DNA of 64,000 bases from Hydrogenophaga sp. (GTDB taxonomy: Bacteria; Pseudomonadota; Gammaproteobacteria; Burkholderiales; Burkholderiaceae_C). A program made the position numbers and the translations under genes. The stretch lies in NCBI RefSeq assembly GCF_041913525.1, contig NZ_JAYSFD010000002.1, positions 5,186 through 69,185 on the forward strand. The letters run 5' to 3'. Positions within the stretch are counted from its first letter, which is position 1, and each line of letters starts with the position of its first letter. Under the pieces are notes generated by a model, which saw only the letters and a program-made list of their open reading frames with translations, did not search any database and was not told the origin of the DNA. Positions 1 to 64,000 of the stretch are shown here, piece by piece.

Positions 1-1
1 C

Positions 2-127
2 GTGCGCCTGACGCACACCCTGGCGCGCGAACTGCGCCGCAGCGGCCAGCGCTATGGCATCTCCAGCGCCTGTGTGGGCGGTGGCCAAGGCATTGCCCTG
101 CTGATCGAAAACCCCGCCGCGGCCTGA
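2..127 (+). CDS. 3' end of acetyl-CoA C-acyltransferase (thiolase), partial
   Basis: The frame is open from the window edge and ends ...[30 protein letters not shown] is the C-terminal thiolase active-site signature. Confidence 0.85.
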
Positions 128-153
128 GCCGCGGCGCCAGAGAAAGACAAGCC

Positions 154-918
154 ATGAACATTCAAGGACAAGCGGCCCTGGTCACCGGTGGTGGTTCGGG
201 TCTGGGCGAAGCCACCGCCCGCGAACTCGCCCGCCTGGGCGCCAAGGTGGCCGTGCTCGACGTGAACCTGGCCAACGCGCAGCGCGTGGCCGGCGAGATC
301 GGCGGCCAGGCCTTCCAGTGCGACGTGACCCAGCCCGAGAGCGTGCAGGCCGCCATCGACGGCGCGGCCGCCGTGCATGGCCCGGCGCGCATCCTGATGC
401 AGATCGCCGGCATTGGCACCGCCAAGCGCGTGATCGGCAAAGACGGCTCGCCCGCGCCGCTGGACGACTTCGTGCGCGTGGTGCAGGTGAACCTGATCGG
501 CACCTACAACGTGGCGCGCCTCTTCGCCGCCGCCTGCGCCAAGCTGGAGCCCACGCCCCAGGGCGACAAGGGCGTGATGGTGTTCACCGCCTCGGTGGCC
601 GCCTTTGACGGCCAGGTCGGCCAGCAGGCCTACAGCGCTTCCAAGGGCGGCGTGGTCGGCATGACCCTGCCCATGGCGCGCGACCTGGCGCAACACGGCA
701 TTCGCGTGTGCACCATCGCCCCCGGCCTGTTCGCCACCCCGCTCATGAAGACCCTGCCCGAGCCGGTGCAGGCCTCGCTGGCGGCCAGCATTCCCTTCCC
801 GCCGCGCCTGGGCGAGCCCAGCGAGTTCGCCGAGCTGGCCTGCCACATCGTCAGCAACGGCCACCTCAATGGCGAGGTGATCCGCCTGGACGGCGCGCTG
901 CGCATGAGCCCTCGCTGA
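154..918 (+). CDS. Short-chain (SDR) 3-hydroxyacyl-CoA dehydrogenase, HSD17B10/FadB2-like
   Basis: 254-aa ORF with a TGGGSGLG Rossmann motif and the YSASK catalytic motif. It lies 26 nt after the thiolase. Confidence 0.9.
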   Translation: MNIQGQAALVTGGGSGLGEATARELARLGAKVAVLDVNLANAQRVAGEIGGQAFQCDVTQPESVQAAIDGAAAVHGPARILMQIAGIGTAKRVIGKDGSPAPLDDFVRVVQVNLIGTYNVARLFAAACAKLEPTPQGDKGVMVFTASVAAFDGQVGQQAYSASKGGVVGMTLPMARDLAQHGIRVCTIAPGLFATPLMKTLPEPVQASLAASIPFPPRLGEPSEFAELACHIVSNGHLNGEVIRLDGALRMSPR

Positions 919-930
919 GCGGAGCCCACC

Positions 931-1350
931 ATGAGCAAAACCGTTGTGTACGAGGTGGAGGTGATGTTCGGCGACTGCGACCCCGCCGGCATCGTCTTCT
1001 TCCCCAACTTCAGCAAGTGGATGGACGCCGCCTCGCTGAACTTCTTCGTCAAGAACGGCGTGCCGCCCTGGCGCGAGCTGGTCAAGACGCGCGGCATCGT
1101 CGGCACGCCCCTGCTGGAGATCCACACCAAGTTCATGCGCCCGGCCACCTATGGCGAGCGCCTGCAGGTGCACACCAGCGTGACCGAGTGGCGTGAGAAG
1201 GTGTTCATCCACCGCCACGTGGTGATGCGCGGCGACGAGGTACTGTGCGAAGGCACCGAGACCCGTGCTTTCGTGGTGCACCCGCCCGAGAACCCCGACC
1301 GCATCAAAGCCATCCCCATTCCCGAAGACATCAAGGCCTTGTGCCAGTGA
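931..1350 (+). CDS. Hotdog-fold acyl-CoA thioesterase (4HBT/YbgC family)
   Basis: 139 aa. VMFGDCDPAGIVFFPNF matches the 4HBT-type active-site region. It sits in the beta-oxidation context. Confidence 0.85.
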   Translation: MSKTVVYEVEVMFGDCDPAGIVFFPNFSKWMDAASLNFFVKNGVPPWRELVKTRGIVGTPLLEIHTKFMRPATYGERLQVHTSVTEWREKVFIHRHVVMRGDEVLCEGTETRAFVVHPPENPDRIKAIPIPEDIKALCQ

Positions 1351-1420
1351 GGTCCGAGAAAACGATCAAGACCGCGCAGACGGTTCCTTTCTTTCCTTTC
1401 ATTTTTTCCAGGAGACTTGC

Positions 1421-2410
1421 ATGACCACCCGCCGCCAATTCGCCCAATCGGTGCTCGGCACCGCTGCCCTGGCCAGCCTTGGCCTGCCGCTGAGCGCCCG
1501 TGCCCAGGCGCAGAGCTTTGACACCGCCAGCATCCTGGTGGGCTTCCCGCCCGGGGGCACCACCGATGCGCTGTCGCGCCGCATCGCCGACAAGCTGCGT
1601 GGTGGTTACGCCGCCAACGTGCTGGTGGACAACCGCCCCGGCGCGGGCGGTCAGATCGCCATCACCAACCTGAAGAATTCCAACCCCGATGGCCGCACCC
1701 TGCTGCTGACGCCCTCGTCCATGCTGTCGGTGTACCCCTTCACCTACAGCAAGCTGCCCTACACCCTGGACGACGTGGCCCCCGTGTCGGTGGCCTGCTT
1801 CTTCAGCCTGGGCTTCGGCGTGGGCCCGGCCGTGCCGGCCAGCATCAAGACCGTCAAGGAATTCCTGGCCTGGGCCAAGGCCAACCCCGAGAAGGCCACC
1901 TACGGCTCGCCCGCTCCTGGCTCCATCCCGCACCTGACCGCCGCGCTGCTGGCCAAGACCACCAAGACCGACCTGCGCCACGTGGCTTACCGCGGCTCGG
2001 CCCCGGCCATCAATGACCTGCTGGGCGGCCAGATCTCGGCCATGTGCTCGCCCGTGGGCGACTACCTGCCCCACCTCAAGAGCGGCCGCCTGCGCCTGCT
2101 GGCCACCAGCGGCCCCGAGCGCGCGCCTTTCACGCCCGACGTGCCCACCCTGAAAGAGCAGGGCTACAACATCGCCGTGCGCGAGTGGTATGGCTTCTTC
2201 CTGCCGGGCAAGGCCTCGGCCGAGACCCGCCGCCGCGCCGCCGCCTACCTGAAGCCCGCCCTGGCCAGCCAGGACGTGATCGACAGCCTGGCACAAGTGG
2301 GCATGGAAGTGCGTTCTTCCACGCCCGATGAACTGGCCGCCTGGCTCAAGGCCGACGCCGAGCAGTGGCGCGGCATCGTGAAGGAAATCGGCTTCTCCGC
2401 CGACAGCTGA
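1421..2410 (+). CDS. Bug/TctC-family periplasmic tripartite tricarboxylate transporter substrate-binding protein
   Basis: Start trimmed to ATG 1421 (MTTRRQFAQSVLGTAALASLGLPLSARAQA, a Tat-like signal). The rest is a typical Bug-family sequence (GFPPGGTTD...). Confidence 0.9.
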   Translation: MTTRRQFAQSVLGTAALASLGLPLSARAQAQSFDTASILVGFPPGGTTDALSRRIADKLRGGYAANVLVDNRPGAGGQIAITNLKNSNPDGRTLLLTPSSMLSVYPFTYSKLPYTLDDVAPVSVACFFSLGFGVGPAVPASIKTVKEFLAWAKANPEKATYGSPAPGSIPHLTAALLAKTTKTDLRHVAYRGSAPAINDLLGGQISAMCSPVGDYLPHLKSGRLRLLATSGPERAPFTPDVPTLKEQGYNIAVREWYGFFLPGKASAETRRRAAAYLKPALASQDVIDSLAQVGMEVRSSTPDELAAWLKADAEQWRGIVKEIGFSADS

Positions 2411-2421
2411 TTGCCTGGACA

Positions 2422-2459
2422 GCGCCCCGGGCCGCTTCGGCCCGGTGGCGCTTTTTTTT
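2422..2459 (+). terminator. Rho-independent terminator after the Bug gene
   Basis: GC-rich hairpin gcgccccgggccg-cttc-ggcccggtggcgc followed by T8. Confidence 0.8.
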
Positions 2460-2483
2460 CGACCGTTTTCGACCCCACCCGCC

Positions 2484-4172
2484 ATGAACGACTACCGCCC
2501 CGTCGCGGCCGACGCCGCCACCCTGTTGCTCGATGTGTTGCAGGCCCCGCAAATCCTGGCCGAACTGCCGGCCCTGGCCGAGCACGCCGACGCCGACCTG
2601 ATGCGCGAGGTGCTGGAGCAGGCGGGCAAGTTCGTGGGCGAGGTGGTGGCCCCGCTCAACCGCACCGGTGACGAGATCGGCGCGCGCTGGGCCAATGGCA
2701 ACGTGACCATGCCGCCCGGTTTTCGCGATGCCTACCAGGCCTTCTGGCAGGCCGGCTGGCCCGCGCTCTCGGCCGACCCGGCCGACGGCGGCCAGGGCCT
2801 GCCCGCCGTGCTGGAGATGATCCTGTACGAATGGCTCAGCGCGGCCAACCACGGCTGGACCATGGCCCCCGGCATCCTGCACGGCGCTTACGAGTGCGTG
2901 AAGCACCACGGCAGCGAGGAGCTGCGGGCGCAGTACCTGCCCAAGCTCGCCACCGGTGAGTGGCTGTCCACCATGTGCCTGACCGAGCCGCACGCCGGCA
3001 GCGACCTGGGCCTGGCGCGCACCAAGGCCGTGCCGCAGGCCGACGGCAGCTACCGCATCAGCGGCACCAAGATCTTCATCTCCGGCGGTGACCACGACCT
3101 CACCGACAACATCGTGCACCTGGTGCTGGCGCGCCTGCCCGACAGCCCGCCTGGCCCCAAGGGCCTGTCGCTGTTCCTGGTGCCCAAGTTCTATCCCGAC
3201 GGCAGCCGCAGCGCCGCCGTGTGCGAGCGCATCGAAGAAAAAATGGGCCTGCACGGCAGCCCCACCTGCGTGATGCGCTTTGACGAGGCCACCGGCTGGA
3301 TCGTGGGCGAGCCCGGCAAGGGCCTGAACGCCATGTTCCTCATGATGAACGCGGCCCGCCTGCACGTGGCCCTGCAAGGCGTGGGCCTGCTCGACGCCGC
3401 CTGGCAGAAGGCCAGCGCCTACGCGCAAGACCGCCGCCAGATGCGCGCCCCCGGCCCGCGCGACGCCTCGCAGCCGGCCGACCCCATCATCCAGCACCCC
3501 GCCGTGCAGCGCCTGCTGGACACCCAGCGCGCCTGGATCGACGCCGGCCGCGTGCTGGCCTACCGCACCGCGCTCGAACTCGACGTGGGCCGCCACCACC
3601 CCGACGCCGCGCGGCGCGAGCGCGCGCAACAGTGGTGCGCCCTGTTCACCCCGGTGCTCAAGGCCAGCTGGACCGACCAGGCCTTCCACGGCGCCAGCGA
3701 CTGCCTGCAGGTCTTCGGTGGCCACGGCTACGTGCGCGAGTGGGGCATCGAGCAGGTGGTGCGCGACTCGCGCGTGGCCATGATTTACGAAGGCACCAAC
3801 GAAATCCAGGCGCAAGACCTGCTGTTCCGCAAGGTGCTGAGCGACCGTGGCGTGGGCCTGCTGCGCCTGCTGGACGAGCTGCAGGCCGATCTGGCGCCCC
3901 TGAGCGGCGACGCCGCCGCCCGCGCCCTGGACGGCGTGGCCCGCCTGCGTGGACTGGTGCAGTCGCTGCCCGAGGCGCAGGCCCCGGCCGCGCAAGCCCT
4001 GTACCCGGTGGCCGGCGATTTCCTGCGCGCCACCACCATTGCGCTCATGGCCTGGGCCTGGGCGCGCCTGCAGGCCAGTGGCGGCGATGCCCGCAGCGCC
4101 ACCGCCTTTGCCCGCTGGGTGTGGCCCGAGCTTGACTGGCGCTGCCGCATGGTCGAGCAGGCCCTGGCCTGA
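2484..4172 (+). CDS. Long acyl-CoA dehydrogenase (FadE/AidB-like, with C-terminal extension)
   Basis: Start at ATG 2484 (MNDYRPV). 562 aa with ACAD motifs ([18 protein letters not shown]). Confidence 0.9.
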
Positions 4173-4792
4173 TGGCCGCGCGGGCCTGGTTGTCCCGGGC
4201 GGCAAAGGGCGCGGGGCAGGGCGGGCTTAACATGCCGGCTTCCCAGCCTGTTGTCACGCCCATGCCCGCGAAGTCACCTGCGTCCTCCCCGGCCCCTGGC
4301 GGCGTTCGTCGCCGTGCCCCTCGCGCCGCCGCCAAGCCCGTGCCCGAAGCGGTGGACACGGTGGACGTGTCCGCGCTGGAACGGCTGATTGGCTACAACG
4401 CACGCCGCGCGGCCCTCACCGTGATCGCCTCGATGGTGGACAGCGTCAAGCCCTTTGACTTGCGCGGCCCGCTCGACTTCTCGGTGCTCACGCTCATTGG
4501 CCACAACCCGGGCGTGACCTCGCGCCAGTTGTGCAGCGTGCTCGACATCCTGCCGCCCAACTTGGTGGGCATCATCAAGCAGCTCGAATCGCGTGGCCTG
4601 GTCGAGCGCCTGGTGCACCCCACCGACGGCCGTGCCCAAGGCCTCTACCTCACGGCCGCCGGCCAGGCCCTCACCGACGAGGCCGAGGCCACCGTGATCG
4701 CCGCCGAAGACCGCGCCTCCGGCCGGCTCACCGATGCCGAGCGGCGCACCCTCACCACGCTCTTGCAAAAGATCTACCGCCGCGCCGACTGA
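4172..4792 (+). CDS. MarR-family transcriptional regulator
   Basis: Winged-helix region TSRQLCSVLDILPPNLVGIIKQLESRGLVERLVHPTDGRAQGLYLT. The ATG overlaps the ACAD stop (TGATG). The Pro/Ala-rich N-terminus means the true start could be ATG 4232. Confidence 0.8.
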   Translation: MAARAWLSRAAKGAGQGGLNMPASQPVVTPMPAKSPASSPAPGGVRRRAPRAAAKPVPEAVDTVDVSALERLIGYNARRAALTVIASMVDSVKPFDLRGPLDFSVLTLIGHNPGVTSRQLCSVLDILPPNLVGIIKQLESRGLVERLVHPTDGRAQGLYLTAAGQALTDEAEATVIAAEDRASGRLTDAERRTLTTLLQKIYRRAD

Positions 4793-4807
4793 GGGCGCCC
4801 TGGCGGT

Positions 4808-5203
4808 TCAGTCCGCCACCACGCGGGCCGCGTCCAGCGTGCGCAGGCGCGCGTCGTGGTAATAGCCGCCGTATTCCGTGTAGCGCAGAAACGGCTTCTG
4901 GCAGGCCTTGCAGGCCCACACCTCGCATCGGTTGTAGGGAAAGAAGCCCAGCGCGATCGGCGCCTGCGGCGACCACTGGTCAATGCCCGGCGGGCGCTGC
5001 TCCTCCAGCGTGGGCTCGGGTGTGTCGTGCGCGGGCGACCACAGCGCGCCCAGGCACTGCAGGGCCGCGTCGCTCACGGTGGAGGGGAAAGAGTCCCAGC
5101 CAGCGCGGTCAAAGGGCTGGCAGGCGGGGCAGGGCGGCTGGTGGCCGTGTTGCTCGGCCAGGGCGCGCACCTGGGCTGCGCTCAACGGGGTAGGGCTTGT
5201 CAT
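4808..5203 (-). CDS. Hypothetical Cys-rich protein (CPAC...CEVWACKAC)
   Basis: 131-aa ORF with genome-typical codon bias. I recognise no family. The paired Cys motifs suggest a Zn-ribbon-like fold. Confidence 0.6.
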   Translation of the reverse strand: MTSPTPLSAAQVRALAEQHGHQPPCPACQPFDRAGWDSFPSTVSDAALQCLGALWSPAHDTPEPTLEEQRPPGIDQWSPQAPIALGFFPYNRCEVWACKACQKPFLRYTEYGGYYHDARLRTLDAARVVAD

Positions 5204-5235
5204 GGCCGGGCATTGTGCCCGGCCGGGTGACCGCT

Positions 5236-5853
5236 TCAGCCCGCCTGGCGCAAGGCGAAGGCGCGCTGCGCCGCCGGTCGTGCCAGGCAGCGGGCGTGCC
5301 AGGCCCGTGCATAGGGCACGGCTTCGCGGGCCATGTCGTTCAGGCGCTGCAGCACGGCGGCCACGTTCAGGTCGGCCACGGTGAAGCCATTGCCCACCAG
5401 GTAGTCGCGCGTGGCCAGGTGCTCGTCAAGCACGCGCAGGCGGGCCTGCAGCTTCTCCAGCGCCTCGTCGGCCAGGCGCGGGATGCGCTGCGCCTCGGGC
5501 AGGAAGGCGGTGTGGTGGAACCACTGGCGGGCCAGGGGCTCGGCCTCGGTGGCGGCCCACAGCGTCCATTGGCCGATGCGCGCTTCGTCGGCCACGTTGC
5601 TGGCCCACAGGCCGCCCGCGGGGCGGCTGCGCGCCAGGTGCAGGGTGATGGCCAGCGACTCGAACAGCACTAGGCCGTCGTCGTCGATGGCCGGCACTGT
5701 GCCATTGGGGTTCAGGGCCAGGTAGGGCGCCTCACGCGTCTCGGGTGCGTTGTAGTGCAGGCGGATGTGCTCGTAGGGAATGCCCAGCTCTTCCGCCGCC
5801 CACAGGGGACGGATGGCGCGCGAGGCGGCGATGCCGTAGATCTTCAGGCTCAT
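5236..5853 (-). CDS. Glutathione S-transferase
   Basis: 205 aa with an N-terminal thioredoxin-like GST domain (LNPNGTVPAIDDDGLVLFESLAI) and a C-terminal helical domain. Confidence 0.9.
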   Translation of the reverse strand: MSLKIYGIAASRAIRPLWAAEELGIPYEHIRLHYNAPETREAPYLALNPNGTVPAIDDDGLVLFESLAITLHLARSRPAGGLWASNVADEARIGQWTLWAATEAEPLARQWFHHTAFLPEAQRIPRLADEALEKLQARLRVLDEHLATRDYLVGNGFTVADLNVAAVLQRLNDMAREAVPYARAWHARCLARPAAQRAFALRQAG

Positions 5854-5889
5854 GTCGGGTCTTTCTCTGCAAAGGGGAAAACGGTGGGC

Positions 5890-7362
5890 TCAGCAGGCCA
5901 GGGCCATGCCGTCCTTGCGGCGGTCCGATCCGCCAATGAGGCGGCCGTCCGGGGCGCGCATCACCACCTGGGCACCGCCAAAGTCGCTGCGCCCGCCCAG
6001 TTCGCCCTGGCCTGTGGGCTCGGTGTAGCCGGCGGCCCGCAGGGCCTGTTCGATGGCAGGTGGCGTGCCGGCCTCGATGGCCAGGGCGCGCTCGCCTTCC
6101 AGGCGCCAGCGTGGCGCGTCGATGGCGGCCTGCAGCGGCTCGCCCCAGGCCGCCACGCGGGTGAGGATCTGCACATGGCCCTGCGGCTGCATGGCGCCGC
6201 CCACCACGCCGAAGCCAGCGTGGAACACGCCGCCCCGCAGGGCCGCGCCGGGCACCACCGTGTGGTACGGCCGCTTGCCGGGCCCGGGGCCGTTGAGGTG
6301 ACCCGGCTCCGAGAAACCGAAGCCCCGGTTCTGCAGCACAAAGCCGCAACCGGGCACGCCAATGCCTGAGCCAAAGCGCTTGAAGACGCTGCTCATCAGG
6401 GTGATGGCCAGGCCATCGCTGTCCACCACCACGGTGCACACCGTGTTGCCGGCGGGGTCGGCCACCACCTTCTTGGCGTGGGCCATGGCCTCGCCCATGC
6501 GGTCCACCATGGCCACGGTGGTGAGCGGGTCGTGCGGGTCAAGGTCAAGCGCGTCCAGTGCCTGCAGTGTGTGCAGCACGGCCAGGCCGTGGGTGTTGGG
6601 TGGGCACTCCAGCACTTCCAGGCCTCGGAAGTTGGCGCGCAGCGGCGCAGCGAAGTGGCCTGTGTGCCGGGCAAAGTCTTGCGCCTTCAAGACGCCGCCC
6701 AGTGTGTCGCTGGCGCGCTCGGCCGCGCGCGCGGGCTCGCCCAGGTAGAAGGCATCGGGCCCCTCGTTGGCCACCGCCTGCAGCACCGCGCCCAGTTCGG
6801 GGTTGGCGAAGCGCTCGCCAGCGCTGGGAACGGCGTGGGCGCGGTAGAGCGCGGCGGCCACCGGGTCGCGGGCGATCACGGGCTGGAACAGGGCCCATTC
6901 GCGCGCCGCCACGGGCGCCACGGGGAAGCCTTGGTTGGCCACGCGAATGGCGTCTTGAAACAGCCGCTGCCAGGGCAGGCGCCCATGTCGCTGGTGCAGG
7001 TCGTGCCAGCCTCGCACCACGCCGGGCACGGTGGCGGTGAGCATGTGGCGCTCGGGCAGCTTGCCGCGCGGGAAGGCGCTCACCAGTGAAGGCAGCAAGT
7101 CTTGCGGCGAGCGGCCGGTGCCGTTGTAGGCCTGGGGCTCGGCCCCGGGCGGCACCACCATGGCCAGCAGGTCACCGCCAATGCCGGTGGCCATGGGCTC
7201 CACCACGCCCAGCACCGCGTCGGCCGCGATGGCCGCGTCCACCGCGCTGCCGCCTTCGGCCAGCGCGCTGGCGGCCGCCTCGGCGGCCAGGGGGTGGCCG
7301 GTGGCCACCATGGCCCGTTCACCGATGACGCAGGGGGAAGTGGAAGGGGTAGGGGGCGGCAT
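5890..7362 (-). CDS. ggt: Gamma-glutamyltransferase family protein, no signal peptide
   Basis: Start trimmed to ATG 7362 (MPPPTPSTS...). 490 aa with GGT motifs (ATGIGGDL, NTVCTVVVD autoprocessing-Thr region, GGSDRRKDG). The upstream part of the 634-aa ORF crosses low-GC non-coding DNA. Confidence 0.85.
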   Translation of the reverse strand: MPPPTPSTSPCVIGERAMVATGHPLAAEAAASALAEGGSAVDAAIAADAVLGVVEPMATGIGGDLLAMVVPPGAEPQAYNGTGRSPQDLLPSLVSAFPRGKLPERHMLTATVPGVVRGWHDLHQRHGRLPWQRLFQDAIRVANQGFPVAPVAAREWALFQPVIARDPVAAALYRAHAVPSAGERFANPELGAVLQAVANEGPDAFYLGEPARAAERASDTLGGVLKAQDFARHTGHFAAPLRANFRGLEVLECPPNTHGLAVLHTLQALDALDLDPHDPLTTVAMVDRMGEAMAHAKKVVADPAGNTVCTVVVDSDGLAITLMSSVFKRFGSGIGVPGCGFVLQNRGFGFSEPGHLNGPGPGKRPYHTVVPGAALRGGVFHAGFGVVGGAMQPQGHVQILTRVAAWGEPLQAAIDAPRWRLEGERALAIEAGTPPAIEQALRAAGYTEPTGQGELGGRSDFGGAQVVMRAPDGRLIGGSDRRKDGMALAC

Positions 7363-7394
7363 GGGCGGGCTCCTGGAGAATGATGGGTGATTAT

Positions 7395-7407
7395 GAATAC
7401 AGTATAC
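7395..7407. promoter_or_regulatory. GTATAC-N-GTATAC-type palindrome, copy A1 (GAATAC A GTATAC)
   Basis: One mismatch to the 13-bp palindrome. It lies 33 nt upstream of the ggt start codon. Confidence 0.6.
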
Positions 7408-7420
7408 CGATTGAGCCGAT

Positions 7421-7462
7421 TCGATGGCGGTGAGTCGATGGCGGTGAGTCGATGGCGGGTGC
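7421..7462. repeat. 14-bp direct tandem repeat x2.9 (TCGATGGCGGTGAG)
   Basis: Units at 7421-7434 and 7435-7448 are identical. The unit at 7449-7462 is degenerate. Confidence 0.9.
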
Positions 7463-7503
7463 TGCCAAGCCACTTTCAACCGGTTCGGCGAGGGATTTTG
7501 GGT

Positions 7504-7519
7504 TGGCACGCTCCGTGCT
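7504..7519 (+). promoter_or_regulatory. Possible sigma-54 (-24/-12) promoter TGGCACG-N5-TGCT
   Basis: TGGCACGCTCCGTGCTT has GG and GC at the canonical 10-nt spacing. It faces the permease gene about 385 nt downstream. No enhancer-binding protein is present in the window. Confidence 0.35.
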
Positions 7520-7539
7520 TGATATCGGCTTGTGCATCG

Positions 7540-7552
7540 GTATACCGTATAC
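7540..7552. promoter_or_regulatory. GTATAC-N-GTATAC palindrome, copy A2 (perfect)
   Basis: GTATAC C GTATAC in the ggt/permease intergenic region. Confidence 0.7.
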
Positions 7553-7671
7553 ATGGTTAGCCAAAAGGTGCACAGGGAGTGGAAGCCGAAGAGAGGATGG
7601 TCTCCAGAGTGAAGAAATCGAATGCTTTGGCGTTCGACTTTGCATGGGAAAACCCTGAGCCTCTTCAAACT

Positions 7672-7684
7672 GTATGTTGTATAC
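7672..7684. promoter_or_regulatory. GTATAC-N-GTATAC-type palindrome, copy A3 (GTATGT T GTATAC)
   Basis: One mismatch. Located in the same intergenic region. Confidence 0.6.
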
Positions 7685-7705
7685 GATTCGGTGCGCAGGG
7701 ACGGA

Positions 7706-7723
7706 GGAAGCCCCAAAAAGGGG
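7706..7723 (+). promoter_or_regulatory. Shared leader element GGAAGCCCCAAAAAGGGG
   Basis: Near-identical to 15027-15045 (GGAAAGCCCCCAAAAGGCC). Both copies lie next to GTATAC palindromes and face the downstream + strand gene. Confidence 0.45.
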
Positions 7724-7903
7724 AAAGCGCACCCAAGTGGTGAATGCAGGAGAAGCGCCAGCGGGCGGATGGTCAGCGATCCGCCCGTTGCCAAACGAAG
7801 TGAAGTGAGGGAAAGCGCCGCGCCCGGTCAGGCATGACGGGGCGAGGTGACATCGCAACAGCGGGCCGGCCCACGACGGCTCATACCAATTTGATAGGTC
7901 AAC

Positions 7904-9430
7904 ATGGATTCCAACGTAACACTGACAGCTGCGCACTGGATGTACCTGATCGGGGTCATCAGCATCATCGTCACGATGATGTTCCGCGCCAACGTGCTGG
8001 TGCCGTCGATTGCCGCCACTTTTCTGGTGGCCTTCGCCTGGACCGGCAGCCCCATCGGGGCATTGGGCAGCATTTACAGCGCCAGCCTGGTGGCGGCCAA
8101 GGAGTTATTCAACATCTTCCTGGTCATTGCCTTGATGACGGCGCTGCTCAACAGCCTGAAGGACCTGAAGTCCGACATCCTGATGGTGCGGCCCTTCCGC
8201 GTGCTCATGAAGAACGGCACGGTGTCTTACCTGCTGCTGGGCCTGATCACCTACCTGATCTCGCTGTTCTTCTGGCCCACCCCGGCCGTGCCGCTGGTGT
8301 GCGCCGTGTTGTTGCCCGCCGCCATTGCCGCCGGCCTGCCCCCGCTGGTGGGCGCCGCTGCCGTGGCCATTGCCGGTCAGGGCATGGCGCTGTCGTCTGA
8401 CTACGTGATCGGCGTGGCGCCCATGATCAGCGCCAAGGCCGCCGGTGCCTCGGCCGCCGTGATTGGTGACCGCGCCCTGGTGCTGTCGCTCATCACTGGT
8501 GCCGTGGCCCTGCTGCTGGTGTACCTGTTCCAGCGCCGCACCTTCCAGCCGGCCAACCCGCTGCTGCTCAAGCGCTGGCAGGCCCTGGCCACCACGGGCG
8601 AACTGGTGAGCCACGAAGGCACCGCGCACAAGGCGGAAATCGCCCAAGGCACCAGCCACGAAGAAGACCTGTCCACCAACCAGAACATCGAACGCGAGCT
8701 GGCCTCGCTGCCGCCCGAGCAGGCCAAGTGGTCGCGCGTGTTCGCCCTGGTGACCCCGCTGGTGTTCCTGGTGATCGTGGTGCTGATGGCACTGCCCAAG
8801 TTCGGCGTGCCGCTGGGCGACCTCAAGGGTGGGGCGGCTGCCTCGCTGGTGGGCGGCGCTGCCGGCCTGCTGATGATCTTCGCCACCCTGGCCATGAAGG
8901 GCTCCAAGGGCATGCTGGAAGCCAGCGCCGACCACATCACCGAGGGTTTTGTGTTCGCCTTCCGCGCCATGGGTTCGGTGCTGCCGATCGCGGGCTTCTT
9001 CTTCCTGGGTGCCAGCGAATCCGCTGCCGCCATCTTTGGCACCGCCGCCAACCAGACGCCCAGTTTCCTGTTTGAGCTGGTGGCCGGCGCGCAGGACTGG
9101 ATTCCCCACAGCAAGGTTTTCGTGGCCTTCGGTCTGCTGATCGTGGGCATGGTCACCGGCATCGACGGTTCGGGCTTCTCTGGCCTGCCGCTGACCGGCG
9201 CACTGGCGGGCGCCATGGGCCCCGTCTCGAACATGGACTCAGCCACCCTGGCCGCGATCGGTCAGATGGGGGCCATCTGGACCGGGGGTGGGACGTTGAT
9301 TGCGTGGTCTTCGCTGATCGCCGTGGCCGGGTTCGCCCGTGTCTCGGTGACCGATCTGGTGAGGGCCTTGACGCTACCGGTATTGCTGGGCCTGAGCGCG
9401 GCCACCTTGGCCGCCGTGGTGATCTTCTGA
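7904..9430 (+). CDS. Polytopic membrane permease, IT-superfamily-like (NhaC/GntP/DcuC-type two-half architecture)
   Basis: 508 aa. Two hydrophobic halves are separated by a charged loop (HEGTAHKAEIAQGTSHEEDLSTNQNIERE). The exact family is not resolved by eye. Confidence 0.75.
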   Translation: MDSNVTLTAAHWMYLIGVISIIVTMMFRANVLVPSIAATFLVAFAWTGSPIGALGSIYSASLVAAKELFNIFLVIALMTALLNSLKDLKSDILMVRPFRVLMKNGTVSYLLLGLITYLISLFFWPTPAVPLVCAVLLPAAIAAGLPPLVGAAAVAIAGQGMALSSDYVIGVAPMISAKAAGASAAVIGDRALVLSLITGAVALLLVYLFQRRTFQPANPLLLKRWQALATTGELVSHEGTAHKAEIAQGTSHEEDLSTNQNIERELASLPPEQAKWSRVFALVTPLVFLVIVVLMALPKFGVPLGDLKGGAAASLVGGAAGLLMIFATLAMKGSKGMLEASADHITEGFVFAFRAMGSVLPIAGFFFLGASESAAAIFGTAANQTPSFLFELVAGAQDWIPHSKVFVAFGLLIVGMVTGIDGSGFSGLPLTGALAGAMGPVSNMDSATLAAIGQMGAIWTGGGTLIAWSSLIAVAGFARVSVTDLVRALTLPVLLGLSAATLAAVVIF

Positions 9431-9486
9431 TCGCCTGAGGCCCGACCAAAAAAACTGTTCAAAAACTGTCTGAGGAACTTGAAATC

Positions 9487-10524
9487 ATGATGAAGAAGAG
9501 CATCGTTCTGGTGGCCGCCACCTTGGCCACCGGCGCCGCCATGGCCCAGTCCAGCGTGACGCTGTATGGCCTGGCCGACATCTACCTGGCCAGCCAGAAA
9601 AACGCCGCCACCGGTCAGCGCGTGACCAAGCTGGAGAGCAGTGGCATCTACGAAAGCCGCTTTGGCTTCAAGGGCAGCGAAGACCTGGGCGGTGGCTACA
9701 AGGCCAACTTCCAGCTTGAGCAGGGCTTCGCCCTGGACGCCGGCACTGCCAGCACTGGCCAGGCCTTCAGCCGCCAGTCGTGGGTGGGCATCTCCGGTGG
9801 CTTTGGTGACGCGCGCTTCGGCAAGGCCTGGAGCGCCTTCGACGACGTGAGTGGCTCCACCCTGGCGGCCAAGAACTCGGTGCTGGCCCCCAACCAGGGC
9901 ACCTGGCTGACCACCTCGTACAAGGACAACCCGAACAACGGCCTGTACTACGCCACGCCCGAATTCGGCGGCCTGAGCGCGGCCGTGAGCTACGGCCTGG
10001 GCGAGAACAAGACGCCCACCACTGGTGCTGGCTCCATCACCAGCGTGCACGTGAAGTACGGCAAGGGCCCGCTGTTCGCGGCCGTGGCCTACCAGACGGA
10101 AAAGGCGACCTCGGCCGCCAAGGCGATCAACTTCACCCGCCTGAGTGGTTCGTACGACTTCGGCCCGGCCAAGCTGCTGGCCAGCTATGGTCGTGTCAGT
10201 CACGACGGCAGCCGCACCAACGAGTGGGCCCTGGGCGCCGACGTGCCCCTGGGCGGCGGCTGGCTGCTCTCGGGTGGCGTGGCCAACTCGAAGGGTGGCA
10301 TCACCGGTTTCACCGGCGACGCCAACTACACCGGCAAGCTCGTGAACACCGTGGCACCGGGTGCCGCCGATGTGAAGCGCACCGGTTACAGCGTCGCGGC
10401 CTTCTACAGCCTGAGCAAGCGCACCACCGTCTACGGTGGTTACCGCTCCAACACCACCAAGGTGCCGGGTGCTGCCGACCAGGACGGCAGCCTGCTGGCC
10501 GTGGGCATGCTGCACACCTTCTGA
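9487..10524 (+). CDS. Outer-membrane porin (Burkholderiales OmpC/Omp32-like)
   Basis: Signal peptide MMKKSIVLVAATLATGAAMA, then QSSVTLYGLADIY. Beta-strand periodicity throughout and a C-terminal ...GMLHTF. Confidence 0.92.
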   Translation: MMKKSIVLVAATLATGAAMAQSSVTLYGLADIYLASQKNAATGQRVTKLESSGIYESRFGFKGSEDLGGGYKANFQLEQGFALDAGTASTGQAFSRQSWVGISGGFGDARFGKAWSAFDDVSGSTLAAKNSVLAPNQGTWLTTSYKDNPNNGLYYATPEFGGLSAAVSYGLGENKTPTTGAGSITSVHVKYGKGPLFAAVAYQTEKATSAAKAINFTRLSGSYDFGPAKLLASYGRVSHDGSRTNEWALGADVPLGGGWLLSGGVANSKGGITGFTGDANYTGKLVNTVAPGAADVKRTGYSVAAFYSLSKRTTVYGGYRSNTTKVPGAADQDGSLLAVGMLHTF

Positions 10525-10575
10525 TCGAAAGGGGCCTCGACCCCTTGTTTCTCCGGTTGACTTCCTATGCTGTTT

Positions 10576-10602
10576 CACCGCGCCTCGGCGCGGTGTTTTT
10601 TT
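10576..10602 (+). terminator. Rho-independent terminator after the porin
   Basis: caccgcgcc-tc-ggcgcggtg followed by T8. Confidence 0.85.
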
Positions 10603-10633
10603 GCCCGAAAGCCGGGGCCGAAGCCCCGTGGCA

Positions 10634-11449
10634 TCAAGTCAGCCAGGCCGAATGAAGCATCTTGGCCGCCAGCACGAAGAGGAAGGCCGCGAACACCCGC
10701 TTGAGCGTGGCCACCGGCAGCCGTGCCGCCAGACGGGCGCCCACAGGGGCCATCAGCACGCCCGGAATCAACACACCCAGAAACGCCGGCAAATAAATGA
10801 AGCCCAGGCTGCCCGCTGGCAGATCCACTGTTCCGCGACCACCAATGAAGAACATCACCGCGCCCATGATGGCAATGGGCAGGCCCAGCGCCGCCGACGT
10901 GCCCACGGCGCGGTGCATGTTCACGTTGCACCAGGTCATGAAGGGCACCGAAAGAAAGCCGCCTCCGGCCCCCACCAGCTGCGACAGCGCGCTGATGGCC
11001 GTGCCCACGCCGGCCAGGCCGAGCGCGCCGGGCAACTGGCGCGTGGGCTTGGGCTTGGCGTTGAGGAACATCTGCAGCGCCGAGTACGAGACAAACACCG
11101 CGAACAGCATCGCCAGCGCGGTGGTGCTGAGCTGCTTGGCCAGCCAGCCGCCCACCAGGCCACCCAGCAGGATGCCCGGTGCGATGCCGCGCACGATGGA
11201 CCAGTCCACATTGCCCTTGGCGTGGTGGGTGCGCGCGCTGGAGATCGAGGTGAACACGATGATGGCCAGCGAGGTGCCCAGTGCCATGTGCACCAGCGAG
11301 GCGCGGGCAAAGCCCTGGGCCTCGAACAGCCAGGTGAGCAAAGGCACGAACAGCATGCCCCCGCCAATGCCCAGCAGGCCCGCGGCAAAACCACCGGCCA
11401 CGCCCAGGGCGAGGTAGGCGGGCAACCAATGCAAGAAATCGACGCTCAT
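10634..11449 (-). CDS. TauE/SafE-family (DUF81) anion exporter/permease
   Basis: Start trimmed to ATG 11449 (MSVDFLHWLPAYLALGVAGGFAAGLLGIGGG). 271 aa with about 8 TM and the duplicated GxGGG motifs typical of TauE. Confidence 0.88.
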   Translation of the reverse strand: MSVDFLHWLPAYLALGVAGGFAAGLLGIGGGMLFVPLLTWLFEAQGFARASLVHMALGTSLAIIVFTSISSARTHHAKGNVDWSIVRGIAPGILLGGLVGGWLAKQLSTTALAMLFAVFVSYSALQMFLNAKPKPTRQLPGALGLAGVGTAISALSQLVGAGGGFLSVPFMTWCNVNMHRAVGTSAALGLPIAIMGAVMFFIGGRGTVDLPAGSLGFIYLPAFLGVLIPGVLMAPVGARLAARLPVATLKRVFAAFLFVLAAKMLHSAWLT

Positions 11450-11576
11450 GAAAACTCCTTTGATGGAAGGGAAAGAAAGAATGGAAAAAACCACTGGTGG
11501 CTCACCGCCCCGCCCCTGGACAGGGGGCTCGCATAAAATTCGGGCGCCTCGGGCGGCGTTCTGCGCGGGCCCGCTC

Positions 11577-11588
11577 CATACAGTCGAC
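11577..11588. promoter_or_regulatory. Degenerate GTATAC-type half-palindrome (CATAC A GTCGAC) just upstream of the GntR gene
   Basis: Two mismatches to ATACAGTATAC, 18 nt before the GntR ATG. Weak. Confidence 0.25.
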
Positions 11589-11605
11589 CGAGAACACCAA
11601 GCGCC

Positions 11606-12259
11606 ATGACCCTGCTGAAGAAGGAAGCCACCCTGGGCGCCGCCCATTCGCCGCTGACCACGCTGGTGGTCGAGGCCTTGCGCGACCGCATCCTCAGCGG
11701 TGCCATTCCACCGGGCGAGCGCCTGGTGGAGAGCCGCCTCTCGGAAGAACTGGGGGTGTCGCGCATGCCGGTGCGCGAGGCGCTGCGGCAGCTCGCATCG
11801 GAAGGCCTGGTCACCATCGAGCCGCGCCGGGGCGCGTCGGTCACGTCGTTCAGCCCCGAGCAGGTGCGCGAACTGGTGGAAGTGCGCGCCACGCTCGAAG
11901 GCCTGAACGCCAAGCTGGCGGCCCAGCGCCACGACGCCCGGCAAATTGCCGAGATGGAAAAAATTCTGGAAGAGGGCGCGCGCCTGGCCGCGGTGGGCGA
12001 CCCGGCCACGCTGATGCAGATGAACCAGCGTTTTCACGACGCGCTGGGCAGCATCGCCGCCAATTCGGTGTTGCAAGAGATCATGCGGTCGCTGCGCGAC
12101 CGCACGGCCCTGCTGTTCGCGCCCATCAACCGCACGCGTGGCGAACAGAACTGGGACGAGCACGCGGCCATCCTGCGCGCGGTCATCAAGGGCGATGCCG
12201 AACTGGCCGCGCTGCTGGCCATGCGCCACGTGTACAACGCGGCGCAGATGGAGCCCTGA
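11606..12259 (+). CDS. GntR-family (FadR subfamily, FCD domain) transcriptional regulator
   Basis: HTH region GERLVESRLSEELGVSRMPVREALRQLASEGLVTIEPRRGASV, plus a helical FCD C-terminal domain. Confidence 0.92.
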   Translation: MTLLKKEATLGAAHSPLTTLVVEALRDRILSGAIPPGERLVESRLSEELGVSRMPVREALRQLASEGLVTIEPRRGASVTSFSPEQVRELVEVRATLEGLNAKLAAQRHDARQIAEMEKILEEGARLAAVGDPATLMQMNQRFHDALGSIAANSVLQEIMRSLRDRTALLFAPINRTRGEQNWDEHAAILRAVIKGDAELAALLAMRHVYNAAQMEP

Positions 12260-12284
12260 TCGGGCGGACGCGCGCCGCCGGCGC

Positions 12285-13202
12285 TCAGGCGCCGGCTTGC
12301 AGGCGCTGCCACACCAGACCGGCCAGGGCCACGTCTTCCAGGCCCACGCCGACCGACTTGTACAGCGTGATGGCGCTGTCGTCCTGGCGCCCCGGGTGTT
12401 GCCCGGTGACCAGTTCGCCCAGCTCCACGATCTGTTCTTCGCGCAGCACCTCGGGCGCGGCCAGCACCAGGTCGCCGGCCTCGCGCAGCGTCTGCGGTTT
12501 CCACTCCACCGCGATCACGCTGGCGCGCCGCAGGGCGGTGTCGTCCAGTTCGCGGGTGTGCGGCAGGCTGGAGCCGATGGCCGCCACGAAGGCGCCGGGC
12601 TTGAGTTGCGCACCGCCGAAGAGGGGTGTGGTCGAGCGCGAGGCGGTGACCACGATGTCGGCGTCGTCCACCGCTTCGTCGGCGCCACACAGGCGCACCG
12701 GCACGCCGCACAAGGCCTGCAGTTCCTCGGCCACCGTGGGGCTGGCGTAGGGATCGCACACGCGGATGTCGTGCAGCGCGAAGGCCTTGGCCATCTGCTG
12801 CGCGTGCATGCGACCCTGCACACCGGCGCCGAACAGGGCCAGGCGGCGCGCACCCGCGCGGGCCAGGTGGCGCGCCGCGATCACCGAGCAGGCGGCGGTG
12901 CGCAGCCGGGTGATGGCGCCCGCGTCGAATGAGGCCAGGGCGCGGCCGTCCACGGTGGAAAACAGCAGGATCACAAAAGTGAACTGGCCCTTGATGGTGG
13001 TGTAGACCTTGGCGCCGGCCACTTCCTGGCCGGGAATCACCGCGCCCAGGGTGGAGAGCTTCACCCCGCCCGCTTCGGTGCGGATGCGCTCTTGCATGGC
13101 GGCCTCGCCGCGCCCGAAGCGCTCGAAGGCGTCCAGCAGCACGGCCTGGGCCTGCTCGGGGGTGATGGTGGCGTCGACCACGGCGTCCGTGATGTGTTGC
13201 AT
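12285..13202 (-). CDS. Ornithine cyclodeaminase / mu-crystallin family NAD(P) enzyme (imine reductase or cyclodeaminase)
   Basis: 305 aa. GAITRLRTAACSVIAARHLAR and LALFGAGVQGRMH (Rossmann) are typical of OCD/mu-crystallin. Confidence 0.9.
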   Translation of the reverse strand: MQHITDAVVDATITPEQAQAVLLDAFERFGRGEAAMQERIRTEAGGVKLSTLGAVIPGQEVAGAKVYTTIKGQFTFVILLFSTVDGRALASFDAGAITRLRTAACSVIAARHLARAGARRLALFGAGVQGRMHAQQMAKAFALHDIRVCDPYASPTVAEELQALCGVPVRLCGADEAVDDADIVVTASRSTTPLFGGAQLKPGAFVAAIGSSLPHTRELDDTALRRASVIAVEWKPQTLREAGDLVLAAPEVLREEQIVELGELVTGQHPGRQDDSAITLYKSVGVGLEDVALAGLVWQRLQAGA

Positions 13203-13244
13203 GGCGGGTCCTTGAAAGGGAGTGAACAGGGGGAAGGGGGGGCC

Positions 13245-13994
13245 TCAGTGGCCGGTCAGCACCCGGGCCAGAATGCCCAGCGCGCCCAGGCCGGCCATGC
13301 CCAGCAGCAGCGCGCGCACCCGGGCCGCGGGCACGCGCCCCTTGAGCAGGCCCGAGACCAGAAAGCCGGCCAGCATCCAGGGCATGAGGATCAGGCTGAT
13401 GAGGAACTCGTGCGCGCCCATGCGGCCCACGGCGGTGAGCGCCGCGATCGACACGGCCGAGCCAATGAAGAAGATGGCGCCAAAAGTGCCGCGCAGGCGA
13501 TCGGCCGGCATGTGCTGCATGGCAATGGCAAAGGGCGGTGCGCCCACCGAGGTGATGGTGCCCATCACGCCCGAGGCCAGCCCGGCAATGGTGGTGTTGC
13601 GCAGCGTGGGCATCACGCGCCAGCCAGACAGGCTCAGGCCCACGCCGCTGAGGATCAGCACAGCGAACAGCACCGACAGCGTCTGCGCAGAGAGCAGCGT
13701 CAGGCTGACGGCGGCCACACCGGTGCCCACCACCCGGCCCACCAGGGCCAGGCGCGCCATGGGCCATTCAATGGAGCGGCGGTCGCGCATGCCTGTCATG
13801 AGCGCCAGCGGGCAGCTCAGCACCAGCATGGGGCCGGGCACCAGTTCGGGGAACCAGAGCGCGGCCAGGGGCGAGGCGAACATGGCAAAGCCCAGGCCAC
13901 TGACGCCCTGCAGGCAGGCGCCCACCAGCACCAGGCTGCCCATGGCGAGCAGACGGTCCCAGCCGATGCTGTTCAGCAGATCCAGAAGCGCCAT
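13245..13994 (-). CDS. Second TauE/SafE-family membrane protein
   Basis: Start trimmed to ATG 13994 (MALLDLLNSIGWDRLLAMGSLVLVGACLQGVSGLGFAMF). 249 aa, polytopic. It lies 13 nt downstream of the ferredoxin gene. Confidence 0.82.
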   Translation of the reverse strand: MALLDLLNSIGWDRLLAMGSLVLVGACLQGVSGLGFAMFASPLAALWFPELVPGPMLVLSCPLALMTGMRDRRSIEWPMARLALVGRVVGTGVAAVSLTLLSAQTLSVLFAVLILSGVGLSLSGWRVMPTLRNTTIAGLASGVMGTITSVGAPPFAIAMQHMPADRLRGTFGAIFFIGSAVSIAALTAVGRMGAHEFLISLILMPWMLAGFLVSGLLKGRVPAARVRALLLGMAGLGALGILARVLTGH

Positions 13995-14007
13995 GGCCGC
14001 GTGCGCC

Positions 14008-14286
14008 TCACCACGAGACGGCGATGTCTCCGCGCACGAAGGTCTGGCAGGCCATGCGGTAGCCGGCCGCGATGTCCTCATCGCTCAGGTGCTTGCGCTC
14101 CTTGGCCTTGACCTCGTCGGTGTGCTCCAGCCCTTGCTCGATGCGGCACTTGCAGGTGCCGCACAGGCCACCGCCGCACTTGAACGGAATGCCGCCCTTT
14201 TCGCGCAGCGACACGCGCAGCAGGTTGCTGTTGTCGGGCGCGCTGGCGACCTTGTGCTCGTTGTTGATGAAGGTGATCTGGATCAT
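14008..14286 (-). CDS. Plant-type [2Fe-2S] ferredoxin (Fdx-2)
   Basis: 92 aa with a CGGGLCGTC...C(RMACQ) = C-x4-C-x2-C...C cluster motif. Its start overlaps the upstream gene stop (ATGA). Confidence 0.9.
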   Translation of the reverse strand: MIQITFINNEHKVASAPDNSNLLRVSLREKGGIPFKCGGGLCGTCKCRIEQGLEHTDEVKAKERKHLSDEDIAAGYRMACQTFVRGDIAVSW

Positions 14287-14615
14287 GGCTGAACAGAAAG
14301 AGGGCGGCTGATGTCGGCAAGGGCCACTGGCACGAGTTCGGCCTGCATCGCCCCGAATGAGCAGAGGTGGTGAAGCTCGCGCCGGGCGGCGTCGAGGGTG
14401 GAGAAAGACTCCAGGAACTTGGAGGGCACGGCGTTGACGGTGACCGGCTCGGTCTCGTCGATGACGCGCACCCGCGTGGGGTTGAGCAGCTCGGCCACCA
14501 CGAAGCGCGCGCGCAGGCGGCCATAAAAGCGGTAGTCGTAGGCTTCCACCGGGTTCAGGCCGGGGCCCGCTTCGCTGCGGAACTGCCCGGGTTTGGAGGT
14601 CAGGATGACGTACAT
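14283..14615 (-). CDS. 110-aa conserved-looking orphan protein between two ferredoxin genes
   Basis: Start trimmed to ATG 14615 (MYVILTSKPGQFRSEAGPGLNPVEAYDYRFYG...). No Cys cluster and no signal peptide. Translationally coupled to Fdx-2. Confidence 0.7.
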   Translation of the reverse strand: MYVILTSKPGQFRSEAGPGLNPVEAYDYRFYGRLRARFVVAELLNPTRVRVIDETEPVTVNAVPSKFLESFSTLDAARRELHHLCSFGAMQAELVPVALADISRPLSVQP

Positions 14616-14635
14616 GGCGCGGTCCTTGCGTGGGG

Positions 14636-14926
14636 TTATTCCTGCACGAGCTCGATGTCGTGCTCCAGCCAGAGCTGGCAGGTCAGGCGATAGCCCTGAT
14701 CGAGCCGCTCGCCCAGCTGCTTCTTCTCTTTCCAGTTGGGTGGGGGCAGGTGCTCGGCACCTGCCAGCACCCGCGTGGCGCACTTGGAGCACTTGCCCAT
14801 GCCGCACTCGTATTTCAGGTGGGGAAAGGGAAATTCCTTGATGCCGGCGCGCACCACCAGATTGGTTTGCGGTTTGACCTCGCCTTGGTAGGTCTGGCCG
14901 TTCTTGTGGAAGGTGACGATGGGCAT
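14636..14926 (-). CDS. Plant-type [2Fe-2S] ferredoxin (Fdx-1)
   Basis: Start trimmed to ATG 14926 (MPIVTFHKNGQTYQGEV). 96 aa with CGMGKCSKC...C(LTCQ) = C-x4-C-x2-C...C. Confidence 0.9.
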   Translation of the reverse strand: MPIVTFHKNGQTYQGEVKPQTNLVVRAGIKEFPFPHLKYECGMGKCSKCATRVLAGAEHLPPPNWKEKKQLGERLDQGYRLTCQLWLEHDIELVQE

Positions 14927-14972
14927 GGTGAGGGGGCTTTCGGAGGCCTGAAAAATCGGTTGCGTTGAGCTC

Positions 14973-14987
14973 AGTATACAGTATACT
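14973..14987. promoter_or_regulatory. Perfect 15-bp palindrome AGTATAC A GTATACT (copy B1)
   Basis: Located in the divergent Fdx-1 / HDO intergenic region. Confidence 0.75.
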
Positions 14988-15026
14988 TTAATCGAGTCAA
15001 CGCCAATCACCCGGTCAAAAGGGAAT

Positions 15027-15045
15027 GGAAAGCCCCCAAAAGGCC
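15027..15045 (+). promoter_or_regulatory. Shared leader element GGAAAGCCCCCAAAAGGCC
   Basis: Counterpart of 7706-7723. It lies between palindromes B1 and B2. Confidence 0.45.
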
Positions 15046-15065
15046 TTCCTATTGGCGCAGTCTCG

Positions 15066-15078
15066 GTATACTGTATAC
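15066..15078. promoter_or_regulatory. Perfect palindrome GTATAC T GTATAC (copy B2)
   Basis: 73 nt upstream of the HDO start codon. Confidence 0.75.
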
Positions 15079-15150
15079 GCTGCCTGCGGTTGGCCCGTTC
15101 CGGACAGGTGCCGGCAGACATCCACCCCACTCTTCATTCAGGAGCCTTTC

Positions 15151-15882
15151 ATGTCTCAACTGTTGAACCGCGATGAATTCCGGACCGCCCTCGAAAACGC
15201 CATCAAGGGCAAGAGCGCCAACCAGTCGCCCTTTAGCCTGGCCTGGGCCGGTGGCACCCTCAGCCGCGAGCACCTGGCGCGCTGGGCCGAGAACCACTAC
15301 CACTACGTGGGCCCTTTCGCCGACTACCTGGGCTACCTCTACGCCCGCACCCCCGACCACATGACCGAGGCCAAGGACTTCCTGCTGGCCAACATGTACG
15401 AAGAGGAAATCGGTGGCGACCGTCACACCGACCTGCTGATCCGCTTCGCCGAGGCCTGCGGCACCACCCGTGAGCGCGTGGTTGACCCCGACAACATGTC
15501 GCCCACCACCCGTGGCCTGCAAAGCTGGTGCTACGCCGTGGCCATGCGCGAAGACCCCGTGGTCGCCGTGGCCGGCCTCGTGGTGGGCCTGGAGTCGCAA
15601 GTGCCCTCGATCTACCGCAAGCAAACCCCCACCCTGCGCGAGAAGTACGGCTTCACCGACGAAGAAGTGGAGTTCTTCGACCTGCACATCGTCTCGGATG
15701 AGATCCACGGCGAGCGCGGCTACCAGATCGTGCTGGAGCACGCCAACACCATCGAGCTGCAACAGCGCTGCCTGAAGATTTGCGAGATCGGTGCCCAGAT
15801 GCGCCTGCTCTACACCACCGCGCTCTACAACGACTACGTGGCCCCCACCCTGGACAAGCCCTCGCTGGCCCTGGCCGCCTGA
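15151..15882 (+). CDS. PqqC-fold heme-oxygenase-like diiron oxidase/oxygenase (HDO; iron-containing redox enzyme family)
   Basis: Start at ATG 15151 after the caGGAGcc RBS. 243 aa with PqqC-like N-terminal helices. The full ligand pattern is E85-x6-H92 ... E148 ... H179-x3-D183-x2-H186. Confidence 0.85.
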   Translation: MSQLLNRDEFRTALENAIKGKSANQSPFSLAWAGGTLSREHLARWAENHYHYVGPFADYLGYLYARTPDHMTEAKDFLLANMYEEEIGGDRHTDLLIRFAEACGTTRERVVDPDNMSPTTRGLQSWCYAVAMREDPVVAVAGLVVGLESQVPSIYRKQTPTLREKYGFTDEEVEFFDLHIVSDEIHGERGYQIVLEHANTIELQQRCLKICEIGAQMRLLYTTALYNDYVAPTLDKPSLALAA

Positions 15883-15990
15883 TCGCCATTCAGTGACCTC
15901 AAGCGCCGCCTGAGCGCTTGCTGAGCCGGACGGGCGCGTGCGCGCCCGTCCTCTCCCCCTCCCGACATCCGATCCCGGAGCCGTCCTTCC

Positions 15991-17442
15991 ATGCAGACCG
16001 AAGAATTCCTCAACTACATCAATGGCGAATGGGTGAAGTGCCGCAGCGGTCGAACCTTCGACAACATGAACCCGGCCGACACCCGTGAGCTGGTGGGACG
16101 CTTTCAAGCCTCCACCGCGCTGGACGCTGAAGACGCCGTGAACGCCGCCGCCGCCGCCTTTGATGGCTGGCGCCGCACGCCGGTGGGCCAGCGCGCCCGC
16201 CTGCTCAACAAGGCCGCCGACTACCTGGAGGCCAACGCCCAGCGCTTTGGCGAAGAGCTCAGCCGGGAAGAGGGCAAATCGGTCGCCCTGGGCAAGGACG
16301 AGTTCGTGCGCGCCGCGCAGACCTTTCGCTTCTACGCCACCGAAGGCCAGACCTTTGGCGGTGAAACCTATGTGCAAGACGACCCCGACCTGATGGTCTA
16401 CAGCCAGCGCGAGCCGCTGGGGGTGGTCTCGGTGATCTCGCCCTGGAACTTTCCGGCCTCCATCCCGGCGCGCAAGATCGCGCCAGCGCTGGTCACGGGT
16501 AACACCATCGTCTTCAAGCCCTCGTCTGACGCGCCCCTGAGCGGCCTGCGCCTGGTCGAGGCGCTGGTGCACGCCGGCCTGCCGGCGGGCGTCATCAACT
16601 ACATCACCGGCCGCGCCGGCGACGTGGGCCCCATCATCACCACCTCGCAGGCCATTCGCGCCATTTCCTTCACCGGCTCCACCCAGGCGGGCATGCACAT
16701 CCACCGCACGGTGCACCTGACCACGCGCCTGCAGATGGAACTGGGCGGCAAGAACCCGCTGATCGTGATGGAAGACGCCGACCTGGACAAGGCGGTGGAC
16801 CTGGCCATCAAGGGCGGCTTCTCGCTCACCGGGCAGGCCTGCACCGGCACCAGCCGCGTGATCGTGATGAAGGCCGTGAAGGAAGACTTCACCCAGCGCC
16901 TGGTGGCCAAGGTGAAGGGCCTGAAGATCGGCCCTGGTCACCAGCCAGGCATGGACCTCGGCCCCCTGGCCACCGCCAAGCAACTGGAGACGGTGCTGTC
17001 CTACATCGCCATCGGCCGCGCAGAGGCGCAACTGCTGTGCGGCGGCGAGCGCCTGCAAGACGGCGAGTACGCACACGGCTACTACGTGACGCCCGCCATT
17101 TTTGACGGCGTGACGCAAAAGGCTCGCATCGCTCGCGAAGAAATCTTCGGCCCGGTGATCGCCATCCTGGAGGCCGAGTCTTTTGAGCAGGCCATGGCCA
17201 TGGCCAACGACAGCGAGTACGGCCTCTCGGCCGCCATCGCCACGCGCAACCCGCGCTACATCCACCAGTTCTCCAACGACATCCAGTCGGGCACGGTGAA
17301 GATCAACCGGACCACCACCGGCAACCTCATCAACGCACCCTTCGGCGGCGTGAAGAACTCCAGCACCTCCACCTTCCGCGAGTCTGGCCGCGTGGGCCTG
17401 GAGTTCTTCACCCAGACCAAGGTCGTTTACCGCGGCCTCTGA
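15991..17442 (+). CDS. NAD(P)-dependent aldehyde dehydrogenase
   Basis: 483 aa with ALDH motifs (ISPWNFP, FTGST, ELGGKNP, catalytic Cys in GQACTG). Confidence 0.93.
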   Translation: MQTEEFLNYINGEWVKCRSGRTFDNMNPADTRELVGRFQASTALDAEDAVNAAAAAFDGWRRTPVGQRARLLNKAADYLEANAQRFGEELSREEGKSVALGKDEFVRAAQTFRFYATEGQTFGGETYVQDDPDLMVYSQREPLGVVSVISPWNFPASIPARKIAPALVTGNTIVFKPSSDAPLSGLRLVEALVHAGLPAGVINYITGRAGDVGPIITTSQAIRAISFTGSTQAGMHIHRTVHLTTRLQMELGGKNPLIVMEDADLDKAVDLAIKGGFSLTGQACTGTSRVIVMKAVKEDFTQRLVAKVKGLKIGPGHQPGMDLGPLATAKQLETVLSYIAIGRAEAQLLCGGERLQDGEYAHGYYVTPAIFDGVTQKARIAREEIFGPVIAILEAESFEQAMAMANDSEYGLSAAIATRNPRYIHQFSNDIQSGTVKINRTTTGNLINAPFGGVKNSSTSTFRESGRVGLEFFTQTKVVYRGL

Positions 17443-17479
17443 ACGCCGCCCATTCCCTTACCGATACCCGAGAACCGCC

Positions 17480-17959
17480 ATGAAGACTTCCCTGAAACTG
17501 CAACTCGACGAAGCCCGCCGCATGGCCGCCGCCGCGCTGGACAAGGCCCAGGCCCTGGGCGTGCCCGAGACCGTGTGCATCACCGACGAAGGCGGCTTTC
17601 CGCTGGTGCTTGAGCGCATGGACGGCGCCCGCGTGACTGGCCCGCAAATCGCTTGGAACAAGGCCTTCACCGCCGCCGGCCACAAGCGTTCCACCCACCT
17701 CTTCAACACCGCGCCCAACGGCCCCGCGCTGCCTGGCAACGAGGCCTTCGGCATCCAGTGGAGCTTCGAGGGCAAGTTCGCCGTGTTCGTCGGCGGCTTC
17801 CCCATCGTGGTGAATGGCGAGGTGGTGGGCGGCGTGGGCCTGAGCGGCGGCAACGGCGAGCAAGACACCGCCTGCGGCCTGGCCGCCCTGCAAGCCCTCA
17901 AGGACCTGCTGGCTCCCAGCGGCCAGGACGTCCTGGTGCAGGCCGACATCAAGAAGTGA
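17480..17959 (+). CDS. GlcG/HbpS-family (DUF336) heme-binding-like protein
   Basis: 159 aa. ...VCITDEGGFPLVLERMDGA... and GGFPIVVNGEVVGGVGLSGG are hallmark GlcG motifs. Confidence 0.88.
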   Translation: MKTSLKLQLDEARRMAAAALDKAQALGVPETVCITDEGGFPLVLERMDGARVTGPQIAWNKAFTAAGHKRSTHLFNTAPNGPALPGNEAFGIQWSFEGKFAVFVGGFPIVVNGEVVGGVGLSGGNGEQDTACGLAALQALKDLLAPSGQDVLVQADIKK

Positions 17960-17976
17960 GCACCGAGGAGCGCGCC

Positions 17977-18981
17977 ATGGCACACCGCGTCACTTGGCTG
18001 GAAACCGGCCAGGCCTTCGAGGCACAGGCCGACGAACCCGTGCTGTCGGCCGCGCTGCGCTGCTCGGTCGAGCTGCAGCACGACTGCCGCTTCGGTGGCT
18101 GCGGCACCTGCCGGGTCAAGCTGGTGGAGGGCCGCGTCGAGTACGACGAGCTGCCCATGGGCCTGAGCGAAGAAGAGGCCGAGGCCGGCTATGCCCTGCT
18201 GTGCCAGGCACGCGCCTGCTCTGACCTGGTCATCAGCGCCGAGCCCTTGCAGGGCTGCAGCCCGCCCACGCGCCTGCTGGCCTGCGTCACCGAGGTGTGC
18301 GCGCTGGCCGATGACGTCACCCACCTGCGCCTGGAGCTGCCCGACGACAGCCTGCAGTTCCGCCCCGGCCAGTACATGAACGTGCTGCTCGAAGACGGCA
18401 GCCACCGCAGCTTCTCCATGGCCTCGCGCCCGCAAGGCGCGGTGGTGGACTTTCACGTGCGCCGCATCGACGGCGGGCGCTTCACCGACCACGCCGTGCG
18501 CGCCCTGCAAGTGGGCGACGCGCTGGAGGTGGAGCTGCCTCTGGGCGGCTTTCACCTGCACACCCAAGACTACCGGCCCCTGGTGATGATGGCCACCGGC
18601 ACCGGCCTGGCCCCGCTCAAAAGCATGCTGGAGTCGCTGATGGACGACCCCGACTGCCCACCCGTGAGCCTTTACTGGGGCGCGCGCACCGAGGCCGACC
18701 TGTACCTCGATGCCGAGATCCGCACCTGGGGTGAGCGCCTGTACGAGTTCCGCTACGAGCCGGTGCTCTCCCGCGCGTCGGCGGGCTGGGCCGGCCGGCG
18801 CGGTCATGTGCAAGACGCGGTGCTGCAAGACGTGCAAGACCTGGGCGAGTGCGCCTTTTACTTGTGCGGCTCGCCGGCCATGATCGCCGACGCCCGGGCA
18901 GCCCTTATCGCCCGAGGCGCCGACCCCGACTTCATCTACACCGACAGCTTCCTGTTCCAGCACGAGCCGGCCACGGCCTGA
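17977..18981 (+). CDS. [2Fe-2S]-FAD-NAD(P)H oxidoreductase (N-terminal plant-type ferredoxin fused to an FNR-like module)
   Basis: Start at ATG 17977 (MAHRVTWLETGQ). CRFGGCGTC...C motif, RSFSMAS flavin motif and MMATGTGLAP NAD motif. The architecture matches oxygenase reductases of the MmoC/DmpP/AscD type. Confidence 0.9.
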   Translation: MAHRVTWLETGQAFEAQADEPVLSAALRCSVELQHDCRFGGCGTCRVKLVEGRVEYDELPMGLSEEEAEAGYALLCQARACSDLVISAEPLQGCSPPTRLLACVTEVCALADDVTHLRLELPDDSLQFRPGQYMNVLLEDGSHRSFSMASRPQGAVVDFHVRRIDGGRFTDHAVRALQVGDALEVELPLGGFHLHTQDYRPLVMMATGTGLAPLKSMLESLMDDPDCPPVSLYWGARTEADLYLDAEIRTWGERLYEFRYEPVLSRASAGWAGRRGHVQDAVLQDVQDLGECAFYLCGSPAMIADARAALIARGADPDFIYTDSFLFQHEPATA

Positions 18982-19105
18982 ACACCTGGTGCCGGGGGCC
19001 GGGGCCTCCCCAAAAGGCCCGGGGGCCGGCAGCCTCGTGCAAAGCCGGCTACCCTACGGGGCACCCCGCATCGGGGCCGTTCCGTTCCAACCTTTTGTTG
19101 ACCCC

Positions 19106-19711
19106 ATGAAACTCTTTTTCAGCCCCGGCGCCTGCTCGCTGTCGCCCCGCATCGTCCTGGAAGAACTCGGCTTGCCCTACGAGTCCGAGCGCGTGGACCT
19201 CAAGGCCAAGAAGACCGCCAGCGGCGCCGACTACGCCGCCCTCAACCCCAAGGGTTATGTGCCCGCGCTGCAACTCGACAGCGGCGAGCTGCTCACCGAA
19301 GGCCCGGCCATCGTGCAGTACCTGGCCGACCAGGTGCCCGCCAAGGGCCTGGCGCCGGCCAACGGTACCCTGGCGCGCTACCAGTTGCAAAGCTGGCTCA
19401 CCTTCATCGGCACCGAGCTGCACAAGAACTTCAGCCCCTTCTTCAACCCCGCCGCCAGCGACGACTGGAAGGCCGGCGCCCGCGCCAACCTGGAGCGCCG
19501 CCTGGCCTACGTGAACGAGCAACTGGCCAGCCGCCCCTACCTGATGGGCGATGCCTTCAGCGTGGCCGACGCCTACCTCTTCGTGGTGCTGAGCTGGACG
19601 CGCATGCTCAAGATCGACCTGGCGCCGTGGCCCAACGTGGCCGCCTTCCTGGCCCGCGTGGGCCAGCGCCCGGCCGTGCAGGCCGCGCTGAAGGCCGAGG
19701 GCCTGGCGTGA
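19106..19711 (+). CDS. Glutathione S-transferase (beta class, GstA-like)
   Basis: Start at ATG 19106 (MKLFFSPGACSLSPRIVLEELGLPYE). 201 aa. Confidence 0.9.
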   Translation: MKLFFSPGACSLSPRIVLEELGLPYESERVDLKAKKTASGADYAALNPKGYVPALQLDSGELLTEGPAIVQYLADQVPAKGLAPANGTLARYQLQSWLTFIGTELHKNFSPFFNPAASDDWKAGARANLERRLAYVNEQLASRPYLMGDAFSVADAYLFVVLSWTRMLKIDLAPWPNVAAFLARVGQRPAVQAALKAEGLA

Positions 19712-20154
19712 GCGCCTACCAGTTGCCCCCCGGCTTTGCCGACGGCGTGACCGTGCTGCACAACCCGCGCTGCGGCACCTCGCGCAATGTGCTGGCGCTG
19801 ATCCGCCACGCCGGCATCGAGCCGGTGGTGGTGGAGTACCTCAAGACCCCGCCCAGCCGCGAGCAACTGCTGGCCCTGCTGGCCGCCATGGGCGTGGGTG
19901 TCCGTGAGGTGTTGCGCGCCAAAGAGGCTGTTTGTGCCGAGTTGGGGCTGGACCGGCCCGGTGTGAGCGACGAGGCCATTCTGGACGCCATCGGCCAGCA
20001 CCCGGTGCTGCTGAACCGGCCCATCGTGGTCACGCCGCGTGGCGCGGCCCTGTGCCGGCCCTCCGAGCGCGTGCTGGACCTGCTGCCCCCGCTGCCTGGC
20101 CCCTTCACCAAGGAAGACGGCGAGCGCGTGGTTGACCCGCGCACACCGGCCTGA
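19708..20154 (+). CDS. arsC: ArsC/Spx-family arsenate reductase (glutaredoxin-coupled type)
   Basis: The GTG start overlaps the gst stop (GTGA). LHNPRCGTSRNVL catalytic Cys motif and LLNRPIV motif. Confidence 0.85.
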   Translation: MSAYQLPPGFADGVTVLHNPRCGTSRNVLALIRHAGIEPVVVEYLKTPPSREQLLALLAAMGVGVREVLRAKEAVCAELGLDRPGVSDEAILDAIGQHPVLLNRPIVVTPRGAALCRPSERVLDLLPPLPGPFTKEDGERVVDPRTPA

Positions 20155-20190
20155 GGCCCACGCCGCCCGGCCCGCCAGACCCGCCCCGTG

Positions 20191-20213
20191 GCCCCGCGCC
20201 CCGGGGCTTTTTT
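20191..20213 (+). terminator. Rho-independent terminator after arsC
   Basis: gccccg-cgccc-cggggc followed by T6. Confidence 0.7.
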
Positions 20214-20279
20214 GTGTCCGTTCGGCCAGGGTTAACCCCAGGTTGACGCGAGGGGGGTGCTGAGAAATGATCGGAAAAG

Positions 20280-20290
20280 TTGCCTAGCAA
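20280..20290. promoter_or_regulatory. TTGCCTAGCAA quasi-palindrome, site a
   Basis: Sits in an AT-rich patch 60 nt upstream of the cytochrome c start. TTGCCT could double as a -35 box, with AATCTT 16 nt downstream. Confidence 0.6.
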
Positions 20291-20304
20291 TTAAATATTT
20301 CAAT

Positions 20305-20325
20305 CTTGCATCTTTTTGATGCAAG
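20305..20325. promoter_or_regulatory. Perfect 8-bp inverted repeat CTTGCATC-TTTTT-GATGCAAG
   Basis: Lies between motif site a and the cytochrome c ATG. It could be an operator or a 5'-UTR hairpin. Confidence 0.5.
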
Positions 20326-20349
20326 TCCGGTCTCACCCATCGCGCCCCG

Positions 20350-21027
20350 ATGCCTCGCTTCATCGCCTCTTCTCTTGTCACCACGGCCCGCGCCCGCTGG
20401 CGGCACGGGTTCGTTCTCGTGCTGCTGGCCTGGCTGCCCGTGCTGGCCTCGGCCCAGGCCCGGGGCGAGGCACGCGCCGAGGCGCTGTACCGCCAGCATT
20501 GCGCCCAGTGCCACGGGGCCAACAAGCAGGGCGGGCCCGGTGTGCCCGACCTGTCGGGCGGTCTGGCGGCCTGGGGCCGCAGCGCCGAGTCCATCGCACA
20601 GACCATTCGCCACGGCATTCGCGTGCCCGGCCATGCGGCCACCCGGGGCGGCATCATGCCCGCCTTCAAGACCAATGCCGCCGAGTTCTCCGACGACGAG
20701 GTGCACGAACTGGTGGAATACCTCTTGCAACTGCGCCAGCAGCCGGCCGATGCCGCCGCCGCTTTGCGCGGCAAAGCCAACTTTGAATGGTGCGTGGCCT
20801 GCCACGGCCAGGACGCGCGCGGCAACACCAGCGTGGGCGGCCCCAACCTGCTGGCGCCGCGCCTGCAATACGGCGCCACGCGCCAGGCCCTGTTCGAGAG
20901 CATCGCCCAGGGCCGTGCCGGCACCTGCCCGCCCTGGGAAGGGCGCCTGGATGCCGCCGACATCGACACCCTGGCCCGTCACCTCGCTGGCGGCATGGCG
21001 AAGTCGCCCTCTCAATCCCAACCCTGA
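20350..21027 (+). CDS. Diheme c-type cytochrome (CcoP-like soluble domains)
   Basis: 225 aa with a signal/anchor (FVLVLLAWLPVLASAQA) and two CxxCH motifs (CAQCH, CVACH). No obvious SD, so the start is uncertain. Confidence 0.85.
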   Translation: MPRFIASSLVTTARARWRHGFVLVLLAWLPVLASAQARGEARAEALYRQHCAQCHGANKQGGPGVPDLSGGLAAWGRSAESIAQTIRHGIRVPGHAATRGGIMPAFKTNAAEFSDDEVHELVEYLLQLRQQPADAAAALRGKANFEWCVACHGQDARGNTSVGGPNLLAPRLQYGATRQALFESIAQGRAGTCPPWEGRLDAADIDTLARHLAGGMAKSPSQSQP

Positions 21028-21033
21028 AACACC

Positions 21034-21513
21034 ATGAGCCTGATCGAACGGGTAGACGCCAGCGCCTACGCGGAGTGGATTCGCAACTCCGACATCCTGT
21101 ACCCCCTGCTGCAGGTGGTGCACATCATCGGCATCTCCATCGTGGTGGGCTCGCTCATCGCGGGCAATGTGCGAGTGCTCGGCGCCGCCCGCGACCTGCC
21201 GCTGCGCGATTTTTCGCGCCACCTCTACCGCTGGGTGCTGGTGGGGCTGGTGCTGTTCCTGCTGACCGGCGTGCACATGGCGGTGGCCTTTCTGCACATC
21301 TTCGCCGTCAACCCGGTGATGGGCATCAAGCTGGTGCTGCTGGCACTGGCCGTGGCCGTCAACGTCTATCTGTACCGCTGGCAGTTCGCGGCAGCGGTGG
21401 CCCCGACCCAGGCCGGCGCACGCCAGAAGGCGTTGGCGGCGCTGTCGGTGCTCTTGCTGCTGACCATCATCGTGATGGGCAAGTTGCTGGCCTACATCGG
21501 CGGCAAAGACTGA
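21034..21513 (+). CDS. 4-TM membrane protein of unknown function (paralog 1)
   Basis: 159 aa. It aligns with the next gene (H-I/L-x-G...VG...LR-V/L-LG...LP...NP...KLVL). Confidence 0.75.
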   Translation: MSLIERVDASAYAEWIRNSDILYPLLQVVHIIGISIVVGSLIAGNVRVLGAARDLPLRDFSRHLYRWVLVGLVLFLLTGVHMAVAFLHIFAVNPVMGIKLVLLALAVAVNVYLYRWQFAAAVAPTQAGARQKALAALSVLLLLTIIVMGKLLAYIGGKD

Positions 21514-21547
21514 TCTCCTGGGCCCCGGCCGAACCGCGCACCACACC

Positions 21548-22039
21548 ATGACCGAATTCCTGCTTCAACTCAAATACTCCGCCTACGGCACCTGGGTCGG
21601 CACCTCGCTCTGGGGCTACGCCATCTTCGAGAGCCTGCACCTGATGGGCGTGGCCCTGCTGGTGGGCGCCATCACCCTCACCGACCTGCGCCTGCTGGGT
21701 TTCTCGCGCGTGCTGCCGGTGACGCTCACCGAGAAGTACTTGCTGCCCTGGGTGTGGTCGGGCTTCGCCATCGTGGTGTTCAGCGGCGTGAGCATGTTCA
21801 TCACCGACGGTTCTTACTTTCTGGAGAACCCCTTCCTGCTGTCCAAGCTGGTGCTCATCGTGCTGGCCGGGCTGAACGCGGGCTTCTTCCAGTTCCGTGT
21901 GCACCGCAGCGTGGCGGCCTGGGACGCCCAGCAGCCTTCGCCCGCGCTGGCCCGCCTGTGCGCGGCCCTGTCCATCGGCTTCTGGTTCCTGGCCGTGGCC
22001 TGCGGCCGCCTGATCGCCTACCCCGAACTCTGGTCCTGA
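21548..22039 (+). CDS. 4-TM membrane protein of unknown function (paralog 2)
   Basis: 163 aa, paralogous to 21034-21513. Confidence 0.75.
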   Translation: MTEFLLQLKYSAYGTWVGTSLWGYAIFESLHLMGVALLVGAITLTDLRLLGFSRVLPVTLTEKYLLPWVWSGFAIVVFSGVSMFITDGSYFLENPFLLSKLVLIVLAGLNAGFFQFRVHRSVAAWDAQQPSPALARLCAALSIGFWFLAVACGRLIAYPELWS

Positions 22040-22065
22040 GCGGCCGCCTCACCCCTCGCCAACCC

Positions 22066-23181
22066 ATGTCCCAAGCCACTGTTCGCGCGGCCGTCAAGAC
22101 CGCGCCCGAAGTCATCGAAATTCGCGAGTTTCCCCGCCCCGTGGTGGCGCCCGACGCCGGCCTGCTGCGCGTGGAGTGCGCCGGCGTGGGCGGCAGCGAC
22201 CCCGAGGTCTACCGCAAGCCCAACCACGCGCCCATCATCATGGGCCACGAAAACGTGGGCACCATCGACGAGGTGGGCGAGGTGGCCGCCCGGCGCTGGG
22301 GCGTGAAGGTGGGCGACCGCGTCGCCCTGCACGAGTACCTGCCCTGCTGGCACTGCGAGTGGTGCATGAAGGGCGACTTCCGCCTGTGCATGGAGGTGGA
22401 CTTCTTCAACGTGAAAGACCGCCTCAACACCCCGCGCTTCGGCATGAGCACCTGCGAGGCCGCGCCGCACCTGTGGGGCGGTTTCGCCGAGTACATGCAC
22501 CTGCCGGCCAACGCGGTGATGCACAAAATCCCGGCCCACCTTGACGCCCGTCTGGCCACGCTGGCCGTGCCTTTTGGCAACGGCGTGCAGTGGGCTTGTC
22601 TGGACGGTGGCGCCGGCCCGGGCAAGACGGTGCTGGTGTTCGGCCCCGGCCAGCAAGGCCTGGGCTGCGTGCTCGCGGCCAAGGCAGCGGGTGCCTACAA
22701 CGTGATCCTGGTCGGCCTCACGCGCGACCGTGACCGGCTGGACCTGAGCTTGCACCTGGGCGCGGACGTGGCCATCGACGCCGAGCAGGAAGACCTCAGC
22801 CGCCGCGTGATGGAGATCACCGGCGGGCGTGGCGTGGACGTGGTGGTGGACACCACCGGCGACCCCACCGGCAGCGTGGCCGCCACGGCCGTGGCGCTGG
22901 CCGCCAAGGGCGCCTACCTCAGCCTCAACGGCCTGGAGCAGTCGGTGCCCATCGGTGAGATCAAGAAGCGCTACCTCACGGTGCGTGCCCCGCGCGGGCG
23001 CAGCTACGCCGCCGTGGAGCTGGCCCTGCGCTACATCGCCAGCGGGCGCTGGCCGCTGGAGCGCGTGTGCTCGCACGACTACCCGCTGGAGCAGGTGGAC
23101 TTGGCCATCAAGGCCACCGCCGGCCGTGAGGTCAAGGGCGCCATTCACGTCACCGTCAGCCCCTGGCGGCGCGACGCCTGA
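22066..23181 (+). CDS. Zn-dependent alcohol dehydrogenase (MDR superfamily)
   Basis: Start at ATG 22066 (MSQATVRAAV). GHENVG catalytic Zn motif, CWHCEWCMKGDFRLC structural Zn site, and VFGPGQQGLG Rossmann. Confidence 0.92.
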   Translation: MSQATVRAAVKTAPEVIEIREFPRPVVAPDAGLLRVECAGVGGSDPEVYRKPNHAPIIMGHENVGTIDEVGEVAARRWGVKVGDRVALHEYLPCWHCEWCMKGDFRLCMEVDFFNVKDRLNTPRFGMSTCEAAPHLWGGFAEYMHLPANAVMHKIPAHLDARLATLAVPFGNGVQWACLDGGAGPGKTVLVFGPGQQGLGCVLAAKAAGAYNVILVGLTRDRDRLDLSLHLGADVAIDAEQEDLSRRVMEITGGRGVDVVVDTTGDPTGSVAATAVALAAKGAYLSLNGLEQSVPIGEIKKRYLTVRAPRGRSYAAVELALRYIASGRWPLERVCSHDYPLEQVDLAIKATAGREVKGAIHVTVSPWRRDA

Positions 23182-23201
23182 TCGTGCCGCTTTTGTGCCG
23201 G

Positions 23202-23224
23202 AACCCGCGCCAGACGCGGGTTTT
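23202..23224 (+). terminator. Rho-independent terminator after the ADH
   Basis: cccgcg-ccaga-cgcggg followed by TTTT. Confidence 0.7.
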
Positions 23225-23290
23225 GGGCGTTTTCCCTAGTGCCTTCCCCCAGGTGGTGGAGGGCATTTTCACGATAGCTGTGCTACCCTC

Positions 23291-23998
23291 GTGGGCTATC
23301 TTTTTGAGCTAACAATCGTGGACTCTGCAAACAACACGCCAGTGGTTGACGTGCCAGCGCGAATTGCCAATGAGATTCAGGCGCTGATCAACCGGGGCAC
23401 GCTGTCGCCTGGTGTTCACCTGGGCCAGGCCGAACTGGCCGAGCGCTTCCAGACCAGCCGCGTGCCGGTGCGCGAAGCCCTCAAACTGCTCGCCGCACAA
23501 GGCAGCCTGCAACACGACCCCAACCGCGGTTTCTTCGTGGCCCCGCTCTCCAGCGATGAGGCCCGCCAGCTTTACCGCATGCGCCACCTGCTTGAGGTGG
23601 ACCTGCTCTCCACCGTGGAGTGGCCCGACAAGCCGCGCCTGGCCCAGCTCAAGGCCATGGTGGCCGAGCTGGAAAGCATCGTGGCCGCCGACGACCGCTC
23701 GCAGTGGGCGGTGAAGCACCGCGAGTTCCAGCTCGCCATCTTTGACCTGTCGCCGCAGAAGCTCATCCTGCGCGAGATCGTGCGCCTCTGGGCCCTGACC
23801 GACCGCTACCGCTCGCTGCTGCTGGCCACGGGCAGCCCCAAGGGCAACAAGAAGGTGGGGCGCGCCTGCGAGCAAGAGCACAAGCTCATTGCCGCGCTGG
23901 AGCAGAAAGACCTCAAGCGCCTGATGGCCGTGTACGACGAGGAGCGCACCTACGTGGAAGAGGTGCTGCTGGGTGTGCTGCGCGACCGCGGCCTCTGA
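23291..23998 (+). CDS. GntR-family (FCD) transcriptional regulator
   Basis: GTG start (an alternative GTG lies at 23318). HTH region LGQAELAERFQTSRVPVREALKLLAAQGSLQHDPNRGFFV. Confidence 0.88.
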   Translation: MGYLFELTIVDSANNTPVVDVPARIANEIQALINRGTLSPGVHLGQAELAERFQTSRVPVREALKLLAAQGSLQHDPNRGFFVAPLSSDEARQLYRMRHLLEVDLLSTVEWPDKPRLAQLKAMVAELESIVAADDRSQWAVKHREFQLAIFDLSPQKLILREIVRLWALTDRYRSLLLATGSPKGNKKVGRACEQEHKLIAALEQKDLKRLMAVYDEERTYVEEVLLGVLRDRGL

Positions 23999-24020
23999 TC
24001 CGCCGCCTCTCCAGCCAACA

Positions 24021-24045
24021 CGCGCCCCGAGGGGCGCGTTTTTCA
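24021..24045. terminator. Terminator hairpin between convergent GntR and hipA
   Basis: acgcgcccc-ga-ggggcgcgt followed by T5. Confidence 0.75.
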
Positions 24046-24130
24046 TTGGGGCTCAGGCCTTGCCCGGCGCCGGTCGCTGGCCCGGCACCGGTCAGGCACA
24101 TGGCGCGCGCATGCAAGGCCAATGCTTGCG

Positions 24131-25477
24131 CTAGGGCAGTCGCTTGCGCAGAGCGGGTGTGGACACGTCGTCCAGATGCCGGAACGCGGGCGCGATCTTG
24201 TCGATCTCCAGTGCGGACACGCCAGCGCGCTCAAAAAAGACCTTCCACTCGCGCACCGTCTTCCAGACATCGGCGATCAGTTGCTCGGCCTCTGGCGTCG
24301 AGAGGGTGAACCTGGCGTGGGCCGCCAGCGCGTTGTCGAGGGTGGCCAGGCGCCCTTGAGGGCCTATCCCCAGGTGCAGGAAGCGCTCGGTCGCCTGGCT
24401 GGCACGCGGCAAGACGTCGTACAGCGGGCTCAGGCGCCAGCCGGGCAATCTGGGGTCCCAGAGGAAGCCGTGGTTGCGCAGGTGGTCGTCATCGTTGCTG
24501 ACAAAGATGTTGTAGACCATGCGCTTGAAGAGTTCTTCGTTGTCCGCGCGGATGACGCTTGGGTGGCAGTGGTCACGCACCGCTTGTGCAAGGTCGCCAT
24601 AGCCCTTCGTGCGCGATTCCGTTTCGTCGCAAGCCACCATGGTCAGGCCACTGACGAAGCCCAGGCGGTGCTCCACCCGGCCATGGCCGGGCGTGGTGCG
24701 CAACAGGTCGTCCGCCGGGCCAGGCGCCGTGGTCGGTGCGGCCCAGTAGCGGTCGAAACGGCGGATGAGCATGACCTTGCGGTCGCCGACGGCGCGCATG
24801 TCGAGTGGGGGCACGCGCAGGCCGGCTTCAGCGGCCAGCCGCAGCGCGGCGCACTCCACGCCGGGAACGTCGAAGCGGTCTTGTCGGCTGGAGAACTTGG
24901 CCAGCCATAGCACCCCATCCTCGTCGCGCACCGAGGCCTTGGGGCGTGCGCCGCCGAGCGCGGTGCCGTCCACAAAGATGGCTTGCAGGTGCGCCGGTAC
25001 CGGCAGCCCCTCTTCGATGCGGTCGGCGGCCTCCAACAGGTGTGTCAGGTCGTGTGACACCTGGGGGCCAAGGGTCGGGCCGTCGGTGATGTTGGAGCGG
25101 ATGTCGAGCGCCCCCACGCGCTCACTGCCGGCGTGCAGCAGGTACTGGGATTCCGGCAGGCTGTTGGCCGGCGCCTTGAGCTTGGCCTCGATGACACGTC
25201 GCCCCCAGGCGTCGGGGGCGGCATCGCGAATGCCGCCGAACAGTGGCAGCCGGTTGATGGGCAGCAGGCGCTTGCCCAGCACGTCTTGCGGGCGGCGAAG
25301 ACTCAGGCTGACGGGGTCGACCTCCAGGGCGTCCGGGCGCCGCGCGTAGTTCAGGCCGTAGGCAAAGCTGGCGGCTTGCACTTCGGTGCCTTGTTCGGTC
25401 ATGAGCAACTGCCCGCATGGCTTCCACTGCGCGCCGAGGTGGGCGAAGACCATCAACTTGAGGTTCTGGCTTGCCAT
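24131..25477 (-). CDS. hipA: HipA-family type II toxin Ser/Thr kinase
   Basis: 448 aa with an N-terminal HipA coupling domain, GGARPKA, and the catalytic-loop-like NDDDHLRNHGFL. Confidence 0.92.
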   Translation of the reverse strand: MASQNLKLMVFAHLGAQWKPCGQLLMTEQGTEVQAASFAYGLNYARRPDALEVDPVSLSLRRPQDVLGKRLLPINRLPLFGGIRDAAPDAWGRRVIEAKLKAPANSLPESQYLLHAGSERVGALDIRSNITDGPTLGPQVSHDLTHLLEAADRIEEGLPVPAHLQAIFVDGTALGGARPKASVRDEDGVLWLAKFSSRQDRFDVPGVECAALRLAAEAGLRVPPLDMRAVGDRKVMLIRRFDRYWAAPTTAPGPADDLLRTTPGHGRVEHRLGFVSGLTMVACDETESRTKGYGDLAQAVRDHCHPSVIRADNEELFKRMVYNIFVSNDDDHLRNHGFLWDPRLPGWRLSPLYDVLPRASQATERFLHLGIGPQGRLATLDNALAAHARFTLSTPEAEQLIADVWKTVREWKVFFERAGVSALEIDKIAPAFRHLDDVSTPALRKRLP

Positions 25478-25484
25478 GGGCGGC

Positions 25485-25826
25485 TCAGAAATCGAGCTCT
25501 TTCAGCTCGGCCGCACTCAGGTCGCGAACGCGCTGGGTCTTCTCGCGTGCCGCCAGGGCCAGCAGAGCCGGCTCTGTTTCAGACAGCAGGTCCAGCAGGG
25601 TGCTGCCCGGCGAGATGGCCTCGAGATAGCGCAACACCTGCCCGATGGCGAGTCCCGGGTCTCCTTTTTCCAGGCGGTAGGCCGTGTTGCGGGACAGCCC
25701 GGCGCGCAAGGCGGCGTCTGACTGCTTCACTTGCCGCGCCTGGCGCAGCCGGGCGAGCAGCCGCCCCAGGCGAGCGCACTCCTCAAGCTGGCGAGGAGAA
25801 AGCATGGCGGTTTGGCTGACTTTCAT
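25485..25826 (-). CDS. hipB: HipB-like XRE-family HTH antitoxin
   Basis: 113 aa. HTH region LRQARQVKQSDAALRAGLSRNTAYRLEKG. It lies 7 nt upstream of hipA. An alternative start is ATG 25805. Confidence 0.85.
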   Translation of the reverse strand: MKVSQTAMLSPRQLEECARLGRLLARLRQARQVKQSDAALRAGLSRNTAYRLEKGDPGLAIGQVLRYLEAISPGSTLLDLLSETEPALLALAAREKTQRVRDLSAAELKELDF

Positions 25827-25860
25827 GTTCGATTATTCGAGGCTAATCAGGTTAGAACTT

Positions 25861-25954
25861 GATTAAACGAACATCATAGCCAGTTGAAGTCGGTCAGGGA
25901 TGACGAGATCGTGAAATCGATCGTCAGGGCTGTAAAACTCGATTTAACGATCAT
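25861..25954. promoter_or_regulatory. Two direct repeats GATT(A/T)AACGA(A)(C/T)CAT in the hipBA promoter region
   Basis: GATTAAACGAACATCAT (25861-25877) and GATTTAACGATCAT (25941-25954) lie in the AT-rich stretch upstream of hipB. Confidence 0.45.
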
Positions 25955-25992
25955 TTCGCCCGGTGATTGCGCCCAGTTCGCACCGCTGCCGC

Positions 25993-26469
25993 TCAGGCGA
26001 TCTGGCGGCGCAGCACCACCGGCTTGCCACCGTGGCGGCGCTTGACCATCCAGGCCGCCAGGGCCGAGTCGAGGTAGTCGGCGTGGCCGGGGAACCACCG
26101 GGTGAGTTCTTCGGCGAAGCGGCGGGCGGTGGCCACGTCGCCGGCGCGGGCGCGTTCCAGCACTTCCACGGCCGAGGCCAGTACCTGGGCGTGCTCGGCG
26201 ATGTGGCAGTCGGCGGCGGGGAAGTCGGTCTCTCGCATCCAGGTGTCTTCTTCGCCGAAGTGCCGGTGGGCGTGGTCGATGAAGGCCTGCACGCGCTGCG
26301 GCATGGTGGTGGCGTCGGCGTTCAGCAGGCCTTGCACCACGTCAACAAACTCGCGGTGGGTGGCGTCCATTTCGCCAAAGCCCAGCAGGAAGGCGTCATG
26401 CCAGGCGAAGGTGGCGGGGTCTTGGCTGGCGGCGGGGGTGGGGGCGGTGTCAGTCGGCATCGGCGGCAA
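25993..26469 (-). CDS. Bacteriohemerythrin-like protein
   Basis: 158 aa with hemerythrin His/Asp/Glu motifs ([29 protein letters not shown]). Confidence 0.85.
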
Positions 26470-27229
26470 GGGGGTGGGCGGGGCTGGGGACCTGTTGCAG
26501 GTAGTGGCCGGAGACGGCGCCCAGGTGCAGGCGCATGGCGGCGAAGGCAGCGGCCGGGTCGGCGCGGGCGATGGCGTCCACGATGGCGCGGTGCTGTTCG
26601 TTGGAGAGCTGGCGCTCGGCGGGCTGGATGGAGGCGCGGCGGAACTGCCGCCAGCCGGCCGTGCGGCGCAGGCGGTTCACCAGTTCCAGCAGCTCGATGA
26701 GCATGGCGTTGCGGGTGGTCTTGGCGATGCACATGTGCAGGGCGTAGTCCCAGCGCTCGTAGGCGTCGAGGTGGCTGGCCTCTTCGCGCTGGCGCAGGCA
26801 TTCCCGCATCTCGGCGATGTCGGCCGGGCGCGCGCAGGTGGCCGCCAGTTCGGCCATGGCCGGCTCCAGGGCGTAGCGCACCTCCAGCAGCTCGCGCGGG
26901 CTCAGGCCCTGCGAGGTGTCGATGGCCAATGCGCCCTGGGTGGTGAGGGCGTGCAACTGGGGTGGCGCCAGGCCGCCGCCACCGGCGATGAAGGTGCCAC
27001 GGCCCACGTGGCGAACGATCAGGCCGTCTTGTTCCAGCAAGGCCAGGGCGCGGCGCACGGTGTTGCGGCCAATGCCCAACTCGGCGGCGAGCTGCCGCTC
27101 GGGCGGCAGGCGGCGCTGGTGGGTCTTGAGCTGTTGTTCGAGGCGGTCGCGCAGCGCGCGCAGGGCCTTGGCCACCTCGGGCTGGTCGTCCAGGCCTTCG
27201 CTGGCGGGGGTGTCAGGGGATGGGGTCAT
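26450..27229 (-). CDS. GntR-family (FCD) transcriptional regulator
   Basis: 259 aa. HTH region [42 protein letters not shown]. Its 3' end overlaps the hemerythrin start by 20 nt. Confidence 0.9.
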
Positions 27230-27230
27230 G

Positions 27231-27282
27231 TGATGGAACCAATAAGAACCAATATTGCAACCGGTTCTGTGATGGTTCTACA
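27231..27282. promoter_or_regulatory. Array of four GAACCA/TGGTTC half-sites in the divergent GntR / ligJ-like promoter
   Basis: GGAACCAAT, AGAACCAAT, CCGGTTCT and ATGGTTCT: two direct copies followed by two inverted copies. Confidence 0.5.
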
Positions 27283-27319
27283 TTAAGCCAAGCCAATCGT
27301 CAACCCGAAGGAGATATTC

Positions 27320-28318
27320 ATGATCATCGACTGCCACGGTCACGTCAGTCCCCCCGCCGAGCTGTGGGCTTACAAGGCGCTCATCTTGTCCCACCGTGGC
27401 GAACACGGTCGCCGCATGGCAGAGGTGACGGACGAGGAGATCCTGCACTACGCCAACAAGAAGGAAATGGCGCCGTGCGGCCACATCGACATGCTCGACC
27501 GCGTGGGCACCGACCTGCAGATGCTCTCGCCCCGGCCCTTCCAGATGATGCACAACACCAAGCCGGGCAAATTGGTTCATTGGTTCACCGAAGAGACCAA
27601 CAACATCATTGCCCGCACCTGCCAGTTGCTGCCCGACCGTTTCGTGCCGGTGGCCGGCCTGCCCCAGGTCTCGGGTGACCGCATCGAGAACGTGCTGCCC
27701 GAACTGGAGCGCTGCGTGAAGATGGGCTTTCGTGGTGTGCTGTTCAACCCCGATCCCTACGAGAACAGCGGCACCGAGGCCCCGCCCCTGGGCGACCGCT
27801 ACTGGTACCCGCTGTACGAGAAGCTGTGCGAGTACGACATCCCGATGCACATCCACGCCACTGGCTCGTACTCGGAGCGCACGCCTTACACGCTGCACTT
27901 CATCAACGAGGAAACCATCGCGGTGTATGGCCTGGTGAACTCGGACGTGTTCAAGGACTTCCCCAACCTGAAGGTGATCTGCTCGCACGGCGGCGGCTCC
28001 ATTCCTTACCAGATCGGGCGCTTCCAGTCGGGCGGCTACCGCAAGGGGCACGACTTCCTGGACGGTCTGCGCAACATCTACTTCGACACGGTGCTGTATT
28101 CGGAAGAGGCGCTGCGCCTGCTGATCAAGACCGTGGGCGTGGACCGCTGCCTGTTCGCCGCCGAGTGCCCGGGCGTGGGCTCCACCATCAACCCGGCCAC
28201 CGGCCGCACCATGGACGACATCAAGCCCTACATCGACGGCTTCGATTGGCTCACCGATGCCGACCGCCAGATGATTTACGAAGACAACGCCCGCAAGGTG
28301 TTCAACCTGAAGATCTGA
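27320..28318 (+). CDS. ligJ: Amidohydrolase-2 family 4-oxalomesaconate hydratase (LigJ-like)
   Basis: 332 aa. MIIDCHGH, YWYPLYEKLCEYDIPMHIH and HGGGSIPYQIGRF align closely with my memory of Sphingobium LigJ. Confidence 0.8.
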   Translation: MIIDCHGHVSPPAELWAYKALILSHRGEHGRRMAEVTDEEILHYANKKEMAPCGHIDMLDRVGTDLQMLSPRPFQMMHNTKPGKLVHWFTEETNNIIARTCQLLPDRFVPVAGLPQVSGDRIENVLPELERCVKMGFRGVLFNPDPYENSGTEAPPLGDRYWYPLYEKLCEYDIPMHIHATGSYSERTPYTLHFINEETIAVYGLVNSDVFKDFPNLKVICSHGGGSIPYQIGRFQSGGYRKGHDFLDGLRNIYFDTVLYSEEALRLLIKTVGVDRCLFAAECPGVGSTINPATGRTMDDIKPYIDGFDWLTDADRQMIYEDNARKVFNLKI

Positions 28319-28394
28319 TAGCCTGCGCGCCGCCGCTGCCCGGCGGGTCATGAGGATGCGCCGGGCCGGCGGCTTTGTTGCCACGGTGCCCACC

Positions 28395-29255
28395 ATGTCC
28401 CTCGTCCCCTGGCGCGATCCGCGCGGCCGCTTCTCTTTCTTCAAGCTCACGGTGCTGGCGGCCTTGGTGTTGCCAGGGCTGTGGACGGTGGGCATGGCAC
28501 TGGGTGGCGGCTTCGCCCACTCGGTGCTGCCCTCGCTCATTTATTACAGCGGCATCTGGTCGCTGTGGGCGCTGCTGGCCTGCCTGGCCGTCACGCCGCT
28601 GAGCCAGATCGGTGCCTGGCACTCGCTGGTGTGGGTGCGGCGCCAGCTCGGCGTGGGCGCGTTGGTGTACGCCTTGCTGCACGTGCTGGCCTATGTGGCC
28701 ATTCGCCGGGCCGACTGGCTGGCCATGGCAGGCGAGATCGTGGGGCGCTGGTCGATTGCCTTCGCCACCGTGGCCACGCTGGGCTTGCTTGCCCTGGGCC
28801 TGACCTCCACCGACGGTGCCGTGCGGCGCCTGGGCGGGCGGCGCTGGAAGCGCTTGCAGCGCACGGTGTACCTCTGGGCCCCGTTGGGCCTGCTGCACTT
28901 TTTGCTCTCGCCGCTGGCGGTGGGCCCGCTGCCTTTTGTGATGGTGGGTTGTCTGGCCTGGCTGCTGGCCTGGCGGTGGCTGGCGCGGTCGCCCCGTCAC
29001 CCCGGGCGGGCCAAGGCCACGGTGGTGTTGCTGGGCCTGTCGGTGGTGGTGGCCTTGTTCACCGCGGGCTTTGAGATCGTGTGGCTGGACTGGGTGCAAG
29101 ACCTGCCGCCTGCCCTGATCGCCCAGGCCAACTTCGAGCTGGACCTAGGCCTCTCAGCCCTGTGGACGGTGGCCCTGCTGGGCCTGGCGGTGGTGGCCTG
29201 GGGCCGCTGGCGACACCCCCGCCACCACGCCCGGCCCGCGCACCCGCCGCGCTGA
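28395..29255 (+). CDS. Ferric-reductase-like transmembrane (MsrQ/YedZ-like) heme b protein with extra C-terminal TM helices
   Basis: Start probably ATG 28395 (MSLVPWRDPRGRFSFFK; the ORF opens at 28350). Contains conserved His-bearing helices (LLHVLAY, LGLLHFLL). Confidence 0.7.
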   Translation: MSLVPWRDPRGRFSFFKLTVLAALVLPGLWTVGMALGGGFAHSVLPSLIYYSGIWSLWALLACLAVTPLSQIGAWHSLVWVRRQLGVGALVYALLHVLAYVAIRRADWLAMAGEIVGRWSIAFATVATLGLLALGLTSTDGAVRRLGGRRWKRLQRTVYLWAPLGLLHFLLSPLAVGPLPFVMVGCLAWLLAWRWLARSPRHPGRAKATVVLLGLSVVVALFTAGFEIVWLDWVQDLPPALIAQANFELDLGLSALWTVALLGLAVVAWGRWRHPRHHARPAHPPR

Positions 29256-29272
29256 CACCGGGCCGGTGGGGT

Positions 29273-29830
29273 TCACCACCAAGAGTCCACCTGGTTGGGC
29301 CAGGTGGGCATCCACAGCAGGTCGGCCATGGGCGGGGTGTTGGCGGCCGAGAAGCCGCCGTAGCCACCGTGGGCGAACATCAGCGGCTTCACGTCGGTGG
29401 GGCGCACCTTCACCGCTTCGATCGAGCCCAGCAGGATGTCGTGCGAGCCGGCCTCGATGGCGCTGGTGAGGCGGCAATCGAAGCCCACCAGGGCACTCTC
29501 CAGCACGGGGGCGCCGGTGGCCAGCGTCTGCCACAGGCCCTGGCCGAATTTTTCCTCGGGGGCGATGGGGCTGGCGAAGCGGTCGGCCAGGGGCCGGTCG
29601 TCGTAGGCCAGCACGTTCACCGCGAAGATGCCCGATTGCTTGATGGCGGCGTAAGAGCCGTTCTTGCGGTTCACGCACACCAGCAGGGTGGGGGGCTCGG
29701 CCGTCACCGAGCACACCGCGGTGGCCGTCAGGCCGCTGCGCTGGCCCTCGCCCTGTGAGGTGGTGATCAGGCACACACCGGCGGCCAGGCGGCGCATGCC
29801 GGCCTTGAACTCGTCGAGGCTGATGGTCAT
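29273..29830 (-). CDS. Flavin reductase (FMN-binding split-barrel family)
   Basis: 185 aa. FKAGMRRLAAGVCLITT...SGLTATAVCSVTAEPPTLLVCVN is the typical motif. Confidence 0.9.
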   Translation of the reverse strand: MTISLDEFKAGMRRLAAGVCLITTSQGEGQRSGLTATAVCSVTAEPPTLLVCVNRKNGSYAAIKQSGIFAVNVLAYDDRPLADRFASPIAPEEKFGQGLWQTLATGAPVLESALVGFDCRLTSAIEAGSHDILLGSIEAVKVRPTDVKPLMFAHGGYGGFSAANTPPMADLLWMPTWPNQVDSWW

Positions 29831-29836
29831 GGTGCG

Positions 29837-30502
29837 TTACCCGAAGTTGAAGAGGCGCATGGTGGTTTCACCGGCCTCGATGCGGCGCAACTGGTCGGCC
29901 TCGGCGGCTTCGCGCTGGCGCGAGGCCTCGATGACGGCATCGGCGCGTTCGCGTGGAATGGCCACCACGCCGTCGCCGTCGCCCACCACCAGGTCACCGG
30001 CGTTGACGGTGACGTTGTCGAACAGGGTGGGGTGGCCGATCCAGCCGCGCGCGCCAAAGTCTTTGCCGGTGCCGCGAATGCACAGGCCGCGTGCGAACAC
30101 CGGAAAACCGATGTCGCCCAGCAGTTCGCCGTCGCGCACGCAGCCGTCGATCACCAGGGCGGCCAGGCCGCGCACCTTGGCGGCGGTGGCCATGATTTCG
30201 CCCCAGTAGCCGTGCTCGTAGGCGCCAGACACGCTCACCACCAGCACGTCGCCCGGCTGGGCGGCGTAGATGGCGCGGTGCAGCCAGAGGTTGTCGCCAC
30301 CGGGCGATTGCACCGTGAGGGCCGGGCCGGCGAAGCGCATGCCTCGCGCCACCGGCTTGATGGCCATGGGCATCACGCCGATCTTGCCGGCGGCTTCGTG
30401 CAAGGTGGCCGTGGGCAGGCCGGTGGCGGCGGCCACGGTGGCGGCCGAGACGCGCTCGAAGTCGGTGCGCGTGGTCAGGGCCGGGTCAAGGCGGTCGCTC
30501 AT
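29837..30502 (-). CDS. ligK: RraA-family class II aldolase, 4-carboxy-4-hydroxy-2-oxoadipate/HMG aldolase (LigK-like)
   Basis: Start at ATG 30502 (MSDRLDPAL). 221 aa. HEAAGKIG...PGDNLWLHRAI...GYWGEIMATAAKVRGLAALVIDGCVRD resembles LigK/GalC. Confidence 0.8.
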   Translation of the reverse strand: MSDRLDPALTTRTDFERVSAATVAAATGLPTATLHEAAGKIGVMPMAIKPVARGMRFAGPALTVQSPGGDNLWLHRAIYAAQPGDVLVVSVSGAYEHGYWGEIMATAAKVRGLAALVIDGCVRDGELLGDIGFPVFARGLCIRGTGKDFGARGWIGHPTLFDNVTVNAGDLVVGDGDGVVAIPRERADAVIEASRQREAAEADQLRRIEAGETTMRLFNFG

Positions 30503-31167
30503 TGGGCCTCCCGGGTCTGGAGCTGGTGGTACTTGAACTGGCGGCGGGCCTCGTCCAGGCGCACGCCGCCGCGGGTGGTGTCGCGAATCTTCTGCTCGGC
30601 GGCCTCGATCTCTTCGGCCACGGCCAGCACGCGGTCTTCGTGTTGCTTCGGGATCACCACCACGCCATCGGTGTCGCCCTTGAGGATGTCGCCCGGGGCC
30701 ACGCGCGCGCCGCCGATGTTCACCGGCACGCCGGTGGCTTCCACTTGCACGCGGTCTTTGCCGGTGCGCATCCAGTTGTCGATGGAGAACACCGGGTAGC
30801 CCAGCGAGAGGCACAGGTGGGTGTCGCGGTTGATGCCGTTGATCACCGTGCCGGCGATGCCGCGGCGGTGCGCGATCTCGGTGAGGATGTCGCCCCACAC
30901 GGTGGCGTCTTCGCGGCCGTTGTTGTCCAGCACGATCACGCTGCCGGGCTCGATGTCGTCGATGTAGTCACCCACCGTGCCGGGCGGGTTGGCGGCCGGG
31001 CCGTACTTCAGCGTCCAGGCGCGGCCGGCGAGGCGGAAGTTGGGGTCGCGCGGCTTGATCTTGTAGCACTGGCCCACGATGCCCAGCTTGTCGAGCGCGT
31101 CGCTCAGGGTGGGGGTGTCGAGCTTGGCGGCGCGCGCCACGTTGGTGTCGGTTGGGGCTTGGGTCAT
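30499..31167 (-). CDS. RraA-family protein, paralog 2
   Basis: 222 aa with an RraA-like core (LSDALDKLG...VWGDILTEIAHRRGIAGTVINGINRD). ATGA overlap with the LigK-like gene. Confidence 0.85.
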   Translation of the reverse strand: MTQAPTDTNVARAAKLDTPTLSDALDKLGIVGQCYKIKPRDPNFRLAGRAWTLKYGPAANPPGTVGDYIDDIEPGSVIVLDNNGREDATVWGDILTEIAHRRGIAGTVINGINRDTHLCLSLGYPVFSIDNWMRTGKDRVQVEATGVPVNIGGARVAPGDILKGDTDGVVVIPKQHEDRVLAVAEEIEAAEQKIRDTTRGGVRLDEARRQFKYHQLQTREAQ

Positions 31168-31170
31168 GGT

Positions 31171-31830
31171 TCAGTTCTCCAGCATGTGTTCGTAGTTGCC
31201 GGCCATCACTTGGCCGATGGCGGTGCCGCCCAGGATGGCGCGGGCCATGGCGGCTTCTTTGGCGACGATGGTTTCGGCGGCTTGCAGCACGCGCTCGATG
31301 TCGGCCGCGGCAATGAAGATGGCGCCGCTGCCGTCGCACAGCACGTAGTCGCCACCGTCCACGGCGATCTCGCCAATGCGCACCGGCACGTTGGTGCCTT
31401 TTTCCACCACGCGGCCGCGGGCGGTGAGGGCGGTGAGGCTGCGGCTGAAGATGGGGAATTCGTAGGCCACGGCCTCGTCCACGTCGCGCAGCGGGCCGTC
31501 GGCGATCACGCCGGCCACGCCGCGCACCTTGGCGCCCAGCGTGAGCAGGCCGCCCCAGCAACCGGCTTCGATGCCGGTGCGCTGCTCGACCACGATCACG
31601 TGGTCGGGGCCGGCCATTTCAATGGCGGTGCAGCCCAGGTGCTTGGGTGGTCCGGGCGGGGGCTCACCGGTGCCGAGCTTCACGGTGATCACCTGGCCGG
31701 CGATGCGGCCTTTGCCAGAGCGTTGGGGCAGGCCGGTGGCGGTGCCACGCAGGCCGAGTTTGTCCAGGGCGTCGGACACCGCGCAGGCGTCCAGGCGGCG
31801 CAGGCGCCGCACGTAGTCGGATGGGTTCAT
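31171..31830 (-). CDS. RraA-family protein, paralog 3
   Basis: 219 aa with an RraA-like core (VSDALDKLG...CWGGLLTLGAKVRGVAGVIADGPLRD). 3-nt gap to paralog 2. Confidence 0.85.
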   Translation of the reverse strand: MNPSDYVRRLRRLDACAVSDALDKLGLRGTATGLPQRSGKGRIAGQVITVKLGTGEPPPGPPKHLGCTAIEMAGPDHVIVVEQRTGIEAGCWGGLLTLGAKVRGVAGVIADGPLRDVDEAVAYEFPIFSRSLTALTARGRVVEKGTNVPVRIGEIAVDGGDYVLCDGSGAIFIAAADIERVLQAAETIVAKEAAMARAILGGTAIGQVMAGNYEHMLEN

Positions 31831-31869
31831 GGGCTGGGGTGGGTGGGGGTGGAAGGGAAGGGCGCCGCT

Positions 31870-32865
31870 TCAGGGCAGCCAGTGCACGAAGGCCATGGCG
31901 TTGCCGGTGCCGGCCAGCGAGCGGTAGCAGGGCACGTAGTCCACCACCGTGGGCTTGAGGCCGCCGGCCTGCATGGCCGAGGCCACGGGAATCCAGTTCT
32001 TCATCTCGGAGGTGCCGGCCTGGAAGTACGACTCTTGCACCTGCGTGATGCGGTCGACATCGCCATCGGTGATGGCCGACAGCAGGAGCTGGTCGAGTTC
32101 TTCGTCGATGGTGAAGTGCGTCAGCCCGCCCGAGGCGAACACCGCCACGCGGGCGTCGCTGTCCCAGGCCTCGATGGCGCGGAACAGGGCGCGGCCGAAG
32201 TCGGCGCAGCGCTTGGCCGTGGGCTGGTTGGGCGGGTAGAAGGTGTTCACCAGCACCGGCACGGTGGGCACCACGCGGTCGCTCATGATCTGGCGGAACA
32301 CGAAGCCGAAGGCGTGCGGTGTCTCGTCACCGGGCAGGCGCTTGAGGGCGGTGATGTCGAACTCGCTGCCGATCAGGTGCTCGGTGAGGTGGCGGCCCAG
32401 GTCAGGCACCGCTTCGTGCACCGCGCCACCGGGCGGGATGTGCCCGCTCACCGACACCGCCACGCCGGGCGGCAGGCTGGCCATGCGCTCGGGCGTGTAC
32501 TCGCTGTTGATGATCTGGTCGCCCCAGAGCACGCTGAAGGCGGGCACCAGGTCGTCGTTGAAGATTTCCATCTGGTCGTTGCCCACGATCACCGCGATGT
32601 CGGGCTTGACCTCGTCGTACAGGCGGGCCAGCTCGCTGATGGCGCGGCGGCACTGCGCGTGGCGCGCGCGCCAGACGTCCAGCGTGATCTGCTGGTCCAG
32701 CCGCTCGGGCGTGCGCAGTTGCGCCAGCTCATCAAAGCTGTAGGTCTGGCCCCGGAAGGGGTGGCGCATGCCTTTGTCGGCGGTGACGCGTAGGTCCCAC
32801 TGCTCGGGCGGGGTGGAGAGCATCGGCCCGTGAGAGGTGCCGACGCCCAGAACGATCTTGGCCAT
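31870..32865 (-). CDS. Class III (LigB-type) extradiol ring-cleavage dioxygenase
   Basis: 331 aa. MAKIVLGVGTSHGPML at the N-terminus and an internal HAFGF..., consistent with the LigB catalytic-subunit fold. Confidence 0.85.
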   Translation of the reverse strand: MAKIVLGVGTSHGPMLSTPPEQWDLRVTADKGMRHPFRGQTYSFDELAQLRTPERLDQQITLDVWRARHAQCRRAISELARLYDEVKPDIAVIVGNDQMEIFNDDLVPAFSVLWGDQIINSEYTPERMASLPPGVAVSVSGHIPPGGAVHEAVPDLGRHLTEHLIGSEFDITALKRLPGDETPHAFGFVFRQIMSDRVVPTVPVLVNTFYPPNQPTAKRCADFGRALFRAIEAWDSDARVAVFASGGLTHFTIDEELDQLLLSAITDGDVDRITQVQESYFQAGTSEMKNWIPVASAMQAGGLKPTVVDYVPCYRSLAGTGNAMAFVHWLP

Positions 32866-32885
32866 GGGGGGGTCTTTCGCGAAGG

Positions 32886-33848
32886 TCAGAGGTCAAGGAC
32901 CAGACGGGCGCTCTTGGCCCCGGAGCAGCAGACCATCATGGTGCTGTTCGAGGCCCGCTCGCTGGGGGTGAGGATGGCGTCGCGGTGGTCCACCTCGCCT
33001 TGCAGCACCGCCACTTCGCAGTAGCCGCACACGCCTTGCAGGCAAGAGGAATTCACGCTCACGTTGTGGGCGGTGAGCACTTCCAGAATGCTCTTGCCCT
33101 GGGGCACGGTCAGCTCGCCGCCGGTGCGCGCCAGTTCCACCACGAAGCCGCCGTCGGTGGCGGCGGCCTGCACCGCGCCGAAGTGCTCCAGGTGCACGGT
33201 CTCGGGCTGGCGCGAGGCGGCGGCGGCTTCGTAGGCCGCCAGCATGGGGGCCGGGCCGCAGCAGTACAGGTGGGCATCGGGCGCGGCCTTGGCCACCAGG
33301 GCTTGCAGGTCCAGCAGGTGGCCGGCCTCTTCGTCGAAGTGCAGGTGCACGCGATCACCGAAGGCGGCCATTTCGTCCAGGAAGGCGGCGTCGGCGCGCG
33401 AGCGGCACGAGTACCACAGCTCCCACGAGGCACCGATGGCCTGCAGGCGCTGCGCCATGCACCAGATGGGCGTGATGCCGATGCCGCCGGCGACCAGCAC
33501 GGTGTGCGGTGCGTCTTCTTTCAGCGGGAAGTGGTTGCGCGGCTCGGACAGCGACATCTCGGTGCCGGCCATGAGCTTCTCGTGGATGTAGCGCGAGCCG
33601 CCACGGCTTTTCGGGTCGAGCTTGACGCCCACCACGTACGACTTCAGGCCCTGGCCGGCGCGCACCAGCGAGTAGGGGCGCACCGTGCCATTGGGCAGGT
33701 GCAGGTCAACGTGGGCACCGGGGGCCACGTCGGGCATGGCCTGGCCGTCGAGCCGGACAAATTCGTACAGGTGGGTGTCGCGCGCGGCGTAGGTGATGGA
33801 GCGCAGCCGCACCGCAAGGGGGCCGTTGGGCGGGGTGTTGGCGTTCAT
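32886..33848 (-). CDS. Phthalate dioxygenase reductase-type (VanB-like) FMN/NAD + C-terminal [2Fe-2S] oxidoreductase
   Basis: Start at ATG 33848 (MNANTPPNG). RPYSL flavin motif, GGIGITP NAD motif, and C-terminal C-x4-C-x2-C (CLQGVCGYC)...C. Confidence 0.9.
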   Translation of the reverse strand: MNANTPPNGPLAVRLRSITYAARDTHLYEFVRLDGQAMPDVAPGAHVDLHLPNGTVRPYSLVRAGQGLKSYVVGVKLDPKSRGGSRYIHEKLMAGTEMSLSEPRNHFPLKEDAPHTVLVAGGIGITPIWCMAQRLQAIGASWELWYSCRSRADAAFLDEMAAFGDRVHLHFDEEAGHLLDLQALVAKAAPDAHLYCCGPAPMLAAYEAAAASRQPETVHLEHFGAVQAAATDGGFVVELARTGGELTVPQGKSILEVLTAHNVSVNSSCLQGVCGYCEVAVLQGEVDHRDAILTPSERASNSTMMVCCSGAKSARLVLDL

Positions 33849-33915
33849 AAGGCTTCTCGGGGTTCTGTCGGCACAGGCCGCAGAAGCGCCTGTTTTGCCA
33901 AGATGGTAGCCTATA

Positions 33916-33926
33916 TTGAATAGCAA
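33916..33926. promoter_or_regulatory. Weak TTGCCTAGCAA-like site (TTGAATAGCAA)
   Basis: Two mismatches. Located in the AT-rich divergent region between the PDR reductase and the porin. Confidence 0.3.
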
Positions 33927-34181
33927 TCTTGCAATTCACAACAGCTAGTGAAAACCACTATTAGATGTGTTATTCACGATGGTAGAGTCGCCGGCGTTGG
34001 ATGGACTCCAGCACGCATGCCCTAGCCGACATCCCGCAAAGACGCCGGCGACTGCATGAGTCCAGGGCATGGGCTGAGCGCCGCAGGCGCGGGCACCAGC
34101 TTCCTGATCACACAAATGGCGCGCCGCCTGATGCGCGCTCACTGCCCCACCCCCGGGGGGCGAACCTTGAGGAGAGACAGC

Positions 34182-35306
34182 ATGAAACTCGGATTGATTG
34201 GCGTGGCAGCCCTGATGGCCTGCGCACCCGCGATGGCGCAGGAGGGCGGCATCAAAACCGCCGTGAAGGGCACCGACCTCACCATCTACGGTGTGTTCGA
34301 CCTGTACGCCGCGCGTTACTCCACCACCGCGGCCGGCGTCACCGACACCACCACCGAAGTCGGCTCTGGCGGCGTGGGCGGCTCGCGCCTGGGCTTCCTG
34401 GCCTCGCGCAACGTGAACGCCGACCTGACCGTGGGTGGCCGCCTGGAGGCGGGCATCAACCTGGACTCGGGCCGCATCGGTTCGTCCACCAACCCGGTCG
34501 AGGCCACCGCCCGCACCGACCGCGTGTGGTCGCGCCAGGCTTACCTGTCGATCGCCAGCAAGAAGTTTGGTGAAGTGCGCCTGGGCCGCCAGCAAGGCCC
34601 CACCTACCAGTTCATGACGCAGTACGACCCGATCCTGATGCCCACGGTGGACGGCTGGGGCGTGCTGACCACGCTGGGTTCGCAAGTGGCGGGTTCGACC
34701 TCGGGCTTCTACATCAACCCGACCATCCGCACCGACAACACCATCTACTACCAGTCGCCCGAGTTCAACGGCTTTCACGTGAAGACCTCGTACGCCGGCC
34801 GTGACTCGAAGGACACCGACAAGTCGATCTTCGACTTCTCGCTGAACTACGGCAAAGGCCCGCTCAACGCCAGCCTGCTGCTGCTGCGCGCCAGCGGCTC
34901 CAAGACCAGCACCGACGTGAACGAAGCCGCCCTGGCCGCTTCGTACGACTTCGGCGTGGTCAAGCCCTACATCACCCTCATCCAGCGCGACACCACCAAC
35001 CCGGCCCTCACCGGCGGTGACAACAGCAACCAGCGCACCGCGCTGCTGGGTGCCATCGTGCCGGTGTCCAAGGAAGGCCAGATCCGCCTGAGCCTGGGCC
35101 GCTACAGCAACCAGCGCGCCAACCGCGACGCCACCGGCCTGGCCATTGCCTACACCCACGACGTGGCGCCGGGCTTCATGGTCTACGGCGGCCTGTCGCT
35201 GCTGCGCCAAGACTCGGATTCGCGCATCCCCATCTTCACCAGCGCTATCCCCGACAAGGGCAAGTCGGTGAACGCCATCACCGTGGGCGCGGCGTTCCGC
35301 TTCTGA
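34182..35306 (+). CDS. Outer-membrane porin
   Basis: Start at ATG 34182 (MKLGLIGVAALMACAPAMAQE). Beta-barrel periodicity and C-terminal ...GAAFRF. Confidence 0.9.
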   Translation: MKLGLIGVAALMACAPAMAQEGGIKTAVKGTDLTIYGVFDLYAARYSTTAAGVTDTTTEVGSGGVGGSRLGFLASRNVNADLTVGGRLEAGINLDSGRIGSSTNPVEATARTDRVWSRQAYLSIASKKFGEVRLGRQQGPTYQFMTQYDPILMPTVDGWGVLTTLGSQVAGSTSGFYINPTIRTDNTIYYQSPEFNGFHVKTSYAGRDSKDTDKSIFDFSLNYGKGPLNASLLLLRASGSKTSTDVNEAALAASYDFGVVKPYITLIQRDTTNPALTGGDNSNQRTALLGAIVPVSKEGQIRLSLGRYSNQRANRDATGLAIAYTHDVAPGFMVYGGLSLLRQDSDSRIPIFTSAIPDKGKSVNAITVGAAFRF

Positions 35307-35372
35307 TGCGGGCCTGACCGGCCCTGTCGCGACACAAGGCACCACCCCAGCCGGGTGGTGCGCTTGAGCTAT

Positions 35373-35419
35373 CAGGCCTCGCCTGAGGGCGGCGCTCGCC
35401 CTGGCGAGGCCTTTGTCTT
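35373..35419 (+). terminator. Long nested hairpin terminator after the porin
   Basis: AGGCCTCGCC ... GGCGAGGCCT (10-bp perfect stem) with an inner AGGGCG/CGCCCT stem, then TTGTCTTG. Confidence 0.65.
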
Positions 35420-35434
35420 GTGGAGGATGAACGA

Positions 35435-36214
35435 GTGAAATTCCAAAAAATGGCGCAGGCACTGGCCTGCACCACCGTGGCCCTGGCCAGCTCGCTGGTC
35501 TTTGCCCAAACCGCCGCGCCGCGCGCCGTGGGCCCGGCCACGCAGGCCGCCGCCGAGCGCGCGCCAGTGAACTTCAATGGCGTCTGGGAGATGCTGGACG
35601 CCAAGGCCGTGACCCGCCCGGGTGGCCCCAAGGCGCCGTATACCGAAAAGTACGCCAAGGAGATGGCCCACTTCACCAAGCACTTCGACGTGAATGACGT
35701 GGACGACCGCATCAAGCTGTGCGACGACCGCGGCATGCCGTGGGTGATGAGCTCGCGCGCCCGCACCTACCCGCACGAGATCTACCAGAACGAAGACCGC
35801 ATGTTCATGCTGTTCGAGGGCATGGACACCGAGCGCAACGTCCACATCGGCCAGACGGCGTTCCCGACCGATGACGGTGCCTCGGTGCAGGGCTATTCCA
35901 TCGGCCGCTGGGAAGGCAAGACCCTGGTCATCGAGACGCGCAAGCTGATGCCGCGCCCCATGCCAGATCCGTTCCCGCGCAGCGCCAAGGCCCGCGTGAT
36001 CGAGCGCTGGACCATGGAGACGCTGCCCGAGGTGGGTGACGTCATCAACGTGGAAGGCGTCTACGAAGACCCCGAGGTCTACACCGAGCCGCAGAAGATC
36101 ACCCAGAAATGGAAGCGGGCCCAGCCGGGCGTGCGCATCCTTTCCTACAACTGCCCGCAAGCCCTGTGGGACAGCCACCTGGCCAAGCGCAAGAAGGAAC
36201 TGGGCCTGCCCTGA
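35435..36214 (+). CDS. Secreted protein of unknown function (paralog of 45819-46583)
   Basis: The likely GTG start at 35435 is 7 nt after GGAGGA (ATG 35450 is an alternative). Signal peptide ...ALASSLVFA|QT. Motifs shared with the paralog: NFNGVWEML, GMPWxMxSRARTYPxEIYQ, SYNCPxxLW. Confidence 0.75.
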   Translation: MKFQKMAQALACTTVALASSLVFAQTAAPRAVGPATQAAAERAPVNFNGVWEMLDAKAVTRPGGPKAPYTEKYAKEMAHFTKHFDVNDVDDRIKLCDDRGMPWVMSSRARTYPHEIYQNEDRMFMLFEGMDTERNVHIGQTAFPTDDGASVQGYSIGRWEGKTLVIETRKLMPRPMPDPFPRSAKARVIERWTMETLPEVGDVINVEGVYEDPEVYTEPQKITQKWKRAQPGVRILSYNCPQALWDSHLAKRKKELGLP

Positions 36215-36244
36215 TCACGGCCTGAGCCCAGCCGCTCAACCCCC

Positions 36245-36276
36245 ACCGCCGCCCGCGCCGGGCGGCGGTTTTTTTG
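36245..36276 (+). terminator. Rho-independent terminator
   Basis: accgccgcccg-cgc-cgggcggcggt followed by T7. Confidence 0.85.
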
Positions 36277-36366
36277 CGCCCGAAAGCCCGGGGTGTCGCC
36301 TGGGCGTGCCCATTGCCCGACTGCCGCTGGACGTTTCAAAAACTTCCACTAGAATGCCCAATCAAG

Positions 36367-36377
36367 TTGCTAGGCAA
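36367..36377. promoter_or_regulatory. TTGCCTAGCAA quasi-palindrome, site e (inverted: TTGCTAGGCAA)
   Basis: 187 nt upstream of the BNR-propeller gene. Confidence 0.55.
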
Positions 36378-36563
36378 TCATGTTAGTGAAAGTCCCTATG
36401 TGAAGTTCGCAGGCACGGTTGCATGATTCGCACAAGCCCAACAACCGGATCGACGCGCTGCGTCGGCTGAATTGGAAGAAGCCCCTGGCGGCCGTGCACG
36501 TCGGTCAGCAGGGATGAACAAGCCGCGGCGCCACCCGCCCCGGCCTTGCCGAATGGAGGATTC

Positions 36564-37730
36564 ATGAGCGTTGCAGTGTTGTCCCCGAACGGTCAGACGA
36601 CCACCTCGGGCGCCGGCCCGGCCACCACCTTGCTGGTGGCCACCATCCAGGGCCTGCTGATTTATGAGCGCGAAGCACAGGGCAAGCCCTGGGCCCTGGC
36701 CCGCCGGGCGCTGGTCGAGTTCCAGATCAGCTCGGTGCTGCACGACCCGGTGTCGGGCCGCATCCTGGCCGGCACCCACGGCGGCAAGGGCCTGTGGGCC
36801 AGCGACGACGGCGGCGCCACCTGGAGCCAGAAGACCGGCGGCATGGACCGCCCCCACGTCTACATGCTGGTGGCCCAGCCCCGCCCCGAAGGCACCGTGA
36901 TCTATTGCGGCACGGAGCCCGTGGGCCTGTACCGCAGCACCGACATGGGCGAAACCTGGACCGATCTGCCCGCCGTGAGCGACGTGCCCGGCAATGACCG
37001 CTGGACCTTCCCGCCCCCGCCGCACATCGCCCACGTCAAGCACATCGCCTTCCACCCGGCCGAGCCCAAGACGCTGTACGTGTGCATCGAGCAGGGCGCG
37101 CTGCTGAAGTCGGTGGACGACGGCGCGAGCTGGGTCGAGCTGACCGACTACGAAAACGTGGCCCTGGTGGAAGAGAAGTTCCGCCGCGACAACCACCGCG
37201 TGGTGATTCGCCCGTCCAACCCCCAGCACCTGCTGCTGTGCGGCGGTGAGGGCCTGTTCCGCAGCCTGGACGGCGGCATCACCTGGGAACACCTGCTCAC
37301 CCGCCAGTCGCGCGTGGGCTACCCCGACGCCATGTTCCTCGACCCGCGCGACGAAAACACCGTCTACCTGGGTGGCCCCGGCCACGCGCCGCGCGAATGG
37401 GCCAAGGAGCGCAACGCCGACGCCACCGTGATGGTCAGCCACGACTTCGGCACCACCTGGCAAGAGCGCCGCGAAGGCCTGCCCAACCCGGTGGTGGGCA
37501 ACATCGAAGCCATGGGCCTGCACCAGCAGGGCGAGCAGGTGCTCATCAGCGTGGGCACCGCCACCGGCGAGGTCTATGTGTCTGAAAACGAAGGTCACCA
37601 CTGGGAGCGCGTTGCCCACAACGTGCCCCCCATTTCCAAGGCAGGCCACTTCCGCTGGTTCCTCACGGACGAGCGGCGCCTGCAGATCGAAGAAGCCATG
37701 CGCGGCTGGAAGCCCGCCGAAACGGTCTGA
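36564..37730 (+). CDS. BNR/Asp-box repeat beta-propeller protein (sialidase-fold/Ycf48-like), no signal peptide
   Basis: Start at ATG 36564 after GGAGGA. Six SxDxGxTW-type Asp-boxes (SDDGGATW, STDMGETW, SVDDGASW, SLDGGITW, SHDFGTTW, SENEGHHW). Confidence 0.85.
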   Translation: MSVAVLSPNGQTTTSGAGPATTLLVATIQGLLIYEREAQGKPWALARRALVEFQISSVLHDPVSGRILAGTHGGKGLWASDDGGATWSQKTGGMDRPHVYMLVAQPRPEGTVIYCGTEPVGLYRSTDMGETWTDLPAVSDVPGNDRWTFPPPPHIAHVKHIAFHPAEPKTLYVCIEQGALLKSVDDGASWVELTDYENVALVEEKFRRDNHRVVIRPSNPQHLLLCGGEGLFRSLDGGITWEHLLTRQSRVGYPDAMFLDPRDENTVYLGGPGHAPREWAKERNADATVMVSHDFGTTWQERREGLPNPVVGNIEAMGLHQQGEQVLISVGTATGEVYVSENEGHHWERVAHNVPPISKAGHFRWFLTDERRLQIEEAMRGWKPAETV

Positions 37731-37771
37731 GGCCAGCGCCCGCCACACCCCGAACCCCACGGAGCCCAAAG

Positions 37772-38998
37772 ATGTACGTTGACACCACCGAGCGCAAGGC
37801 CGCCACCGGCGCTGCCTTGCCAGTCTTGAAGTCGCGCGCCGACGCCATGGCCGCGGTCAAGGCCCTGCTGCCCAAGATCCGGGCACGCGCCGCCCGCACC
37901 GACGCCGACCGCATGGTCTCGCGCGAAACCATTGCCGAAATCATGGAAGCCGGCCTGTTCGGCGTGGGCACGCCCACCGAACACGGTGGCTCCAACCTGG
38001 GCTTTGCCGCCCTGGTGGAAGTGACCACCGAACTGGCCAGCGCCTGCGGCTCCACCGGCTGGGTGTTCGGCGTGCTGGCCGGCCATAGCTGGATCCTGAA
38101 CTTCTTCCCGCAGGAAACCCAGGCCGAGGTGCACGCCAACGGCCGCTCGCTGTCGGCCACCGTGTTCCGCCTCAATGGCGAAGCCGTGGTGGAAGGCGAC
38201 GCCATTCGCCTGACCAACGCCGAAGGCCGCTTCTGCAGCGGCGTGGACCACGCCAGCTGGGTCGTGGTGGGCGTGCCGGTGAAGGCCGCCGATGGCAGCA
38301 TGGCGCCGCACTTCCTGATCGTGCCGCGCTCGGACATCGAGGTGGTGGACGACTGGTTCACCGCCGGCATGCGCGGCACCGGCAGCCGCACCATCAAGAT
38401 CAAAGACTCGCTCGTGCCCCGTGCGCGCGCCCTGTCGTTCAAGGACATGGGCGTGGTGGCGGCGGCCGAGGCCAAGCGCACCGGCAAGCCCATCCTGGGC
38501 GTGCCATGGACGGCCGTTCTGCCTTTCTCGCTGATCGGTGCCCCCATGGGCATGGCCCGTGGCACCCTGGCCAACTTCGTGGAAGGCGCGGCTGCGCGCA
38601 TGTCCACCTTCAGCGAGCTGCAACTGGCCGAGCAGTCGGCCACGTTTGCGCGCCTGTCCGAGGCCGCCGCCGACCTGGACGCCGCTTACGCCCTGGTGCT
38701 GGCCAACGCCCAGTTCTGCGATGAGATCCAAGACCCGTCGGAAATCACCTCGCTCAAGGCCTCGCAGATCGCCCGCGACTGGGCCTGGGCCGCGCAGAAG
38801 TCGCGCTACGCCGCCACCCGCCTGTTCGAGGCGGCCGGTGGCACCGGCATCTACGACTCGTCCGAGATGCAGCGCCTGTGGCGCGACGTGAACTCGGCCG
38901 CGCAGCACTTCGCCTTCACCTGGGACGGCGCCATGGCCATCCACGGCCGCGCCCTGCTGGGCCTGGCGCCCGCCAAGTTCGGGGTCAAGGGCCGATGA
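37772..38998 (+). CDS. ACAD-fold two-component flavin-dependent monooxygenase (group D, HsaA/C2-HpaH-like)
   Basis: 408 aa with an acyl-CoA dehydrogenase-like fold but monooxygenase-type sequence (…GMRGTGSRTIKI…). A partner flavin reductase candidate lies at 29273-29830. Confidence 0.8.
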   Translation: MYVDTTERKAATGAALPVLKSRADAMAAVKALLPKIRARAARTDADRMVSRETIAEIMEAGLFGVGTPTEHGGSNLGFAALVEVTTELASACGSTGWVFGVLAGHSWILNFFPQETQAEVHANGRSLSATVFRLNGEAVVEGDAIRLTNAEGRFCSGVDHASWVVVGVPVKAADGSMAPHFLIVPRSDIEVVDDWFTAGMRGTGSRTIKIKDSLVPRARALSFKDMGVVAAAEAKRTGKPILGVPWTAVLPFSLIGAPMGMARGTLANFVEGAAARMSTFSELQLAEQSATFARLSEAAADLDAAYALVLANAQFCDEIQDPSEITSLKASQIARDWAWAAQKSRYAATRLFEAAGGTGIYDSSEMQRLWRDVNSAAQHFAFTWDGAMAIHGRALLGLAPAKFGVKGR

Positions 38999-39345
38999 GC
39001 GCGGCACTGCTGGCCGGCGGCGTGGATGCCCGCGCCGACGAGCTTCACGACATCCTCGACTGCGGCCCGGCCACGCTGCGGGCCCTGGCCCTGCGCATCG
39101 AGGCCTCGGCGGGCGACATGGAGCTGATCTACCGCGAGACCGAGATCGACGAGGTCTGGCGCTGGGTGGACGTGGGCCTGGGCCAGGCCCAGCACGTGCG
39201 CGCCGCGCCGGCCGTGATCGCGCACTGGCGCCAACTCAAGGCCGAGGTCATGCGCATTCACGACCTGATCGGCATTGACCTGGACCGCGACACCGCGGTG
39301 CAGGCCCTGCGGTCCCTGGCCACCCAACTCGAATCGGCGGCCTGA
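38995..39345 (+). CDS. 116-aa hypothetical protein, translationally coupled
   Basis: The ATG overlaps the upstream stop (ATGA). Acidic and helical-looking. I recognise no family. Confidence 0.6.
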   Translation: MSAALLAGGVDARADELHDILDCGPATLRALALRIEASAGDMELIYRETEIDEVWRWVDVGLGQAQHVRAAPAVIAHWRQLKAEVMRIHDLIGIDLDRDTAVQALRSLATQLESAA

Positions 39346-39395
39346 ACCGGCCACCGGCACCCCACCCGTTTCCCCATTTTTCCAAGGAGAGAGAG

Positions 39396-40646
39396 ATGCT
39401 TTCGAAAGAAGACAACGACATCCTGACCCAAACCGGTCAAGGCACGCCCATGGGCGATCTGGTTCGCCGCTTCTGGGTTCCGGCCCTGCTGGCCTCTGAA
39501 GTGGCCGAGGCCGACGGCGCCCCCAAGCGCTTTCGCCTGCTGGGCGAAGACCTGATCGCCTTCCGCAACACCGACGGCAAGGTCGGCATTCTGGAAGAGG
39601 CCTGCCCGCACCGCCGCTCCTCGCTGGCCCTGGGCGTGAACGCCGAGAACGGCGTGCGCTGCCTGTACCACGGCTGGAAGTTCGGCATCGACGGCGAGTG
39701 CCTGGACACCCCGGCCGAGCCGCCCGGCGCCAGCATGGTGGGCCGCGTGCGCGCCAAGTCGTACCCGGTGCGCGAAGTGGCCGGCGTGATCTGGACCTAC
39801 ATGGGCCCCGCCGAACACGAGCCCGTGTTCCCCGACTTCGAGTGGATGCACTACCCCGAAGGCCACTGCGTGCCCTTCAAGGTGCTGGAAGACTGCAACT
39901 ACGCGCAGGCCGTGGAAGGCACCATCGACTCGGCCCACGCCGGCGTGCTGCACCGCGAAAGCCCCTGGGGCCACCCCGCCAAGTACGAGCACGAGAAAGA
40001 CCTCTCGCCCAAGCTCGAAGTGGAATACACCAAGTACGGCCTGCGCTACGGCGCCGTGCGCAACCTGGTGGACGAGGGCAAACTGCACGCCCGCGTGACC
40101 GAAGTGGTGATGCCCTTCTTCACCCTGATCCCGCCGGACGGCGCCGGCGTTCGCAAGAACCGCCGCATGGCCAACGCCTTCGTGCCGCGCGACGACGAGT
40201 CCACCTGGCACATCCAGTGGTTCTTCGACGACACCACCCCCATTGACGTGGAGTACCGCATCAAGGAAGGCGGCCACTACGTGGACGAAAACTTCCGCAA
40301 GCTGCGCAACATCGACAACTGGTACCTGCAAGACCGCCAGATGATGAAGACGACCAACATGTCGGGCATCGAAGGCATCTTGATGCAGGACCACGCCGTG
40401 AGCGAGACGCAGGGCCGCATCCTGGACCGCACCAAGGAACACCTGGGTGGCTCCGACGTGGCCGTGGTCGCCTGGCGTCGCCAGATGATTCGCGCCGCGC
40501 GCAACTTCGCCAAGGACGGCACCACCCCGTCCGTGCTGGGTGCCGACGTGCCGTGGTCGAAGATCCGCGCCGCCACCGTGCGCTTCCCCGACTCCAGCAA
40601 CTGGAAGGCCGAGGTGCCCCTGCACCCCGAAGCCGCGGCGACCTGA
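39396..40646 (+). CDS. Rieske [2Fe-2S] non-heme iron oxygenase, alpha subunit (phthalate/VanA-type, single-component)
   Basis: 416 aa. Rieske motif CPHRRSSL...CLYHGWKF, and mononuclear Fe motif region NYAQAVEGTIDSAHAGVLH. Confidence 0.92.
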   Translation: MLSKEDNDILTQTGQGTPMGDLVRRFWVPALLASEVAEADGAPKRFRLLGEDLIAFRNTDGKVGILEEACPHRRSSLALGVNAENGVRCLYHGWKFGIDGECLDTPAEPPGASMVGRVRAKSYPVREVAGVIWTYMGPAEHEPVFPDFEWMHYPEGHCVPFKVLEDCNYAQAVEGTIDSAHAGVLHRESPWGHPAKYEHEKDLSPKLEVEYTKYGLRYGAVRNLVDEGKLHARVTEVVMPFFTLIPPDGAGVRKNRRMANAFVPRDDESTWHIQWFFDDTTPIDVEYRIKEGGHYVDENFRKLRNIDNWYLQDRQMMKTTNMSGIEGILMQDHAVSETQGRILDRTKEHLGGSDVAVVAWRRQMIRAARNFAKDGTTPSVLGADVPWSKIRAATVRFPDSSNWKAEVPLHPEAAAT

Positions 40647-40671
40647 TCGCCATCGTCCGCCCTTGCTGACC

Positions 40672-40699
40672 GCCGGCCCGCTAACGCGGGCCGGCTTTT
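40672..40699 (+). terminator. GC-rich hairpin + T4 immediately upstream of the next gene
   Basis: gccggcccg-ctaa-cgcgggccggc then TTTT. It ends 13 nt before ATG 40713. Confidence 0.6.
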
Positions 40700-40712
40700 G
40701 CCCCCAAAGCCC

Positions 40713-41513
40713 ATGGTCATTGACAGCCACTGCCACACCGGCGACCGCTGGTACGAACCCGTCGACACACTCTTGCACCACATGGACCGCCATGGCGTCT
40801 CACGCGCCATGCTCATCCAGATGCTGGGCCAGTTCGACAACGGCTACCAGCAAGACAGCGTGCAACGCCACCCCGATCGTTTCGTGAGCGTGGTGGGCGT
40901 GGACCTGTCTCGCGCCGACGCCTGCGACGAACTGGAGCGCCAGGCCGCACAAGGGGCGGTGGGCGTGCGCCTGCGCCCCACCGACCGCTCGCTGGGCGAT
41001 GACCCGCTGGCCATCTGGCGGGCGGCCGAGCGCCTGGGGCTCTTGGTCAGTTGCGTGGGCAACAGCGCCACCTTTGGCGACCCCGCCTTCGACGCACTGG
41101 TGGCCCAGTTTCCCCGGCTCACCATCGTGCTGGAGCACCTGGGCAGCAACAGCAGCCCCGACGCCGATGCCGCCGCCGTGGCCGCGCGCCAGCGCGTGTT
41201 CGGCCTGGCGCGCCATGCCCATGTGTGCATCAAGCTGCCCGGGCTGGGCGAGCTGTTGGCGCGACCTGCCTTGATGGCGGCCGACCCGTTCACCCTGGCC
41301 GCCGTGGCGTCGCCGGTGCTGCGCCCGGCCTTCGAGGCCTTTGGCCCCGAGCGCCTGCTGTGGGGCAGCGACTTCCCCGTGGTGTCCTCGCGCGAAGGCT
41401 ATGGCCAGGCACTGGGCCTGTGCCGTGAGGTGGTGCGCCAGCTCTACCCACAGGCCGTTGATGGCGTGTTCGGCGGCAACGCGCAGACCCTGTTGGCGCG
41501 CCAATCGCGCTGA
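40713..41513 (+). CDS. Amidohydrolase-2 family metal-dependent hydrolase
   Basis: Start at ATG 40713 (MVIDSHCH; the ORF-track start at 40698 is TTG). C-terminal LLWGSDFP motif. Confidence 0.85.
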   Translation: MVIDSHCHTGDRWYEPVDTLLHHMDRHGVSRAMLIQMLGQFDNGYQQDSVQRHPDRFVSVVGVDLSRADACDELERQAAQGAVGVRLRPTDRSLGDDPLAIWRAAERLGLLVSCVGNSATFGDPAFDALVAQFPRLTIVLEHLGSNSSPDADAAAVAARQRVFGLARHAHVCIKLPGLGELLARPALMAADPFTLAAVASPVLRPAFEAFGPERLLWGSDFPVVSSREGYGQALGLCREVVRQLYPQAVDGVFGGNAQTLLARQSR

Positions 41514-41560
41514 GCCAGGGCGCTATTCTTTCGATAACAAATTCCAACGGAGACACGTCA

Positions 41561-42898
41561 GTGAACACCACCACCTCACCCGCCGCGATCAACCCCTCGC
41601 AGGTGATCAACGATCACCCGCTGGGTACCTACCAGAAGCTGGTGGTGCTGCTCATCGTGCTGGTCTTCATCATGGACGGCGTGGCCAACACCGTGCTGCC
41701 GGTGGCCATTCCCGCGCTCATGAAAGAGTGGGGCCTCAGCCGCGACCCGTTCAAGTTCGTGGTGGGCGCCGGCCTCATGGGCGTGGCCCTGGGCGCGGTG
41801 CTGGGTGGCTACCTCTGCGACAAGTTCGGCCGCCGCCGCGCGCTCATTGGCTGCGTGGTGCTGTTCGGCAGCATGACCGCGCTGTCGTCCCTGGTGGCCA
41901 ACATCGAGCAGCTCATGCTGGTGCGCGTGCTCGACGGCCTGGGCATTGGCGGCGCCATTCCCGCCGGCATGGCCCTGTTGTTCGAGTCGATGCCGGTGCG
42001 CCGTCGCAGCATCGCCATCGCCGCCAGCATGGTGGGCATTCCGCTGGGGGGCTTCCTGGCCGGTGGCCTGGCCTCGCTGGTGCTCGAATCGCACGGCTGG
42101 CACACCCTGTTCCTGCTGGGGGGCCTGGGCCCATTGCTGCTGGCCGCCGTGCTGGCCGCGCTGCTGCCCGACTCGCCCGCCCACCTGGCCCTGCACCCCG
42201 AACGCAGCGACGAGCTGCGCCGCCTGATGGCCCGCTACGGCCACGAATTCGCACCCGGCACCCCCTTCGTGGGCGAAGGCCGCACCGGCCCCAAGGCGCG
42301 CCTGCGCGACCTGTTCAACACCGAGTTCTGCCGCAGCACCGTGCTGCTGTGGTCGGCCTTCTTCTTCTGCTTCATCTCCAGCTACAGCATGTTCAGTTGG
42401 GGCCCGGTGATGATGATGGGCCAGGGCCTGAGCCCCATGACCATGGGCCTGGGCATCTCGGTCTTCAACGTGGGCGGCGTGGTGGGCGGCCTGGCCAGCG
42501 GCTGGGTGCTGCAGCGCTTCGGTTCGCGCCTGGCCTTCTTGCTGTACTGCGGCGGCGGCATGGCCAGCGCCATGTCCTGCGCGGTGGCCTTTCAGTACAA
42601 CGCCCAGGTGGCGGCCTTCACCATGCCCAGCCTGGCGGCCTTCGGCTTCTTCACCGCCGGCCTGCTCAACCTCACCTACACCATGGGCGCCAACCTCTAC
42701 CCGCCCTACATCAAGGGCACGGGCCTGGGCGCGGGCGCCGGCATGGGCCGCATTGGTGCGGTGGTGAGCGCCTTCGCCGGCGTGGCCGCGCTGAACCTTG
42801 GCGCCGCCATGGGCTTCTTCGTGGTCATCACCATCGCCCTGTTCATCACCCTGGTCTCGGCCCTGGCCATCCGCCAGCAGATGGCCCGCGTGGCCTGA
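41561..42898 (+). CDS. MFS transporter, aromatic acid:H+ symporter (AAHS, PcaK-like) family
   Basis: GTG start. 445 aa, 12 TM. GYLCDKFGRRR loop 2-3 motif and LRVLDGLGIGG. Confidence 0.88.
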   Translation: MNTTTSPAAINPSQVINDHPLGTYQKLVVLLIVLVFIMDGVANTVLPVAIPALMKEWGLSRDPFKFVVGAGLMGVALGAVLGGYLCDKFGRRRALIGCVVLFGSMTALSSLVANIEQLMLVRVLDGLGIGGAIPAGMALLFESMPVRRRSIAIAASMVGIPLGGFLAGGLASLVLESHGWHTLFLLGGLGPLLLAAVLAALLPDSPAHLALHPERSDELRRLMARYGHEFAPGTPFVGEGRTGPKARLRDLFNTEFCRSTVLLWSAFFFCFISSYSMFSWGPVMMMGQGLSPMTMGLGISVFNVGGVVGGLASGWVLQRFGSRLAFLLYCGGGMASAMSCAVAFQYNAQVAAFTMPSLAAFGFFTAGLLNLTYTMGANLYPPYIKGTGLGAGAGMGRIGAVVSAFAGVAALNLGAAMGFFVVITIALFITLVSALAIRQQMARVA

Positions 42899-42937
42899 TG
42901 CCCCCGCCGTTTTCTCACGATTCGATCGCACCCTCGC

Positions 42938-43792
42938 ATGAAACTCTTTGACTCGCACGCCCACCTCGTTTCGGCCGACTTCGACCGCTACCCCGTCTCG
43001 CCCCTGTCGGGCGAACTTGACCGCAAGCTCGACAACCCCGTCACCGCCGAGGTGCTGCTGGGCCTGATGGACGAGCAGGGCGTCGAGCGCGCCTGCGCCG
43101 TGCAGCGCGCCCACGTCTATGGCTACAACAACGCCTACGTGATCGACTCGGCCAAGCGCCACGCCGACCGCCTGGTGGCCGTGTGCGTGATCGACGCCGC
43201 CGCCGCCGACTCTGCCGCCACCGTGGCCCGCTGGGCCGACGAAGGCGCCGTGGGCATGCGCCTGTCGGAGAAGACCAAAGGGCAGGGCACCGGCTGGCTC
43301 GATTCCGACAACGCCCAGCGCGCCTGGGAAGCCGTGGAGCGCCTGGGCCTGTCGATGTGCGTGCACATGTACCGCTGGAACCGCCAGGAAGTGCTGCGCA
43401 GCCTGCTGGTGCTGGCCCAGCGCTTCCCCAAGGTGCCCCTGGTGCTGGACCACCTGTCCAACCCCATCGAGGAAAGCGGTGCGCCCGACTACGGCGTGGA
43501 CGCCGACCTGCTGGCGCTCAAGCCGCTGGCCAACGTCTACCTGAAGTACTCGCACATCAACCTGGCGCGCATGGCCAAGAACGGTGTGAACAGCGCCGAC
43601 GTGCTGCACCGCGTGCTGCAAGACTTCCCGGCCGAGCGCGTGATGTGGGGCTCTGACGTGGCCCAGTCCGCCGGCACCTACGACGAAATGGTGGGCGCCG
43701 CCCGGGCCGCCACCGCCAAGCTCTCGCCCGAGCAGGTGCAGGCCGTGCTGCGTGGCACCGCCGAGGCGGTGTACGGCGCGCGCTGGCGCTGA
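42938..43792 (+). CDS. Amidohydrolase-2 family hydrolase (LigI-type lactonase-like)
   Basis: 284 aa. MKLFDSHAHL at the N-terminus, LVLDHL and VMWGSD motifs. Confidence 0.82.
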   Translation: MKLFDSHAHLVSADFDRYPVSPLSGELDRKLDNPVTAEVLLGLMDEQGVERACAVQRAHVYGYNNAYVIDSAKRHADRLVAVCVIDAAAADSAATVARWADEGAVGMRLSEKTKGQGTGWLDSDNAQRAWEAVERLGLSMCVHMYRWNRQEVLRSLLVLAQRFPKVPLVLDHLSNPIEESGAPDYGVDADLLALKPLANVYLKYSHINLARMAKNGVNSADVLHRVLQDFPAERVMWGSDVAQSAGTYDEMVGAARAATAKLSPEQVQAVLRGTAEAVYGARWR

Positions 43793-43808
43793 TCGGGGCC
43801 CGGGCGCC

Positions 43809-45203
43809 ATGGCTGGGCATTCCCCGCCACCGGGCGCGGCCGTTCACGACGGGCTGAAAGGCCGCCGGCGCTGGTTCAGCACCCTGGCCATCGTGCTGGG
43901 CGTGGTGATGACGGTGCTGGCCAATGCCACCACCTACGTGGCCTTGCCCTCCATGGCCCGGTCGCTGGGCGTGGACGCCGGCGTCACCGTCTGGGTCGTC
44001 AACCTCTACCTGCTGGCCACCGTGGTGGCCTTGCTGCCGCTGGCGGCCTGGGGCGACACGCGCGGGCATCGCCGCGTGTTCATGGCCGGCCTGGCGCTGT
44101 TTGCCGCCGCCACCGTGCTGGCCGCCTTGTCGGCCCGCACGCCCTGGCCGCTGCCCACGCTGCTGCTGGCCCGCGCCTTGATGGGCCTGGGCGCCGCCGG
44201 GGTGATGGCCACCTGCATGGCCTTGCTGCGCGCCACCCACCCCAGCCACCGCCTGGGCCGGTTCATCGGCCTCAATGGCATGGCAGTGGCGGCGGCCAAT
44301 GCCGCCGGCCCCAGCGTGGCCGGGGCGGTACTGGCCTGGTCGAACTGGGAAACGCTGCTGGCGCTGCTGCTGGTGCCCGCCGCCGCCACGGCCGCGCTGG
44401 GCTGGCGTTCGCTGCCGCGCAACCCGGTGCTGCGCGAGGCGGCCGTCGATCCGCTGGGTGCCGTGCTTCAGGGCGCGGCCTTTGCTTCTTTGGTGCTGGT
44501 GCTCACGCCGCTGGCCGGTGCCTGGCGCTGGCCCCTGTGCGCGCTGGGCCTGGCCCTGGGGGCGGCGTTCGTGCTGCGCGAGCGCCAGCGGGGCTTTGCG
44601 CTGCTGCCGCTGGATTTGCTCAAGCGGCCCTTGTTCGCGGCCTCTTTCACCGCTGCCTACGCCTGCTTCGTGGCCCAGGTGCTGGCCATGGTGTGCCTGC
44701 CCTTTTTGCTGCAAGGCCGCCTGGGCCTGGGGCCGGGCGCCACTGGCCTGGCCATCACGCCCTGGCCCCTGGCGGTGATGGTCACCGCCCCGCTGGCGGG
44801 GGCCTTGTCCGACCGGGTGTCCACCGCCTGGCTGGGCAGCACCGGCCTCTTGCTGGCCGCGGCGGGGCTGGTGTCGCTGGCCTGGTTGCCCGGCACCGCC
44901 ACCGCGCTGGACGTGGCCTGGCGCATGGCCCTCACCGGCGCCGGCTTTGCCTTGTTCAGCGGCTCGAACGTGCGCGCCCTGATGGCGGCCACGCCGGTGG
45001 AGCGCAGCGGCGCGGTGGGCGGCATGCACGCCATCTCGCGCCAGAGCGGCCAACTGGTGGGCGCCGCACTCGGTGGCCTGGTGCTCAGCCCGGCCGGTTG
45101 GGCCGGTGCCGCCGACCGCGGTTTGCTGCTGGCGGCGCTGATGTCGGGGCTGGCGGCCGTGGCCTGCGGCTTCAAGTCGCGCGACAGCCGGGGCCGTTCA
45201 TGA
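43809..45203 (+). CDS. MFS transporter (DHA-type, about 14 TM)
   Basis: Start at ATG 43809 (MAGHSPPPG). Hydrophobic throughout, with WGDTRGHRRVF loop 2-3 motif. Confidence 0.8.
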   Translation: MAGHSPPPGAAVHDGLKGRRRWFSTLAIVLGVVMTVLANATTYVALPSMARSLGVDAGVTVWVVNLYLLATVVALLPLAAWGDTRGHRRVFMAGLALFAAATVLAALSARTPWPLPTLLLARALMGLGAAGVMATCMALLRATHPSHRLGRFIGLNGMAVAAANAAGPSVAGAVLAWSNWETLLALLLVPAAATAALGWRSLPRNPVLREAAVDPLGAVLQGAAFASLVLVLTPLAGAWRWPLCALGLALGAAFVLRERQRGFALLPLDLLKRPLFAASFTAAYACFVAQVLAMVCLPFLLQGRLGLGPGATGLAITPWPLAVMVTAPLAGALSDRVSTAWLGSTGLLLAAAGLVSLAWLPGTATALDVAWRMALTGAGFALFSGSNVRALMAATPVERSGAVGGMHAISRQSGQLVGAALGGLVLSPAGWAGAADRGLLLAALMSGLAAVACGFKSRDSRGRS

Positions 45204-45222
45204 TGGTCCCGATTGGTTCAGA

Positions 45223-45233
45223 TTGCCTAGCAA
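45223..45233. promoter_or_regulatory. TTGCCTAGCAA quasi-palindrome, site b
   Basis: 129 nt upstream of small-protein copy 1, in an AT-rich patch. Confidence 0.6.
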
Positions 45234-45350
45234 AAGAAAACTCAAAATACTTAGTGTAATCACCAATACAAGAATGAAGTCTCGGTCCTAAGATCGCCGC
45301 CATCCCCCTGCCGGAGTGGTCCATTCCGGCCCAGACAGACCCACATGAGA

Positions 45351-45766
45351 GGAGACCTGCCATGTTTTCGATTCGCCAACTGGTGCAAGCCGCTGCGGTG
45401 GCCGCGCTGACCCTGGGCACGGTGGCCGTGCACGCCCACCACTCGCCCGCCGCGTGGGAGATCACCAAGCGCAACAGCGTCACGGGCGTGGTGAAGGACG
45501 CGTCGTTCCGCAACCCGCACGGGCAGATCACGCTGGCGGTGACCAACGAGCAAGGGCAGACGGAAGAGTGGCGCGTGGAGACCAGCGCGGCCAACCTGCT
45601 GCGCCGCCGTGGCTGGGACTTCTCCAAGGTCACGCCGGGTTTGAAGATCCGCGTGGTGGGGCACCTGAACAAGGAGCAGCCGCGCGAGATTTACATCCGC
45701 GAGATCCACTTTGAAGACGGCACGGTCTTTGGCGACAAGGGCGGCAATGACGCCGCGCTCGACTGA
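45351..45766 (+). repeat. Dispersed duplicate, copy 1 (RBS + whole small-protein gene)
   Basis: Five mismatches over 416 bp versus 50483-50898, including a 378-bp perfectly identical run (45370-45747). Confidence 0.95.
45362..45766 (+). CDS. Small secreted protein, predicted mature N-terminus HHS... (I recall this as DUF6152-like), copy 1
   Basis: 134 aa. Signal MFSIRQLVQAAAVAALTLGTVAVHA|HHSPAAWE. RBS GGAGA. Confidence 0.8.
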   Translation: MFSIRQLVQAAAVAALTLGTVAVHAHHSPAAWEITKRNSVTGVVKDASFRNPHGQITLAVTNEQGQTEEWRVETSAANLLRRRGWDFSKVTPGLKIRVVGHLNKEQPREIYIREIHFEDGTVFGDKGGNDAALD

Positions 45767-45818
45767 TCCGCTCTGCTTCGACGCTTTCTTTTTCGATTCA
45801 CAACAGGAGACACCCCCC

Positions 45819-46583
45819 ATGATTTCTCGCCTGCCTTTCAAGCGCGCCCTGGCCGTGCTGGCCTCCACCGTGGTCCTGGCGGCCTGCAGCTCGGTGCCGC
45901 AGTCGCCCTCGTCGTCTGAAGCCCTGGGTGGCAAGCCCAACTTCAACGGTGTGTGGGAAATGCTCGACATGGCCAAGGTGGTTCGCCCCGAGCAAGGCAC
46001 GCCGCCGTACACGCCCGAGGCCGCCAAGGTGGCCGCCGAGTTCAAGTCGTGGGACCCCAAGAAAGACGATCCCTCGCTGTACTGCGACCTCAAGGGCATG
46101 CCCTGGATGATGCTGTCGCGCGCCCGCACCTACCCGGCCGAGATCTACCAGACCGCCGAGCGCGTTGACGTGTTCTTCGAGCTGTTCGACACCTCGCGCA
46201 GCATCCGCGTGAACGGCAAGCCCGCGCCCAAGAACATCTCGCCCAGCATCAACGGCTACTCCACCGCCACCTGGGACAACGACACCCTGGTCATCAAGAC
46301 CACCGCCCTGGCCGAGCGCCTGTACCCGAGCCCGCAACTGCGCTCGGAAAAGGCCGAACTCACCGAGCGCTGGAAGATGGTGAAAGACCCGAAAGAGGGT
46401 GACCTGATCGAGATCGACTTCGAGATCGTGGACCCGGTGGTCTACACCCGCCCGGTCAAGGGCAAGCAGGTGTTCAAGCGCGCCGCACCCGACGTGGTGG
46501 TGGCCAGCTACAACTGCCCCGAGAAGCTGTGGCTCAAGCACGTGGACGACCGCCGCGCCCAGGGCAAAGCCGCCGCCAAGTAA
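45819..46583 (+). CDS. Lipoprotein of unknown function (paralog of 35435-36214)
   Basis: Start at ATG 45819 after AGGAGA. Lipobox VVLAAC. Shares motifs with the paralog. Confidence 0.8.
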   Translation: MISRLPFKRALAVLASTVVLAACSSVPQSPSSSEALGGKPNFNGVWEMLDMAKVVRPEQGTPPYTPEAAKVAAEFKSWDPKKDDPSLYCDLKGMPWMMLSRARTYPAEIYQTAERVDVFFELFDTSRSIRVNGKPAPKNISPSINGYSTATWDNDTLVIKTTALAERLYPSPQLRSEKAELTERWKMVKDPKEGDLIEIDFEIVDPVVYTRPVKGKQVFKRAAPDVVVASYNCPEKLWLKHVDDRRAQGKAAAK

Positions 46584-46600
46584 ACCCGCCTGTGTTGACC

Positions 46601-46634
46601 AGCCGCGCCTCACCCGGGGCGTGGCTTTCTGTTT
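46601..46634 (+). terminator. Hairpin + T-rich tail
   Basis: agccgcgcc-tcacccgg-ggcgtggct then ttctgttt. Confidence 0.55.
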
Positions 46635-46646
46635 GAGAGCATCCCC

Positions 46647-47480
46647 ATGAGCCAAGCCCCTGTTTCCCCCGTCAACGTGTCCCGCCGCCGTGGCCTGGTG
46701 GGTGCCGCCCTGGCCGCCGTGGCCGCCCCGCTGGTGAGCACGCCGGCCCAGGCCCAGCCCGCCGCTGGCGCCAAAAAAACCTTTGTGCTGCTGCCCCCCG
46801 CCTGGGCCGGCAGCTGGATCTACACCAAGACCGCCGACTGGCTGCGCGCGCAAGGCCATGTGGTCTACACCCCCACGCTCACCGGCCTGGCCGAGCGCGC
46901 CCACCTGCTGCGCCCCGACGTGAACATGGACACCCACGTGCAAGACGTGGTGAACCTCATCAAGTGGGAAGAGCTGAGCAACGTGGTGCTGGTGGGTCAC
47001 TCCTTCACCGGTGGCGTGGTCAGCGGCGTGGCCGAGAAGGTGCTGGACAAGCTGGCCTCGGTGATCTTCGTGAACGCCTACGTGCACGAAAACGGCGCCT
47101 CCATCCAGGACTACCTGAGCCAGCGCTCGCACGCCGACATCGACGCCCGCCTGGCCAAGGGCGAGCTGGGCCTGCCCAACCCGCCAGCGGCTTTCTATGC
47201 CCTGCCGCAGAAAGAGTGGGCGCGCATCGACGAGCTGCACACCCCGCACCCGCTGGGCGCCATCGTGCAGAAGCTCAAGCTCACCGGCGCGGTGGAGCGC
47301 GTGCCCAAGAAGACCTACATCATGCTGGCGCAGTTCGCGCGTGGCCGCGACTACGAGCTCAAGCACTTCAACCGCGTCAAGGGCCAGCCGGGCTGGAACA
47401 CCGTCTCGGTGGAGAAGGGGCACCTGCCCATGGTGGACGACCCGGTGGGCTTCGCCCAGTTGCTGCTGCAAGCCGCCTGA
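46647..47480 (+). CDS. Tat-exported alpha/beta-hydrolase (esterase, SABP2/methylesterase-like)
   Basis: Twin-arginine signal SRRRGLVGAALAAV...AQA. Nucleophile elbow GHSFTG. C-terminal His region GHLPMVD. Confidence 0.82.
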   Translation: MSQAPVSPVNVSRRRGLVGAALAAVAAPLVSTPAQAQPAAGAKKTFVLLPPAWAGSWIYTKTADWLRAQGHVVYTPTLTGLAERAHLLRPDVNMDTHVQDVVNLIKWEELSNVVLVGHSFTGGVVSGVAEKVLDKLASVIFVNAYVHENGASIQDYLSQRSHADIDARLAKGELGLPNPPAAFYALPQKEWARIDELHTPHPLGAIVQKLKLTGAVERVPKKTYIMLAQFARGRDYELKHFNRVKGQPGWNTVSVEKGHLPMVDDPVGFAQLLLQAA

Positions 47481-47494
47481 CCGGGAGCGACGCG

Positions 47495-47824
47495 ATGAAC
47501 CTCTTCCGACTCGCCACCTTCGCTGCCCTCTTCGGCGCCGCCGCGGCCGCCCAGGCCCAGACCGAGGCCGACGCCCTGTTCGCCAACAAGATCTGCTTCG
47601 CCTGCCACAGCGTCACCAAGGCCGACTTCAAGCGCATCGGCCCCTACGTGGTGGACATCAAGGCCAAGTACCAGGGCCAGGCCGACGCCCGCGCTTACCT
47701 CAAGGACAAGATCCTGCGCGGCAGCGCCGGGGTGTGGGGCCCGGCCGAGAGCTCGGTGATGCCCGCCAACAAAGTGACCGACGCCGAGGCCGACCTGCTG
47801 GCCGGCTGGATCCTCACCCAATAA
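47495..47824 (+). CDS. Class I monoheme cytochrome c (c551/c552-like)
   Basis: Start at ATG 47495. Signal peptide, CFACH heme motif, and a distal Met in SVMPAN. Confidence 0.88.
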   Translation: MNLFRLATFAALFGAAAAAQAQTEADALFANKICFACHSVTKADFKRIGPYVVDIKAKYQGQADARAYLKDKILRGSAGVWGPAESSVMPANKVTDAEADLLAGWILTQ

Positions 47825-47833
47825 GCCCAGGCC

Positions 47834-49399
47834 ATGACACTCCCCCCAAAGCTCAGTGCGCGCGATTTCACGCGTGCGGTGGCCGAGTTGCGCTCCATCG
47901 TGGGCGCCGACTGGGTGTTCACCGAAGAAGACGACCGCCAGGCCTGGCGCGACCCCATGTTCCCGGGCGACGCGCGCCGCGTGGACCTGTCGGCCGCGGT
48001 GGCCCCCGCCACCGTGCAAGAGGTGCAGGCCGTGGTGAAGGTGGCCAACCGCTACCGCCTGCCGCTGTGGCCGGTGTCCACGGGCAAGAACTACGCCTAC
48101 GGCGGCGCCTCGCCCGCGCTGAAGGGCACCATCGTGCTCGACCTCAAGCGCATGAACCGCATTCTTGAGGTCAATGAGCAATACGGCTACGCCATCGTCG
48201 AGCCCGGCGTCACCTACTTTGACCTGTACCGCCACATCAAGGCCAAGGGCCTGAAGCTGTGGATCGACTGCCCCTCGCCAGGCTGGGCCAGCGTGCTGGG
48301 CAACGCCATGGAGCGCGGCCTGGGCAACACGCCCTACAGCGACCACGCCGCGCAACAGTGCGGCATGGAAGTGGTGCTGCCCACCGGCGACCTGGTGCGC
48401 ACCGGCATGGGCGCCATCGAGAACAGCCCGCTGTGGGGCCTGCAGAAAAACCCCTTCGGCCCCACCTTCGACGGCATGTTCATGCAGTCCAACCTGGGCA
48501 TCGTCACCAAGATGGGCATCTGGCTCATGCCCGAGCCCGAGGTGTTCGCGCAGTGCAACATCCGCCTGCAGCGCGAAGACGCCCTGGGCCCCATGATCGA
48601 CGCCCTGCGCCCGCTGCGCCTGAACGGCACCATCCAGAACCCGGCCAGCGTGCGAAGCTGGATCGGCATGCTGCTGGGCCAGGCCGCCAAGAAAGAGGTG
48701 CACGACGGCCCCGGCGCCATTCCGCGCGAACTGGTGCCGCAGATCCTGCAGCAGCGCAACCTGTCGTGGTGGAGCACTGGCTTCTCGCTCTACGGTTACG
48801 AAGAGGTGGTGGAGGCCAACCTCAAGGTGGTGCGCAAGGCCCTGGGCAGCGTGCCCGGCGCCGAGGCGCTATCGGTGCGCAAGTCGGCCGGCGACAAAGT
48901 GCCCGACAGCGCCGGCACGCAGGCCGGCGTGCCCAGCCTGGGCGCGTTCTCCACGCTCAACTGGCCAGGCGGGCGCGGCTCGCACCTCGATTTCTCGCCG
49001 GTGTACGAGCCCAGCGGGGCCGTGGCCATGGCCGAGTACCAGTTCATGCGCGAGCTGTTCGAGCGCCACGGCTTTGACTTCCCCGCCACCTACTCGATTA
49101 CCTCGCCGCGCTACATGGCCTGCGTCACGCCCATCATGTTCGACGCCGACAACCGCCAGCAGGCCGAGGCCGCCGGGCGCCTGTTCCTGGAGGCCCACCA
49201 GCACCTGGGCACCAAGGGCTATGGCCTGTACCGCGCCCACGTGGCCTTCATGGACCAGGTGCAGCAGGCGCAAGGCTTCAACCAGCACGCGCTGCGCCGC
49301 CTGAGCGAGCGCATCAAGGATGCGCTGGACCCGCAAGGCATCCTGGCACCCGGCAAACAAGGCATCTGGCCCAAGGCCATGAAAGGGGGCCGTGCATGA
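47834..49399 (+). CDS. PCMH/VAO-family FAD flavoprotein subunit (p-cresol methylhydroxylase PchF / 4-alkylphenol hydroxylase-like)
   Basis: 521 aa with an FAD_binding_4 N-terminal domain (LWPVSTGKNYAYGG) and a VAO-type cap and C-terminus. Confidence 0.88.
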   Translation: MTLPPKLSARDFTRAVAELRSIVGADWVFTEEDDRQAWRDPMFPGDARRVDLSAAVAPATVQEVQAVVKVANRYRLPLWPVSTGKNYAYGGASPALKGTIVLDLKRMNRILEVNEQYGYAIVEPGVTYFDLYRHIKAKGLKLWIDCPSPGWASVLGNAMERGLGNTPYSDHAAQQCGMEVVLPTGDLVRTGMGAIENSPLWGLQKNPFGPTFDGMFMQSNLGIVTKMGIWLMPEPEVFAQCNIRLQREDALGPMIDALRPLRLNGTIQNPASVRSWIGMLLGQAAKKEVHDGPGAIPRELVPQILQQRNLSWWSTGFSLYGYEEVVEANLKVVRKALGSVPGAEALSVRKSAGDKVPDSAGTQAGVPSLGAFSTLNWPGGRGSHLDFSPVYEPSGAVAMAEYQFMRELFERHGFDFPATYSITSPRYMACVTPIMFDADNRQQAEAAGRLFLEAHQHLGTKGYGLYRAHVAFMDQVQQAQGFNQHALRRLSERIKDALDPQGILAPGKQGIWPKAMKGGRA

Positions 49400-49839
49400 A
49401 CGCCCGCTTGCTGAACCGCGCGGCCACCCTGGTCGTCCTTTCGCTGGGCCTGCTCGCCACCAGCGCCCAGGCCGATGGCCCGGCCCCGGCGGCAGCCGCC
49501 GCCCCGGCCGCGCCAGTGGCCGCCCCGGTGCCTGAGAACCTCACGCCCGCCCAGGCCGAAGGCCGCCAGTTGTATGGCGTGCACTGCATCTACTGCCACG
49601 GCGCCGGCCCCGGCCGTGCCGGCACCACCGCGCTGGCCCGCCGCGTGGGCAAAGACCGCGCCGTGCTGGAAGCGCGCGACGACCTGGACCGCGCCTACGT
49701 GCAGTACGTGGTGCGCCATGGCCTGAACGCCATGCTGCCGCTGCGCCGCACCGAACTCACCGACGCCGAACTGGGCCGCATCGTTGACTGGCTGCAGCGC
49801 CCTCGCGCGGCGCAGACGGCCTCGGGGGCCAAACCATGA
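49396..49839 (+). CDS. Cytochrome c subunit (PchC-like) of the flavocytochrome
   Basis: ATGA overlap with the flavoprotein gene. Signal peptide, Ala/Pro linker, and CIYCH heme motif. Confidence 0.85.
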   Translation: MNARLLNRAATLVVLSLGLLATSAQADGPAPAAAAAPAAPVAAPVPENLTPAQAEGRQLYGVHCIYCHGAGPGRAGTTALARRVGKDRAVLEARDDLDRAYVQYVVRHGLNAMLPLRRTELTDAELGRIVDWLQRPRAAQTASGAKP

Positions 49840-50264
49840 GCGACCGCCGCCAGTTCCTCGGCCTGGCCGCCGCCAGCGCCGCCACCGGCGGCTGGCTGGC
49901 CGGCCCGGCGCACGCCAGCGCCTCGGCCTTGCCCCAAACCCCGGCCTCGCCTGAGCCCGTGCACTGGTGGGTGGACGCCCGGCGCCCGGTGGCGCTTCAG
50001 GCGGTGCAGCGTCTGGCCCGCTTGGGCGAGCCGGTGCACGCCTTGCCCGCCCGCCTGGCGCCCGATTGGGCCGCCGCACGGCTGGCCCAGGCGCAGGCCG
50101 AGGGCGCGGCGGTGGCCGGCGTGGCTTCCATGGCCGACGCCTTTGTGCTGCGCCAGCTCGCCCTGGACGCCGGCTGGCGCATCGCCGCCTTGCAGGTGGC
50201 GCCCGCCAGTGCGAACAGCCCGGCCCTGGTGTCGTGGCGCTTTCAGTCGCCGCCCCAGGCATGA
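49836..50264 (+). CDS. Tat-signal protein of unknown function
   Basis: ATGA overlap. MSDRRQFLGLAAASAATGGWLAGPAHA twin-arginine signal. 142 aa. Confidence 0.65.
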   Translation: MSDRRQFLGLAAASAATGGWLAGPAHASASALPQTPASPEPVHWWVDARRPVALQAVQRLARLGEPVHALPARLAPDWAAARLAQAQAEGAAVAGVASMADAFVLRQLALDAGWRIAALQVAPASANSPALVSWRFQSPPQA

Positions 50265-50346
50265 CCGCCTGAACCCACCGCCGCCGCGGCGCACGCCGGC
50301 CAAGGCCGCTCCGTTCGCTGTGGCCATTTTTTCGCCCCTGCTTAAA

Positions 50347-50357
50347 TTGCCTAGCAA
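50347..50357. promoter_or_regulatory. TTGCCTAGCAA quasi-palindrome, site c
   Basis: 137 nt upstream of small-protein copy 2. TATCTT lies 16 nt after TTGCCT. Confidence 0.6.
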
Positions 50358-50482
50358 CTATAGCTAATTATCTTGGTATAAATACCGATGCCCCATGGGG
50401 TTATGCGGCCCTACCATTGGTTCATGGCTGATGCCTCTTGGCGAAGCCACCTGCCTGCTTTCCCGTTTTCGATTCCACACAA

Positions 50483-50898
50483 GGAGACCTGTCATGTTTT
50501 TGATTCGCCAACTGGTGCAAGCCGCTGCGGTGGCCGCGCTGACCCTGGGCACGGTGGCCGTGCACGCCCACCACTCGCCCGCCGCGTGGGAGATCACCAA
50601 GCGCAACAGCGTCACGGGCGTGGTGAAGGACGCGTCGTTCCGCAACCCGCACGGGCAGATCACGCTGGCGGTGACCAACGAGCAAGGGCAGACGGAAGAG
50701 TGGCGCGTGGAGACCAGCGCGGCCAACCTGCTGCGCCGCCGTGGCTGGGACTTCTCCAAGGTCACGCCGGGTTTGAAGATCCGCGTGGTGGGGCACCTGA
50801 ACAAGGAGCAGCCGCGCGAGATTTACATCCGCGAGATCCACTTTGAAGACGGCACGGTCTTTGGCGACAAGGGCGGCAACGACGCCGCGCTGGATTGA
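50483..50898 (+). repeat. Dispersed duplicate, copy 2
   Basis: See 45351-45766. Confidence 0.95.
50494..50898 (+). CDS. Small secreted HHS-N-terminus protein, copy 2
   Basis: Start at ATG 50494 (MFLIRQLV). 134 aa, differing from copy 1 only at residue 3 (S/L). Confidence 0.8.
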   Translation: MFLIRQLVQAAAVAALTLGTVAVHAHHSPAAWEITKRNSVTGVVKDASFRNPHGQITLAVTNEQGQTEEWRVETSAANLLRRRGWDFSKVTPGLKIRVVGHLNKEQPREIYIREIHFEDGTVFGDKGGNDAALD

Positions 50899-51395
50899 TG
50901 GGCGAACGGCACTTTTTCCTGGCGCCGCTGCTGGGCGCCCTGGCGCTGTCGGGCACCGCGTCGATGGCGGCCGAAGACCTGGACAAGGGCGTGGAACCCG
51001 TGGGCCCGGCCAACTACCGCCCCGCTGAAACCCGCCTGCGCAGCGACACCGTGAAGCTGGTGCTCAAGCCCGAGGAACAGGTGGAGGTGAAGACCCTGCT
51101 GGCCGAAGGCCAGGTCATCACCTACCAGTGGACCAGCAAGGGCGCCAAAGAGGGCGAGCTGTACGTGGACTTCCACGGCCACACCCTGCCGCCGCCGGGC
51201 CAGAAAGAGCGCGTGGTGCGCTACGCCGAAGGCGAGCACACCGCCGGGCGCGGCGCCATCGTGGCGCCCCTCACGGGTGAGCACGGCTGGTTCTGGCTGA
51301 ACATGGGCACCAAGCCCGTGACGATCGAGTTGCGCGTCAGCGGCTTCCACACCAAGGTCGAACAACACCGCATCCAGACGCCAGGCAAGTCCTGA
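50898..51395 (+). CDS. Secreted beta-rich protein of unknown function
   Basis: The ATG overlaps the upstream stop (TGATG). Signal LAPLLGALALSGTASMA. 165 aa. Contains DFHGH and GEHGWFWLN motifs. Confidence 0.7.
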   Translation: MGERHFFLAPLLGALALSGTASMAAEDLDKGVEPVGPANYRPAETRLRSDTVKLVLKPEEQVEVKTLLAEGQVITYQWTSKGAKEGELYVDFHGHTLPPPGQKERVVRYAEGEHTAGRGAIVAPLTGEHGWFWLNMGTKPVTIELRVSGFHTKVEQHRIQTPGKS

Positions 51396-51558
51396 CCGCG
51401 CCCTTTCGATTCGATTGCTCCAAGGTGGCTCGCCGGTTGCCCTGCGCAACCGGGCATTGCTGCTCACCCGGGTGGCCCAGACCGGGTGTTCGTTTCGCCA
51501 CATGGGCCCATCGGCCCGTGTGGCGTCTTTTTTGTCACAACCCACAAGAGGTGAGACC

Positions 51559-53001
51559 GTGTTTCTCCCAAGCATTCCCACGCCCTTGCTGAGCGCCATT
51601 CGCCGCTCGCTGGGTGCGCTGGCCGTGGCCAGCCTGTCGGCCACCGCCTTCGCCCAGGGCGCCGCCGTGCCCGCCGCCCCGGCCAAGGCCCAGTTGTGCG
51701 CCAGTTGCCACGACGGTGGCGTGAAGATGGGCACGCCGCCCGTGAACGTGCCCAAGCTGGTGCGCCAGCAGTCCGACTACATCCACACCGCGCTGCACCA
51801 GTTCCGCAGCGGCCAGCGCAAGAACGAGACCATGCAGGCCATCGCGGCCGGCCTGAGCGACCAGGACATCCGCGAACTGGCCGACCACTTCGGCGGCGTG
51901 CGCCCCCTGCCGGTGCGCATGCCCGAGGGCATGGTGATGCCCAAGGTGGTCAAGCAGGTGTGCGAGAACTGCCACGGCATGACCGGCGTGGCCTCGCTGC
52001 CCGAGACGCCCATCATCGGTGGCCAGCACCGCGACTTCCTGCGCGTCACGCTGGAGAACTTCCGCAATGGCCAGCGCCACAGCACGGTGATGAGCCCCAT
52101 CGCCCAGATGCTGAGCGACGAAGACATCCGCGTGGTGGCCGAGTACTACGAGACGGTGCACAACTACTTCGTGCCGCCCACGGCCAAGGAAATCGAGCAG
52201 GCCGCCCAGTCGAACCTGGCCGTCTCGGGCCCGGTGACGCTGGTGAAGCACCAGCCGACCAAGCCCCAGAGCGCGGCCGAGCAGAAGAAGGCCGCCCTGG
52301 CCATTGCCGCCTCGCTGGAGATGGTGACCCTGCCGGCCGGCAACTTCCTGATGGGCAGCCCCGCCGACGAGGGCGACGCCCCCGGCCTGCCGCGCCATAC
52401 GGTGACGCTCAAGTCCTTCAAGATGGCCAAGAACATGGTCACCTTTGACCAGTTCGACGCCTACTCTAAGGCCACCGGCCGGGCCCTGGTGAACGACGGC
52501 GGCATGAAGCGCGGCAACTACCCGGTGATCAACATCACCATGGGCGAGTCGCAGGCCTTCATCGACTGGCTCAACCGCCACACCGGCCGCCGCTTCAAGG
52601 TGCCCAGCGAGTCCGAGTGGGAATACGCCGCCCGCGCCGGCACCACCACGCACTACTGGTGGGGCGACAAGGTGGACTTCGGCAAGTACAACTCCTTCCG
52701 CAACGAAGGCGCCGACATCTGGCCCACCACCTCGCCCGTGGGCGCCTTCCCGCCCAACCCCTGGGGCCTGCACGACATGACCGGCAATGTGTTCCAGCGC
52801 GTCTCCGATTGCCGCCGCCCCACCTACGACGGCAAGCCCACCGATGGCAGCCCGGTGGTGGGCGAGCCCTGCCTGCTCAAGACCATGCGCGGTGGCTCGT
52901 GGCGCAACCTCAGCGGTGCCGCCCGCCACGCCACCCGCAGCGGCGTGACCGACGAGCTGATCAGCACCTCCATCGGCCTGCGCGTGGCCGAAGACCTCTG
53001 A
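51559..53001 (+). CDS. Fusion protein: diheme cytochrome c4-like N-terminus + FGE-sulfatase (SUMF1/EgtB/PvdO) domain
   Basis: Probable GTG start at 51559 after AAGAGG (ATG 51502 is an alternative). Signal peptide. CASCH and CENCH heme motifs with c4-type spacing. FGE motifs SESEWEYAARAG, NPWGLHDMTGNVFQ and MRGGSW. Confidence 0.85.
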   Translation: MFLPSIPTPLLSAIRRSLGALAVASLSATAFAQGAAVPAAPAKAQLCASCHDGGVKMGTPPVNVPKLVRQQSDYIHTALHQFRSGQRKNETMQAIAAGLSDQDIRELADHFGGVRPLPVRMPEGMVMPKVVKQVCENCHGMTGVASLPETPIIGGQHRDFLRVTLENFRNGQRHSTVMSPIAQMLSDEDIRVVAEYYETVHNYFVPPTAKEIEQAAQSNLAVSGPVTLVKHQPTKPQSAAEQKKAALAIAASLEMVTLPAGNFLMGSPADEGDAPGLPRHTVTLKSFKMAKNMVTFDQFDAYSKATGRALVNDGGMKRGNYPVINITMGESQAFIDWLNRHTGRRFKVPSESEWEYAARAGTTTHYWWGDKVDFGKYNSFRNEGADIWPTTSPVGAFPPNPWGLHDMTGNVFQRVSDCRRPTYDGKPTDGSPVVGEPCLLKTMRGGSWRNLSGAARHATRSGVTDELISTSIGLRVAEDL

Positions 53002-53008
53002 TCGACCC

Positions 53009-53037
53009 GCCAGCCGCCCCGCGCACGGGCGGCTGGC
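53009..53037. terminator. Perfect 11-bp-stem hairpin between convergent genes
   Basis: GCCAGCCGCCC-cgcgcac-GGGCGGCTGGC, with no T-run. Confidence 0.55.
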
Positions 53038-53046
53038 CCGGCGACA

Positions 53047-53907
53047 TCAGGCGCCGTAGTACCCCACGGCCAGCACGAGCTGGCCCACCCGCTGCACGAA
53101 GGTGGTCTTGGGCTCCTTGTGCCGGGTGACCGGGTTGAGCCACACGTAGCGCGTCTCCACCACCTCACCCACCTTCGCGCGGCGCACCATTTCGCGGCCG
53201 ATGAAGTGGCGGTTGGCGTCTTTCAAGTACGTCACGTTGCGGCCCACCAGGCGCGGCTGCGTGCCGTGGGCGTGCATCACCATGTCGTTGGCGCCGATGG
53301 CGAACACGTACAGGTCGTCTTGCACGAAAGCGCCGTTCACGTCGTTGAACTCGGCCAGCACCGCCGGCCCGCGCTGCTCCAGTGCCTTCACCGCGCGCGC
53401 TAGCCAGGCCCGCGCCTCGGTGGCGGTGGCCCGATCGATCATCTGGCTCACCACGATCACCGCCTCGCCCACGCGGCGGAAGTGCACCGTCTTGGTCTCG
53501 TCCTGGCCGGTGCGGCGGTTGGTCCAGCGGTAGTTCAGGCTGGTGGGGGCATCGGCCCGCGCCCGCTCCAGAACGGTGGCGATGTAGGCGCCGCCCTCGC
53601 GGTCGCGGTGCCCGCGCACGTCTTGCCCGATGAACACCTCGGACGGCCCGCCACTGGCCTTGAGCACCCCATCGGCGCCCAGCACATAGACGTACAGCCC
53701 GGCCTCGTCAAAGGCCCCGCCGCGCTGGAAGGCGGGCAAGGCGGCGTCGCCCCGGCGCTGGTAGAGCGCGGCGGCCCGCGCCAGCAGATCCAGTGCGCGG
53801 GCGTTGTCACTGGCCGCAAAGGCTGGGCCGGCAGCGAGCGCTGGCATGGCCAGCAGCGAACAAGACAAAAAACGGCGACGATCGGCAGAAAAGGGGGTAG
53901 GCATCAC
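53047..53907 (-). CDS. Tat-exported protein made of two single-Cache (sCache_2-like) domains, no output domain
   Basis: 286 aa. Signal SADRRRFLSCSLLAMPALAAGPAFA. Two repeats follow the pattern LYVxxxGADG...H...G... and end in ...V(V/A)VG(S/Y). Confidence 0.75.
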   Translation of the reverse strand: MMPTPFSADRRRFLSCSLLAMPALAAGPAFAASDNARALDLLARAAALYQRRGDAALPAFQRGGAFDEAGLYVYVLGADGVLKASGGPSEVFIGQDVRGHRDREGGAYIATVLERARADAPTSLNYRWTNRRTGQDETKTVHFRRVGEAVIVVSQMIDRATATEARAWLARAVKALEQRGPAVLAEFNDVNGAFVQDDLYVFAIGANDMVMHAHGTQPRLVGRNVTYLKDANRHFIGREMVRRAKVGEVVETRYVWLNPVTRHKEPKTTFVQRVGQLVLAVGYYGA

Positions 53908-53942
53908 ACGGCTCCAAGGCGATTGCGGTCGTAGAATGCTAC

Positions 53943-53959
53943 AACATTGCTAGGCAATG
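53943..53959. promoter_or_regulatory. TTGCCTAGCAA family, site d: perfect 17-bp palindrome ACATTGC-TAG-GCAATGT
   Basis: Located in the 132-bp divergent region, 40 nt from the Cache gene start and 83 nt from the DUF1993 start. Confidence 0.65.
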
Positions 53960-54039
53960 TATAAGGCTTAACCAACCCGACCCTGACGGTGGCGCTGGCA
54001 AAGGCGCGCCCACGGGCCGTTTTTTGATGGAGACAAACC

Positions 54040-54561
54040 ATGTCCTTTTCCTTGTATGACGCCACCGTACCCGCCTGGCGCCAGACCCTGCGCGCGGTGA
54101 TGGGCTACCTCGACAAGGCCCAGGCCCATTGCGACGCGCAAGGCGTGGCGCCGGCCACGCTGATCGAGGCGCGCCTGATCGACGACATGTTCCCGCTGGG
54201 CTTCCAGATCAACTCGGTGTGCGTGCACTCGCTGGGCGCCATCGAGGGCGTGCGCCGTGGCACCTTCTCGCCCGATCGCTCGCCCTGGCCGGCCGACTTT
54301 GCCGGCCTGCGCGCCAAGGTGCAGGCCACGCTGGAGGCGATCGAGCGCCTGCAGCCCGACGACGTGAACGGCCTCATGGGCCGCGACGTCACCTTCCAGC
54401 GCGGCGAGGTGGCCGTGCCCTTCGTGGCCGAGAACTTCCTGCTGTCGTTCTCGCTGCCCAACTTCTATTTCCACGCCGCCACGGGCTACGACATCCTGCG
54501 CTCGCGCGGCGTGCCGCTGGGCAAGGTGGACTACCTAGGCGCCGTGCGCAAAAAGGCCTGA
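54040..54561 (+). CDS. DUF1993-family protein
   Basis: 173 aa. MSFSLYDATVPAWRQTLRAVMGYLDKA and FYFHAATGYDILR are typical of DUF1993. Confidence 0.85.
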   Translation: MSFSLYDATVPAWRQTLRAVMGYLDKAQAHCDAQGVAPATLIEARLIDDMFPLGFQINSVCVHSLGAIEGVRRGTFSPDRSPWPADFAGLRAKVQATLEAIERLQPDDVNGLMGRDVTFQRGEVAVPFVAENFLLSFSLPNFYFHAATGYDILRSRGVPLGKVDYLGAVRKKA

Positions 54562-54580
54562 AGCCGGTGCGCCCCGGGCC

Positions 54581-54928
54581 TCACTGGCCCGAGTGGTTGG
54601 CCGCCACGAAGTTGCCCTGCGGCGTGAAGAACAGGAACAGGCGCCGCTTGGCCGGGTCGCTGGCCTTGGGGTTGTCGTAAACCACGCGCCACTCCTCGCC
54701 CTTGGGCCCCGCGCCCAGCGTCACGCTGGGCGGCGCCACCGCCTGCCAGGACGCCTCCAGCTTGCCCGCCTGCAGCAGCGAGGCCTTGCGCTCATCGGCG
54801 CAAGCGGTCACGGTGGTGGCGCTGGCCACAGTCTTGCCGTGGAAATGGCAATTGCCGGTGTGCGCCAGGGCGGCCTGGCCACCCAGGGCCAGGGCGAGAG
54901 ACAGCAGAAGACGGGGCAGGGCGGTCAT
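54581..54928 (-). CDS. Small secreted protein, predicted mature N-terminus HTGNCHFHGK
   Basis: Start at ATG 54928 (MTALPRLLLSLALALGGQAALA|HTGN). 115 aa, 20 nt downstream of hupE-like. Confidence 0.7.
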   Translation of the reverse strand: MTALPRLLLSLALALGGQAALAHTGNCHFHGKTVASATTVTACADERKASLLQAGKLEASWQAVAPPSVTLGAGPKGEEWRVVYDNPKASDPAKRRLFLFFTPQGNFVAANHSGQ

Positions 54929-54948
54929 GGGCGTGCTTCCAGATGGCA

Positions 54949-55731
54949 TCAGAGGCTGTTGCGCGAGGCGTCGGTGGTGTTCTCGATTTCCATGTCTTCG
55001 TGCACGTGCCGGTGCTCGGCCTCGGGGAAGCGGAAATCGTCGGCGTAAAGATCGTGCTGCAGGCCGTGCAGTTGCACGAACAGCAGGTAGACACCGGCCA
55101 GCACCAGGCCCATGTTGGCCAGGCGGCTGAAGCGCGCGAATGAGGGGCGGTGGCGCCACAAGGCCAGGCCCGCCACCATGGCCGCCAGGGCCACGATCTG
55201 CCCCAGCTCCACGCCCAGGTTGAAGCTCAGGATGCGGCCCACGATGCCGGCGGTGTCGTCGCCCAGCGGCAATTGCTGCAGCCGCGTGGACAGGCCAAAG
55301 CCATGCAGCAGGCCAAAGCCGAACACCGCCCACAGAATGGGCGGCGGCGTCAGGTCCAGGTGTTTCTGGAAGCCGCCGTTGTTGTCAAAACCCTTGTAGA
55401 TCACGCTGATGGCGATCAGCGCGTCCACCAGGTAGTAGTTCCAGGTGATCTGCAACAGCGTGGCGCCCACCAGGGTGATGCAGTGGCCCAGGGTGAACAC
55501 GGTGACCAGGCGCACCACGTCCATGAAGCGGTGCAGCAGAAACACCACGCCCAGCAGGAACAGCAGGTGGTCGTACCCGGTGAGCATGTGGCGCGCGCCC
55601 AGTTCCACGTACTGCAGGTAGCCGCCGTCGAGCATGCGCTGCTTGTCGGCCTGGGAAATGCCATGGGCCCAGGCCAGGGCGGGGCAGAGCAGGGCGGCCA
55701 GCGTGGCCGAGAACGATCGCCATCGGGTCAT
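54949..55731 (-). CDS. HupE/UreJ-family metal (Ni/Co-type) permease
   Basis: Start at ATG 55731 (MTRWRSFSATLAALLCPALAWA|HGIS). GYDHLLFLLG motif. About 6 TM. Confidence 0.85.
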   Translation of the reverse strand: MTRWRSFSATLAALLCPALAWAHGISQADKQRMLDGGYLQYVELGARHMLTGYDHLLFLLGVVFLLHRFMDVVRLVTVFTLGHCITLVGATLLQITWNYYLVDALIAISVIYKGFDNNGGFQKHLDLTPPPILWAVFGFGLLHGFGLSTRLQQLPLGDDTAGIVGRILSFNLGVELGQIVALAAMVAGLALWRHRPSFARFSRLANMGLVLAGVYLLFVQLHGLQHDLYADDFRFPEAEHRHVHEDMEIENTTDASRNSL

Positions 55732-55793
55732 CGGGTTTGTCTCCTGTGCGCTTGGCTGGCGTGGCGTTGTGTAGCCATGCATGCCAATCTATT

Positions 55794-55804
55794 TTGACTA
55801 GCAA
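55794..55804. promoter_or_regulatory. TTGCCTAGCAA-like site f (TTGACTAGCAA)
   Basis: One mismatch, 63 nt upstream of the hupE-like start. Confidence 0.5.
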
Positions 55805-55867
55805 AGGAGGAAGTTTATACCCCGGATCGGCCCCATTGACCGGTCTGCGCCAAGGCCCGCAAGGGCC

Positions 55868-57157
55868 TCAGTGCACCCGCGCCAGCTCGGTGCGCACCTC
55901 GTCGTCGCTGAGCTGGTGAAAGTCCCGGTAGTGCAGGCCGATGGCCTCAAAGGGCTCGGGGGTGGCCAGGCAAACGATGCGGTCCACCTGAGGGCGCAAG
56001 GCGGCCAGCGTGTCGGCCGGGGCCACGGGCACGGCCAGCACCAGCCGGGCCGGGTGGCGCCGGCGCAGTGCCATGAGGGCCGCGCGCAAGGTGGTGCCGG
56101 TGGCAATGCCGTCGTCCACCACCACCACGGTGGCGCCCGTCAGGCTGCGGGGCGAGCGGCCCGCCAGGTACACCTGCCGCCGCCGCGCGATTTCGCGCAC
56201 CGCTTCCTGCAGACCGTGTTGCAAATGGGCGGGGTCCACGCCGGTGGCCTCTTCGTTCACCACCAGATCGGGGGGCTCGCCTTCCACCACCGCCGCGGCG
56301 GCGAACTCGGGGTTCCAGGGCGCGCCGATCTTGCGCACCAGCAGCAGGTCCAGCGGGGCGTGCAGGGCCAGCGCCACCTCGGCGGCCACCGGCACGCCGC
56401 CGCGCGGCAAGGCCAGCACCACCACAGGCGTGGGCAGCACCAGGGCCCGCAGGCGCTCACCCAGCAAGCGGCCGGCGCTGTGCCGGTCGTGCAAGGGCAG
56501 GGCGACCCGGTCCTCGTGGCGCGGCCACCGATCGGAGAACCAGCGGGCGGCCAGATCGGCGGCTTGCTCCAGGGTGCCGGGCTCCTCGAACAAATGGCTG
56601 GCCCCTGGCACCACGGCCAGGTGGCCGTGGGTGCCCAGGGCCTGCAGCGCCTGGCGGTTGAGCGCAAGCACCTCGTGGTCGTCGCCGCCCACGATCAGCA
56701 GGGTGGGGGCCTGCACGTGCAGCAATTGCCGCCCCGCCAGGTCAGGGCGGCCGCCGCGCGACACCACCGCCGTGACCCGCTCCCGGTGCTGCCCCGCGGC
56801 CACCAAGGCCGCCGCCGCGCCGGTGCTGGCGCCAAACAGGCCCATGGGCAGGCGGCGCAGCTCGGTGCGGGCGTCGCACCAGGCCATGGCCTCGCCCAGC
56901 CGACGCCCAAGCAAGGGAATGTCGAACACCCGTTCGCGGTCTTGCGATTCCTCGGGCGTAAGCAAGTCAAACAACAAGGTGGCCAGCCCCTCGCGCTGCA
57001 AGCGCTGCGCCACGAACTGGTTGCGCGGGCTCAGGCGGCTGCTGCCGCTGCCGTGGGCGAACACCACCAGACCCCGGGCCTGCGGCGGCACGATCAGCGT
57101 GCCCGGCAACTGCAGCGGACCGATGCTCACGGACTCGGGGGCGTGCGGGTGGGTCAT
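55868..57157 (-). CDS. Fusion: dienelactone-hydrolase-like alpha/beta hydrolase + phosphoribosyltransferase domain
   Basis: Start at ATG 57157 (MTHPHAPESV). VVFAHGSGSSR and GASTGA nucleophile region. The C-terminal half carries the PRT motif VVVVDDGIATGTT. Confidence 0.85.
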   Translation of the reverse strand: MTHPHAPESVSIGPLQLPGTLIVPPQARGLVVFAHGSGSSRLSPRNQFVAQRLQREGLATLLFDLLTPEESQDRERVFDIPLLGRRLGEAMAWCDARTELRRLPMGLFGASTGAAAALVAAGQHRERVTAVVSRGGRPDLAGRQLLHVQAPTLLIVGGDDHEVLALNRQALQALGTHGHLAVVPGASHLFEEPGTLEQAADLAARWFSDRWPRHEDRVALPLHDRHSAGRLLGERLRALVLPTPVVVLALPRGGVPVAAEVALALHAPLDLLLVRKIGAPWNPEFAAAAVVEGEPPDLVVNEEATGVDPAHLQHGLQEAVREIARRRQVYLAGRSPRSLTGATVVVVDDGIATGTTLRAALMALRRRHPARLVLAVPVAPADTLAALRPQVDRIVCLATPEPFEAIGLHYRDFHQLSDDEVRTELARVH

Positions 57158-57286
57158 GGCGGCAAAGGGGCAAATGCAAGCCATTGTGGGGAGGGGCGCC
57201 GGGCCTGCATTGAGCGAACGCAACGCCGCCGCCAATGGGCCAGGCGCTAGGATGGCCGCTTACCCGATGTTCAGGAGAGGCCATTC

Positions 57287-57736
57287 ATGAGCGAAAGCAC
57301 CGTCACCATCGAGCTGCGCCAGCAGCAGGACTACCGCTTCGATATCCATTTTTCGCCCGATCTGCCGGTGCTGGTGGGCGACGAACCGCCGCCCCTGGGC
57401 AGTGGGCAGGGGCCGTCGCCGGTGCAACTGCTGTGCGCGGCCGTGGGCAATTGCCTGAGCGATTCGCTGCTGTTTGCCCTGCGCAAGTTCAAACAGGCGC
57501 CGGAGCCCTTGCGCTGCGTGGTGCGCGCCGAGGTGGGGCGAAACGCCGAGAACCGCCTGCGGGTGCTGCGCATGGACGCCGATCTGCACCTGGGCGTGCC
57601 CGCCGCGGCCCTGGAGCACCTGGACCGGGTGCTGGCTAGCTTCGAAGCCTATTGCACCGTGACACAGAGCGTGGGCCAGGGCATCGCCATCCACACCCGG
57701 GTGTGGGATGCTACTGGCCGGGTGCTTAAGGGGTGA
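57287..57736 (+). CDS. OsmC/Ohr-family protein
   Basis: 149 aa with two conserved Cys contexts (LLCAAVGNCL and FEAYCTVTQS). Confidence 0.85.
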   Translation: MSESTVTIELRQQQDYRFDIHFSPDLPVLVGDEPPPLGSGQGPSPVQLLCAAVGNCLSDSLLFALRKFKQAPEPLRCVVRAEVGRNAENRLRVLRMDADLHLGVPAAALEHLDRVLASFEAYCTVTQSVGQGIAIHTRVWDATGRVLKG

Positions 57737-57882
57737 TGCAGCGCTACCACGGGTCTGTCACCCGTGCGGGGCTGATTTCACGGTTTTTGACATGGCGCAA
57801 GCCCTTGCAGAGCCTGGCCCGGCACGGTGCTGGGGTAAGCGTTACAGTTTGCCTTTCTCTTTTTAGTGGTTCTGGGAGTGTC

Positions 57883-58272
57883 ATGTCGTGCCGCGTGATG
57901 ATGGTTGATGACAACGACAACGATTTGTTGTTCACCCGCCTCATGCTCCAGCGCAGCGGCGTCAATTACGATGCGATGCCCTTTTTGCGGGCTGAGCAAG
58001 CGCTGCATCACCTGAGTGAAACCCCCAACCACGGGGTTTCGCTGATCTTGCTGGACATCAATATGCCCGTGATGAACGGCTTTGCCTTTCTCACCGCTTT
58101 TGAGCAGTTGCCGCCGGCCCAGCGAGAGGGCGTGAGTGTTTTGCTGCTCACTTCGTCGTCTGATCCTGCCGATCAGACACAAGCCGCGCAATTCAGTTGC
58201 GTCAAGGGCTATCTCACCAAGCCCCTGGACAAAGCCACCGCCAAGGGCCTGGTCCGATACTTGGACTCGTGA
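57883..58272 (+). CDS. Stand-alone CheY-like response-regulator receiver
   Basis: Start at ATG 57883 (MSCRVMMVDDNDND). Phospho-Asp context LILLDINMP, and LTKP near the C-terminus. Lies in lower-GC local DNA. Confidence 0.88.
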   Translation: MSCRVMMVDDNDNDLLFTRLMLQRSGVNYDAMPFLRAEQALHHLSETPNHGVSLILLDINMPVMNGFAFLTAFEQLPPAQREGVSVLLLTSSSDPADQTQAAQFSCVKGYLTKPLDKATAKGLVRYLDS

Positions 58273-58483
58273 GGCGATTTCAAAGGCCCTTGCGATCTGC
58301 GCGCCTCCCCGAATTAAGGGGCGTCAGCCCCTTTCTTCTCTGCTTGCCTCGGCACAGGCGCTGCTAGCATGCCCCGGGTAAAGCGATCGCCTGCCACTGG
58401 CGCGGGCGCGCGTGTCGACGGACCTGCGGGGTCCGAGGGGATCACGATTGAAATTTGGACTCGATTCGCCTCGCCGGCTGGCG

Positions 58484-61400
58484 ATGGTGGTGGCCTGCGT
58501 CGGGGTGTCGCTGACACTCGCGGTGGCTGGCTGGCTGCATCGGCAAAACGAAGCCCTCCTGTCGGAGCGCCTGGAGTCCGCCTCCAATGAAATTGGCCAG
58601 CGGATCGAAGAGCGGCTGTCTTTGTACGAGTATGGATTGCGCGGTGCGCGTGGTGCGGTGCTGGCTGCCGGCGGCGATGCCATTACCCGGTGGCAGTTTG
58701 AGACGTACGTGAACAGCCGCGAGATGGCGGCCGAGTTCCCGGGAGCGCGTGGCTTCGGCTTCATTCGGCGGGTGCCACTCGATGCAGAAGCGGTTTTTCT
58801 GGAGAAAGCGCGGGCCGCCAATCCGGGTTTCCAGTTGCGCCAGCTGACGCCCCACACCGACGAGCGCTTCGTCATTGAGTATGTGTTTCCCGAGGGGCCC
58901 AACCGTGGGGCAGTCGGACTGGACATTGCCTCTGAAACGAGCCGGCGAGAGGCGGCCAGGGCCGCCGTGAAAAGCGCGCAAGTGCAACTCACCGCACCCA
59001 TCACCTTGGTGCAGGCCACGGGTCAGGTGCGACGTGGTTTCCTCATGCTGCTGCCGGTCTATCGCCCGGGACAGTCTTCGCTCACGCCAGAAGACCGCGA
59101 ACGCGCCACCATCGGCTGGACCTATGCCCCCCTGTTGGCAGACGAGTTATTGAGCGAACTGGGGCCGCGGGCGGCAGAAGTGGCATTCACCCTGACCGAC
59201 GCCACTGAGGCTGAGCCATTTTTCCGACTGGCCCTGGGTAATGTCGATGCCTTGCCGGGCCGCCTTGAGGCGGTGCGCGAGCTTCGGGTGGCAGGGCGGC
59301 GTTGGCTCATGCACGCGCGCCCGTTGCCGGCCCTTGATCGCGCGGTCGCCTACTTGCACCTGGGCTGGGTGTTGGCAGCGGGCGTGGCGATCAGCATGGG
59401 AGTTGCATGGCTGGTGCTTCAGATCGCACGCCAGCGCCATGCGCTGCGTGAGCGCGAGGGGCATGGCGCGTGGCGACCGCACCCGCGTGCATCCGATTGG
59501 GCGGGATTCCTGCGCAGTTCGCTGGCGTGGAAGGCACTTCTCGCCTATGGCCTGCTGTGCGCTGCTATCCTGGCCAATGATCACCATGAGGCGCTGGACC
59601 GCCTCAGCGCCCAGACCCATGACACGCTGGACACCTTGGTGCAGCGTCAGGCGGATGCCACCAATTCGCGTCGCCTGTTCCGCCGCAAAAGCGTTGTTTT
59701 TCTCGCTTCGTCACCGCCGGTGTATGCCATGGTTCGCGGCGCCCAATCGAATGGTGGGCTGGTTGATGGGGCAACGCCTGCGGTGGTCGCTTCCCGGCTG
59801 GAGCAGTTTTTCGTCGCCTACCTGCAGGCCAACCCTGAGGTGTTCCAAGCCCGTCTGATCGGTACTGCCGCCGGTGGGCGTGAGTTGGTGCGGGTTGAGC
59901 GGCACGGAGATGCGCCGGTGGTCGCATCGGAAAATTCGCTGGCGCGGGTGGACTCCGAACCCCATTTCCGTGAGGCCATGCGGGTGGCTGCGGGCGAGGT
60001 GTTTGTCTCGGACACCGAGTTACTGCGCGAAGGCGATGGCCCGCGCATGCCGCCGCAGCCCCTGGTGCACTACAGCACGCCGGTGCTTGATGGTTCGGGC
60101 CGCGTGTTTGGCGTGCTGAGCGTCAGCGTTGACCGCAGCCGCATGACGGTGAACCGGGAAATCGCGCGGACCCTGCCCGATGGGGTGTCGATGTTCGTGG
60201 CGGATCGCAACGGAGACTACCTCGTGCATCCCGACTCGTCCAAGCAATTCGGACTCCAGCTGGGCAAGCGCTACCGCTGGACGGACGATTTTGTGATTGC
60301 GTCGGATAAAGGGCATGACAGCGATGAACCCTGGAGGGGGCCAGAGGGGCCGGTGCTGGGGGCCACCTTGGTGCTGCAATCCAACGCCGACACCCCCATT
60401 GGCAGCTTGCGCTACATCGCCGTGATGCCAACGGCCCGACTTGAAGCCATTGCCTGGCGATCGACCCTTGGCACCCTGCCCATGCTGATGGCCCTGGGAG
60501 CAGTGGCCATGGTCATGTTCTATCTCTACTGGGTGAGCATGCAGCGCCGCCTTGACGCCCGCAGCCAGCGCTTGCAGCTGGCGGCCATCGTCGAGCAAAC
60601 GTCCGACGCCATCATTGGCCTGGACCGGCAAGGTCGGGTCACCTCGTGGAACCGCGGAGCCCGTGAACTGTTCGGTTACCAGCCCGAGGAGGCTGTGGGG
60701 CGCCGGCTCGACGCGCTCATCGTGCCTCAGGGCATGGTGGCCGACGAATTGGAGGCGCTGGGAGCGCTTGACGAAGACCCCACGCCTGATCCCCTGGAGC
60801 GCTGGCGCCGCACCCGCGACGGGCGCGATGTGCAGGTGGCCATTACCTTGTCGCCCCTGCGCACCGATGACGGTCGCGTGGCTGGTGCATCGGCCATCGT
60901 GCGCGACGTGACCCGCGAGCGCGAGGCCCAACGACAGGTGGTTGAGCTCAATGAACGCCTGGAAGAAGAGGTGCGCGAACGCACCGCCAACCTGGCACAG
61001 GAGCGCCAGCGCCTGGACTACATCCTCAAGGGCACCAACGCTGGGACCTGGGAGTGGAACGTTCAGACCGGCGAGACTCGCTTCAACGAGCGCTGGGCCG
61101 AGATAGTCGGGCTCACACTTGAGGAGTTGAGCCCGGTGTCCATTGAGACCTGGTACCGCATGGTCCACCCGGACGACTTGGCCAAATCCAACGCCATGTT
61201 GCAGCGCCACTTCATCGGCGAGATCGACCAGTACGAATGCGAGGCGCGCATGCGCCACCGCGATGGTCACTGGGTGTGGGTGCTGGACCGTGGGCGCGTG
61301 ACCACCTGGACTGCCGATGGCCAGCCGGAATGGATGTACGGCACCCATCGCGACGTGACGGCCGCCCACACCGCACAGCAACGCCTGGCCGAAAGCGAGG

Positions 61401-64000
61401 CCCTGCTGGCGCGCACCGGCCGCGTGGCCGGAGTCGGAGGGTGGCAGTACGACGTGCAGACCAATCAGGTGGTCTGGACCCGCGAGGCACGAGAGATCCA
61501 TGAGGTCGCGCCCGATTTCGTGCCCAACCTGGACTCCATGCGTGCCTTCTACTTGGGTGGTGCTCGCTGGCAGTTTGACGAGGCCGTGAGCAAGGCCCGA
61601 GAGGTGGGAGAACCCTTTGACCTGGAGCTGCCCTTTCGCACCGACCAGGGACGAGAGCTGCAGGTGCGCGTGGCCGGCGAGCCGGTGCGCGACAGCTCGG
61701 GCGTAGTGATTCGCATCGACGGCGCGGTGCAGAACGTGACGGATCGCTATGCCATGGAGGCTGAGATGCGCCGCATCAACGACCTGCAGCAAAGCATTCT
61801 GGAGAACCTACCCTGCGGTTTGAGCGCGTTTGACCATGACTTGCGCCTGGTGGCCTGGAACGCAGAGTTCATCCGGCTGCTGGGCCTGGAAGACCTGTTC
61901 TCCAAGGGGGCGCCCACCTACGATGAGATCATCGATTTCAACCTGCAGCGTGGCGAGTACGGCCAAGGATCGGAGGCACAGTTGCAGGCCGAGCGCATTC
62001 GCGCCTACGCCCGTCAGCCTGTGACCAACCGCTTTGAGCGCATCCGTCCCGATGGCACACCAATCGAGGTGCGCAGCACCCCCATGCCGGGCGGTGGCTT
62101 CGTCACCACCTACAACGACATGTCCGAGCGCCGCAAGGCCGAGCGCGAGATCGAACGCAACGAGGCGCTGCTGCGCGGCGCCATCACCGCGGTGGACGAG
62201 GCCTTCGTGCTGTTCGACCCGCAAGACCGGCTGGTTTTCTGCAACGACAAGTACCGTGCGCTCTACCACCTGGCGGCCGACGTGATTCAGCCCGGGGCCA
62301 AGTTTGAAGACATCGCGCGAGCTGGCGCCGAGCGTGGCCAGTACCCCGATGCCGTGGGCCGAGTGGAGGAGTGGGTGCGTGAGCGAGTGCAGAGCCACCT
62401 CTCAGATTCCCCGCCAGCCGTGCAGCGCCTGGGCGATGGGCGGGTGGTGCGCGTGGTGGAGCGCCGCATGCCAGACGGCCACACGGTGGGCTTCCGTCTG
62501 GACATCACCGACCTGGTTCGCGCCACCGAGGCGGCCGAGGCGGCCTCGCGCGCCAAGGGCGAGTTCCTGGCCAACATGAGCCACGAAATCCGCACCCCGC
62601 TGCACGCCATCATCGGCTTGACGCACCTGCTGGCCGACACCCCGCTCAATAACCGCCAGCAGCAACTGGTGGCCAAGTCGCAGATGGCCAGCCAGTCATT
62701 GCTGGGCATCGTCAACAACGTGCTTGACTTGGCCAAGATCGAAGCGGGCGAGATGCCGATCGAGGCCGAGCCCCTTGTATTGCGGGACTTGCTCGACGGC
62801 GTGGATGCGCTATTCCATCAGCAGGCCGAGGACAAGGGTGTCTCGCTGTCCGTGGAGCTGGACCCCGCCCTGCCCGAGGTGCTGGTGGGCGACGCGTTGC
62901 GCCTGCGTCAGGTGCTCACCAACCTCGTGGGCAACGCCTTGAAGTTCACCGAGCAAGGCCAGGTTCAGGTCATCCTGAGCGCCATTCCCTTCTCGTCTGC
63001 GCAGCCGAGCGACACCGTGCGCGTGCGCGGCGTGGTGCGCGACACCGGGGTGGGCATGTCACCCGAGGTTCAGGCCCGCGTGTTCACTCCCTTCCTGCAG
63101 GCCGACGCGTCCACCACGCGCCGCTATGGAGGCACTGGCCTGGGGCTGTCCATCGTCAGTCGCCTCATCGACGCCATGGGCGGCAAGCTCGCCGTGAGGA
63201 GCGCGCCGGGAGAGGGCAGCGAGTTCAGCTTCGAGGTGCCGCTGACCCTGCCCAGCAGCGCCCAGCTGGGCCGTGGTGCGGCGCGTGGTGCCGGGTTGGA
63301 GGTCATGGTGGTGGACGATGAGCCCCGCGACCGCCAGTTGCTCACCGAACTGGCCCGAGCCTTTGGCTGGCGCGCACAAACCTGCGACAGCGGCGAGGCC
63401 GCGCTGGCCGAGATCGAACGGCGCCTCGTGCGGGGCCAGTCACTGCCCGACGCCATCCTCATGGACTGGCAGCTCACAGGCATGGATGGCCTGCAGACGC
63501 TGGGCAAGCTGTCCGAGCGTCTCGGTCCGCGCCATTTGCCGGTATCGCTCATGGTGACGGCCGCCGAACGCGCTCGCCTGCAGCGCCTGGACCCCCGCCG
63601 CCTGGCCGATGCGATCCTGACCAAGCCGGTCAATGCCTCGGTGCTGTTCAACGCCGTCAACCACGGGGTGGTCAGCCGCCACGGCGGCACCGATCGGGTC
63701 AAGCAGGTGATGGGCACGCCTTCTGGCCTGGTCAAGTCGCTACCTGGTGTGCGGCTGTTGGTGGTGGACGACAGCGACATCAATCTGGAGATCGCGCGCC
63801 ACCTTCTGGAACGCGAGGGCGCCATGGTCACCACCGCCAGCAACGGCCGCGAGGCCCTGGCTGTTCTGCGGCTGGCGCCACAAGAGTTCGACGCCGTGCT
63901 GATGGACGTGCAGATGCCCGAAATGGACGGCCTGGAGGCCACCCAGCTGCTGCGCCAGCAGCCCTCGCAAGTGGGCCTGCCGGTGATCGCCCTGACAGCC
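58484..64000 (+). CDS. Hybrid sensor histidine kinase, partial: TM-CHASE-TM-TM-second periplasmic domain-TM, about 5 PAS, HisKA, HATPase, REC, REC(partial)
   Basis: The frame is open from 58382 to the window end and is not in the ORF track because it has no stop. Candidate starts are GTG 58412, TTG 58448 and ATG 58484. CHASE motifs GFGFIRRV...FVIEYVFP...LDIASE...APITLVQ. H-box SHEIRTPL (His codon 62582-62584). G-boxes DTGVGM and GGTGLGL. Two DD...D...K receivers. Confidence 0.9.
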   Translation, partial: MVVACVGVSLTLAVAGWLHRQNEALLSERLESASNEIGQRIEERLSLYEYGLRGARGAVLAAGGDAITRWQFETYVNSREMAAEFPGARGFGFIRRVPLDAEAVFLEKARAANPGFQLRQLTPHTDERFVIEYVFPEGPNRGAVGLDIASETSRREAARAAVKSAQVQLTAPITLVQATGQVRRGFLMLLPVYRPGQSSLTPEDRERATIGWTYAPLLADELLSELGPRAAEVAFTLTDATEAEPFFRLALGNVDALPGRLEAVRELRVAGRRWLMHARPLPALDRAVAYLHLGWVLAAGVAISMGVAWLVLQIARQRHALREREGHGAWRPHPRASDWAGFLRSSLAWKALLAYGLLCAAILANDHHEALDRLSAQTHDTLDTLVQRQADATNSRRLFRRKSVVFLASSPPVYAMVRGAQSNGGLVDGATPAVVASRLEQFFVAYLQANPEVFQARLIGTAAGGRELVRVERHGDAPVVASENSLARVDSEPHFREAMRVAAGEVFVSDTELLREGDGPRMPPQPLVHYSTPVLDGSGRVFGVLSVSVDRSRMTVNREIARTLPDGVSMFVADRNGDYLVHPDSSKQFGLQLGKRYRWTDDFVIASDKGHDSDEPWRGPEGPVLGATLVLQSNADTPIGSLRYIAVMPTARLEAIAWRSTLGTLPMLMALGAVAMVMFYLYWVSMQRRLDARSQRLQLAAIVEQTSDAIIGLDRQGRVTSWNRGARELFGYQPEEAVGRRLDALIVPQGMVADELEALGALDEDPTPDPLERWRRTRDGRDVQVAITLSPLRTDDGRVAGASAIVRDVTREREAQRQVVELNERLEEEVRERTANLAQERQRLDYILKGTNAGTWEWNVQTGETRFNERWAEIVGLTLEELSPVSIETWYRMVHPDDLAKSNAMLQRHFIGEIDQYECEARMRHRDGHWVWVLDRGRVTTWTADGQPEWMYGTHRDVTAAHTAQQRLAESEALLARTGRVAGVGGWQYDVQTNQVVWTREAREIHEVAPDFVPNLDSMRAFYLGGARWQFDEAVSKAREVGEPFDLELPFRTDQGRELQVRVAGEPVRDSSGVVIRIDGAVQNVTDRYAMEAEMRRINDLQQSILENLPCGLSAFDHDLRLVAWNAEFIRLLGLEDLFSKGAPTYDEIIDFNLQRGEYGQGSEAQLQAERIRAYARQPVTNRFERIRPDGTPIEVRSTPMPGGGFVTTYNDMSERRKAEREIERNEALLRGAITAVDEAFVLFDPQDRLVFCNDKYRALYHLAADVIQPGAKFEDIARAGAERGQYPDAVGRVEEWVRERVQSHLSDSPPAVQRLGDGRVVRVVERRMPDGHTVGFRLDITDLVRATEAAEAASRAKGEFLANMSHEIRTPLHAIIGLTHLLADTPLNNRQQQLVAKSQMASQSLLGIVNNVLDLAKIEAGEMPIEAEPLVLRDLLDGVDALFHQQAEDKGVSLSVELDPALPEVLVGDALRLRQVLTNLVGNALKFTEQGQVQVILSAIPFSSAQPSDTVRVRGVVRDTGVGMSPEVQARVFTPFLQADASTTRRYGGTGLGLSIVSRLIDAMGGKLAVRSAPGEGSEFSFEVPLTLPSSAQLGRGAARGAGLEVMVVDDEPRDRQLLTELARAFGWRAQTCDSGEAALAEIERRLVRGQSLPDAILMDWQLTGMDGLQTLGKLSERLGPRHLPVSLMVTAAERARLQRLDPRRLADAILTKPVNASVLFNAVNHGVVSRHGGTDRVKQVMGTPSGLVKSLPGVRLLVVDDSDINLEIARHLLEREGAMVTTASNGREALAVLRLAPQEFDAVLMDVQMPEMDGLEATQLLRQQPSQVGLPVIALTA

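Follow-up and report, generated by a model that had tools for sequence, protein, structure and literature searches.

The core of the operator bound by MarR in Escherichia coli is TTGCC(T/A)GGGCAA. Operators of the FadR subfamily follow the consensus TKGT-N3-ACMA, in which the two boxes lie 3 nt apart within A/T-rich flanks (Suvorova et al. 2015, PMC4494728), and in Sphingobium sp. SYK-6 the MarR-type regulator DdvR controls ligXa and ddvT (PMC6874591). We analyzed a 64,000-nt window of a Hydrogenophaga sp. contig (NZ_JAYSFD010000002.1) in which an 11-mer, TTGCCTAGCAA, recurs upstream of operons that belong, by their predicted gene content, to one aromatic (lignin-derived-type) catabolic island. 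The motif is probably the operator of a pathway-specific GntR/FCD (FadR-subfamily) regulator, here called GntR1, which would act as an effector-released repressor of this island.

Both the site and its candidate regulator resemble FadR-subfamily systems. Like the operators of DgoR, PdhR, LldR, and FadR, the motif is an 11-bp inverted repeat of 4-3-4 geometry with A/T-rich flanks and a conserved center; it likewise covers core promoters and occurs in the intergenic DNA between divergent genes, with several sites in the proposed regulon. GntR1 combines a GntR winged helix-turn-helix with an FCD domain, and its gene adjoins its catabolic operon. However, the inner half-site bases of the motif are GC/GC (TTGC...GCAA) and not the family-defining GT/AC, which counts against GntR1, and its center (CTA/TAG) is fixed and asymmetric, unlike that of FadR-subfamily sites. 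The proposed regulon would also exceed the usual breadth for a local FadR-type regulator, with 7 units over ~36 kb and many periplasmic proteins of unknown function. As with DdvR, a substrate-released repressor is proposed to act on a putative LigXa-type Rieske O-demethylase and on uptake components for a lignin-derived aromatic, but outer-membrane uptake here would involve a porin instead of a TonB-dependent receptor. Since DdvR is of the MarR type and GntR1 of the GntR/FCD type, the regulation is non-orthologous. With the E. coli operator marO, the motif shares TTGCC...GCAA half-sites and an overlap with the -35/-10 region, but TTGC and GCAA are 3 nt apart instead of the 4 nt in marO, and no conserved MarR orthologue was found alongside the motif.

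Five exact copies of the motif and one with a single mismatch are present in the window (Table 1), compared with 0.58 expected from shuffles, and none of 100 shuffles reached six. All six are intergenic, as the initial annotation had stated; intergenic DNA makes up ~8.5% of the window, giving a probability of ~4e-7. The copies sit in AT-rich patches (GC of 0.36 to 0.46 within 25 nt on either side, versus 0.68 for the window overall), 42 to 168 nt from start codons once these are corrected. The tetranucleotide CTAG, likewise noted earlier as avoided, is depleted in the window (18 observed versus 62 expected), and the motif accounts for 6 of the 18. The extended consensus is A-TTGCCTAGCAA-T. Generic TTGC-N3-GCAA was not found to be enriched, indicating that specificity resides in the whole 11-mer including its center, whose three bases (CTA/TAG) are as strongly conserved as the arms. 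The quasi-palindromic form makes binding by a dimer probable, in line with the earlier proposal; the conservation of the asymmetric central bases is not accounted for by a simple symmetric dimer. No Rfam family is present, and we found no report of it in the searchable literature.

Table 1. Motif copies, candidate regulator, and putative target genes in the window
Feature	Position	Strand	Description
Site a, TTGCCTAGCAA	20280..20290	+	59 nt upstream of diheme cytochrome c operon
Diheme cytochrome c, DUF6644 x2, Zn-ADH (target operon)	20350..23181	+	Pfam-annotated
GntR1, GntR/FCD (FadR-subfamily) regulator	23318..23998	+	Pfam GntR + FCD; candidate cognate repressor
Site g, TTGAATAGCAA, 2 mismatches	33916..33926	+	Between Fer2 reductase and porin genes
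Porin + secreted 264-aa protein (target operon)	34056..36214	+	
Site b, TTGCTAGGCAA on + strand	36367..36377	-	168 nt upstream of BNR/flavin monooxygenase/LigXa-like operon
BNR propeller, HsaA-type flavin monooxygenase, 116-aa ORF, LigXa-like Rieske oxygenase, Amidohydro_2 x2, MFS x2 (operon)	36546..45203	+	
Site c	45223..45233	+	Exact; 128 nt upstream of DUF6152 copy 1
DUF6152-1, secreted 254-aa protein, alpha/beta hydrolase, small cytochrome c (target cluster)	45362..50264	+	
FAD-linked oxidase + cytochrome c (flavocytochrome-like), 142-aa ORF (same target cluster, continued)	45362..50264	+	
Site d	50347..50357	+	Exact; 136 nt upstream of DUF6152 copy 2 (real start 50494)
DUF6152-2, 165-aa ORF, cytochrome c-FGE-sulfatase fusion (target cluster)	50494..53001	+	
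Periplasmic Cache-domain protein (target)	53047..53904	-	
Site e, core of ACATTGC-TAG-GCAATGT	53947..53957	-	Between Cache gene (- strand, 42 nt) and DUF1993 (+ strand, 82 nt)
DUF1993 protein (target)	54040..54561	+	
HupE_UreJ_2 + DUF6488 (target operon)	54581..55731	-	hupE real start ~55731
Site f, TTGACTAGCAA, 1 mismatch	55794..55804	+	62 nt upstream of hupE-like/DUF6488 (- strand)

In other species (50 to 65% GC), the 11-mer recurs unchanged in front of orthologous operons although the flanks have diverged. The related locus L067 (57.7% GC; DUF6152 81% identical) carries exact copies upstream of both of its DUF6152 genes, one of them flipped, while L071, which was retrieved via DUF6152, shares its sample and a similar GC content with L162, and may belong to the same genome, has a 1-mismatch copy upstream of DUF6152. 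In L162 (GntR1 80% identical), exact copies precede the cytochrome c operon and the orthologous porin (67% identical), lying 137 nt upstream of the latter. In L163, the GntR1 orthologue (65%) and the BNR-LigXa operon are divergent, and the DNA between them holds TTGCCTTACAA and TTGCCTATCAA; these two variants precede the BNR gene by 120 and 159 nt. An exact copy lies 0.8 kb from the regulator gene in L164/165 (GntR1 70%, ~50% GC), where ~0.002 would be expected per 5 kb, and in L088 (GntR1 49%) TTGCCTAACAA and TTGACTAACAA directly follow -10-like hexamers. The exact 11-mer was absent from ~1.6 Mb of unrelated loci, including 62 kb from three Hydrogenophaga hupE loci, and the motif was absent from all eight hupE loci of other Hydrogenophaga (L073 to L080; ~150 kb of flanks). 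These results support the initial annotation in its view of a cis-regulatory operator that is common to several promoters and thereby defines a regulon.

Tool-predicted promoters overlap the motif at sites a and b, at the L162 porin, and twice in each of L067 and L163, with placements ranging from -35 to ~+15. The best promoters at sites a and b lie upstream of the motif (a consensus-like TTGACG-17-AATGAT at 20243-20271, ending 8 nt before site a, and TGGACG-16-TAGAAT at 36328-36355, ending 11 nt before site b), which places the motif there at ~+2 to +15, while at the L162 porin it falls within the spacer. The earlier reading of TTGCCT as a -35 box thus holds for the DUF6152 promoters but not for sites a and b. 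The coding regions of the two DUF6152 copies are ~99% identical; their promoter regions have diverged and have little in common except the exact 11-mer. Site e, described previously as a perfect 17-bp palindrome at 53943-53959, is instead a 7+3+7 inverted repeat with a nonpalindromic center (TAG/CTA), and TAGAAT can be read 9 nt upstream of it on the plus strand. Site g, flagged earlier as a weak copy, lies between a divergent Fer2 reductase gene (minus strand, start ~33848) and the porin gene, 129 nt from the latter; despite its two mismatches it is probably real too, as its counterpart at the L162 porin is exact.

The enzymes of the island include LigXa-like Rieske oxygenase, HsaA-type flavin monooxygenase, LigB-like dioxygenase, RraA/LigK-like aldolases, and Amidohydro_2 proteins, accompanied by MFS transporters, the porin, and periplasmic cytochrome c/DUF6644/DUF6152 modules. 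More distant relatives (L068 and L166) carry the same set of linked genes.

The initial annotation held that the regulator is not encoded beside any site, but the GntR1 gene comes directly after the site-a operon. The gene order of the diheme cytochrome c operon followed by GntR1 is repeated in L161, L162, and L165, and the motif accompanies GntR1 orthologues in five further genome contexts (L088, L161, L162, L163, and L164/165). Of the regulators found, GntR1 is the sole one present in all motif-bearing loci of sufficient length for a judgment; the GntR1-linked loci were mostly retrieved via GntR1, so the linkage is partly by construction, with the window and L088 as the independent cases. 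The immediate upstream region of GntR1 in the window lacks the 11-mer, and autoregulation would therefore require read-through from site a. GntR1 passes no equivalog cutoff in NCBIfam, and its nearest solved structures are uncharacterized (3c7j) or McbR.

Under the model we favor, a GntR1 dimer would place one winged helix-turn-helix on each TTGC/GCAA half-site of candidate operators that overlap core promoters across the 36-kb island, in at least seven transcription units. With no inducer, bound GntR1 would block RNA polymerase; the FCD domain would bind a substrate or intermediate of the pathway (probably a lignin-derived type of aromatic carboxylate), whereupon GntR1 would leave and all units would be induced together. 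We infer the binder, the repression, and the nature of the effector alike.

The initial annotation had instead proposed an unlinked global metal (Ni/Co/Cu) or redox regulator that coordinates periplasmic metalloproteins, which we now consider improbable. Several periplasmic products do begin with histidine after predicted signal cleavage, as it had claimed and as we confirm at the level of sequence for DUF6152 (HHSPAA, invariant across the family), DUF6488 (HTGNCHFH), and HupE (HGISQ), and a HupE/UreJ-type transporter, cytochromes c, a hemerythrin, and a ferric-reductase-like protein lie in or near the target set. However, the largest target operons consist of cytoplasmic aromatic-catabolic enzymes and MFS transporters, Pfam annotation of the window's main ORFs revealed no metal-sensor family gene, the motif is missing at the hupE orthologues of other Hydrogenophaga, and the local GntR/FCD gene travels with it. 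The structure modeled for DUF6152 shows a generic OB-fold and matches no metalloprotein specifically. Recognition of the 11-mer by RNA polymerase itself, as an extended -35 element for sigma-70 or an alternative sigma factor, is more improbable still: promoter prediction at the two DUF6152 genes of L067 takes TTGCCT or TTGCTA as the -35 hexamer, and sites a, c, and d have a -10-like hexamer 16 to 17 nt downstream, but conservation spans all 11 positions, well past a hexamer, and orientation to the downstream gene varies (sites b and f and the first L067 copy versus sites a, c, and d). The positions at sites a and b and at the L162 porin, and the motif-free promoters at other Hydrogenophaga hupE loci, also argue against it. 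A chance or selfish dispersed repeat (a REP/MITE-like remnant) would be short and lie within AT-rich intergenic DNA, as the motif does, but the flanks of the copies are unrelated to each other, and this highly implausible reading is already largely refuted by the shuffles, the exact conservation upstream of orthologues, and the lack of an Rfam family.

A more substantial, though still unlikely, alternative is that another factor co-occurring with the island (another GntR/FCD protein, a MarR-type protein, or an unlinked regulator) binds the 11-mer, while GntR1 binds one of several second palindromes, each specific to its locus. Besides GntR1, the window encodes two GntR/FCD proteins and one of the MarR type; L164/165 also has a MarR gene close to its exact copy, and the E. 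coli MarR operator core is similar to the motif. Yet the L164 MarR protein is only 25% identical to that of the window, no MarR was found in L067, L071, L088, or L161 to L163, and GntR2 has separate repeats (GAACCAAT/GGTTCT) that are conserved in its divergent region, in the window as well as in L162. The L093 and L166 orthologues of GntR1 (50 to 59% identical) have a nearly identical recognition helix but no 11-mer nearby, suggesting either that operators drift fast or that a different protein binds the site. Second palindromes do occur beside several sites (site a, for example, has CTTGCATC-N5-GATGCAAG, and the DUF6152 promoters have GGTRTAAAYACC), but in the orthologous L161 and L162 promoters the site-a palindrome is not conserved and the 11-mer is, and GntR1 alone accompanies the motif in all sufficiently long loci.

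The 11-mer TTGCCTAGCAA, a CTAG-centred 4-3-4 quasi-palindrome, is present in five exact copies in the window, and TTGACTAGCAA at site f is its sole one-mismatch copy. Dinucleotide-preserving shuffles predict 0.58 matches and none of 100 shuffles gave six, in agreement with the initial annotation, which had considered the repetition unlikely by chance. The avoidance of CTAG, stated there for many bacteria, holds here too: the window, with an overall GC content of 68%, contains 18 CTAGs against 62 expected, and one third of these lie within the 11-mer. Relaxing the centre to TTGC-N3-GCAA in a window scan abolished the enrichment, and tolerating two mismatches merely added noise, indicating that the signal is the whole 11-mer. 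On a gene map built from GC3 and Pfam, in which 8.5% of the window is intergenic, all six copies fall into intergenic DNA (P ~4e-7), each preceding a gene, and the local GC content around them is 36 to 46%. The element around site e had been described as a perfect 17-bp palindrome; its 7-bp arms are indeed perfect, but the 3-bp centre is asymmetric.

Positions of the motif copies and of the features discussed here (window coordinates)
Feature	Position	Strand	Remark
Site a	20280	+	exact
Site b	36367	-	exact
Site c	45223	+	exact
Site d	50347	+	exact
Site e	53947	-	exact; within the element 53943-53959
Site f	55794		one mismatch
Site g	33916		two mismatches; between divergent reductase and porin genes
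Palindrome 3' of site a	20306-20326		CTTGCATC-TTTTT-GATGCAAG
GGTRTAAAYACC-like boxes	45252-45266, 50373-50388		DUF6152 promoters
CAATCTTGCA	20300-20309, 33924-33933		10-mer
GntR1	23318-23998	+	GntR/FCD (FadR subfamily); directly 3' of the site-a operon
HipA/HipB toxin-antitoxin pair	24131-25826	-	between GntR1 and the hemerythrin/GntR2 genes
GntR2	26450-27229
GntR2 divergent region	27230-27319		two copies each of GAACCAAT and GGTTCT
Paralogous secreted proteins	35420-36214, 45819-46583		no Pfam match; one after the porin, the other after DUF6152-1
DUF6152-1, DUF6152-2	45362-45766, 50494-50898
PchF/PchC-like FAD oxidase and two small cytochromes c	47495-49839		3' of DUF6152-1
Cytochrome c-FGE-sulfatase-domain fusion	51559-53001		3' of DUF6152-2
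hupE-like gene	start ~55731	-	MTRWRS...AWA/HGIS; site f 62 nt upstream
Receiver-domain protein and hybrid kinase	57883-64000		island flank
GCGCACCGGCA	11766, 12693, 23463, 30759, 31378, 31572, 38476, 41991, 48397, 51908	both	10 copies, all intragenic

A matrix of 21 sites yields the consensus A-TTGCCTAGCAA-T, and no core position is conserved in fewer than 16 of them. Eighteen sites have C at position 4 and 16 have G at position 8, and the flanking positions are A at -1 (17 sites) and T at +1 (13 sites). Consensus scans, whose promoters are predictions rather than mapped start sites, place the motif 8 nt past the -10 of TTGACG-17-AATGAT at site a and 11 nt past the -10 of TGGACG-16-TAGAAT at site b. 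Among loci fetched from other genomes (designated by L-numbers), it lies in the spacer and -10 of the L162 porin promoter, forms the -35 hexamer at both DUF6152 promoters of L067, and covers both divergent promoters of L163. On the gene strand at sites e and f, TAGAAT and TATAAA, respectively, can be read as -10-like hexamers 9 to 10 nt upstream.

We considered what kind of element the 11-mer represents. A dispersed repeat of the REP or MITE type is very unlikely, as no copy lies in a gene and the flanks are unrelated between copies; the initial annotation had named a repeat found equally inside genes as a refutation of its proposal. The 11-mer is found in both orientations, at positions ranging from overlap with the -35 to about +15 relative to the predicted promoters. 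This variable placement in either orientation fits steric repression and is at odds with a fixed-position activator or a sigma-factor promoter element, the latter being improbable because neither its orientation nor its distance to the predicted promoter is fixed. The sequence likewise lacks the GG-N10-GC spacing of a sigma-54 promoter, and a search of the whole window against Rfam gave no riboswitch or other family at its gathering score. The 11-mer is very probably the operator of a local transcription factor.

The initial annotation had proposed looking in related genomes for motif copies upstream of orthologues, and intermediate relatives (L067 and L071) do keep them. L067 (57.7% GC; DUF6152 81% identical) has an exact 11-mer 5' of both DUF6152 genes, one of them flipped, and L071 has GTGCCTAGCAA 5' of DUF6152. 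L162 (GntR1 80% identical) carries cytochrome c-DUF6644-ADH-GntR1 with an exact 11-mer 5' of the cytochrome c gene, and a second exact copy 137 nt 5' of the orthologous porin (67% identical to the window porin, with a downstream gene 71% identical). This second copy validates site g, previously regarded as weak. L161 (GntR1 80% identical) contains two degenerate copies with a common CCTAGCAATA, an inverted pair 5' of the cytochrome c gene. In L163 (65%, 57% GC), the regulator is divergent from BNR-ACAD-LigXa, with TTGCCTTACAA and TTGCCTATCAA in the intergenic region between them. The paired copies have a start-to-start distance of 39 bp in L161 (295-344) and in L163 (4644-4693) alike, which may reflect cooperative binding by two dimers. 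In L164/165 (70%, ~50% GC), an exact copy and the regulator gene are 0.8 kb apart. A LigXa metagenome scan returned mostly 40 to 69% identical relatives, among which only L088 (GntR1 49% identical), with TTGCCTAACAA and TTGACTAACAA, was informative. Altogether, L067, L162, and L164 hold five exact copies against ~0.013 expected, and ~1.6 Mb of control loci hold none. TTGC-N2-5-GCAA variants in the promoter regions of L083, L166, and L068 occur at background frequency (~1 per 56 kb) and were not counted. The DUF6152 loci of distant reference genomes (Novosphingobium, Acidobacteriota, and Gammaproteobacteria) lack the motif and are too far to inform.

The two window DUF6152 genes share ~99% DNA identity between the RBS and the stop codon, and their upstream regions are nearly unalignable apart from the exact 11-mer, suggesting that the coding region was recently duplicated or underwent gene conversion. 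A near-identical relative (FWPV01000597.1) is missing the 5.1-kb segment between the DUF6152 copies, as expected from recombination between them. Additional locus-specific palindromes lie just 3' of the 11-mer: one at site a, and, at all five DUF6152 promoters examined, including L067 10236 and L071 ~2090, boxes resembling GGTRTAAAYACC. A further GntR-type regulator probably uses them as its operators, so that control would be dual. The 10-mer CAATCTTGCA directly follows the 11-mer, or follows it by 11 nt, at three sites in two genomes, the third being L163 4691-4700.

The regulators encoded in the window are three GntR/FCD proteins, one MarR, and one HipB. The initial annotation had placed the regulator away from every site; GntR1, however, adjoins the site-a operon, and its orthologues are repeatedly linked to the motif. 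We collected these orthologues by two routes, from the LigXa-fetched loci and from a homologue search with contig look-ups. Motif copies accompany them in L088, L161, L162, L163, and L164/165, a linkage that is partly by construction, as much of it rests on loci that were retrieved through GntR1. The orthologues of L093 and L166 (50 to 59% identical) have nearly the same recognition helix, yet no 11-mer, and a comparison of recognition helices did not separate motif-bearing from motif-free orthologues. A plasmid collection contained no GntR1 orthologue above 40% identity. GntR2 fares worse as the binder, as the repeats in its divergent region, conserved in L162 (6056-6146), probably serve GntR2 itself as an operator that differs from the 11-mer. 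MarR was rejected as the binder for want of orthology: the L164 protein shares only 25% identity with the window MarR, and other motif loci have no MarR. The site of the catabolite-control response regulators AccR/BphQ, ATGCA-N6-TGCAT, does not match the 11-mer, and a paper on BphQ gives no BphQ site. In L088 and L083, the small gene transcribed divergently from LigXa proved to be a conserved 116-aa accessory ORF and not a regulator. GntR1 is thus predicted, with somewhat better than even confidence, to bind the 11-mer, and such a local GntR/FCD repressor would govern the aromatic-catabolism island.

Operators of the FadR subfamily are A/T-rich palindromes of TKGT and ACMA boxes, typically 3 nt apart (PMC4494728). 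TTGC-CTA-GCAA has the same 4-3-4 layout, with inner dinucleotides 3 nt apart as in TKGT-N3-ACMA (PMC4494728), and its flanks are A/T-rich (A at -1, T at +1). Further likenesses are the GntR-FCD regulator beside the marked operons, with a linkage kept across genomes (in part through the sampling), and the position of the 11-mer over promoters or in divergons, as predicted by consensus scans. In contrast to the conserved GT/AC, the core of the 11-mer is GC/GC, which departs from the class consensus, and its centre is fixed and asymmetric. By analogy, GntR1 may work like FadR/FCD-type pathway repressors such as DgoR, PdhR, and LldR. The ligXa repressor of Sphingobium SYK-6 is DdvR, a MarR-type protein (PMC6874591), whereas the LigXa-type island here is under predicted control of a non-orthologous GntR/FCD protein. 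A literature search for the 11-mer returned eukaryotic and viral primers only and no description of the motif or regulon.

We also evaluated whether the regulon senses metals, as initially proposed. The N-terminal histidines predicted after signal cleavage are real: HHSPAA in DUF6152 (invariant in 21 homologues), HTGNCHFH in DUF6488, and HGISQ in HupE. Site f does lie upstream of the hupE-like gene, whose strand and start were corrected. However, the targets consist chiefly of aromatic-catabolic enzymes, MFS transporters, and a porin, rather than the uptake, efflux, and storage genes that would dominate a Fur, Zur, NikR, CueR, CsoR, or ArsR regulon. The motif is also absent within +/-10 kb of hupE (71 to 75% identical) in three other Hydrogenophaga species (~150 kb of flanks), so it is neither a genus-wide promoter feature nor a hupE-linked metal box and belongs to the island. 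We know of no metal-sensor operator that matches the 11-mer. An AlphaFold model of DUF6152 is an OB-fold (pLDDT 80.6) with generic matches only, to SSB and LysRS anticodon-domain folds (TM ~0.45), and speaks neither for nor against metal binding. A metal-sensing regulon is not supported; a metal-dependent periplasmic sub-module inside the aromatic regulon is possible. A His-rich ORF of 127 to 131 aa (HAIDHGHHQHE...HHSHA) precedes hupE/DUF6488 in other Hydrogenophaga species (L074, 9509-9892; L077; and L079); the window lacks it and has the 11-mer promoter in its place.

By Pfam and NCBIfam annotation, positions 20 to 56 kb constitute an aromatic-catabolism island. No window gene scored above an NCBIfam equivalog cut-off, and names taken from the literature on other organisms are analogies, not assignments. 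The island encodes a LigXa-like Rieske oxygenase (Rieske and LigXa_C), an HsaA/HpaB-C2-type flavin monooxygenase with a separate flavin reductase, a LigB-type extradiol dioxygenase, three RraA/LigK-like aldolases, four Amidohydro_2 enzymes (LigW/LigY/LigI superfamily), two MFS transporters, one porin, and a flavocytochrome-like FAD oxidase with cytochrome c. Its periplasmic and membrane modules comprise a diheme cytochrome c with two DUF6644 proteins and a Zn-ADH, the two DUF6152 proteins, the unusual cytochrome c-FGE fusion, a Cache-only protein, DUF1993, and HupE_UreJ_2 with DUF6488. More distant relatives fuse the same modules into single clusters, DUF6152-DUF6644-DUF6644-cytochrome c adjoining BNR-ACAD-LigXa in L068, and LigB, two RraA, flavin reductase, ADH, Amidohydro_2, LigXa, and DUF6152 around one GntR gene in L166, indicating that the motif-marked units belong together functionally.

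A tentative and rather doubtful reading is that one FCD-GntR repressor ties the cytoplasmic LigXa/LigB-type pathway to a so far undescribed periplasmic oxidative front end, possibly metal-dependent, for lignin-derived aromatics. This front end would consist of a set of secreted and membrane proteins, namely DUF6152 (OB-fold, invariant N-terminal His-His), DUF6644, several cytochromes c, the cytochrome c-FGE fusion, HupE_UreJ_2/DUF6488, DUF1993, and the Cache-only protein, and the regulon would then offer a first functional clue to these DUF families. If the regulon is as predicted, it associates DUF6152, DUF6644, DUF6488, DUF1993, and the HupE_UreJ_2 transporter with a LigXa-type pathway, and it supplies an operator, regulator, and regulon for an uncharacterised FadR/FCD branch with a GC half-site in place of the canonical GT. 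One pathway type would then have non-orthologous repressors by lineage, DdvR in Sphingobium and GntR/FCD here, and lignin-valorisation hosts would gain a ready-made pair of inducible promoter and repressor. No new regulatory principle is implied; the value lies in the non-canonical half-site and the functional link to several DUF families.

Several further features of the region were noted. The two paralogous secreted proteins have the motif NFNGVWEMLD in common, and an orthologue in L162 is 71% identical. The island is flanked by a receiver-domain protein that stands alone and by a CHASE-PAS hybrid histidine kinase exceeding 2000 aa, with neither a DNA-binding output nor a motif copy. GCGCACCGGCA, expected 0.44 times in the window, does not occur in 62 kb of other Hydrogenophaga loci; two of its copies specify the PVRE motif in GntR proteins, and RraA-like paralogues contain three.

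Follow-up and report, generated by a model that had tools for sequence, protein, structure and literature searches.

The two near-identical DUF6152 genes in the window, by which the whole 64-kb stretch of DNA analysed here is meant, most probably (about 0.85) belong to two old loci whose copies have been kept alike by recurrent gene conversion, that is, by concerted evolution, as judged from sequence comparisons. Locus A (DUF6152 with its partner gene g2) and locus B (DUF6152 with g7) would both be old and each would possess its own promoter, and the direct repeats 5.1 kb apart would have been repeatedly homogenised by non-reciprocal homologous recombination, presumably of the RecA type. Conversion tracts would extend no further than homology, so that identity would run from the RBS (in a relative, from within the signal peptide) to the stop codon, and the locus-specific sites at both ends would mark the usual stopping points of the tracts.

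Copy A (45351..45766, + strand) and copy B (50483..50898, + strand) each comprised an RBS and a complete DUF6152 gene encoding 134 aa (CDS 45362-45766 and 50494-50898, respectively). They formed direct repeats with a start-to-start distance of 5132 nt, and no second long high-identity repeat was present in the window. Alignment of the copies revealed differences at 5 of 416 positions, namely at repeat offsets 9, 18, 397, 409 and 412 (copy A/copy B: 45360/50492, 45369/50501, 45748/50880, 45760/50892 and 45763/50895), which bore out the near-identity described in the first-pass annotation as well as its three mismatches in the last 20 nt. The reported run of 378 nt without any mismatch was also recovered (45370-45747 in copy A); such a run had a probability of 2.6e-5 under random placement of 5 differences, and the differences were clustered at the ends. 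The left border was AGGAGACCTG, located 11-12 nt 5' of the ATG, and the right border was TGA(T), in agreement with the sharp start at the RBS and end at the stop codon noted before. The sole protein difference was S3L in the signal peptide, the remaining coding differences were synonymous, and the mature DUF6152 proteins of both copies were identical.

When the flanks of the two copies were aligned, the sole match was ATTGCCTAGCAA, and local alignment found no residual homology beyond the 12-nt motif. The earlier statement that the flanks are unrelated except for a shared site was therefore correct as to the flanks, but the site, TTGCCTAGCAA, was shared more widely than by the two copies: the window contained 5 exact occurrences, where 0.58 matches would be expected allowing one mismatch. 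Neither transposase, integrase nor flanking inverted repeats were found at either copy, as had been observed in the first reading of this DNA. A duplication carried by a mobile element or cassette (IS, transposon or integron cassette) was rejected, because the repeat borders coincided with the RBS and the stop codon, no recombinase was encoded among the neighbours and inverted repeats were absent. The Rfam scan of 43000-54500 returned only a sub-threshold chance match, so no riboswitch or leader RNA accounts for the repeat.

Comparison with related genomes, as the first-pass annotation had proposed, was possible for one relative, the sole other species with both loci, represented by contigs L019 and L023 of JGI sample 3300042896. 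The candidates for a third such species, P0005 and P0006, contained the B context only. The flank genes of the window and of the relative differed at a dS of about 0.9-1.3. Despite this divergence, copy B of the relative was identical to its copy A over the observed parts, namely the last 119 nt of L019 (0/119 differences) and the first 118 nt of L023 (0/118, to the TGA), copy B being seen as two contig ends and about 104 nt in its middle unobserved. Contigs broke within the DUF6152 gene in two independent samples. The copies of the relative were about 21% different from those of the window; the p-distance was 0.010 within the window and 0.000 within the relative but 0.215 between the genomes, and dS was 0.03 between the paralogues in the window versus 0.90 between orthologues. 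Identity in the relative began inside the signal peptide rather than at the RBS, and the first ~60 nt of its B gene were 37-53% different from its A gene, which is incompatible with a fresh duplication. Signal-peptide sequences were not conserved by locus between species.

The two operons suggested earlier were refined to two-gene units, each headed by a DUF6152 copy, continued by its partner and closed by a terminator-like hairpin. At locus A, g2 (45819..46583, + strand) encodes a 254-aa lipoprotein with the lipobox LAAC and no Pfam family, and was followed by a hairpin with an 11-bp stem and a T-rich tail (46601..46626, + strand), detected by consensus scan only. At locus B, g7 (50898..51395, + strand) encodes a 165-aa secreted His-rich protein, also with no Pfam family; the start ATG of g7 and the TGA of copy B overlap, and a strong terminator-like hairpin with a 13-bp stem, then TCTTTTTTGT, was located after it (51496..51525, + strand). 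The genes between the two copies occupied 46647..50264 on the + strand and encode a TAT-signal alpha/beta hydrolase (46647-47480), a monohaem cytochrome c (47495-47824), a FAD_binding_4 oxidase (47834-49399), a cytochrome c (49396-49839) and a 142-aa TAT-signal protein (49836-50264). A gene starting with GTG at 51559..53001 (+ strand) encodes a cytochrome c with a fused FGE-sulfatase (PvdO-like) domain. The neighbouring genes of the repeats were catabolic or periplasmic. In L020, which contained no copy B, the row from DUF6152 to the FGE gene was single and unbroken.

Upstream of both copies, a second element, conserved and palindromic, came after TTGCCTAGCAA, and the two elements together constitute the predicted promoter/operator cores. 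The core of locus A (45223..45269, + strand) contained TTGCCTAGCAA at 45223-45233, a 17-nt spacer and the palindrome-like TTAGTGTAATCACCAATAC, and that of locus B (50347..50391, + strand) contained TTGCCTAGCAA at 50347-50357, a 15-nt spacer and the palindrome TTGGTATAAATACCGATGC. L019 and L020 had the same two-part core 5' of their orthologous A loci, and the 15-nt-spacer type preceded the B loci of L022 and L019. Across species the spacer measured 17-18 nt at A loci and 15 nt at B loci. The promoter cores thus clustered by locus, whereas the coding sequences clustered by genome. A sigma-70 promoter scan gave no prediction.

These results bear directly on the alternative offered in the first-pass annotation, a recent duplication, which would have brought the gene from locus A to a place ahead of g7, or in the opposite direction, without continuing exchange. 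Such an event would suit the 98.8% identity of the copies, which show no further divergence in the window, and the variation of copy number in the clade, L020 having one DUF6152 copy and no g7 unit. However, the relative at a dS of about 1 already has both loci with copies identical within its genome, its B copy in L019 keeps a non-homologous 5' end, and the B-type promoter together with the DUF6152-g7 pairing is common to several lineages. One would then have to assume independent duplications that shared both the target site and the terminal stop codon, and we consider a recent origin improbable. The claim of ongoing gene conversion, by contrast, was well supported both by this relative and by the strain variants.

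The variation among strains was evaluated in short-read metagenome assemblies, in which interior sites could not always be phased with the flanks and some shared polymorphism could be assembler choice. In the four sequences of the window and L099, the interior sites 280, 289, 290 and 298 grouped by genome, and the end sites 9, 397, 409 and 412 grouped by locus. The tract structure is thus a mosaic, with interior variants common to both copies and locus-specific sites at the ends only. Junctions of A-upstream with B-downstream sequence were found in L005, L008 and L100, and those of B-upstream with A-downstream sequence in L012, L013, L016 and L098; among the contigs with these possibly recombinant junctions was a 99-kb metagenome contig without the 5.1-kb cassette.

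A rival reading is horizontal homologous replacement, in which one copy was lately overwritten by DNA imported from another strain and not by exchange within the chromosome. Strains differ at interior sites, contigs with mixed haplotypes occur, and the identity of L100 drops from 99% to 92% exactly at the repeat. Imports would normally run into the flanks, whereas in both species examined the identity ended with the gene, and the copies were closer to their own paralogue than to the copies of other strains, which renders such a replacement very improbable. Still less credible is an assembly artefact, with the repeat placed twice or joined chimerically. Short contigs with mixed junctions do indicate that assemblers take wrong paths through the repeat; but each copy has its own unique flanks, with locus-specific end sites <=20 nt from them, and both recur with the same end sites in independent assemblies of other samples, Ga0255127_1000319 (25 kb) and Ga0255140_1000061 (52 kb). 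That purifying selection alone, through extreme constraint on protein or mRNA, holds the copies identical has next to no probability, for although dN/dS was about 0.15 between orthologues, the identity reaches synonymous sites, which protein constraint does not explain (dS 0.03 between paralogues versus 0.9, near saturation, between orthologues). The first-pass annotation went too far in taking identity to imply selection for the same protein, since copies can be homogenised by gene conversion in the absence of any selection, and it is the dN/dS value that demonstrates purifying selection on the protein. Both copies were retained intact.

Concerted evolution of this kind is known from tufA/tufB of Salmonella and E. 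coli, where it was attributed to RecA-dependent gene conversion (Abdulkarim and Hughes 1996, as cited in PMC5485169; see also Paulsson et al. 2017, PMC5485169). As in tufA/tufB, the two paralogues lie in separate transcription units on one chromosome, identity ends at the coding-sequence borders, the differences are few and synonymous, and paralogues are closer than orthologues. Differently from tufA/tufB, the gene is short (405 nt), non-essential-looking and encodes a secreted product. Because its copies lie as direct repeats just 5.1 kb from each other, the genes in between can be expected to be deleted or duplicated as a by-product. The present case is also of modest duration (about dS 1) and covers two lineages. 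Long-lasting recurrent concerted evolution in prokaryotes has been described for 26 genes, including amoCAB, psbA/psbD and etfAB of Burkholderiales (Wang and Chen 2018, PMC6053082). Orthology of loci was likewise defined by synteny there, paralogues clustered by genome, and many of the genes, as DUF6152 appears to do, work with partner proteins. That survey required at least 5 species, compared with two for DUF6152, which is absent from its gene list. In the window, conversion affects the leading gene of each unit only, and the partners g2 and g7 are mutually unrelated.

The DUF6152 pair is a clean but ordinary instance of a well-known process and leaves the current understanding of recombination unaltered. 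Its value lies in a short accessory gene under natural gene conversion, where tract ends can be resolved to the single nucleotide and the pattern recurs in two species and in several wild strains. It indicates that near-identical paralogues in one genome need not be recent, and it exposes a practical hazard, as short-read metagenome assemblies are broken or wrongly joined by the repeat at this locus.

The near-identity of the copies was not a property of the DUF6152 family, because duplicates elsewhere (L088 and L094) showed just 32-36% protein identity. The genome collection offered no isolate genome from any close relative: its scan with the single DUF6152 protein found no match, and that with the family alignment found only distant relatives, all MAGs and <=58% identical. 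The metagenome scan added just same-species contigs and distant relatives, and the plasmid collection contained no near match but three distant Novosphingobium protein matches. DUF6152 was not mentioned in the literature searched, and NCBIfam had no model for DUF6152, g2 or g7.

A g2-like gene was located directly 3' of DUF6152 in about 60/71 distant loci by tblastn, and the two genes were fused in frame in L083, L086 and L092. Gene order and fusion point to g2 as the family-wide partner of DUF6152, the pair forming a conserved, sometimes fused two-gene module. The AlphaFold2 model of g2 was beta-rich, and its fold search gave weak calycin-like matches only (TM about 0.3-0.5). Wherever g7 turned up in relatives (L022, L023, L097, L129 and L130), it came after DUF6152; its motifs DFHGH and GEHGW were invariant, and distant homologues adjoined CzcCBA-type efflux and HupE_UreJ_2 genes. 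g7 represents a second DUF6152 partner family, with metal-site-like motifs. The g2-type partner is usual in the DUF6152 family, whereas pairing with g7 instead was specific to the clade of the window. Homology of g2 and g7, by which copy B would also head a g2-type partner, was rejected by both BLASTP and profile-profile comparison, and sequence searches of solved structures with g2 and g7 yielded no match. The DUF6152 module with its calycin-like lipoprotein and the g7 family offer a handle for the function of unassigned families.

The 134-aa protein matched Pfam DUF6152 (PF19649) with 73.9 bits (gathering cut-off 27, E=1.1e-20). Its signal peptide ended in AHA and the predicted mature N-terminus was HHS; the motifs AHHS, NPHG and LRRRGW, which are invariant in the family, were all present, and His26 and His27 (at the predicted mature N-terminus) and His53 were invariant. 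The AlphaFold2 model (pLDDT 85.8) contained strands 38-48, 54-61, 67-74, 95-103 and 109-117 and a helix at 77-82, that is, the five-stranded barrel with a helix between strands 3 and 4 by which an OB fold is recognised. Foldseek retrieved SSB, PriB and the LysRS anticodon-binding domain at E about 2e-4 to 1e-3; the best 50 matches listed (to E about 2.4e-3) were all generic OB folds, with no metallochaperone among them. DUF6152 might perhaps be a periplasmic OB-fold accessory protein, its N-terminal His-His possibly metal-binding, that acts with the downstream partner of each copy.

A broader reading, which we regard as rather unlikely, would join these observations with the repeat. DUF6152 would be a new metal-binding accessory of this fold, holding the metal with the N-terminal His-His and the NPHG histidine and docking on g2 at locus A and on g7, the protein with DFHGH/GEHGW, at locus B. 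The identity of the copies would be adaptive because one protein must fit a shared periplasmic oxidative machinery (the flavocytochrome and the cytochrome c-FGE protein), and the repeats would allow the 5.1-kb oxidase cassette to be lost or multiplied in natural populations, both kinds of possibly recombinant junction occurring in metagenome contigs.

Alignment of 45251-45866 with 50383-50998 revealed five differences in 416 nt between copy A (45351-45766) and copy B (50483-50898), located at repeat offsets 9, 18, 397, 409 and 412 (45360, 45369, 45748, 45760 and 45763 in copy A), and the longest identical run was 378 nt (P=2.6e-5 for such a run if five differences were random over 416 nt). The similarity started at AGGAGACCTG right before the ATG and ended at the stop codon, and each block was a single complete 134-codon ORF. 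Beyond the block, the 12-mer ATTGCCTAGCAA was the only match between the flanks in local alignment. The two blocks, 5132 nt apart from start to start, formed the sole long, high-identity repeat in the window. The near-identical 416-bp duplication described in the first-pass annotation was therefore reproduced in its differences, run, borders and ORF. The proteins differed at residue 3 (Ser/Leu) only; as this residue belongs to the signal peptide, there is no difference between the mature proteins. The hallmarks of a mobile-element duplication that were looked for were absent from the repeat. An assembly artefact was rejected, since two metagenome contigs from independent assemblies showed the two-copy layout with identical locus-specific end sites: Ga0255127_1000319 (25 kb; identity to the window 99.2%) and Ga0255140_1000061 (52 kb; 98.9%). 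As in the window, the end sites in both contigs were C,C...T,C,C in A and T,T...C,G,T in B, and many shorter contigs concurred; as these sites lie no more than 20 nt from unique flank, any assembler places them in phase with it.

The age of the two loci was evaluated in relatives. In the relative from JGI sample 3300042896, contig L019 carried MFS, DUF6152, g2 (the downstream partner at locus A), hydrolase, cytochrome c, FAD oxidase, cytochrome c, a 145-aa gene, a g2 paralogue and, behind a B-type promoter, a second DUF6152 gene that the contig end cut off after 183 nt. Contig L023 from the same sample began with the last 118 nt of DUF6152, followed by g7 (the downstream partner at locus B) and the cytochrome c-FGE gene, and such a pair of contig breaks was also found in a second sample. 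The flanking genes of this relative differed from those of the window by dS of 0.9-1.3 each and the DUF6152 orthologues by dS of 0.90 (nucleotide difference 21.5%), and the paralogue dS between A and B in the window was 0.03. Within the relative, the B fragments were identical to its own A copy over 119/119 nt (L019 end) and 118/118 nt (L023 start, to the TGA). The DUF6152 copies thus grouped by genome and the loci by position, which is by definition concerted evolution. A recent duplication, offered as an alternative in the first-pass annotation, was wrong, since both loci were already present at this flank divergence with identical copies. The first ~60 nt of the L019 B gene were 37-53% different from its A gene; a fresh duplication in this relative was ruled out, as such an unrelated 5' remnant could not have persisted. 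The remnant also showed that tract ends vary between species.

DUF6152 was followed by g7 in all relatives with a close g7 homologue (L022, L023, L097, L129 and L130). The promoter core of locus A (window, L019 and L020) consisted of the 11-mer TTGCCTAGCAA, a 17-18-nt spacer and TTAGYGTAAWYAC, and that of locus B (window, L022 and L019) of the 11-mer, a 15-nt spacer and TGGTRTAAAYACC, so that the cores clustered by locus across species. Together with the conserved pairings and the relative with both loci, this showed that both loci are old. In another relative, L020 (Ga0502304_3769187), a single DUF6152 gene (85% protein identity) was detected with neither copy B nor g7, and the gene row from DUF6152 through cytochrome c-FGE was unbroken (2203-8383). 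The B unit (promoter, DUF6152 and g7) thus seems to have been inserted into an operon older than itself.

The 11-mer occurred exactly five times in the window, at 20280-20290(+), 36367-36377(-), 45223-45233(+), 50347-50357(+) and 53947-53957(-), compared with 0.58 occurrences expected with one mismatch allowed; a site with one mismatch lay at 55794-55804(+). All these sites lay within AT-rich intergenic DNA ahead of operons of the aromatic-catabolism island, and those upstream of both DUF6152 loci were conserved in relatives (L019 4329 and 10207, L020 2057, L022 58). At the DUF6152 genes, a GntR-operator-like palindrome (e.g. TTGGTATAAATACCAAT) was found 15-18 nt further 3', and a GntR/FCD regulator gene was located at 23291-23998. 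Judged from these elements, the sites, palindromes and regulator look like a small regulon.

Exchange was also visible within the species. Sites 9, 397, 409 and 412 told A from B in the window and the 52-kb contig (L099) alike. At interior sites 280, 289, 290 and 298 the two window copies agreed with each other, and the two L099 copies shared a different state; this pattern is limited by short-read assembly, in which phasing is not secure for sites farther than about one k-mer from the flank. At site 298, the window carried C in either copy, L001 had C in its A copy and T in its B copy, and the A copies of L002 and L007 had T. The haplotype 268T, 280-282 GGT, 289-290 CG, 298T was carried by contigs with A flanks (L096) and B flanks (L097 and L098), and these strains had C,C,C at the three 3' sites whichever the flanks. 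In the A copy, site 18 (Ser/Leu) varied (L017, L011 and L099). Interior polymorphism common to A and B with locus-specific ends is a classical conversion mosaic. Gene conversion, which the first-pass annotation had proposed, thus accounts for the grouping of copies by genome, shared interior sites and locus-specific ends; the annotation's further conclusion, drawn from identity, that the same protein is selected for was not justified.

The mechanism with the best support is non-reciprocal homologous recombination in which one direct repeat exchanges with the other, presumably by a RecA-type process. Such recombination has been experimentally shown for tufA/tufB (PMC5485169), to which the exchange is likened. 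A survey of concerted evolution (PMC6053082) used the identical synteny-plus-phylogeny logic, and DUF6152 is absent from its gene list. Every tested feature that defines concerted evolution by conversion appeared in the sequences. The case is a clean and instructive example that would not surprise a specialist; what remains of interest is mainly the uncharacterised partner modules of DUF6152 and a cassette that may be lost or gained.

The genes enclosed by direct repeats at a distance of 5.1 kb should also undergo deletion and duplication. An A-upstream/B-downstream junction without the 5.1-kb cassette was found in L005, L008 and the 99-kb contig L100 (FWPV01000597.1, 9989-10406), and the B-upstream/A-downstream junction in L012, L013, L016 and L098. 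Chimeric assembly through the repeat is at least as likely as real recombination, because the identity of L100 to the window dropped from 99.0% to 91.8% precisely at the repeat.

At locus B, copy B was preceded by a 230-nt spacer and its stop codon overlapped the ATG of g7 (50898-51395), a 165-aa secreted protein without Pfam family. A terminator-like hairpin with a 13-bp stem and the T-run TCTTTTTTGT followed (51496-51525), then a GTG-started cytochrome c fused to an FGE-sulfatase (PvdO-like) domain (51559-53001). This strong, intrinsic-terminator-like hairpin (region 51496-51535) lay just 24 nt ahead of the GTG. The three B-specific synonymous 3' changes (CTCGAC to CTGGAT) were located directly ahead of the g7 ATG, converting A-type CTCGACTGA (45757-45768) to B-type CTGGATTGA (50889-50900), so that a Shine-Dalgarno-like GGA may arise. 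Initiation of g7 translation may benefit from these changes, and selection may keep them for that reason; as a counter-case, the B context of some strains has an A-type 3' end. The g7 family (further members at L124-L126 6001-6639 and L127 6001-6474) was unrelated to g2 (hhalign probability 0.2%) and had invariant DFHGH and GEHGW motifs. Its distant membrane-anchored homologues (212 aa) were located between a CzcCBA-type RND efflux operon immediately upstream and a HupE_UreJ_2 gene downstream, which suggests a metal-related role. A HupE_UreJ_2 gene was also near locus B of the window.

The product of both copies belonged to Pfam DUF6152 (73.9 bits, cut-off 27), of which no mention was found in the literature searched. 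Alignment of 40 family members displayed three invariant blocks, A-H-H-S, F-x-N-P-H-G and L-R-R-R-G-W; the first coincides with the predicted signal-peptidase site, so the mature protein would begin with His-His. The AlphaFold2 model was a classical OB fold (pLDDT 85.8), and the Foldseek matches listed for it were all generic OB-fold proteins (SSB, PriB and the LysRS anticodon-binding domain among them). In contrast to the window copies, DUF6152 duplicates elsewhere (L088 and L094) shared just 32-36% protein identity. All products of both units were exported. The invariant N-terminal His-His and His53 and the motifs and neighbours of g7 tentatively suggest a periplasmic metal-binding accessory role.

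At locus A, copy A was flanked by an MFS transporter gene upstream and by g2 (45819-46583), a 254-aa lipoprotein without Pfam family, downstream. After a terminator-like hairpin (46601-46626) came a TAT-signal alpha/beta hydrolase, a monohaem cytochrome c (47495-47824), a FAD_binding_4 oxidase with a second cytochrome c (47834-49839) and finally a 142-aa TAT-signal protein. The whole oxidase cluster, including both TAT-signal proteins, appears periplasmic. The arrangement of the oxidase with two small cytochromes c resembled that of p-cresol methylhydroxylase or eugenol hydroxylase flavocytochromes. The window (68% G+C) is an aromatic-catabolism island with a LigXa-type Rieske oxygenase, Amidohydro_2 proteins, MFS transporters and a porin.

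A g2-like gene was detected by tblastn immediately 3' of DUF6152 in about 60 of the 71 distant loci (L025-L095), which were fetched from species-representative genomes and spanned Gammaproteobacteria, Steroidobacteraceae, Novosphingobium and even one Bryobacterales MAG. In three of them the two genes were fused in frame as one ORF (L083, 2280 onward; L086, 9935 onward; L092, 9818 onward). DUF6152 and g2 are thus a conserved two-gene module whose partner has no Pfam family. The g2-type proteins shared the motif PDFSGxW and two invariant Cys, and the g2 model was beta-rich with weak calycin-like matches (FABP, avidin and lipocalin). A g2 paralogue at 35420-36211, 42% identical to g2 and without a DUF6152 gene ahead, adjoined the porin gene (34056-35306) and had 97% identity to a protein labelled Hydrogenophaga sp. 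by NCBI. This match and the G+C content of the window make a Hydrogenophaga the probable source. The additional paralogue in L019 (9371-10138) was located just upstream of its B promoter.

Follow-up and report, generated by a model that had tools for sequence, protein, structure and literature searches.

The pairing of a diheme cytochrome c4 with one clade of FGE-fold domains suggests a periplasmic enzyme that is linked to respiration and has not been described before. In the 64,000-nucleotide stretch of Hydrogenophaga sp. DNA analysed here (the window), the two modules form a single exported polypeptide. To our knowledge, FGE-fold proteins are either O2-dependent Cu or Fe enzymes or non-catalytic binding modules, and no electron-transfer partner has been documented for any of them. 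A two-heme cytochrome that belongs to a single FGE clade would thus imply that the fold performs a chemistry new to it, namely substrate:cytochrome c oxidoreduction. The c4-FGE unit also provides a testable lead on electron disposal by PvdO-type proteins, and on the periplasmic steps through which lignin-derived aromatics pass before Burkholderiales and soil bacteria take them up.

A diheme cytochrome c4 fused to an FGE-fold domain

The fusion gene comprises the following features, all on the forward strand:

51559..53001, +, c4-FGE fusion gene (480 aa plus stop; GTG start)
51559..51654, +, Sec-type signal peptide, MFLPSIPTPLLSAIRRSLGALAVASLSATAFA followed by QG (read from the sequence; cleavage site inferred)
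51673..52170, +, diheme cytochrome c4-type module (Pfam, PDB match, ortholog alignment)
51697-51711, +, CASCH heme motif (C47xxC50H51), with distal Met92 at 51832-51834
51961-51975, +, CENCH heme motif (C135xxC138H139), with distal Met178 at 52090-52092
52159..52314 (about), +, Ala/Gln/Lys/Pro-rich linker HNYFVPPTAKEIEQAAQSNLAVSGPVTLVKHQPTKPQSAAEQKKAALAIAAS of about 50 aa between the heme and FGE modules
52306..52998, +, FGE-sulfatase (PvdO-like) domain (Pfam, PDB, ortholog alignment)

The enclosing open reading frame spans 51415..53001, and the real start is the GTG at 51559, which is preceded by an AAGAGG ribosome-binding site and aligned with the ATG start of a 78% identical ortholog (locus L005). 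Consistent with a preliminary description of this DNA, motifs and Pfam agree on a 480-aa exported protein with two c4 heme modules, a linker and a complete FGE domain, and the four FGE motifs quoted there are all present in the protein.

Both CxxCH motifs and both distal methionines are invariant in an alignment of 14 sequences. Pfam Cytochrome_CBB3 matches the protein twice, and residues 38-201 match the PDB cytochrome c4 6q2u with an E value of 5e-17. Judged by sequence, the module is a cytochrome c4, with two homologous domains that each carry CxxCH and a distal Met, and covalent heme attachment is predicted; export is a prerequisite for attachment of c-type heme. The same two class-I c-type domains make up Pseudomonas stutzeri c4 (1ETP, 6Q2U) and FccA, and the PDB search likewise related the module to the diheme subunits that serve dehydrogenases in flavocytochrome c (3vrd_A, 1fcd_C). 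In FccAB, the diheme subunit receives electrons from its catalytic partner and passes them to the respiratory chain. Whereas the partner of FccA is a flavoprotein, that of the present c4 is an FGE-fold domain, and in contrast to other c4-type cytochromes this c4 belongs to a dedicated subfamily found only with an FGE domain.

Split versions of both genes exist elsewhere, as would be expected if a frameshift or assembly error had artificially joined two genes here. However, the reading frame is continuous, and nine independent contigs, RefSeq and two further metagenome assemblies all encode exactly the same 480 aa. RefSeq WP_409638742.1 (Hydrogenophaga sp.) is one of the 39 members of the cluster into which the protein falls. 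Further substantiating this, 13 orthologs of 40-83% identity retain the FGE domain together with the two CxxCH motifs and the two Met ligands, and the fused orthologs have a linker of similar length. These independent assemblies and divergent fused orthologs refute an artefact, the probability of which we consider practically nil. The only taxon names returned by cluster look-ups were Hydrogenophaga sp. and Caballeronia sordidicola; an HMM search of a representative library, dominated by giant multi-FGE proteins, added a few fused clusters (P0195, P0185).

The linker columns are variable and gapped in the ortholog alignment and have low pLDDT in the structure model. The AlphaFold2 model of the whole fusion, built with 14 sequences, reached a pLDDT of 56, with FGE residues 358-473 below 50, and was too poor for the heme-to-groove geometry to be judged. 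Database entries for the protein carry automatic names only and the literature searched held no characterised example of the architecture, in line with what had been noted at the outset.

Relatives of the FGE-fold domain

The FGE domain covers positions 4-254 of the 255 in Pfam PF03781 (FGE-sulfatase; E 2.9e-40). FGE chains in the PDB match it with E values of 1e-16 to 1e-11, which places it in the FGE fold, and it shares SE(A/S)EWEYA, GNV and RGGS with human SUMF1 (1Y1E) and the Streptomyces coelicolor enzyme (6MUJ). True FGE binds Cu and uses O2 rather than a cytochrome; its two catalytic Cu(I)-binding cysteines (CxxxxC) lie in the C-terminal segment after RGGS. Direct inspection revealed no Cys after RGGSW, either in the corresponding segment MRGGSWRNLSGAARHATRSG or in any of the 14 orthologs. 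The sole cysteines of the domain, Cys418 and Cys438, are invariant, align with C224 and C244 of PvdO and are probably structural. While more than 60 positions of the domain are invariant in the 14 orthologs, their alignment contains neither a conserved His cluster nor a Cys pair besides C418/C438, and no catalytic residue or cofactor site could be named from it.

The domain could in principle be a genuine FGE or an EgtB-type sulfoxide synthase with an extra heme domain, as the full-length Pfam match and the database names ('formylglycine-generating enzyme', 'SUMF1/EgtB/PvdO family nonheme iron enzyme') would have it. Comparisons with both had been suggested in the preliminary description, and neither likeness held up. 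The missing Cys pair effectively refutes this identity, and none of the ORFs of at least 250 aa in the 64-kb window carries the sulfatase signature [CS]xPxRxxxxTG, so that no sulfatase substrate is encoded there. In EgtB, OvoA and SenA, which are cytoplasmic sulfoxide and selenoxide synthases, the C-terminal domain has an FGE-like fold and is preceded by DinB_2 with its iron-binding His triad. In contrast, the present protein is exported, Pfam found no DinB_2 in it, and its N-terminal half is cytochrome c. EgtB, OvoA and SenA models scored it at 35-38 bits against cut-offs of 360-420 (TIGR03440, 35 against 360; ovoA_Nterm, 37 against 400). Taken together, we regard a genuine FGE or EgtB-type enzyme as extremely improbable.

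The closest characterised relative by sequence is instead periplasmic PvdO (Pseudomonas aeruginosa PA2395, PDB 5HHA), which the preliminary description had given by name only. PvdO aligns with the whole domain (E 1e-33; 37% identity) and has in common with it periplasmic export, the C224/C244 pair and an FGE fold without the FGE catalytic cysteines. The best NCBIfam match, NF051459 'dihydropyoverdine dehydrogenase', reached 146 bits against an equivalog cut-off of 500. PvdO differs in having no heme domain, and in a neighbour-joining tree it falls outside a single clade formed by the fused and split c4-associated FGE domains. Gln413 and Gly276 are specific to this clade, in place of the PvdO glutamates E219 (of NVYEW) and E65. 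One glutamate is reportedly essential for PvdO function; of its two plausible candidates in the 5hha alignment, E219 corresponds to Q413 and E256 (WGEPP), as counted in the HMMER alignment, to N449, so neither is Glu here. The neighbourhood is free of pyoverdine genes: neither PvdP nor pvdMNO was seen between 37.7 and 57.7 kb, where the annotated neighbours are catabolic, cytochrome and metal-related genes.

FGE domains linked to kinases, at 43-45% identity, are nearer to the c4-associated domains than PvdO is. Together with PorK/GldK (type IX secretion ring), Tsi3 (T6SS immunity) and ToxD (7SPQ), they have the same fold and likewise do without the FGE catalytic residues. However, none of these proteins is coupled to a c-type cytochrome, and they operate in secretion, immunity and signalling rather than in catabolic clusters.

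c4-FGE pairing and its gene neighbourhood

In related loci the two modules occur as split genes, in which a c4 gene of ~200-219 aa overlaps an FGE gene of ~270-287 aa (L007, L093, L095, L098, L099, L103, L171 and L174); domain order suggests the same arrangement in L106 and four short contigs. The split FGE proteins have their own signal or lipoprotein signal peptides. Among metagenome loci, an FGE domain lay immediately downstream of the c4 gene in all 12 in which the c4 scored at least 113 bits with the family HMM, and in none of the remaining 63. The scores overlap at the low end, with FGE-less L111 reaching 138 bits, so they give no clean threshold, and the two lowest-scoring positives (L142 and L156) are cut by a contig end. 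A scan of GTDB species genomes with the full-length alignment gave, among the matches listed, generic FGE domains carrying the PSE[SA]EWEY motif and no full-length match. These generic FGE loci served as a negative control for c4 adjacency, and the dedicated c4 stood beside none of them (0/80 loci, among the matches listed). The c4-associated FGE clade is thus one whose members are either fused to a dedicated c4 or directly preceded by its gene. This specific and repeated partnership speaks for an FGE-fold part that donates or accepts electrons; since the pairs have no other redox enzyme in common, the FGE part is favoured as the redox partner.

Upstream of the fusion gene, the window contains the following features:

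37772..45203, +, upstream catabolic genes, which also co-occur with c4/FGE in the distant locus L171
37772-38998, +, ACAD-like gene
39396-40646, +, Rieske/LigXa-like gene
40698-41513, +, Amidohydro_2 gene
41561-42898, +, MFS transporter gene
42938-43792, +, second Amidohydro_2 gene
43752-45203, +, second MFS transporter gene
45362..45766, +, DUF6152 copy 1, which with copy 2 brackets a 5.1-kb cassette
45711..50264, +, cassette syntenic with L094 (annotation and synteny), including a 290-aa lipoprotein gene
46647-47480, +, TAT-exported alpha/beta hydrolase
~47495-47824, +, monoheme cytochrome c
47834-49399, +, VAO/PCMH-family flavoprotein, closest to vanillyl alcohol dehydrogenase (VAD; E 1.6e-144)
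49396-49839, +, cytochrome c overlapping the VAD-type gene
49836-50264, +, 142-aa TAT-signal protein
50494..50898, +, DUF6152 copy 2 (134 aa, mature N-terminus HHSPAAW; ~99% DNA identity to copy 1)
50898..51395, +, gene of a 165-aa exported beta-sandwich protein carrying DFHGH and GEHGWFWLN
51496..51535, +, intrinsic-terminator-like hairpin and U-tract between the 165-aa gene and the fusion gene

The conserved context of c4-FGE is aromatic catabolism. Next to c4-FGE stand MFS transporters (window, L094, L096, L007, L098, L099, L103 and L174), and another companion is an esterase or alpha/beta hydrolase (window, L094, L006, L093, L095 and L174). Amidohydro_2, LigXa-like Rieske oxygenase, LigB, Aldedh, GntR/FCD and VAO/PCMH-type flavoproteins also recur. 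The contexts are heterogeneous, and many pairs are accompanied by no more than an MFS transporter, an esterase or Meth_synt_2. In L094, whose fusion protein is a 70% ortholog, the gene directly follows the VAD-type flavocytochrome cassette. PCMH (1DII) and VAD (8S7P) oxidise phenolics in a periplasm-linked reaction whose electrons go to cytochrome c; as their catalytic subunit is a VAO-fold flavoprotein, they are functional analogues and genomic neighbours of c4-FGE, not homologs. That c4-FGE specifically accepts electrons from the VAD flavoprotein was considered and rejected as a general function, given that VAO-type genes lie near only 3 of ~15 contexts and most c4/FGE loci are without one.

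Closer to the fusion gene, the 165-aa gene overlaps the stop of DUF6152 copy 2 as TGATG, and it encodes both motifs that had been quoted for it. The preliminary description also had these two genes, for a protein with a His-bearing N-terminus and a secreted beta-protein, co-transcribed with the fusion gene. We consider this doubtful because a strong terminator intervenes and the adjacency is clade-specific. The terminator consists of a 13-bp G+C-rich hairpin followed by UCUUUUUUG (dG -27.8 kcal/mol, z = -7) and ends 23 nt before the fusion start codon, inside a 163-nt intergenic gap; L005 has a hairpin with a U-rich tail at the same position. A ctRNA match of Rfam in the leader region stayed below threshold (25.8 bits against 45) and was judged to be this hairpin. 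Outside the Hydrogenophaga-like clade, neither the DUF6152 nor the 165-aa gene was present at any c4/FGE locus within the flanks available for it; the 165-aa gene is also absent from L094 (arrangement A). It is a clade-specific neighbour, not a conserved partner. In the 165-aa family, the YxDFHGH and GxHGW motifs and three His are invariant, and a fold search with the 165-aa model returned generic beta-sandwich matches alone (GOLD or jelly-roll, TM ~0.45). The 165-aa and 290-aa proteins, considered as possible kin, are unrelated to each other, and the PDB held no sequence match for DUF6152, the 290-aa lipoprotein or the 142-aa TAT protein.

Possible functions of the c4-FGE unit

We tentatively propose, with somewhat less than even confidence, that c4-FGE is a periplasmic substrate:cytochrome-c oxidoreductase unit in clusters for the uptake and catabolism of aromatics, probably lignin-derived phenolics. 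The diheme c4 and FGE-fold modules would form one periplasmic redox unit, fused in the Hydrogenophaga-type genome and, in many other bacteria, encoded by a translationally coupled gene pair. The PvdO-like fold, lacking both the Cu site of FGE and the Fe site of EgtB, would bind an easily oxidised small molecule such as a phenol, hydroquinone, catechol or related intermediate. The His/Met-ligated c4 hemes could then take the two electrons of the substrate singly and hand them to periplasmic carriers and on to terminal oxidases, and the oxidised product might be imported via the neighbouring MFS transporter. The data show the architecture, the export signal, the heme motifs, their conservation, the exclusive pairing of c4 with FGE and the catabolic surroundings; a catalytic role of the FGE domain, the direction of electron flow and the class of substrate are what we infer here.

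This reading rests on the invariance of the heme ligands and of so many FGE positions, on the Rosetta-stone pairing of c4 and FGE as fused or overlapping split genes, and on the specificity of that pairing in the surveyed loci. It also draws on the likeness of the c4 to dehydrogenase diheme subunits, on the recurrent catabolic context and on the kinship with PvdO, a periplasmic protein needed for the two-electron oxidation of a catechol-type ring, cofactor-free and inactive when purified, whose electron pathway is not known (PMC6206403). PvdO lends no independent support for a heme partner because the role of CcmC in pyoverdine formation seems separate from cytochrome c biogenesis, according to a review (PMC6206403). 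Against the proposed redox unit stand the FGE domain's want of a nameable catalytic residue or cofactor site, the often non-catalytic nature of FGE-fold domains (PorK/GldK, Tsi3 immunity proteins, kinase-linked sensors), the heterogeneity of the gene contexts, and the position of PvdO itself, which is distant, outside the clade and has no demonstrated in vitro activity. Of the earlier suggestion of a periplasmic FGE-fold oxidoreductase with a built-in diheme wire, export, conservation and the dedicated c4 are borne out, but the comparisons proposed with Cu-FGE and Fe-EgtB gave negative results.

Alternatively, the FGE fold may only bind or dock a ligand, polymer or partner enzyme and thereby tether the c4 shuttle to a VAD-type flavocytochrome, a PQQ dehydrogenase or a GMC dehydrogenase, with no chemistry on the FGE fold itself. 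Absence of the known FGE and EgtB catalytic features would fit such a module, as would its nearest sequence relatives, FGE domains fused to kinases, caspases, TIR or trypsin and presumed to be sensors, and the structural or binding proteins PorK/GldK and Tsi3. VAD-type dehydrogenases moreover need an endogenous cytochrome c that has not been identified (PMC7617285), and in both L094 and the window the c4-FGE operon includes one such enzyme. However, the loci have no single candidate partner enzyme in common, VAO-type genes being scarce, and the VAD gene has an overlapping cytochrome c gene of its own. Strict one-to-one coupling with overlapping genes is, furthermore, typical for subunits of one enzyme. 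A docking role appears rather unlikely to us. Much less probable is a NirV-like function in metal handling, in which the fusion protein would reduce or deliver Cu, Ni or Fe in the periplasm together with DUF6152, the 165-aa protein and HupE_UreJ_2. The N-terminal His of DUF6152, the adjacency of the three genes with a HupE_UreJ_2 permease nearby, and the invariant His of the 165-aa family, whose homologs adjoin HupE_UreJ_2 genes and once a czcCBA-type efflux system, speak for it, as does Cu binding by true FGE. On the other side are the clade-restricted association, the separating terminator, the lack of the 165-aa gene in L094 and the missing Cu-binding Cys pair; nor does any nitrite reductase (such as NirK) or multicopper oxidase occur among the Pfam-annotated neighbours of the window gene and related loci.

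Returning to the proposed oxidoreductase unit, a bolder version of it is doubtful but worth stating: the FGE fold might be the catalytic subunit of unrecognised O2-independent, cofactor-poor periplasmic dehydrogenases that use a dedicated diheme c4 to link the oxidation of lignin phenolics to respiration. By extension, the acceptor of PvdO-type proteins, not known for the two-electron oxidation in which PvdO is implicated, might be a c-type cytochrome. The operon in the window also supplies cytochromes that are candidate natural acceptors for the recently described clade of vanillyl alcohol dehydrogenases (PMC7617285).

A cytochrome c4 joined to an FGE-sulfatase domain

The fusion gene starts at a GTG at 51559, which has an AAGAGG ribosome-binding site 8 nt 5' of it and aligns with the ATG of a 78% identical ortholog (locus L005).

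51415..53001, plus strand, open reading frame holding the fusion gene
51697-51711, plus strand, heme motif CASCH of the fusion protein
51961-51975, plus strand, heme motif CENCH of the fusion protein

The product of 480 aa carries an N-terminal Sec-type signal peptide (…SATAFA|QG), and its heme half is followed by a linker of ~50 residues and a complete FGE-sulfatase domain (Pfam, E 2.9e-40, profile positions 4-254 of 255). Pfam places two Cytochrome_CBB3 domains in the heme half, and residues 38-201 match the c4 structure 6q2u (E 5e-17). The exported two-heme c4 with a linker and a full FGE-sulfatase domain, as read in the preliminary description, is thus borne out.

An artificial fusion caused by a frameshift or assembly error would be at odds with the recurrence of this protein. 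It was found on nine independent contigs and, at 99-100% identity, in two more metagenome assemblies, and its cluster of 39 members includes the RefSeq entry WP_409638742.1 (Hydrogenophaga sp.). Furthermore, 13 orthologs with 40-83% identity all keep exactly two CxxCH motifs, the distal M92 and M178, and the FGE domain. The c4-FGE fusion is therefore real and under selection.

True formylglycine-generating enzyme (FGE) is defined by a Cu-binding, catalytic Cys pair. As judged from 14 orthologs, this pair is absent here, because the C-terminal segment MRGGSWRNLSGAARHATRSG contains a Cys in none of them (0/14) and the domain has no cysteines other than C418 and C438, which are invariant. The fusion protein also has no DinB_2 domain, and models of EgtB, OvoA, and SenA score only 35-38 bits against cut-offs of 360-420. 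Hence, neither the Cu-dependent FGE nor the Fe-dependent EgtB, both raised for comparison in the preliminary description, fits the domain. The sulfatase signature C/SxPxR was found in no ORF of at least 250 aa in the window.

The best solved match, over the whole FGE domain, is PvdO, a periplasmic FGE-fold protein of P. aeruginosa (5hha, E 1e-33), whose C224 and C244 align with C418 and C438. The best curated match is NF051459, 'dihydropyoverdine dehydrogenase' (146 bits, cut-off 500). However, PvdO is only 37% identical and falls outside the c4-associated FGE clade in a neighbour-joining tree, where FGE domains joined to kinases, caspases, etc. are nearer (43-45%). Replacements specific to the clade include Gln413, where the GNVWEW motif otherwise keeps a Glu, and Gly276, likewise in place of a Glu. 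No catalytic residue of the FGE domain can be named.

Fused and split forms of the c4-FGE pair

The same two domains occur as adjoining genes. In three loci (L007, L093, and L095), a diheme cytochrome gene (206-219 aa) overlaps the start of an FGE gene (272-287 aa), and these cytochromes match the HMM for the fused c4 module with E-values of 1e-51 to 1e-57. Searching metagenomes with only the c4 module as seed gave 75 loci. An FGE domain lay directly downstream in all 12 loci counted with a c4 of at least 113 bits and in none of the remaining 63. This split is not a clean threshold, as the scores of the remaining loci reach 138 bits (L111) and so overlap with the weakest positives, and a contig end truncates the two lowest-scoring positives. 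Reading frames showed separate, abutting c4 and FGE genes in L098, L099, and L103, and more split pairs were present in L171-L175. Among the matches listed in species genomes, generic FGE loci were never adjoined by a c4 of this kind (0/80).

The neighbour-joining tree places the FGE domains of fused and split proteins in a single clade, where the fused P0018 lies within the split forms. Split FGE proteins have a signal peptide or lipoprotein signal peptide of their own. When split members were used for a profile search, standalone FGE proteins of ~260-290 aa came up in roughly 70 clusters at 90% identity, together with further fused forms (P0403, P0409, P0418, P0426, and P0436), so that the clade numbers at least 80 known members.

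Two proteins from outside the window, P0037 and P0056, combine DUF2282 (Cys-rich, bufferin-like), a monoheme cytochrome c, and an FGE-sulfatase domain. They sit on a separate branch of the tree and represent an independent fusion of a cytochrome to the FGE fold, unrelated to c4-FGE. The window also holds a second, unrelated diheme c-type cytochrome ORF (20320-21024, plus strand) with two CxxCH motifs and a weak match to the c4 HMM (E 1e-07); there is no FGE domain near it.

Terminator, DUF6152 repeats and the 165-aa gene

Upstream of the fusion gene lie a duplicated DUF6152 gene and a gene for a protein of 165 aa.

50494-50898, plus strand, DUF6152 copy 2
50898-51395, plus strand, 165-aa gene
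51496-51535, plus strand, intrinsic terminator between the 165-aa gene and the fusion gene
45350-45775 and 50482-50907, DUF6152 repeats
54949-55782, minus strand, HupE_UreJ_2 gene adjacent to DUF6488, 3.5 kb downstream of the 165-aa gene

The fusion gene had been described as co-transcribed with both upstream genes. Coupling of DUF6152 copy 2 to the 165-aa gene through a TGATG overlap holds, but the fusion gene is separated from the 165-aa gene by a textbook terminator (13-bp stem, dG -27.8 kcal/mol, z = -7, U-tract tail UCUUUUUUG), and L005 has a hairpin with a U-rich tail at the same position. Only read-through would allow co-transcription across it, for which the sequence gives no support. 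Since the terminator ends only 23 nt 5' of the start codon, the fusion gene must, on this reading, be expressed either by read-through or from a promoter 5' of the hairpin; in the latter case, the hairpin would be a possible attenuator. An AT-rich stretch 5' of DUF6152 copy 2 (50340-50390) contains an extended -10-like element, TGGTATAAA, at 50374-50382; a consensus scan found no full sigma-70 promoter. The element and the terminator at 51496 point to a self-contained transcription unit of DUF6152 copy 2 and the 165-aa gene.

Two copies of the DUF6152 gene, ~99% identical over a repeat that includes the ribosome-binding site and extends to the stop codon, lie 5132 nt apart. The copies bracket a 5.1-kb, vanillyl-alcohol-dehydrogenase-type (VAD-type) cassette (45711-50264), which encodes, in order, a 290-aa lipoprotein, a TAT-exported alpha/beta hydrolase, a monoheme cytochrome c, a VAO/PCMH-type flavoprotein, a second cytochrome c, and a 142-aa TAT-signal protein. 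Both the cassette and the 165-aa arrangement are present in the window and in L097. In L096, which has its own SNPs, an MFS gene is followed by a single DUF6152 gene, the 165-aa gene, and c4-FGE, without the cassette. L094, with a 70% ortholog, runs from DUF6152 through the cassette and a 20-nt gap to c4-FGE and lacks the 165-aa gene and the second DUF6152 copy. These three arrangements, seen in the window and in related strains, suggest that the cassette was gained or lost by recombination between the repeats.

Within the flanks examined at each locus, only the Hydrogenophaga-like clade has DUF6152 and the 165-aa family beside c4/FGE; neither is present at the other c4/FGE loci. The 165-aa protein is confidently predicted as a beta-sandwich (pLDDT 82); a fold search gave only generic matches, and no Pfam model covers the family, in which the motifs YxDFHGH and GxHGW are invariant. 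Elsewhere, its homologs adjoin HupE_UreJ_2 genes (L088, L090, and L092), once with a czcCBA-type efflux system in front and once with a DUF6152 protein nearby. The family may be an undescribed periplasmic metal-binding module, and the window member looks like a metal-related module that came to lie beside the fusion gene, rather than like one of its partners.

Convergent to the fusion gene, a 286-aa protein (53047-53907, minus strand) has a TAT-type signal and Cache domains (sCache_2/dCache_2) only and lacks both a transmembrane and an output domain; the close relatives L001-L004 have it as well.

Aromatic-catabolic context and proposed function

The conserved context of c4/FGE is aromatic catabolism. 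Upstream genes of the window encode an ACAD-like protein, a Rieske/LigXa-like oxygenase, two Amidohydro_2 proteins, and two MFS transporters, and a similar set (ACAD-like, MFS, LigXa-like, Amidohydro_2, ADH_zinc, and Amidohydro_2) stands beside the distant split pair of L171. L098 contains a LigB ring-cleavage dioxygenase, another FAD_binding_4 flavoprotein with a cytochrome c, and a PQQ quinohemoprotein dehydrogenase, and L093 and L007 contain GMC oxidoreductase, Aldedh, SDR, Lactamase_B, and Amidohydro_2. An MFS transporter adjoins in the window, L094, L096, L007, L098, L099, L103, and L174; esterases or alpha/beta hydrolases occur in the window, L094, L006, L093, L095, and L174, and GntR/FCD regulators in L094, L005, L007, and L171. 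Meth_synt_2 (MetE-like) lies directly upstream of the split pair in L099, L171, and L174 and beside it in L095, and in L174 alone a PETase/PHB-depolymerase-like esterase stands between the two; Meth_synt_2 and the split pair are a conserved operon core.

Both domains belong to known families. What is undescribed is their pairing as dedicated partners, in split as well as fused form, and its catabolic context. Full-text literature searches found no paper on a cytochrome c-FGE or cytochrome c-PvdO-like protein, in keeping with the preliminary description, which knew of no characterised example; database names are automatic only ('SUMF1/EgtB/PvdO family nonheme iron enzyme', 'formylglycine-generating enzyme… /cytochrome c2').

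What these loci show is an exported protein that has two c-type heme sites with His/Met ligation, is coupled to a single FGE-fold clade and no other, and is encoded in aromatic-catabolic clusters beside transporters. We propose that the FGE-fold domain would bind an easily oxidised aromatic intermediate, whose electrons the high-potential c4 hemes would take and, by analogy with the diheme subunits of flavocytochrome c dehydrogenases, pass to the respiratory chain; the oxidised product would then be imported. PvdO offers a precedent, albeit as a distant relative, for an FGE-fold protein in periplasmic two-electron oxidation: it is needed for this reaction on a catechol-type ring, although the purified protein had no cofactor and was inactive, and its electron pathway is unresolved (PMC6206403). 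According to the same review, what CcmC does for pyoverdine seems to be distinct from cytochrome c biogenesis, so that PvdO lends no independent support to a heme partner. What makes the pairing valuable is the hypothesis, open to direct test, of an FGE-fold oxidoreductase wired to hemes, a function that we infer here rather than demonstrate.

The main rival to this proposal is a non-catalytic FGE domain that serves for docking only, which is weakened by the lack of a conserved third partner across the loci. A metal-handling role of the fusion would rest on its adjacency to the DUF6152 and 165-aa genes, but this adjacency is clade-specific and interrupted by the terminator.

The cassette flavoprotein (47834-49399) matches the vanillyl alcohol dehydrogenase of Marinicaulis flavus (8s7p, E 1.6e-144), with eugenol oxidase and PCMH also among its matches. 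The acceptor of this clade is an unidentified endogenous cytochrome c (PMC7617285), and the two monoheme cytochromes of the cassette are candidate natural acceptors. In this part of the cassette (47834-50264), the flavoprotein has no signal peptide, and its gene overlaps (ATGA) that of an exported cytochrome c. The 142-aa protein that follows, of no known family, carries a twin-arginine signal and could be a hitch-hiker export partner.
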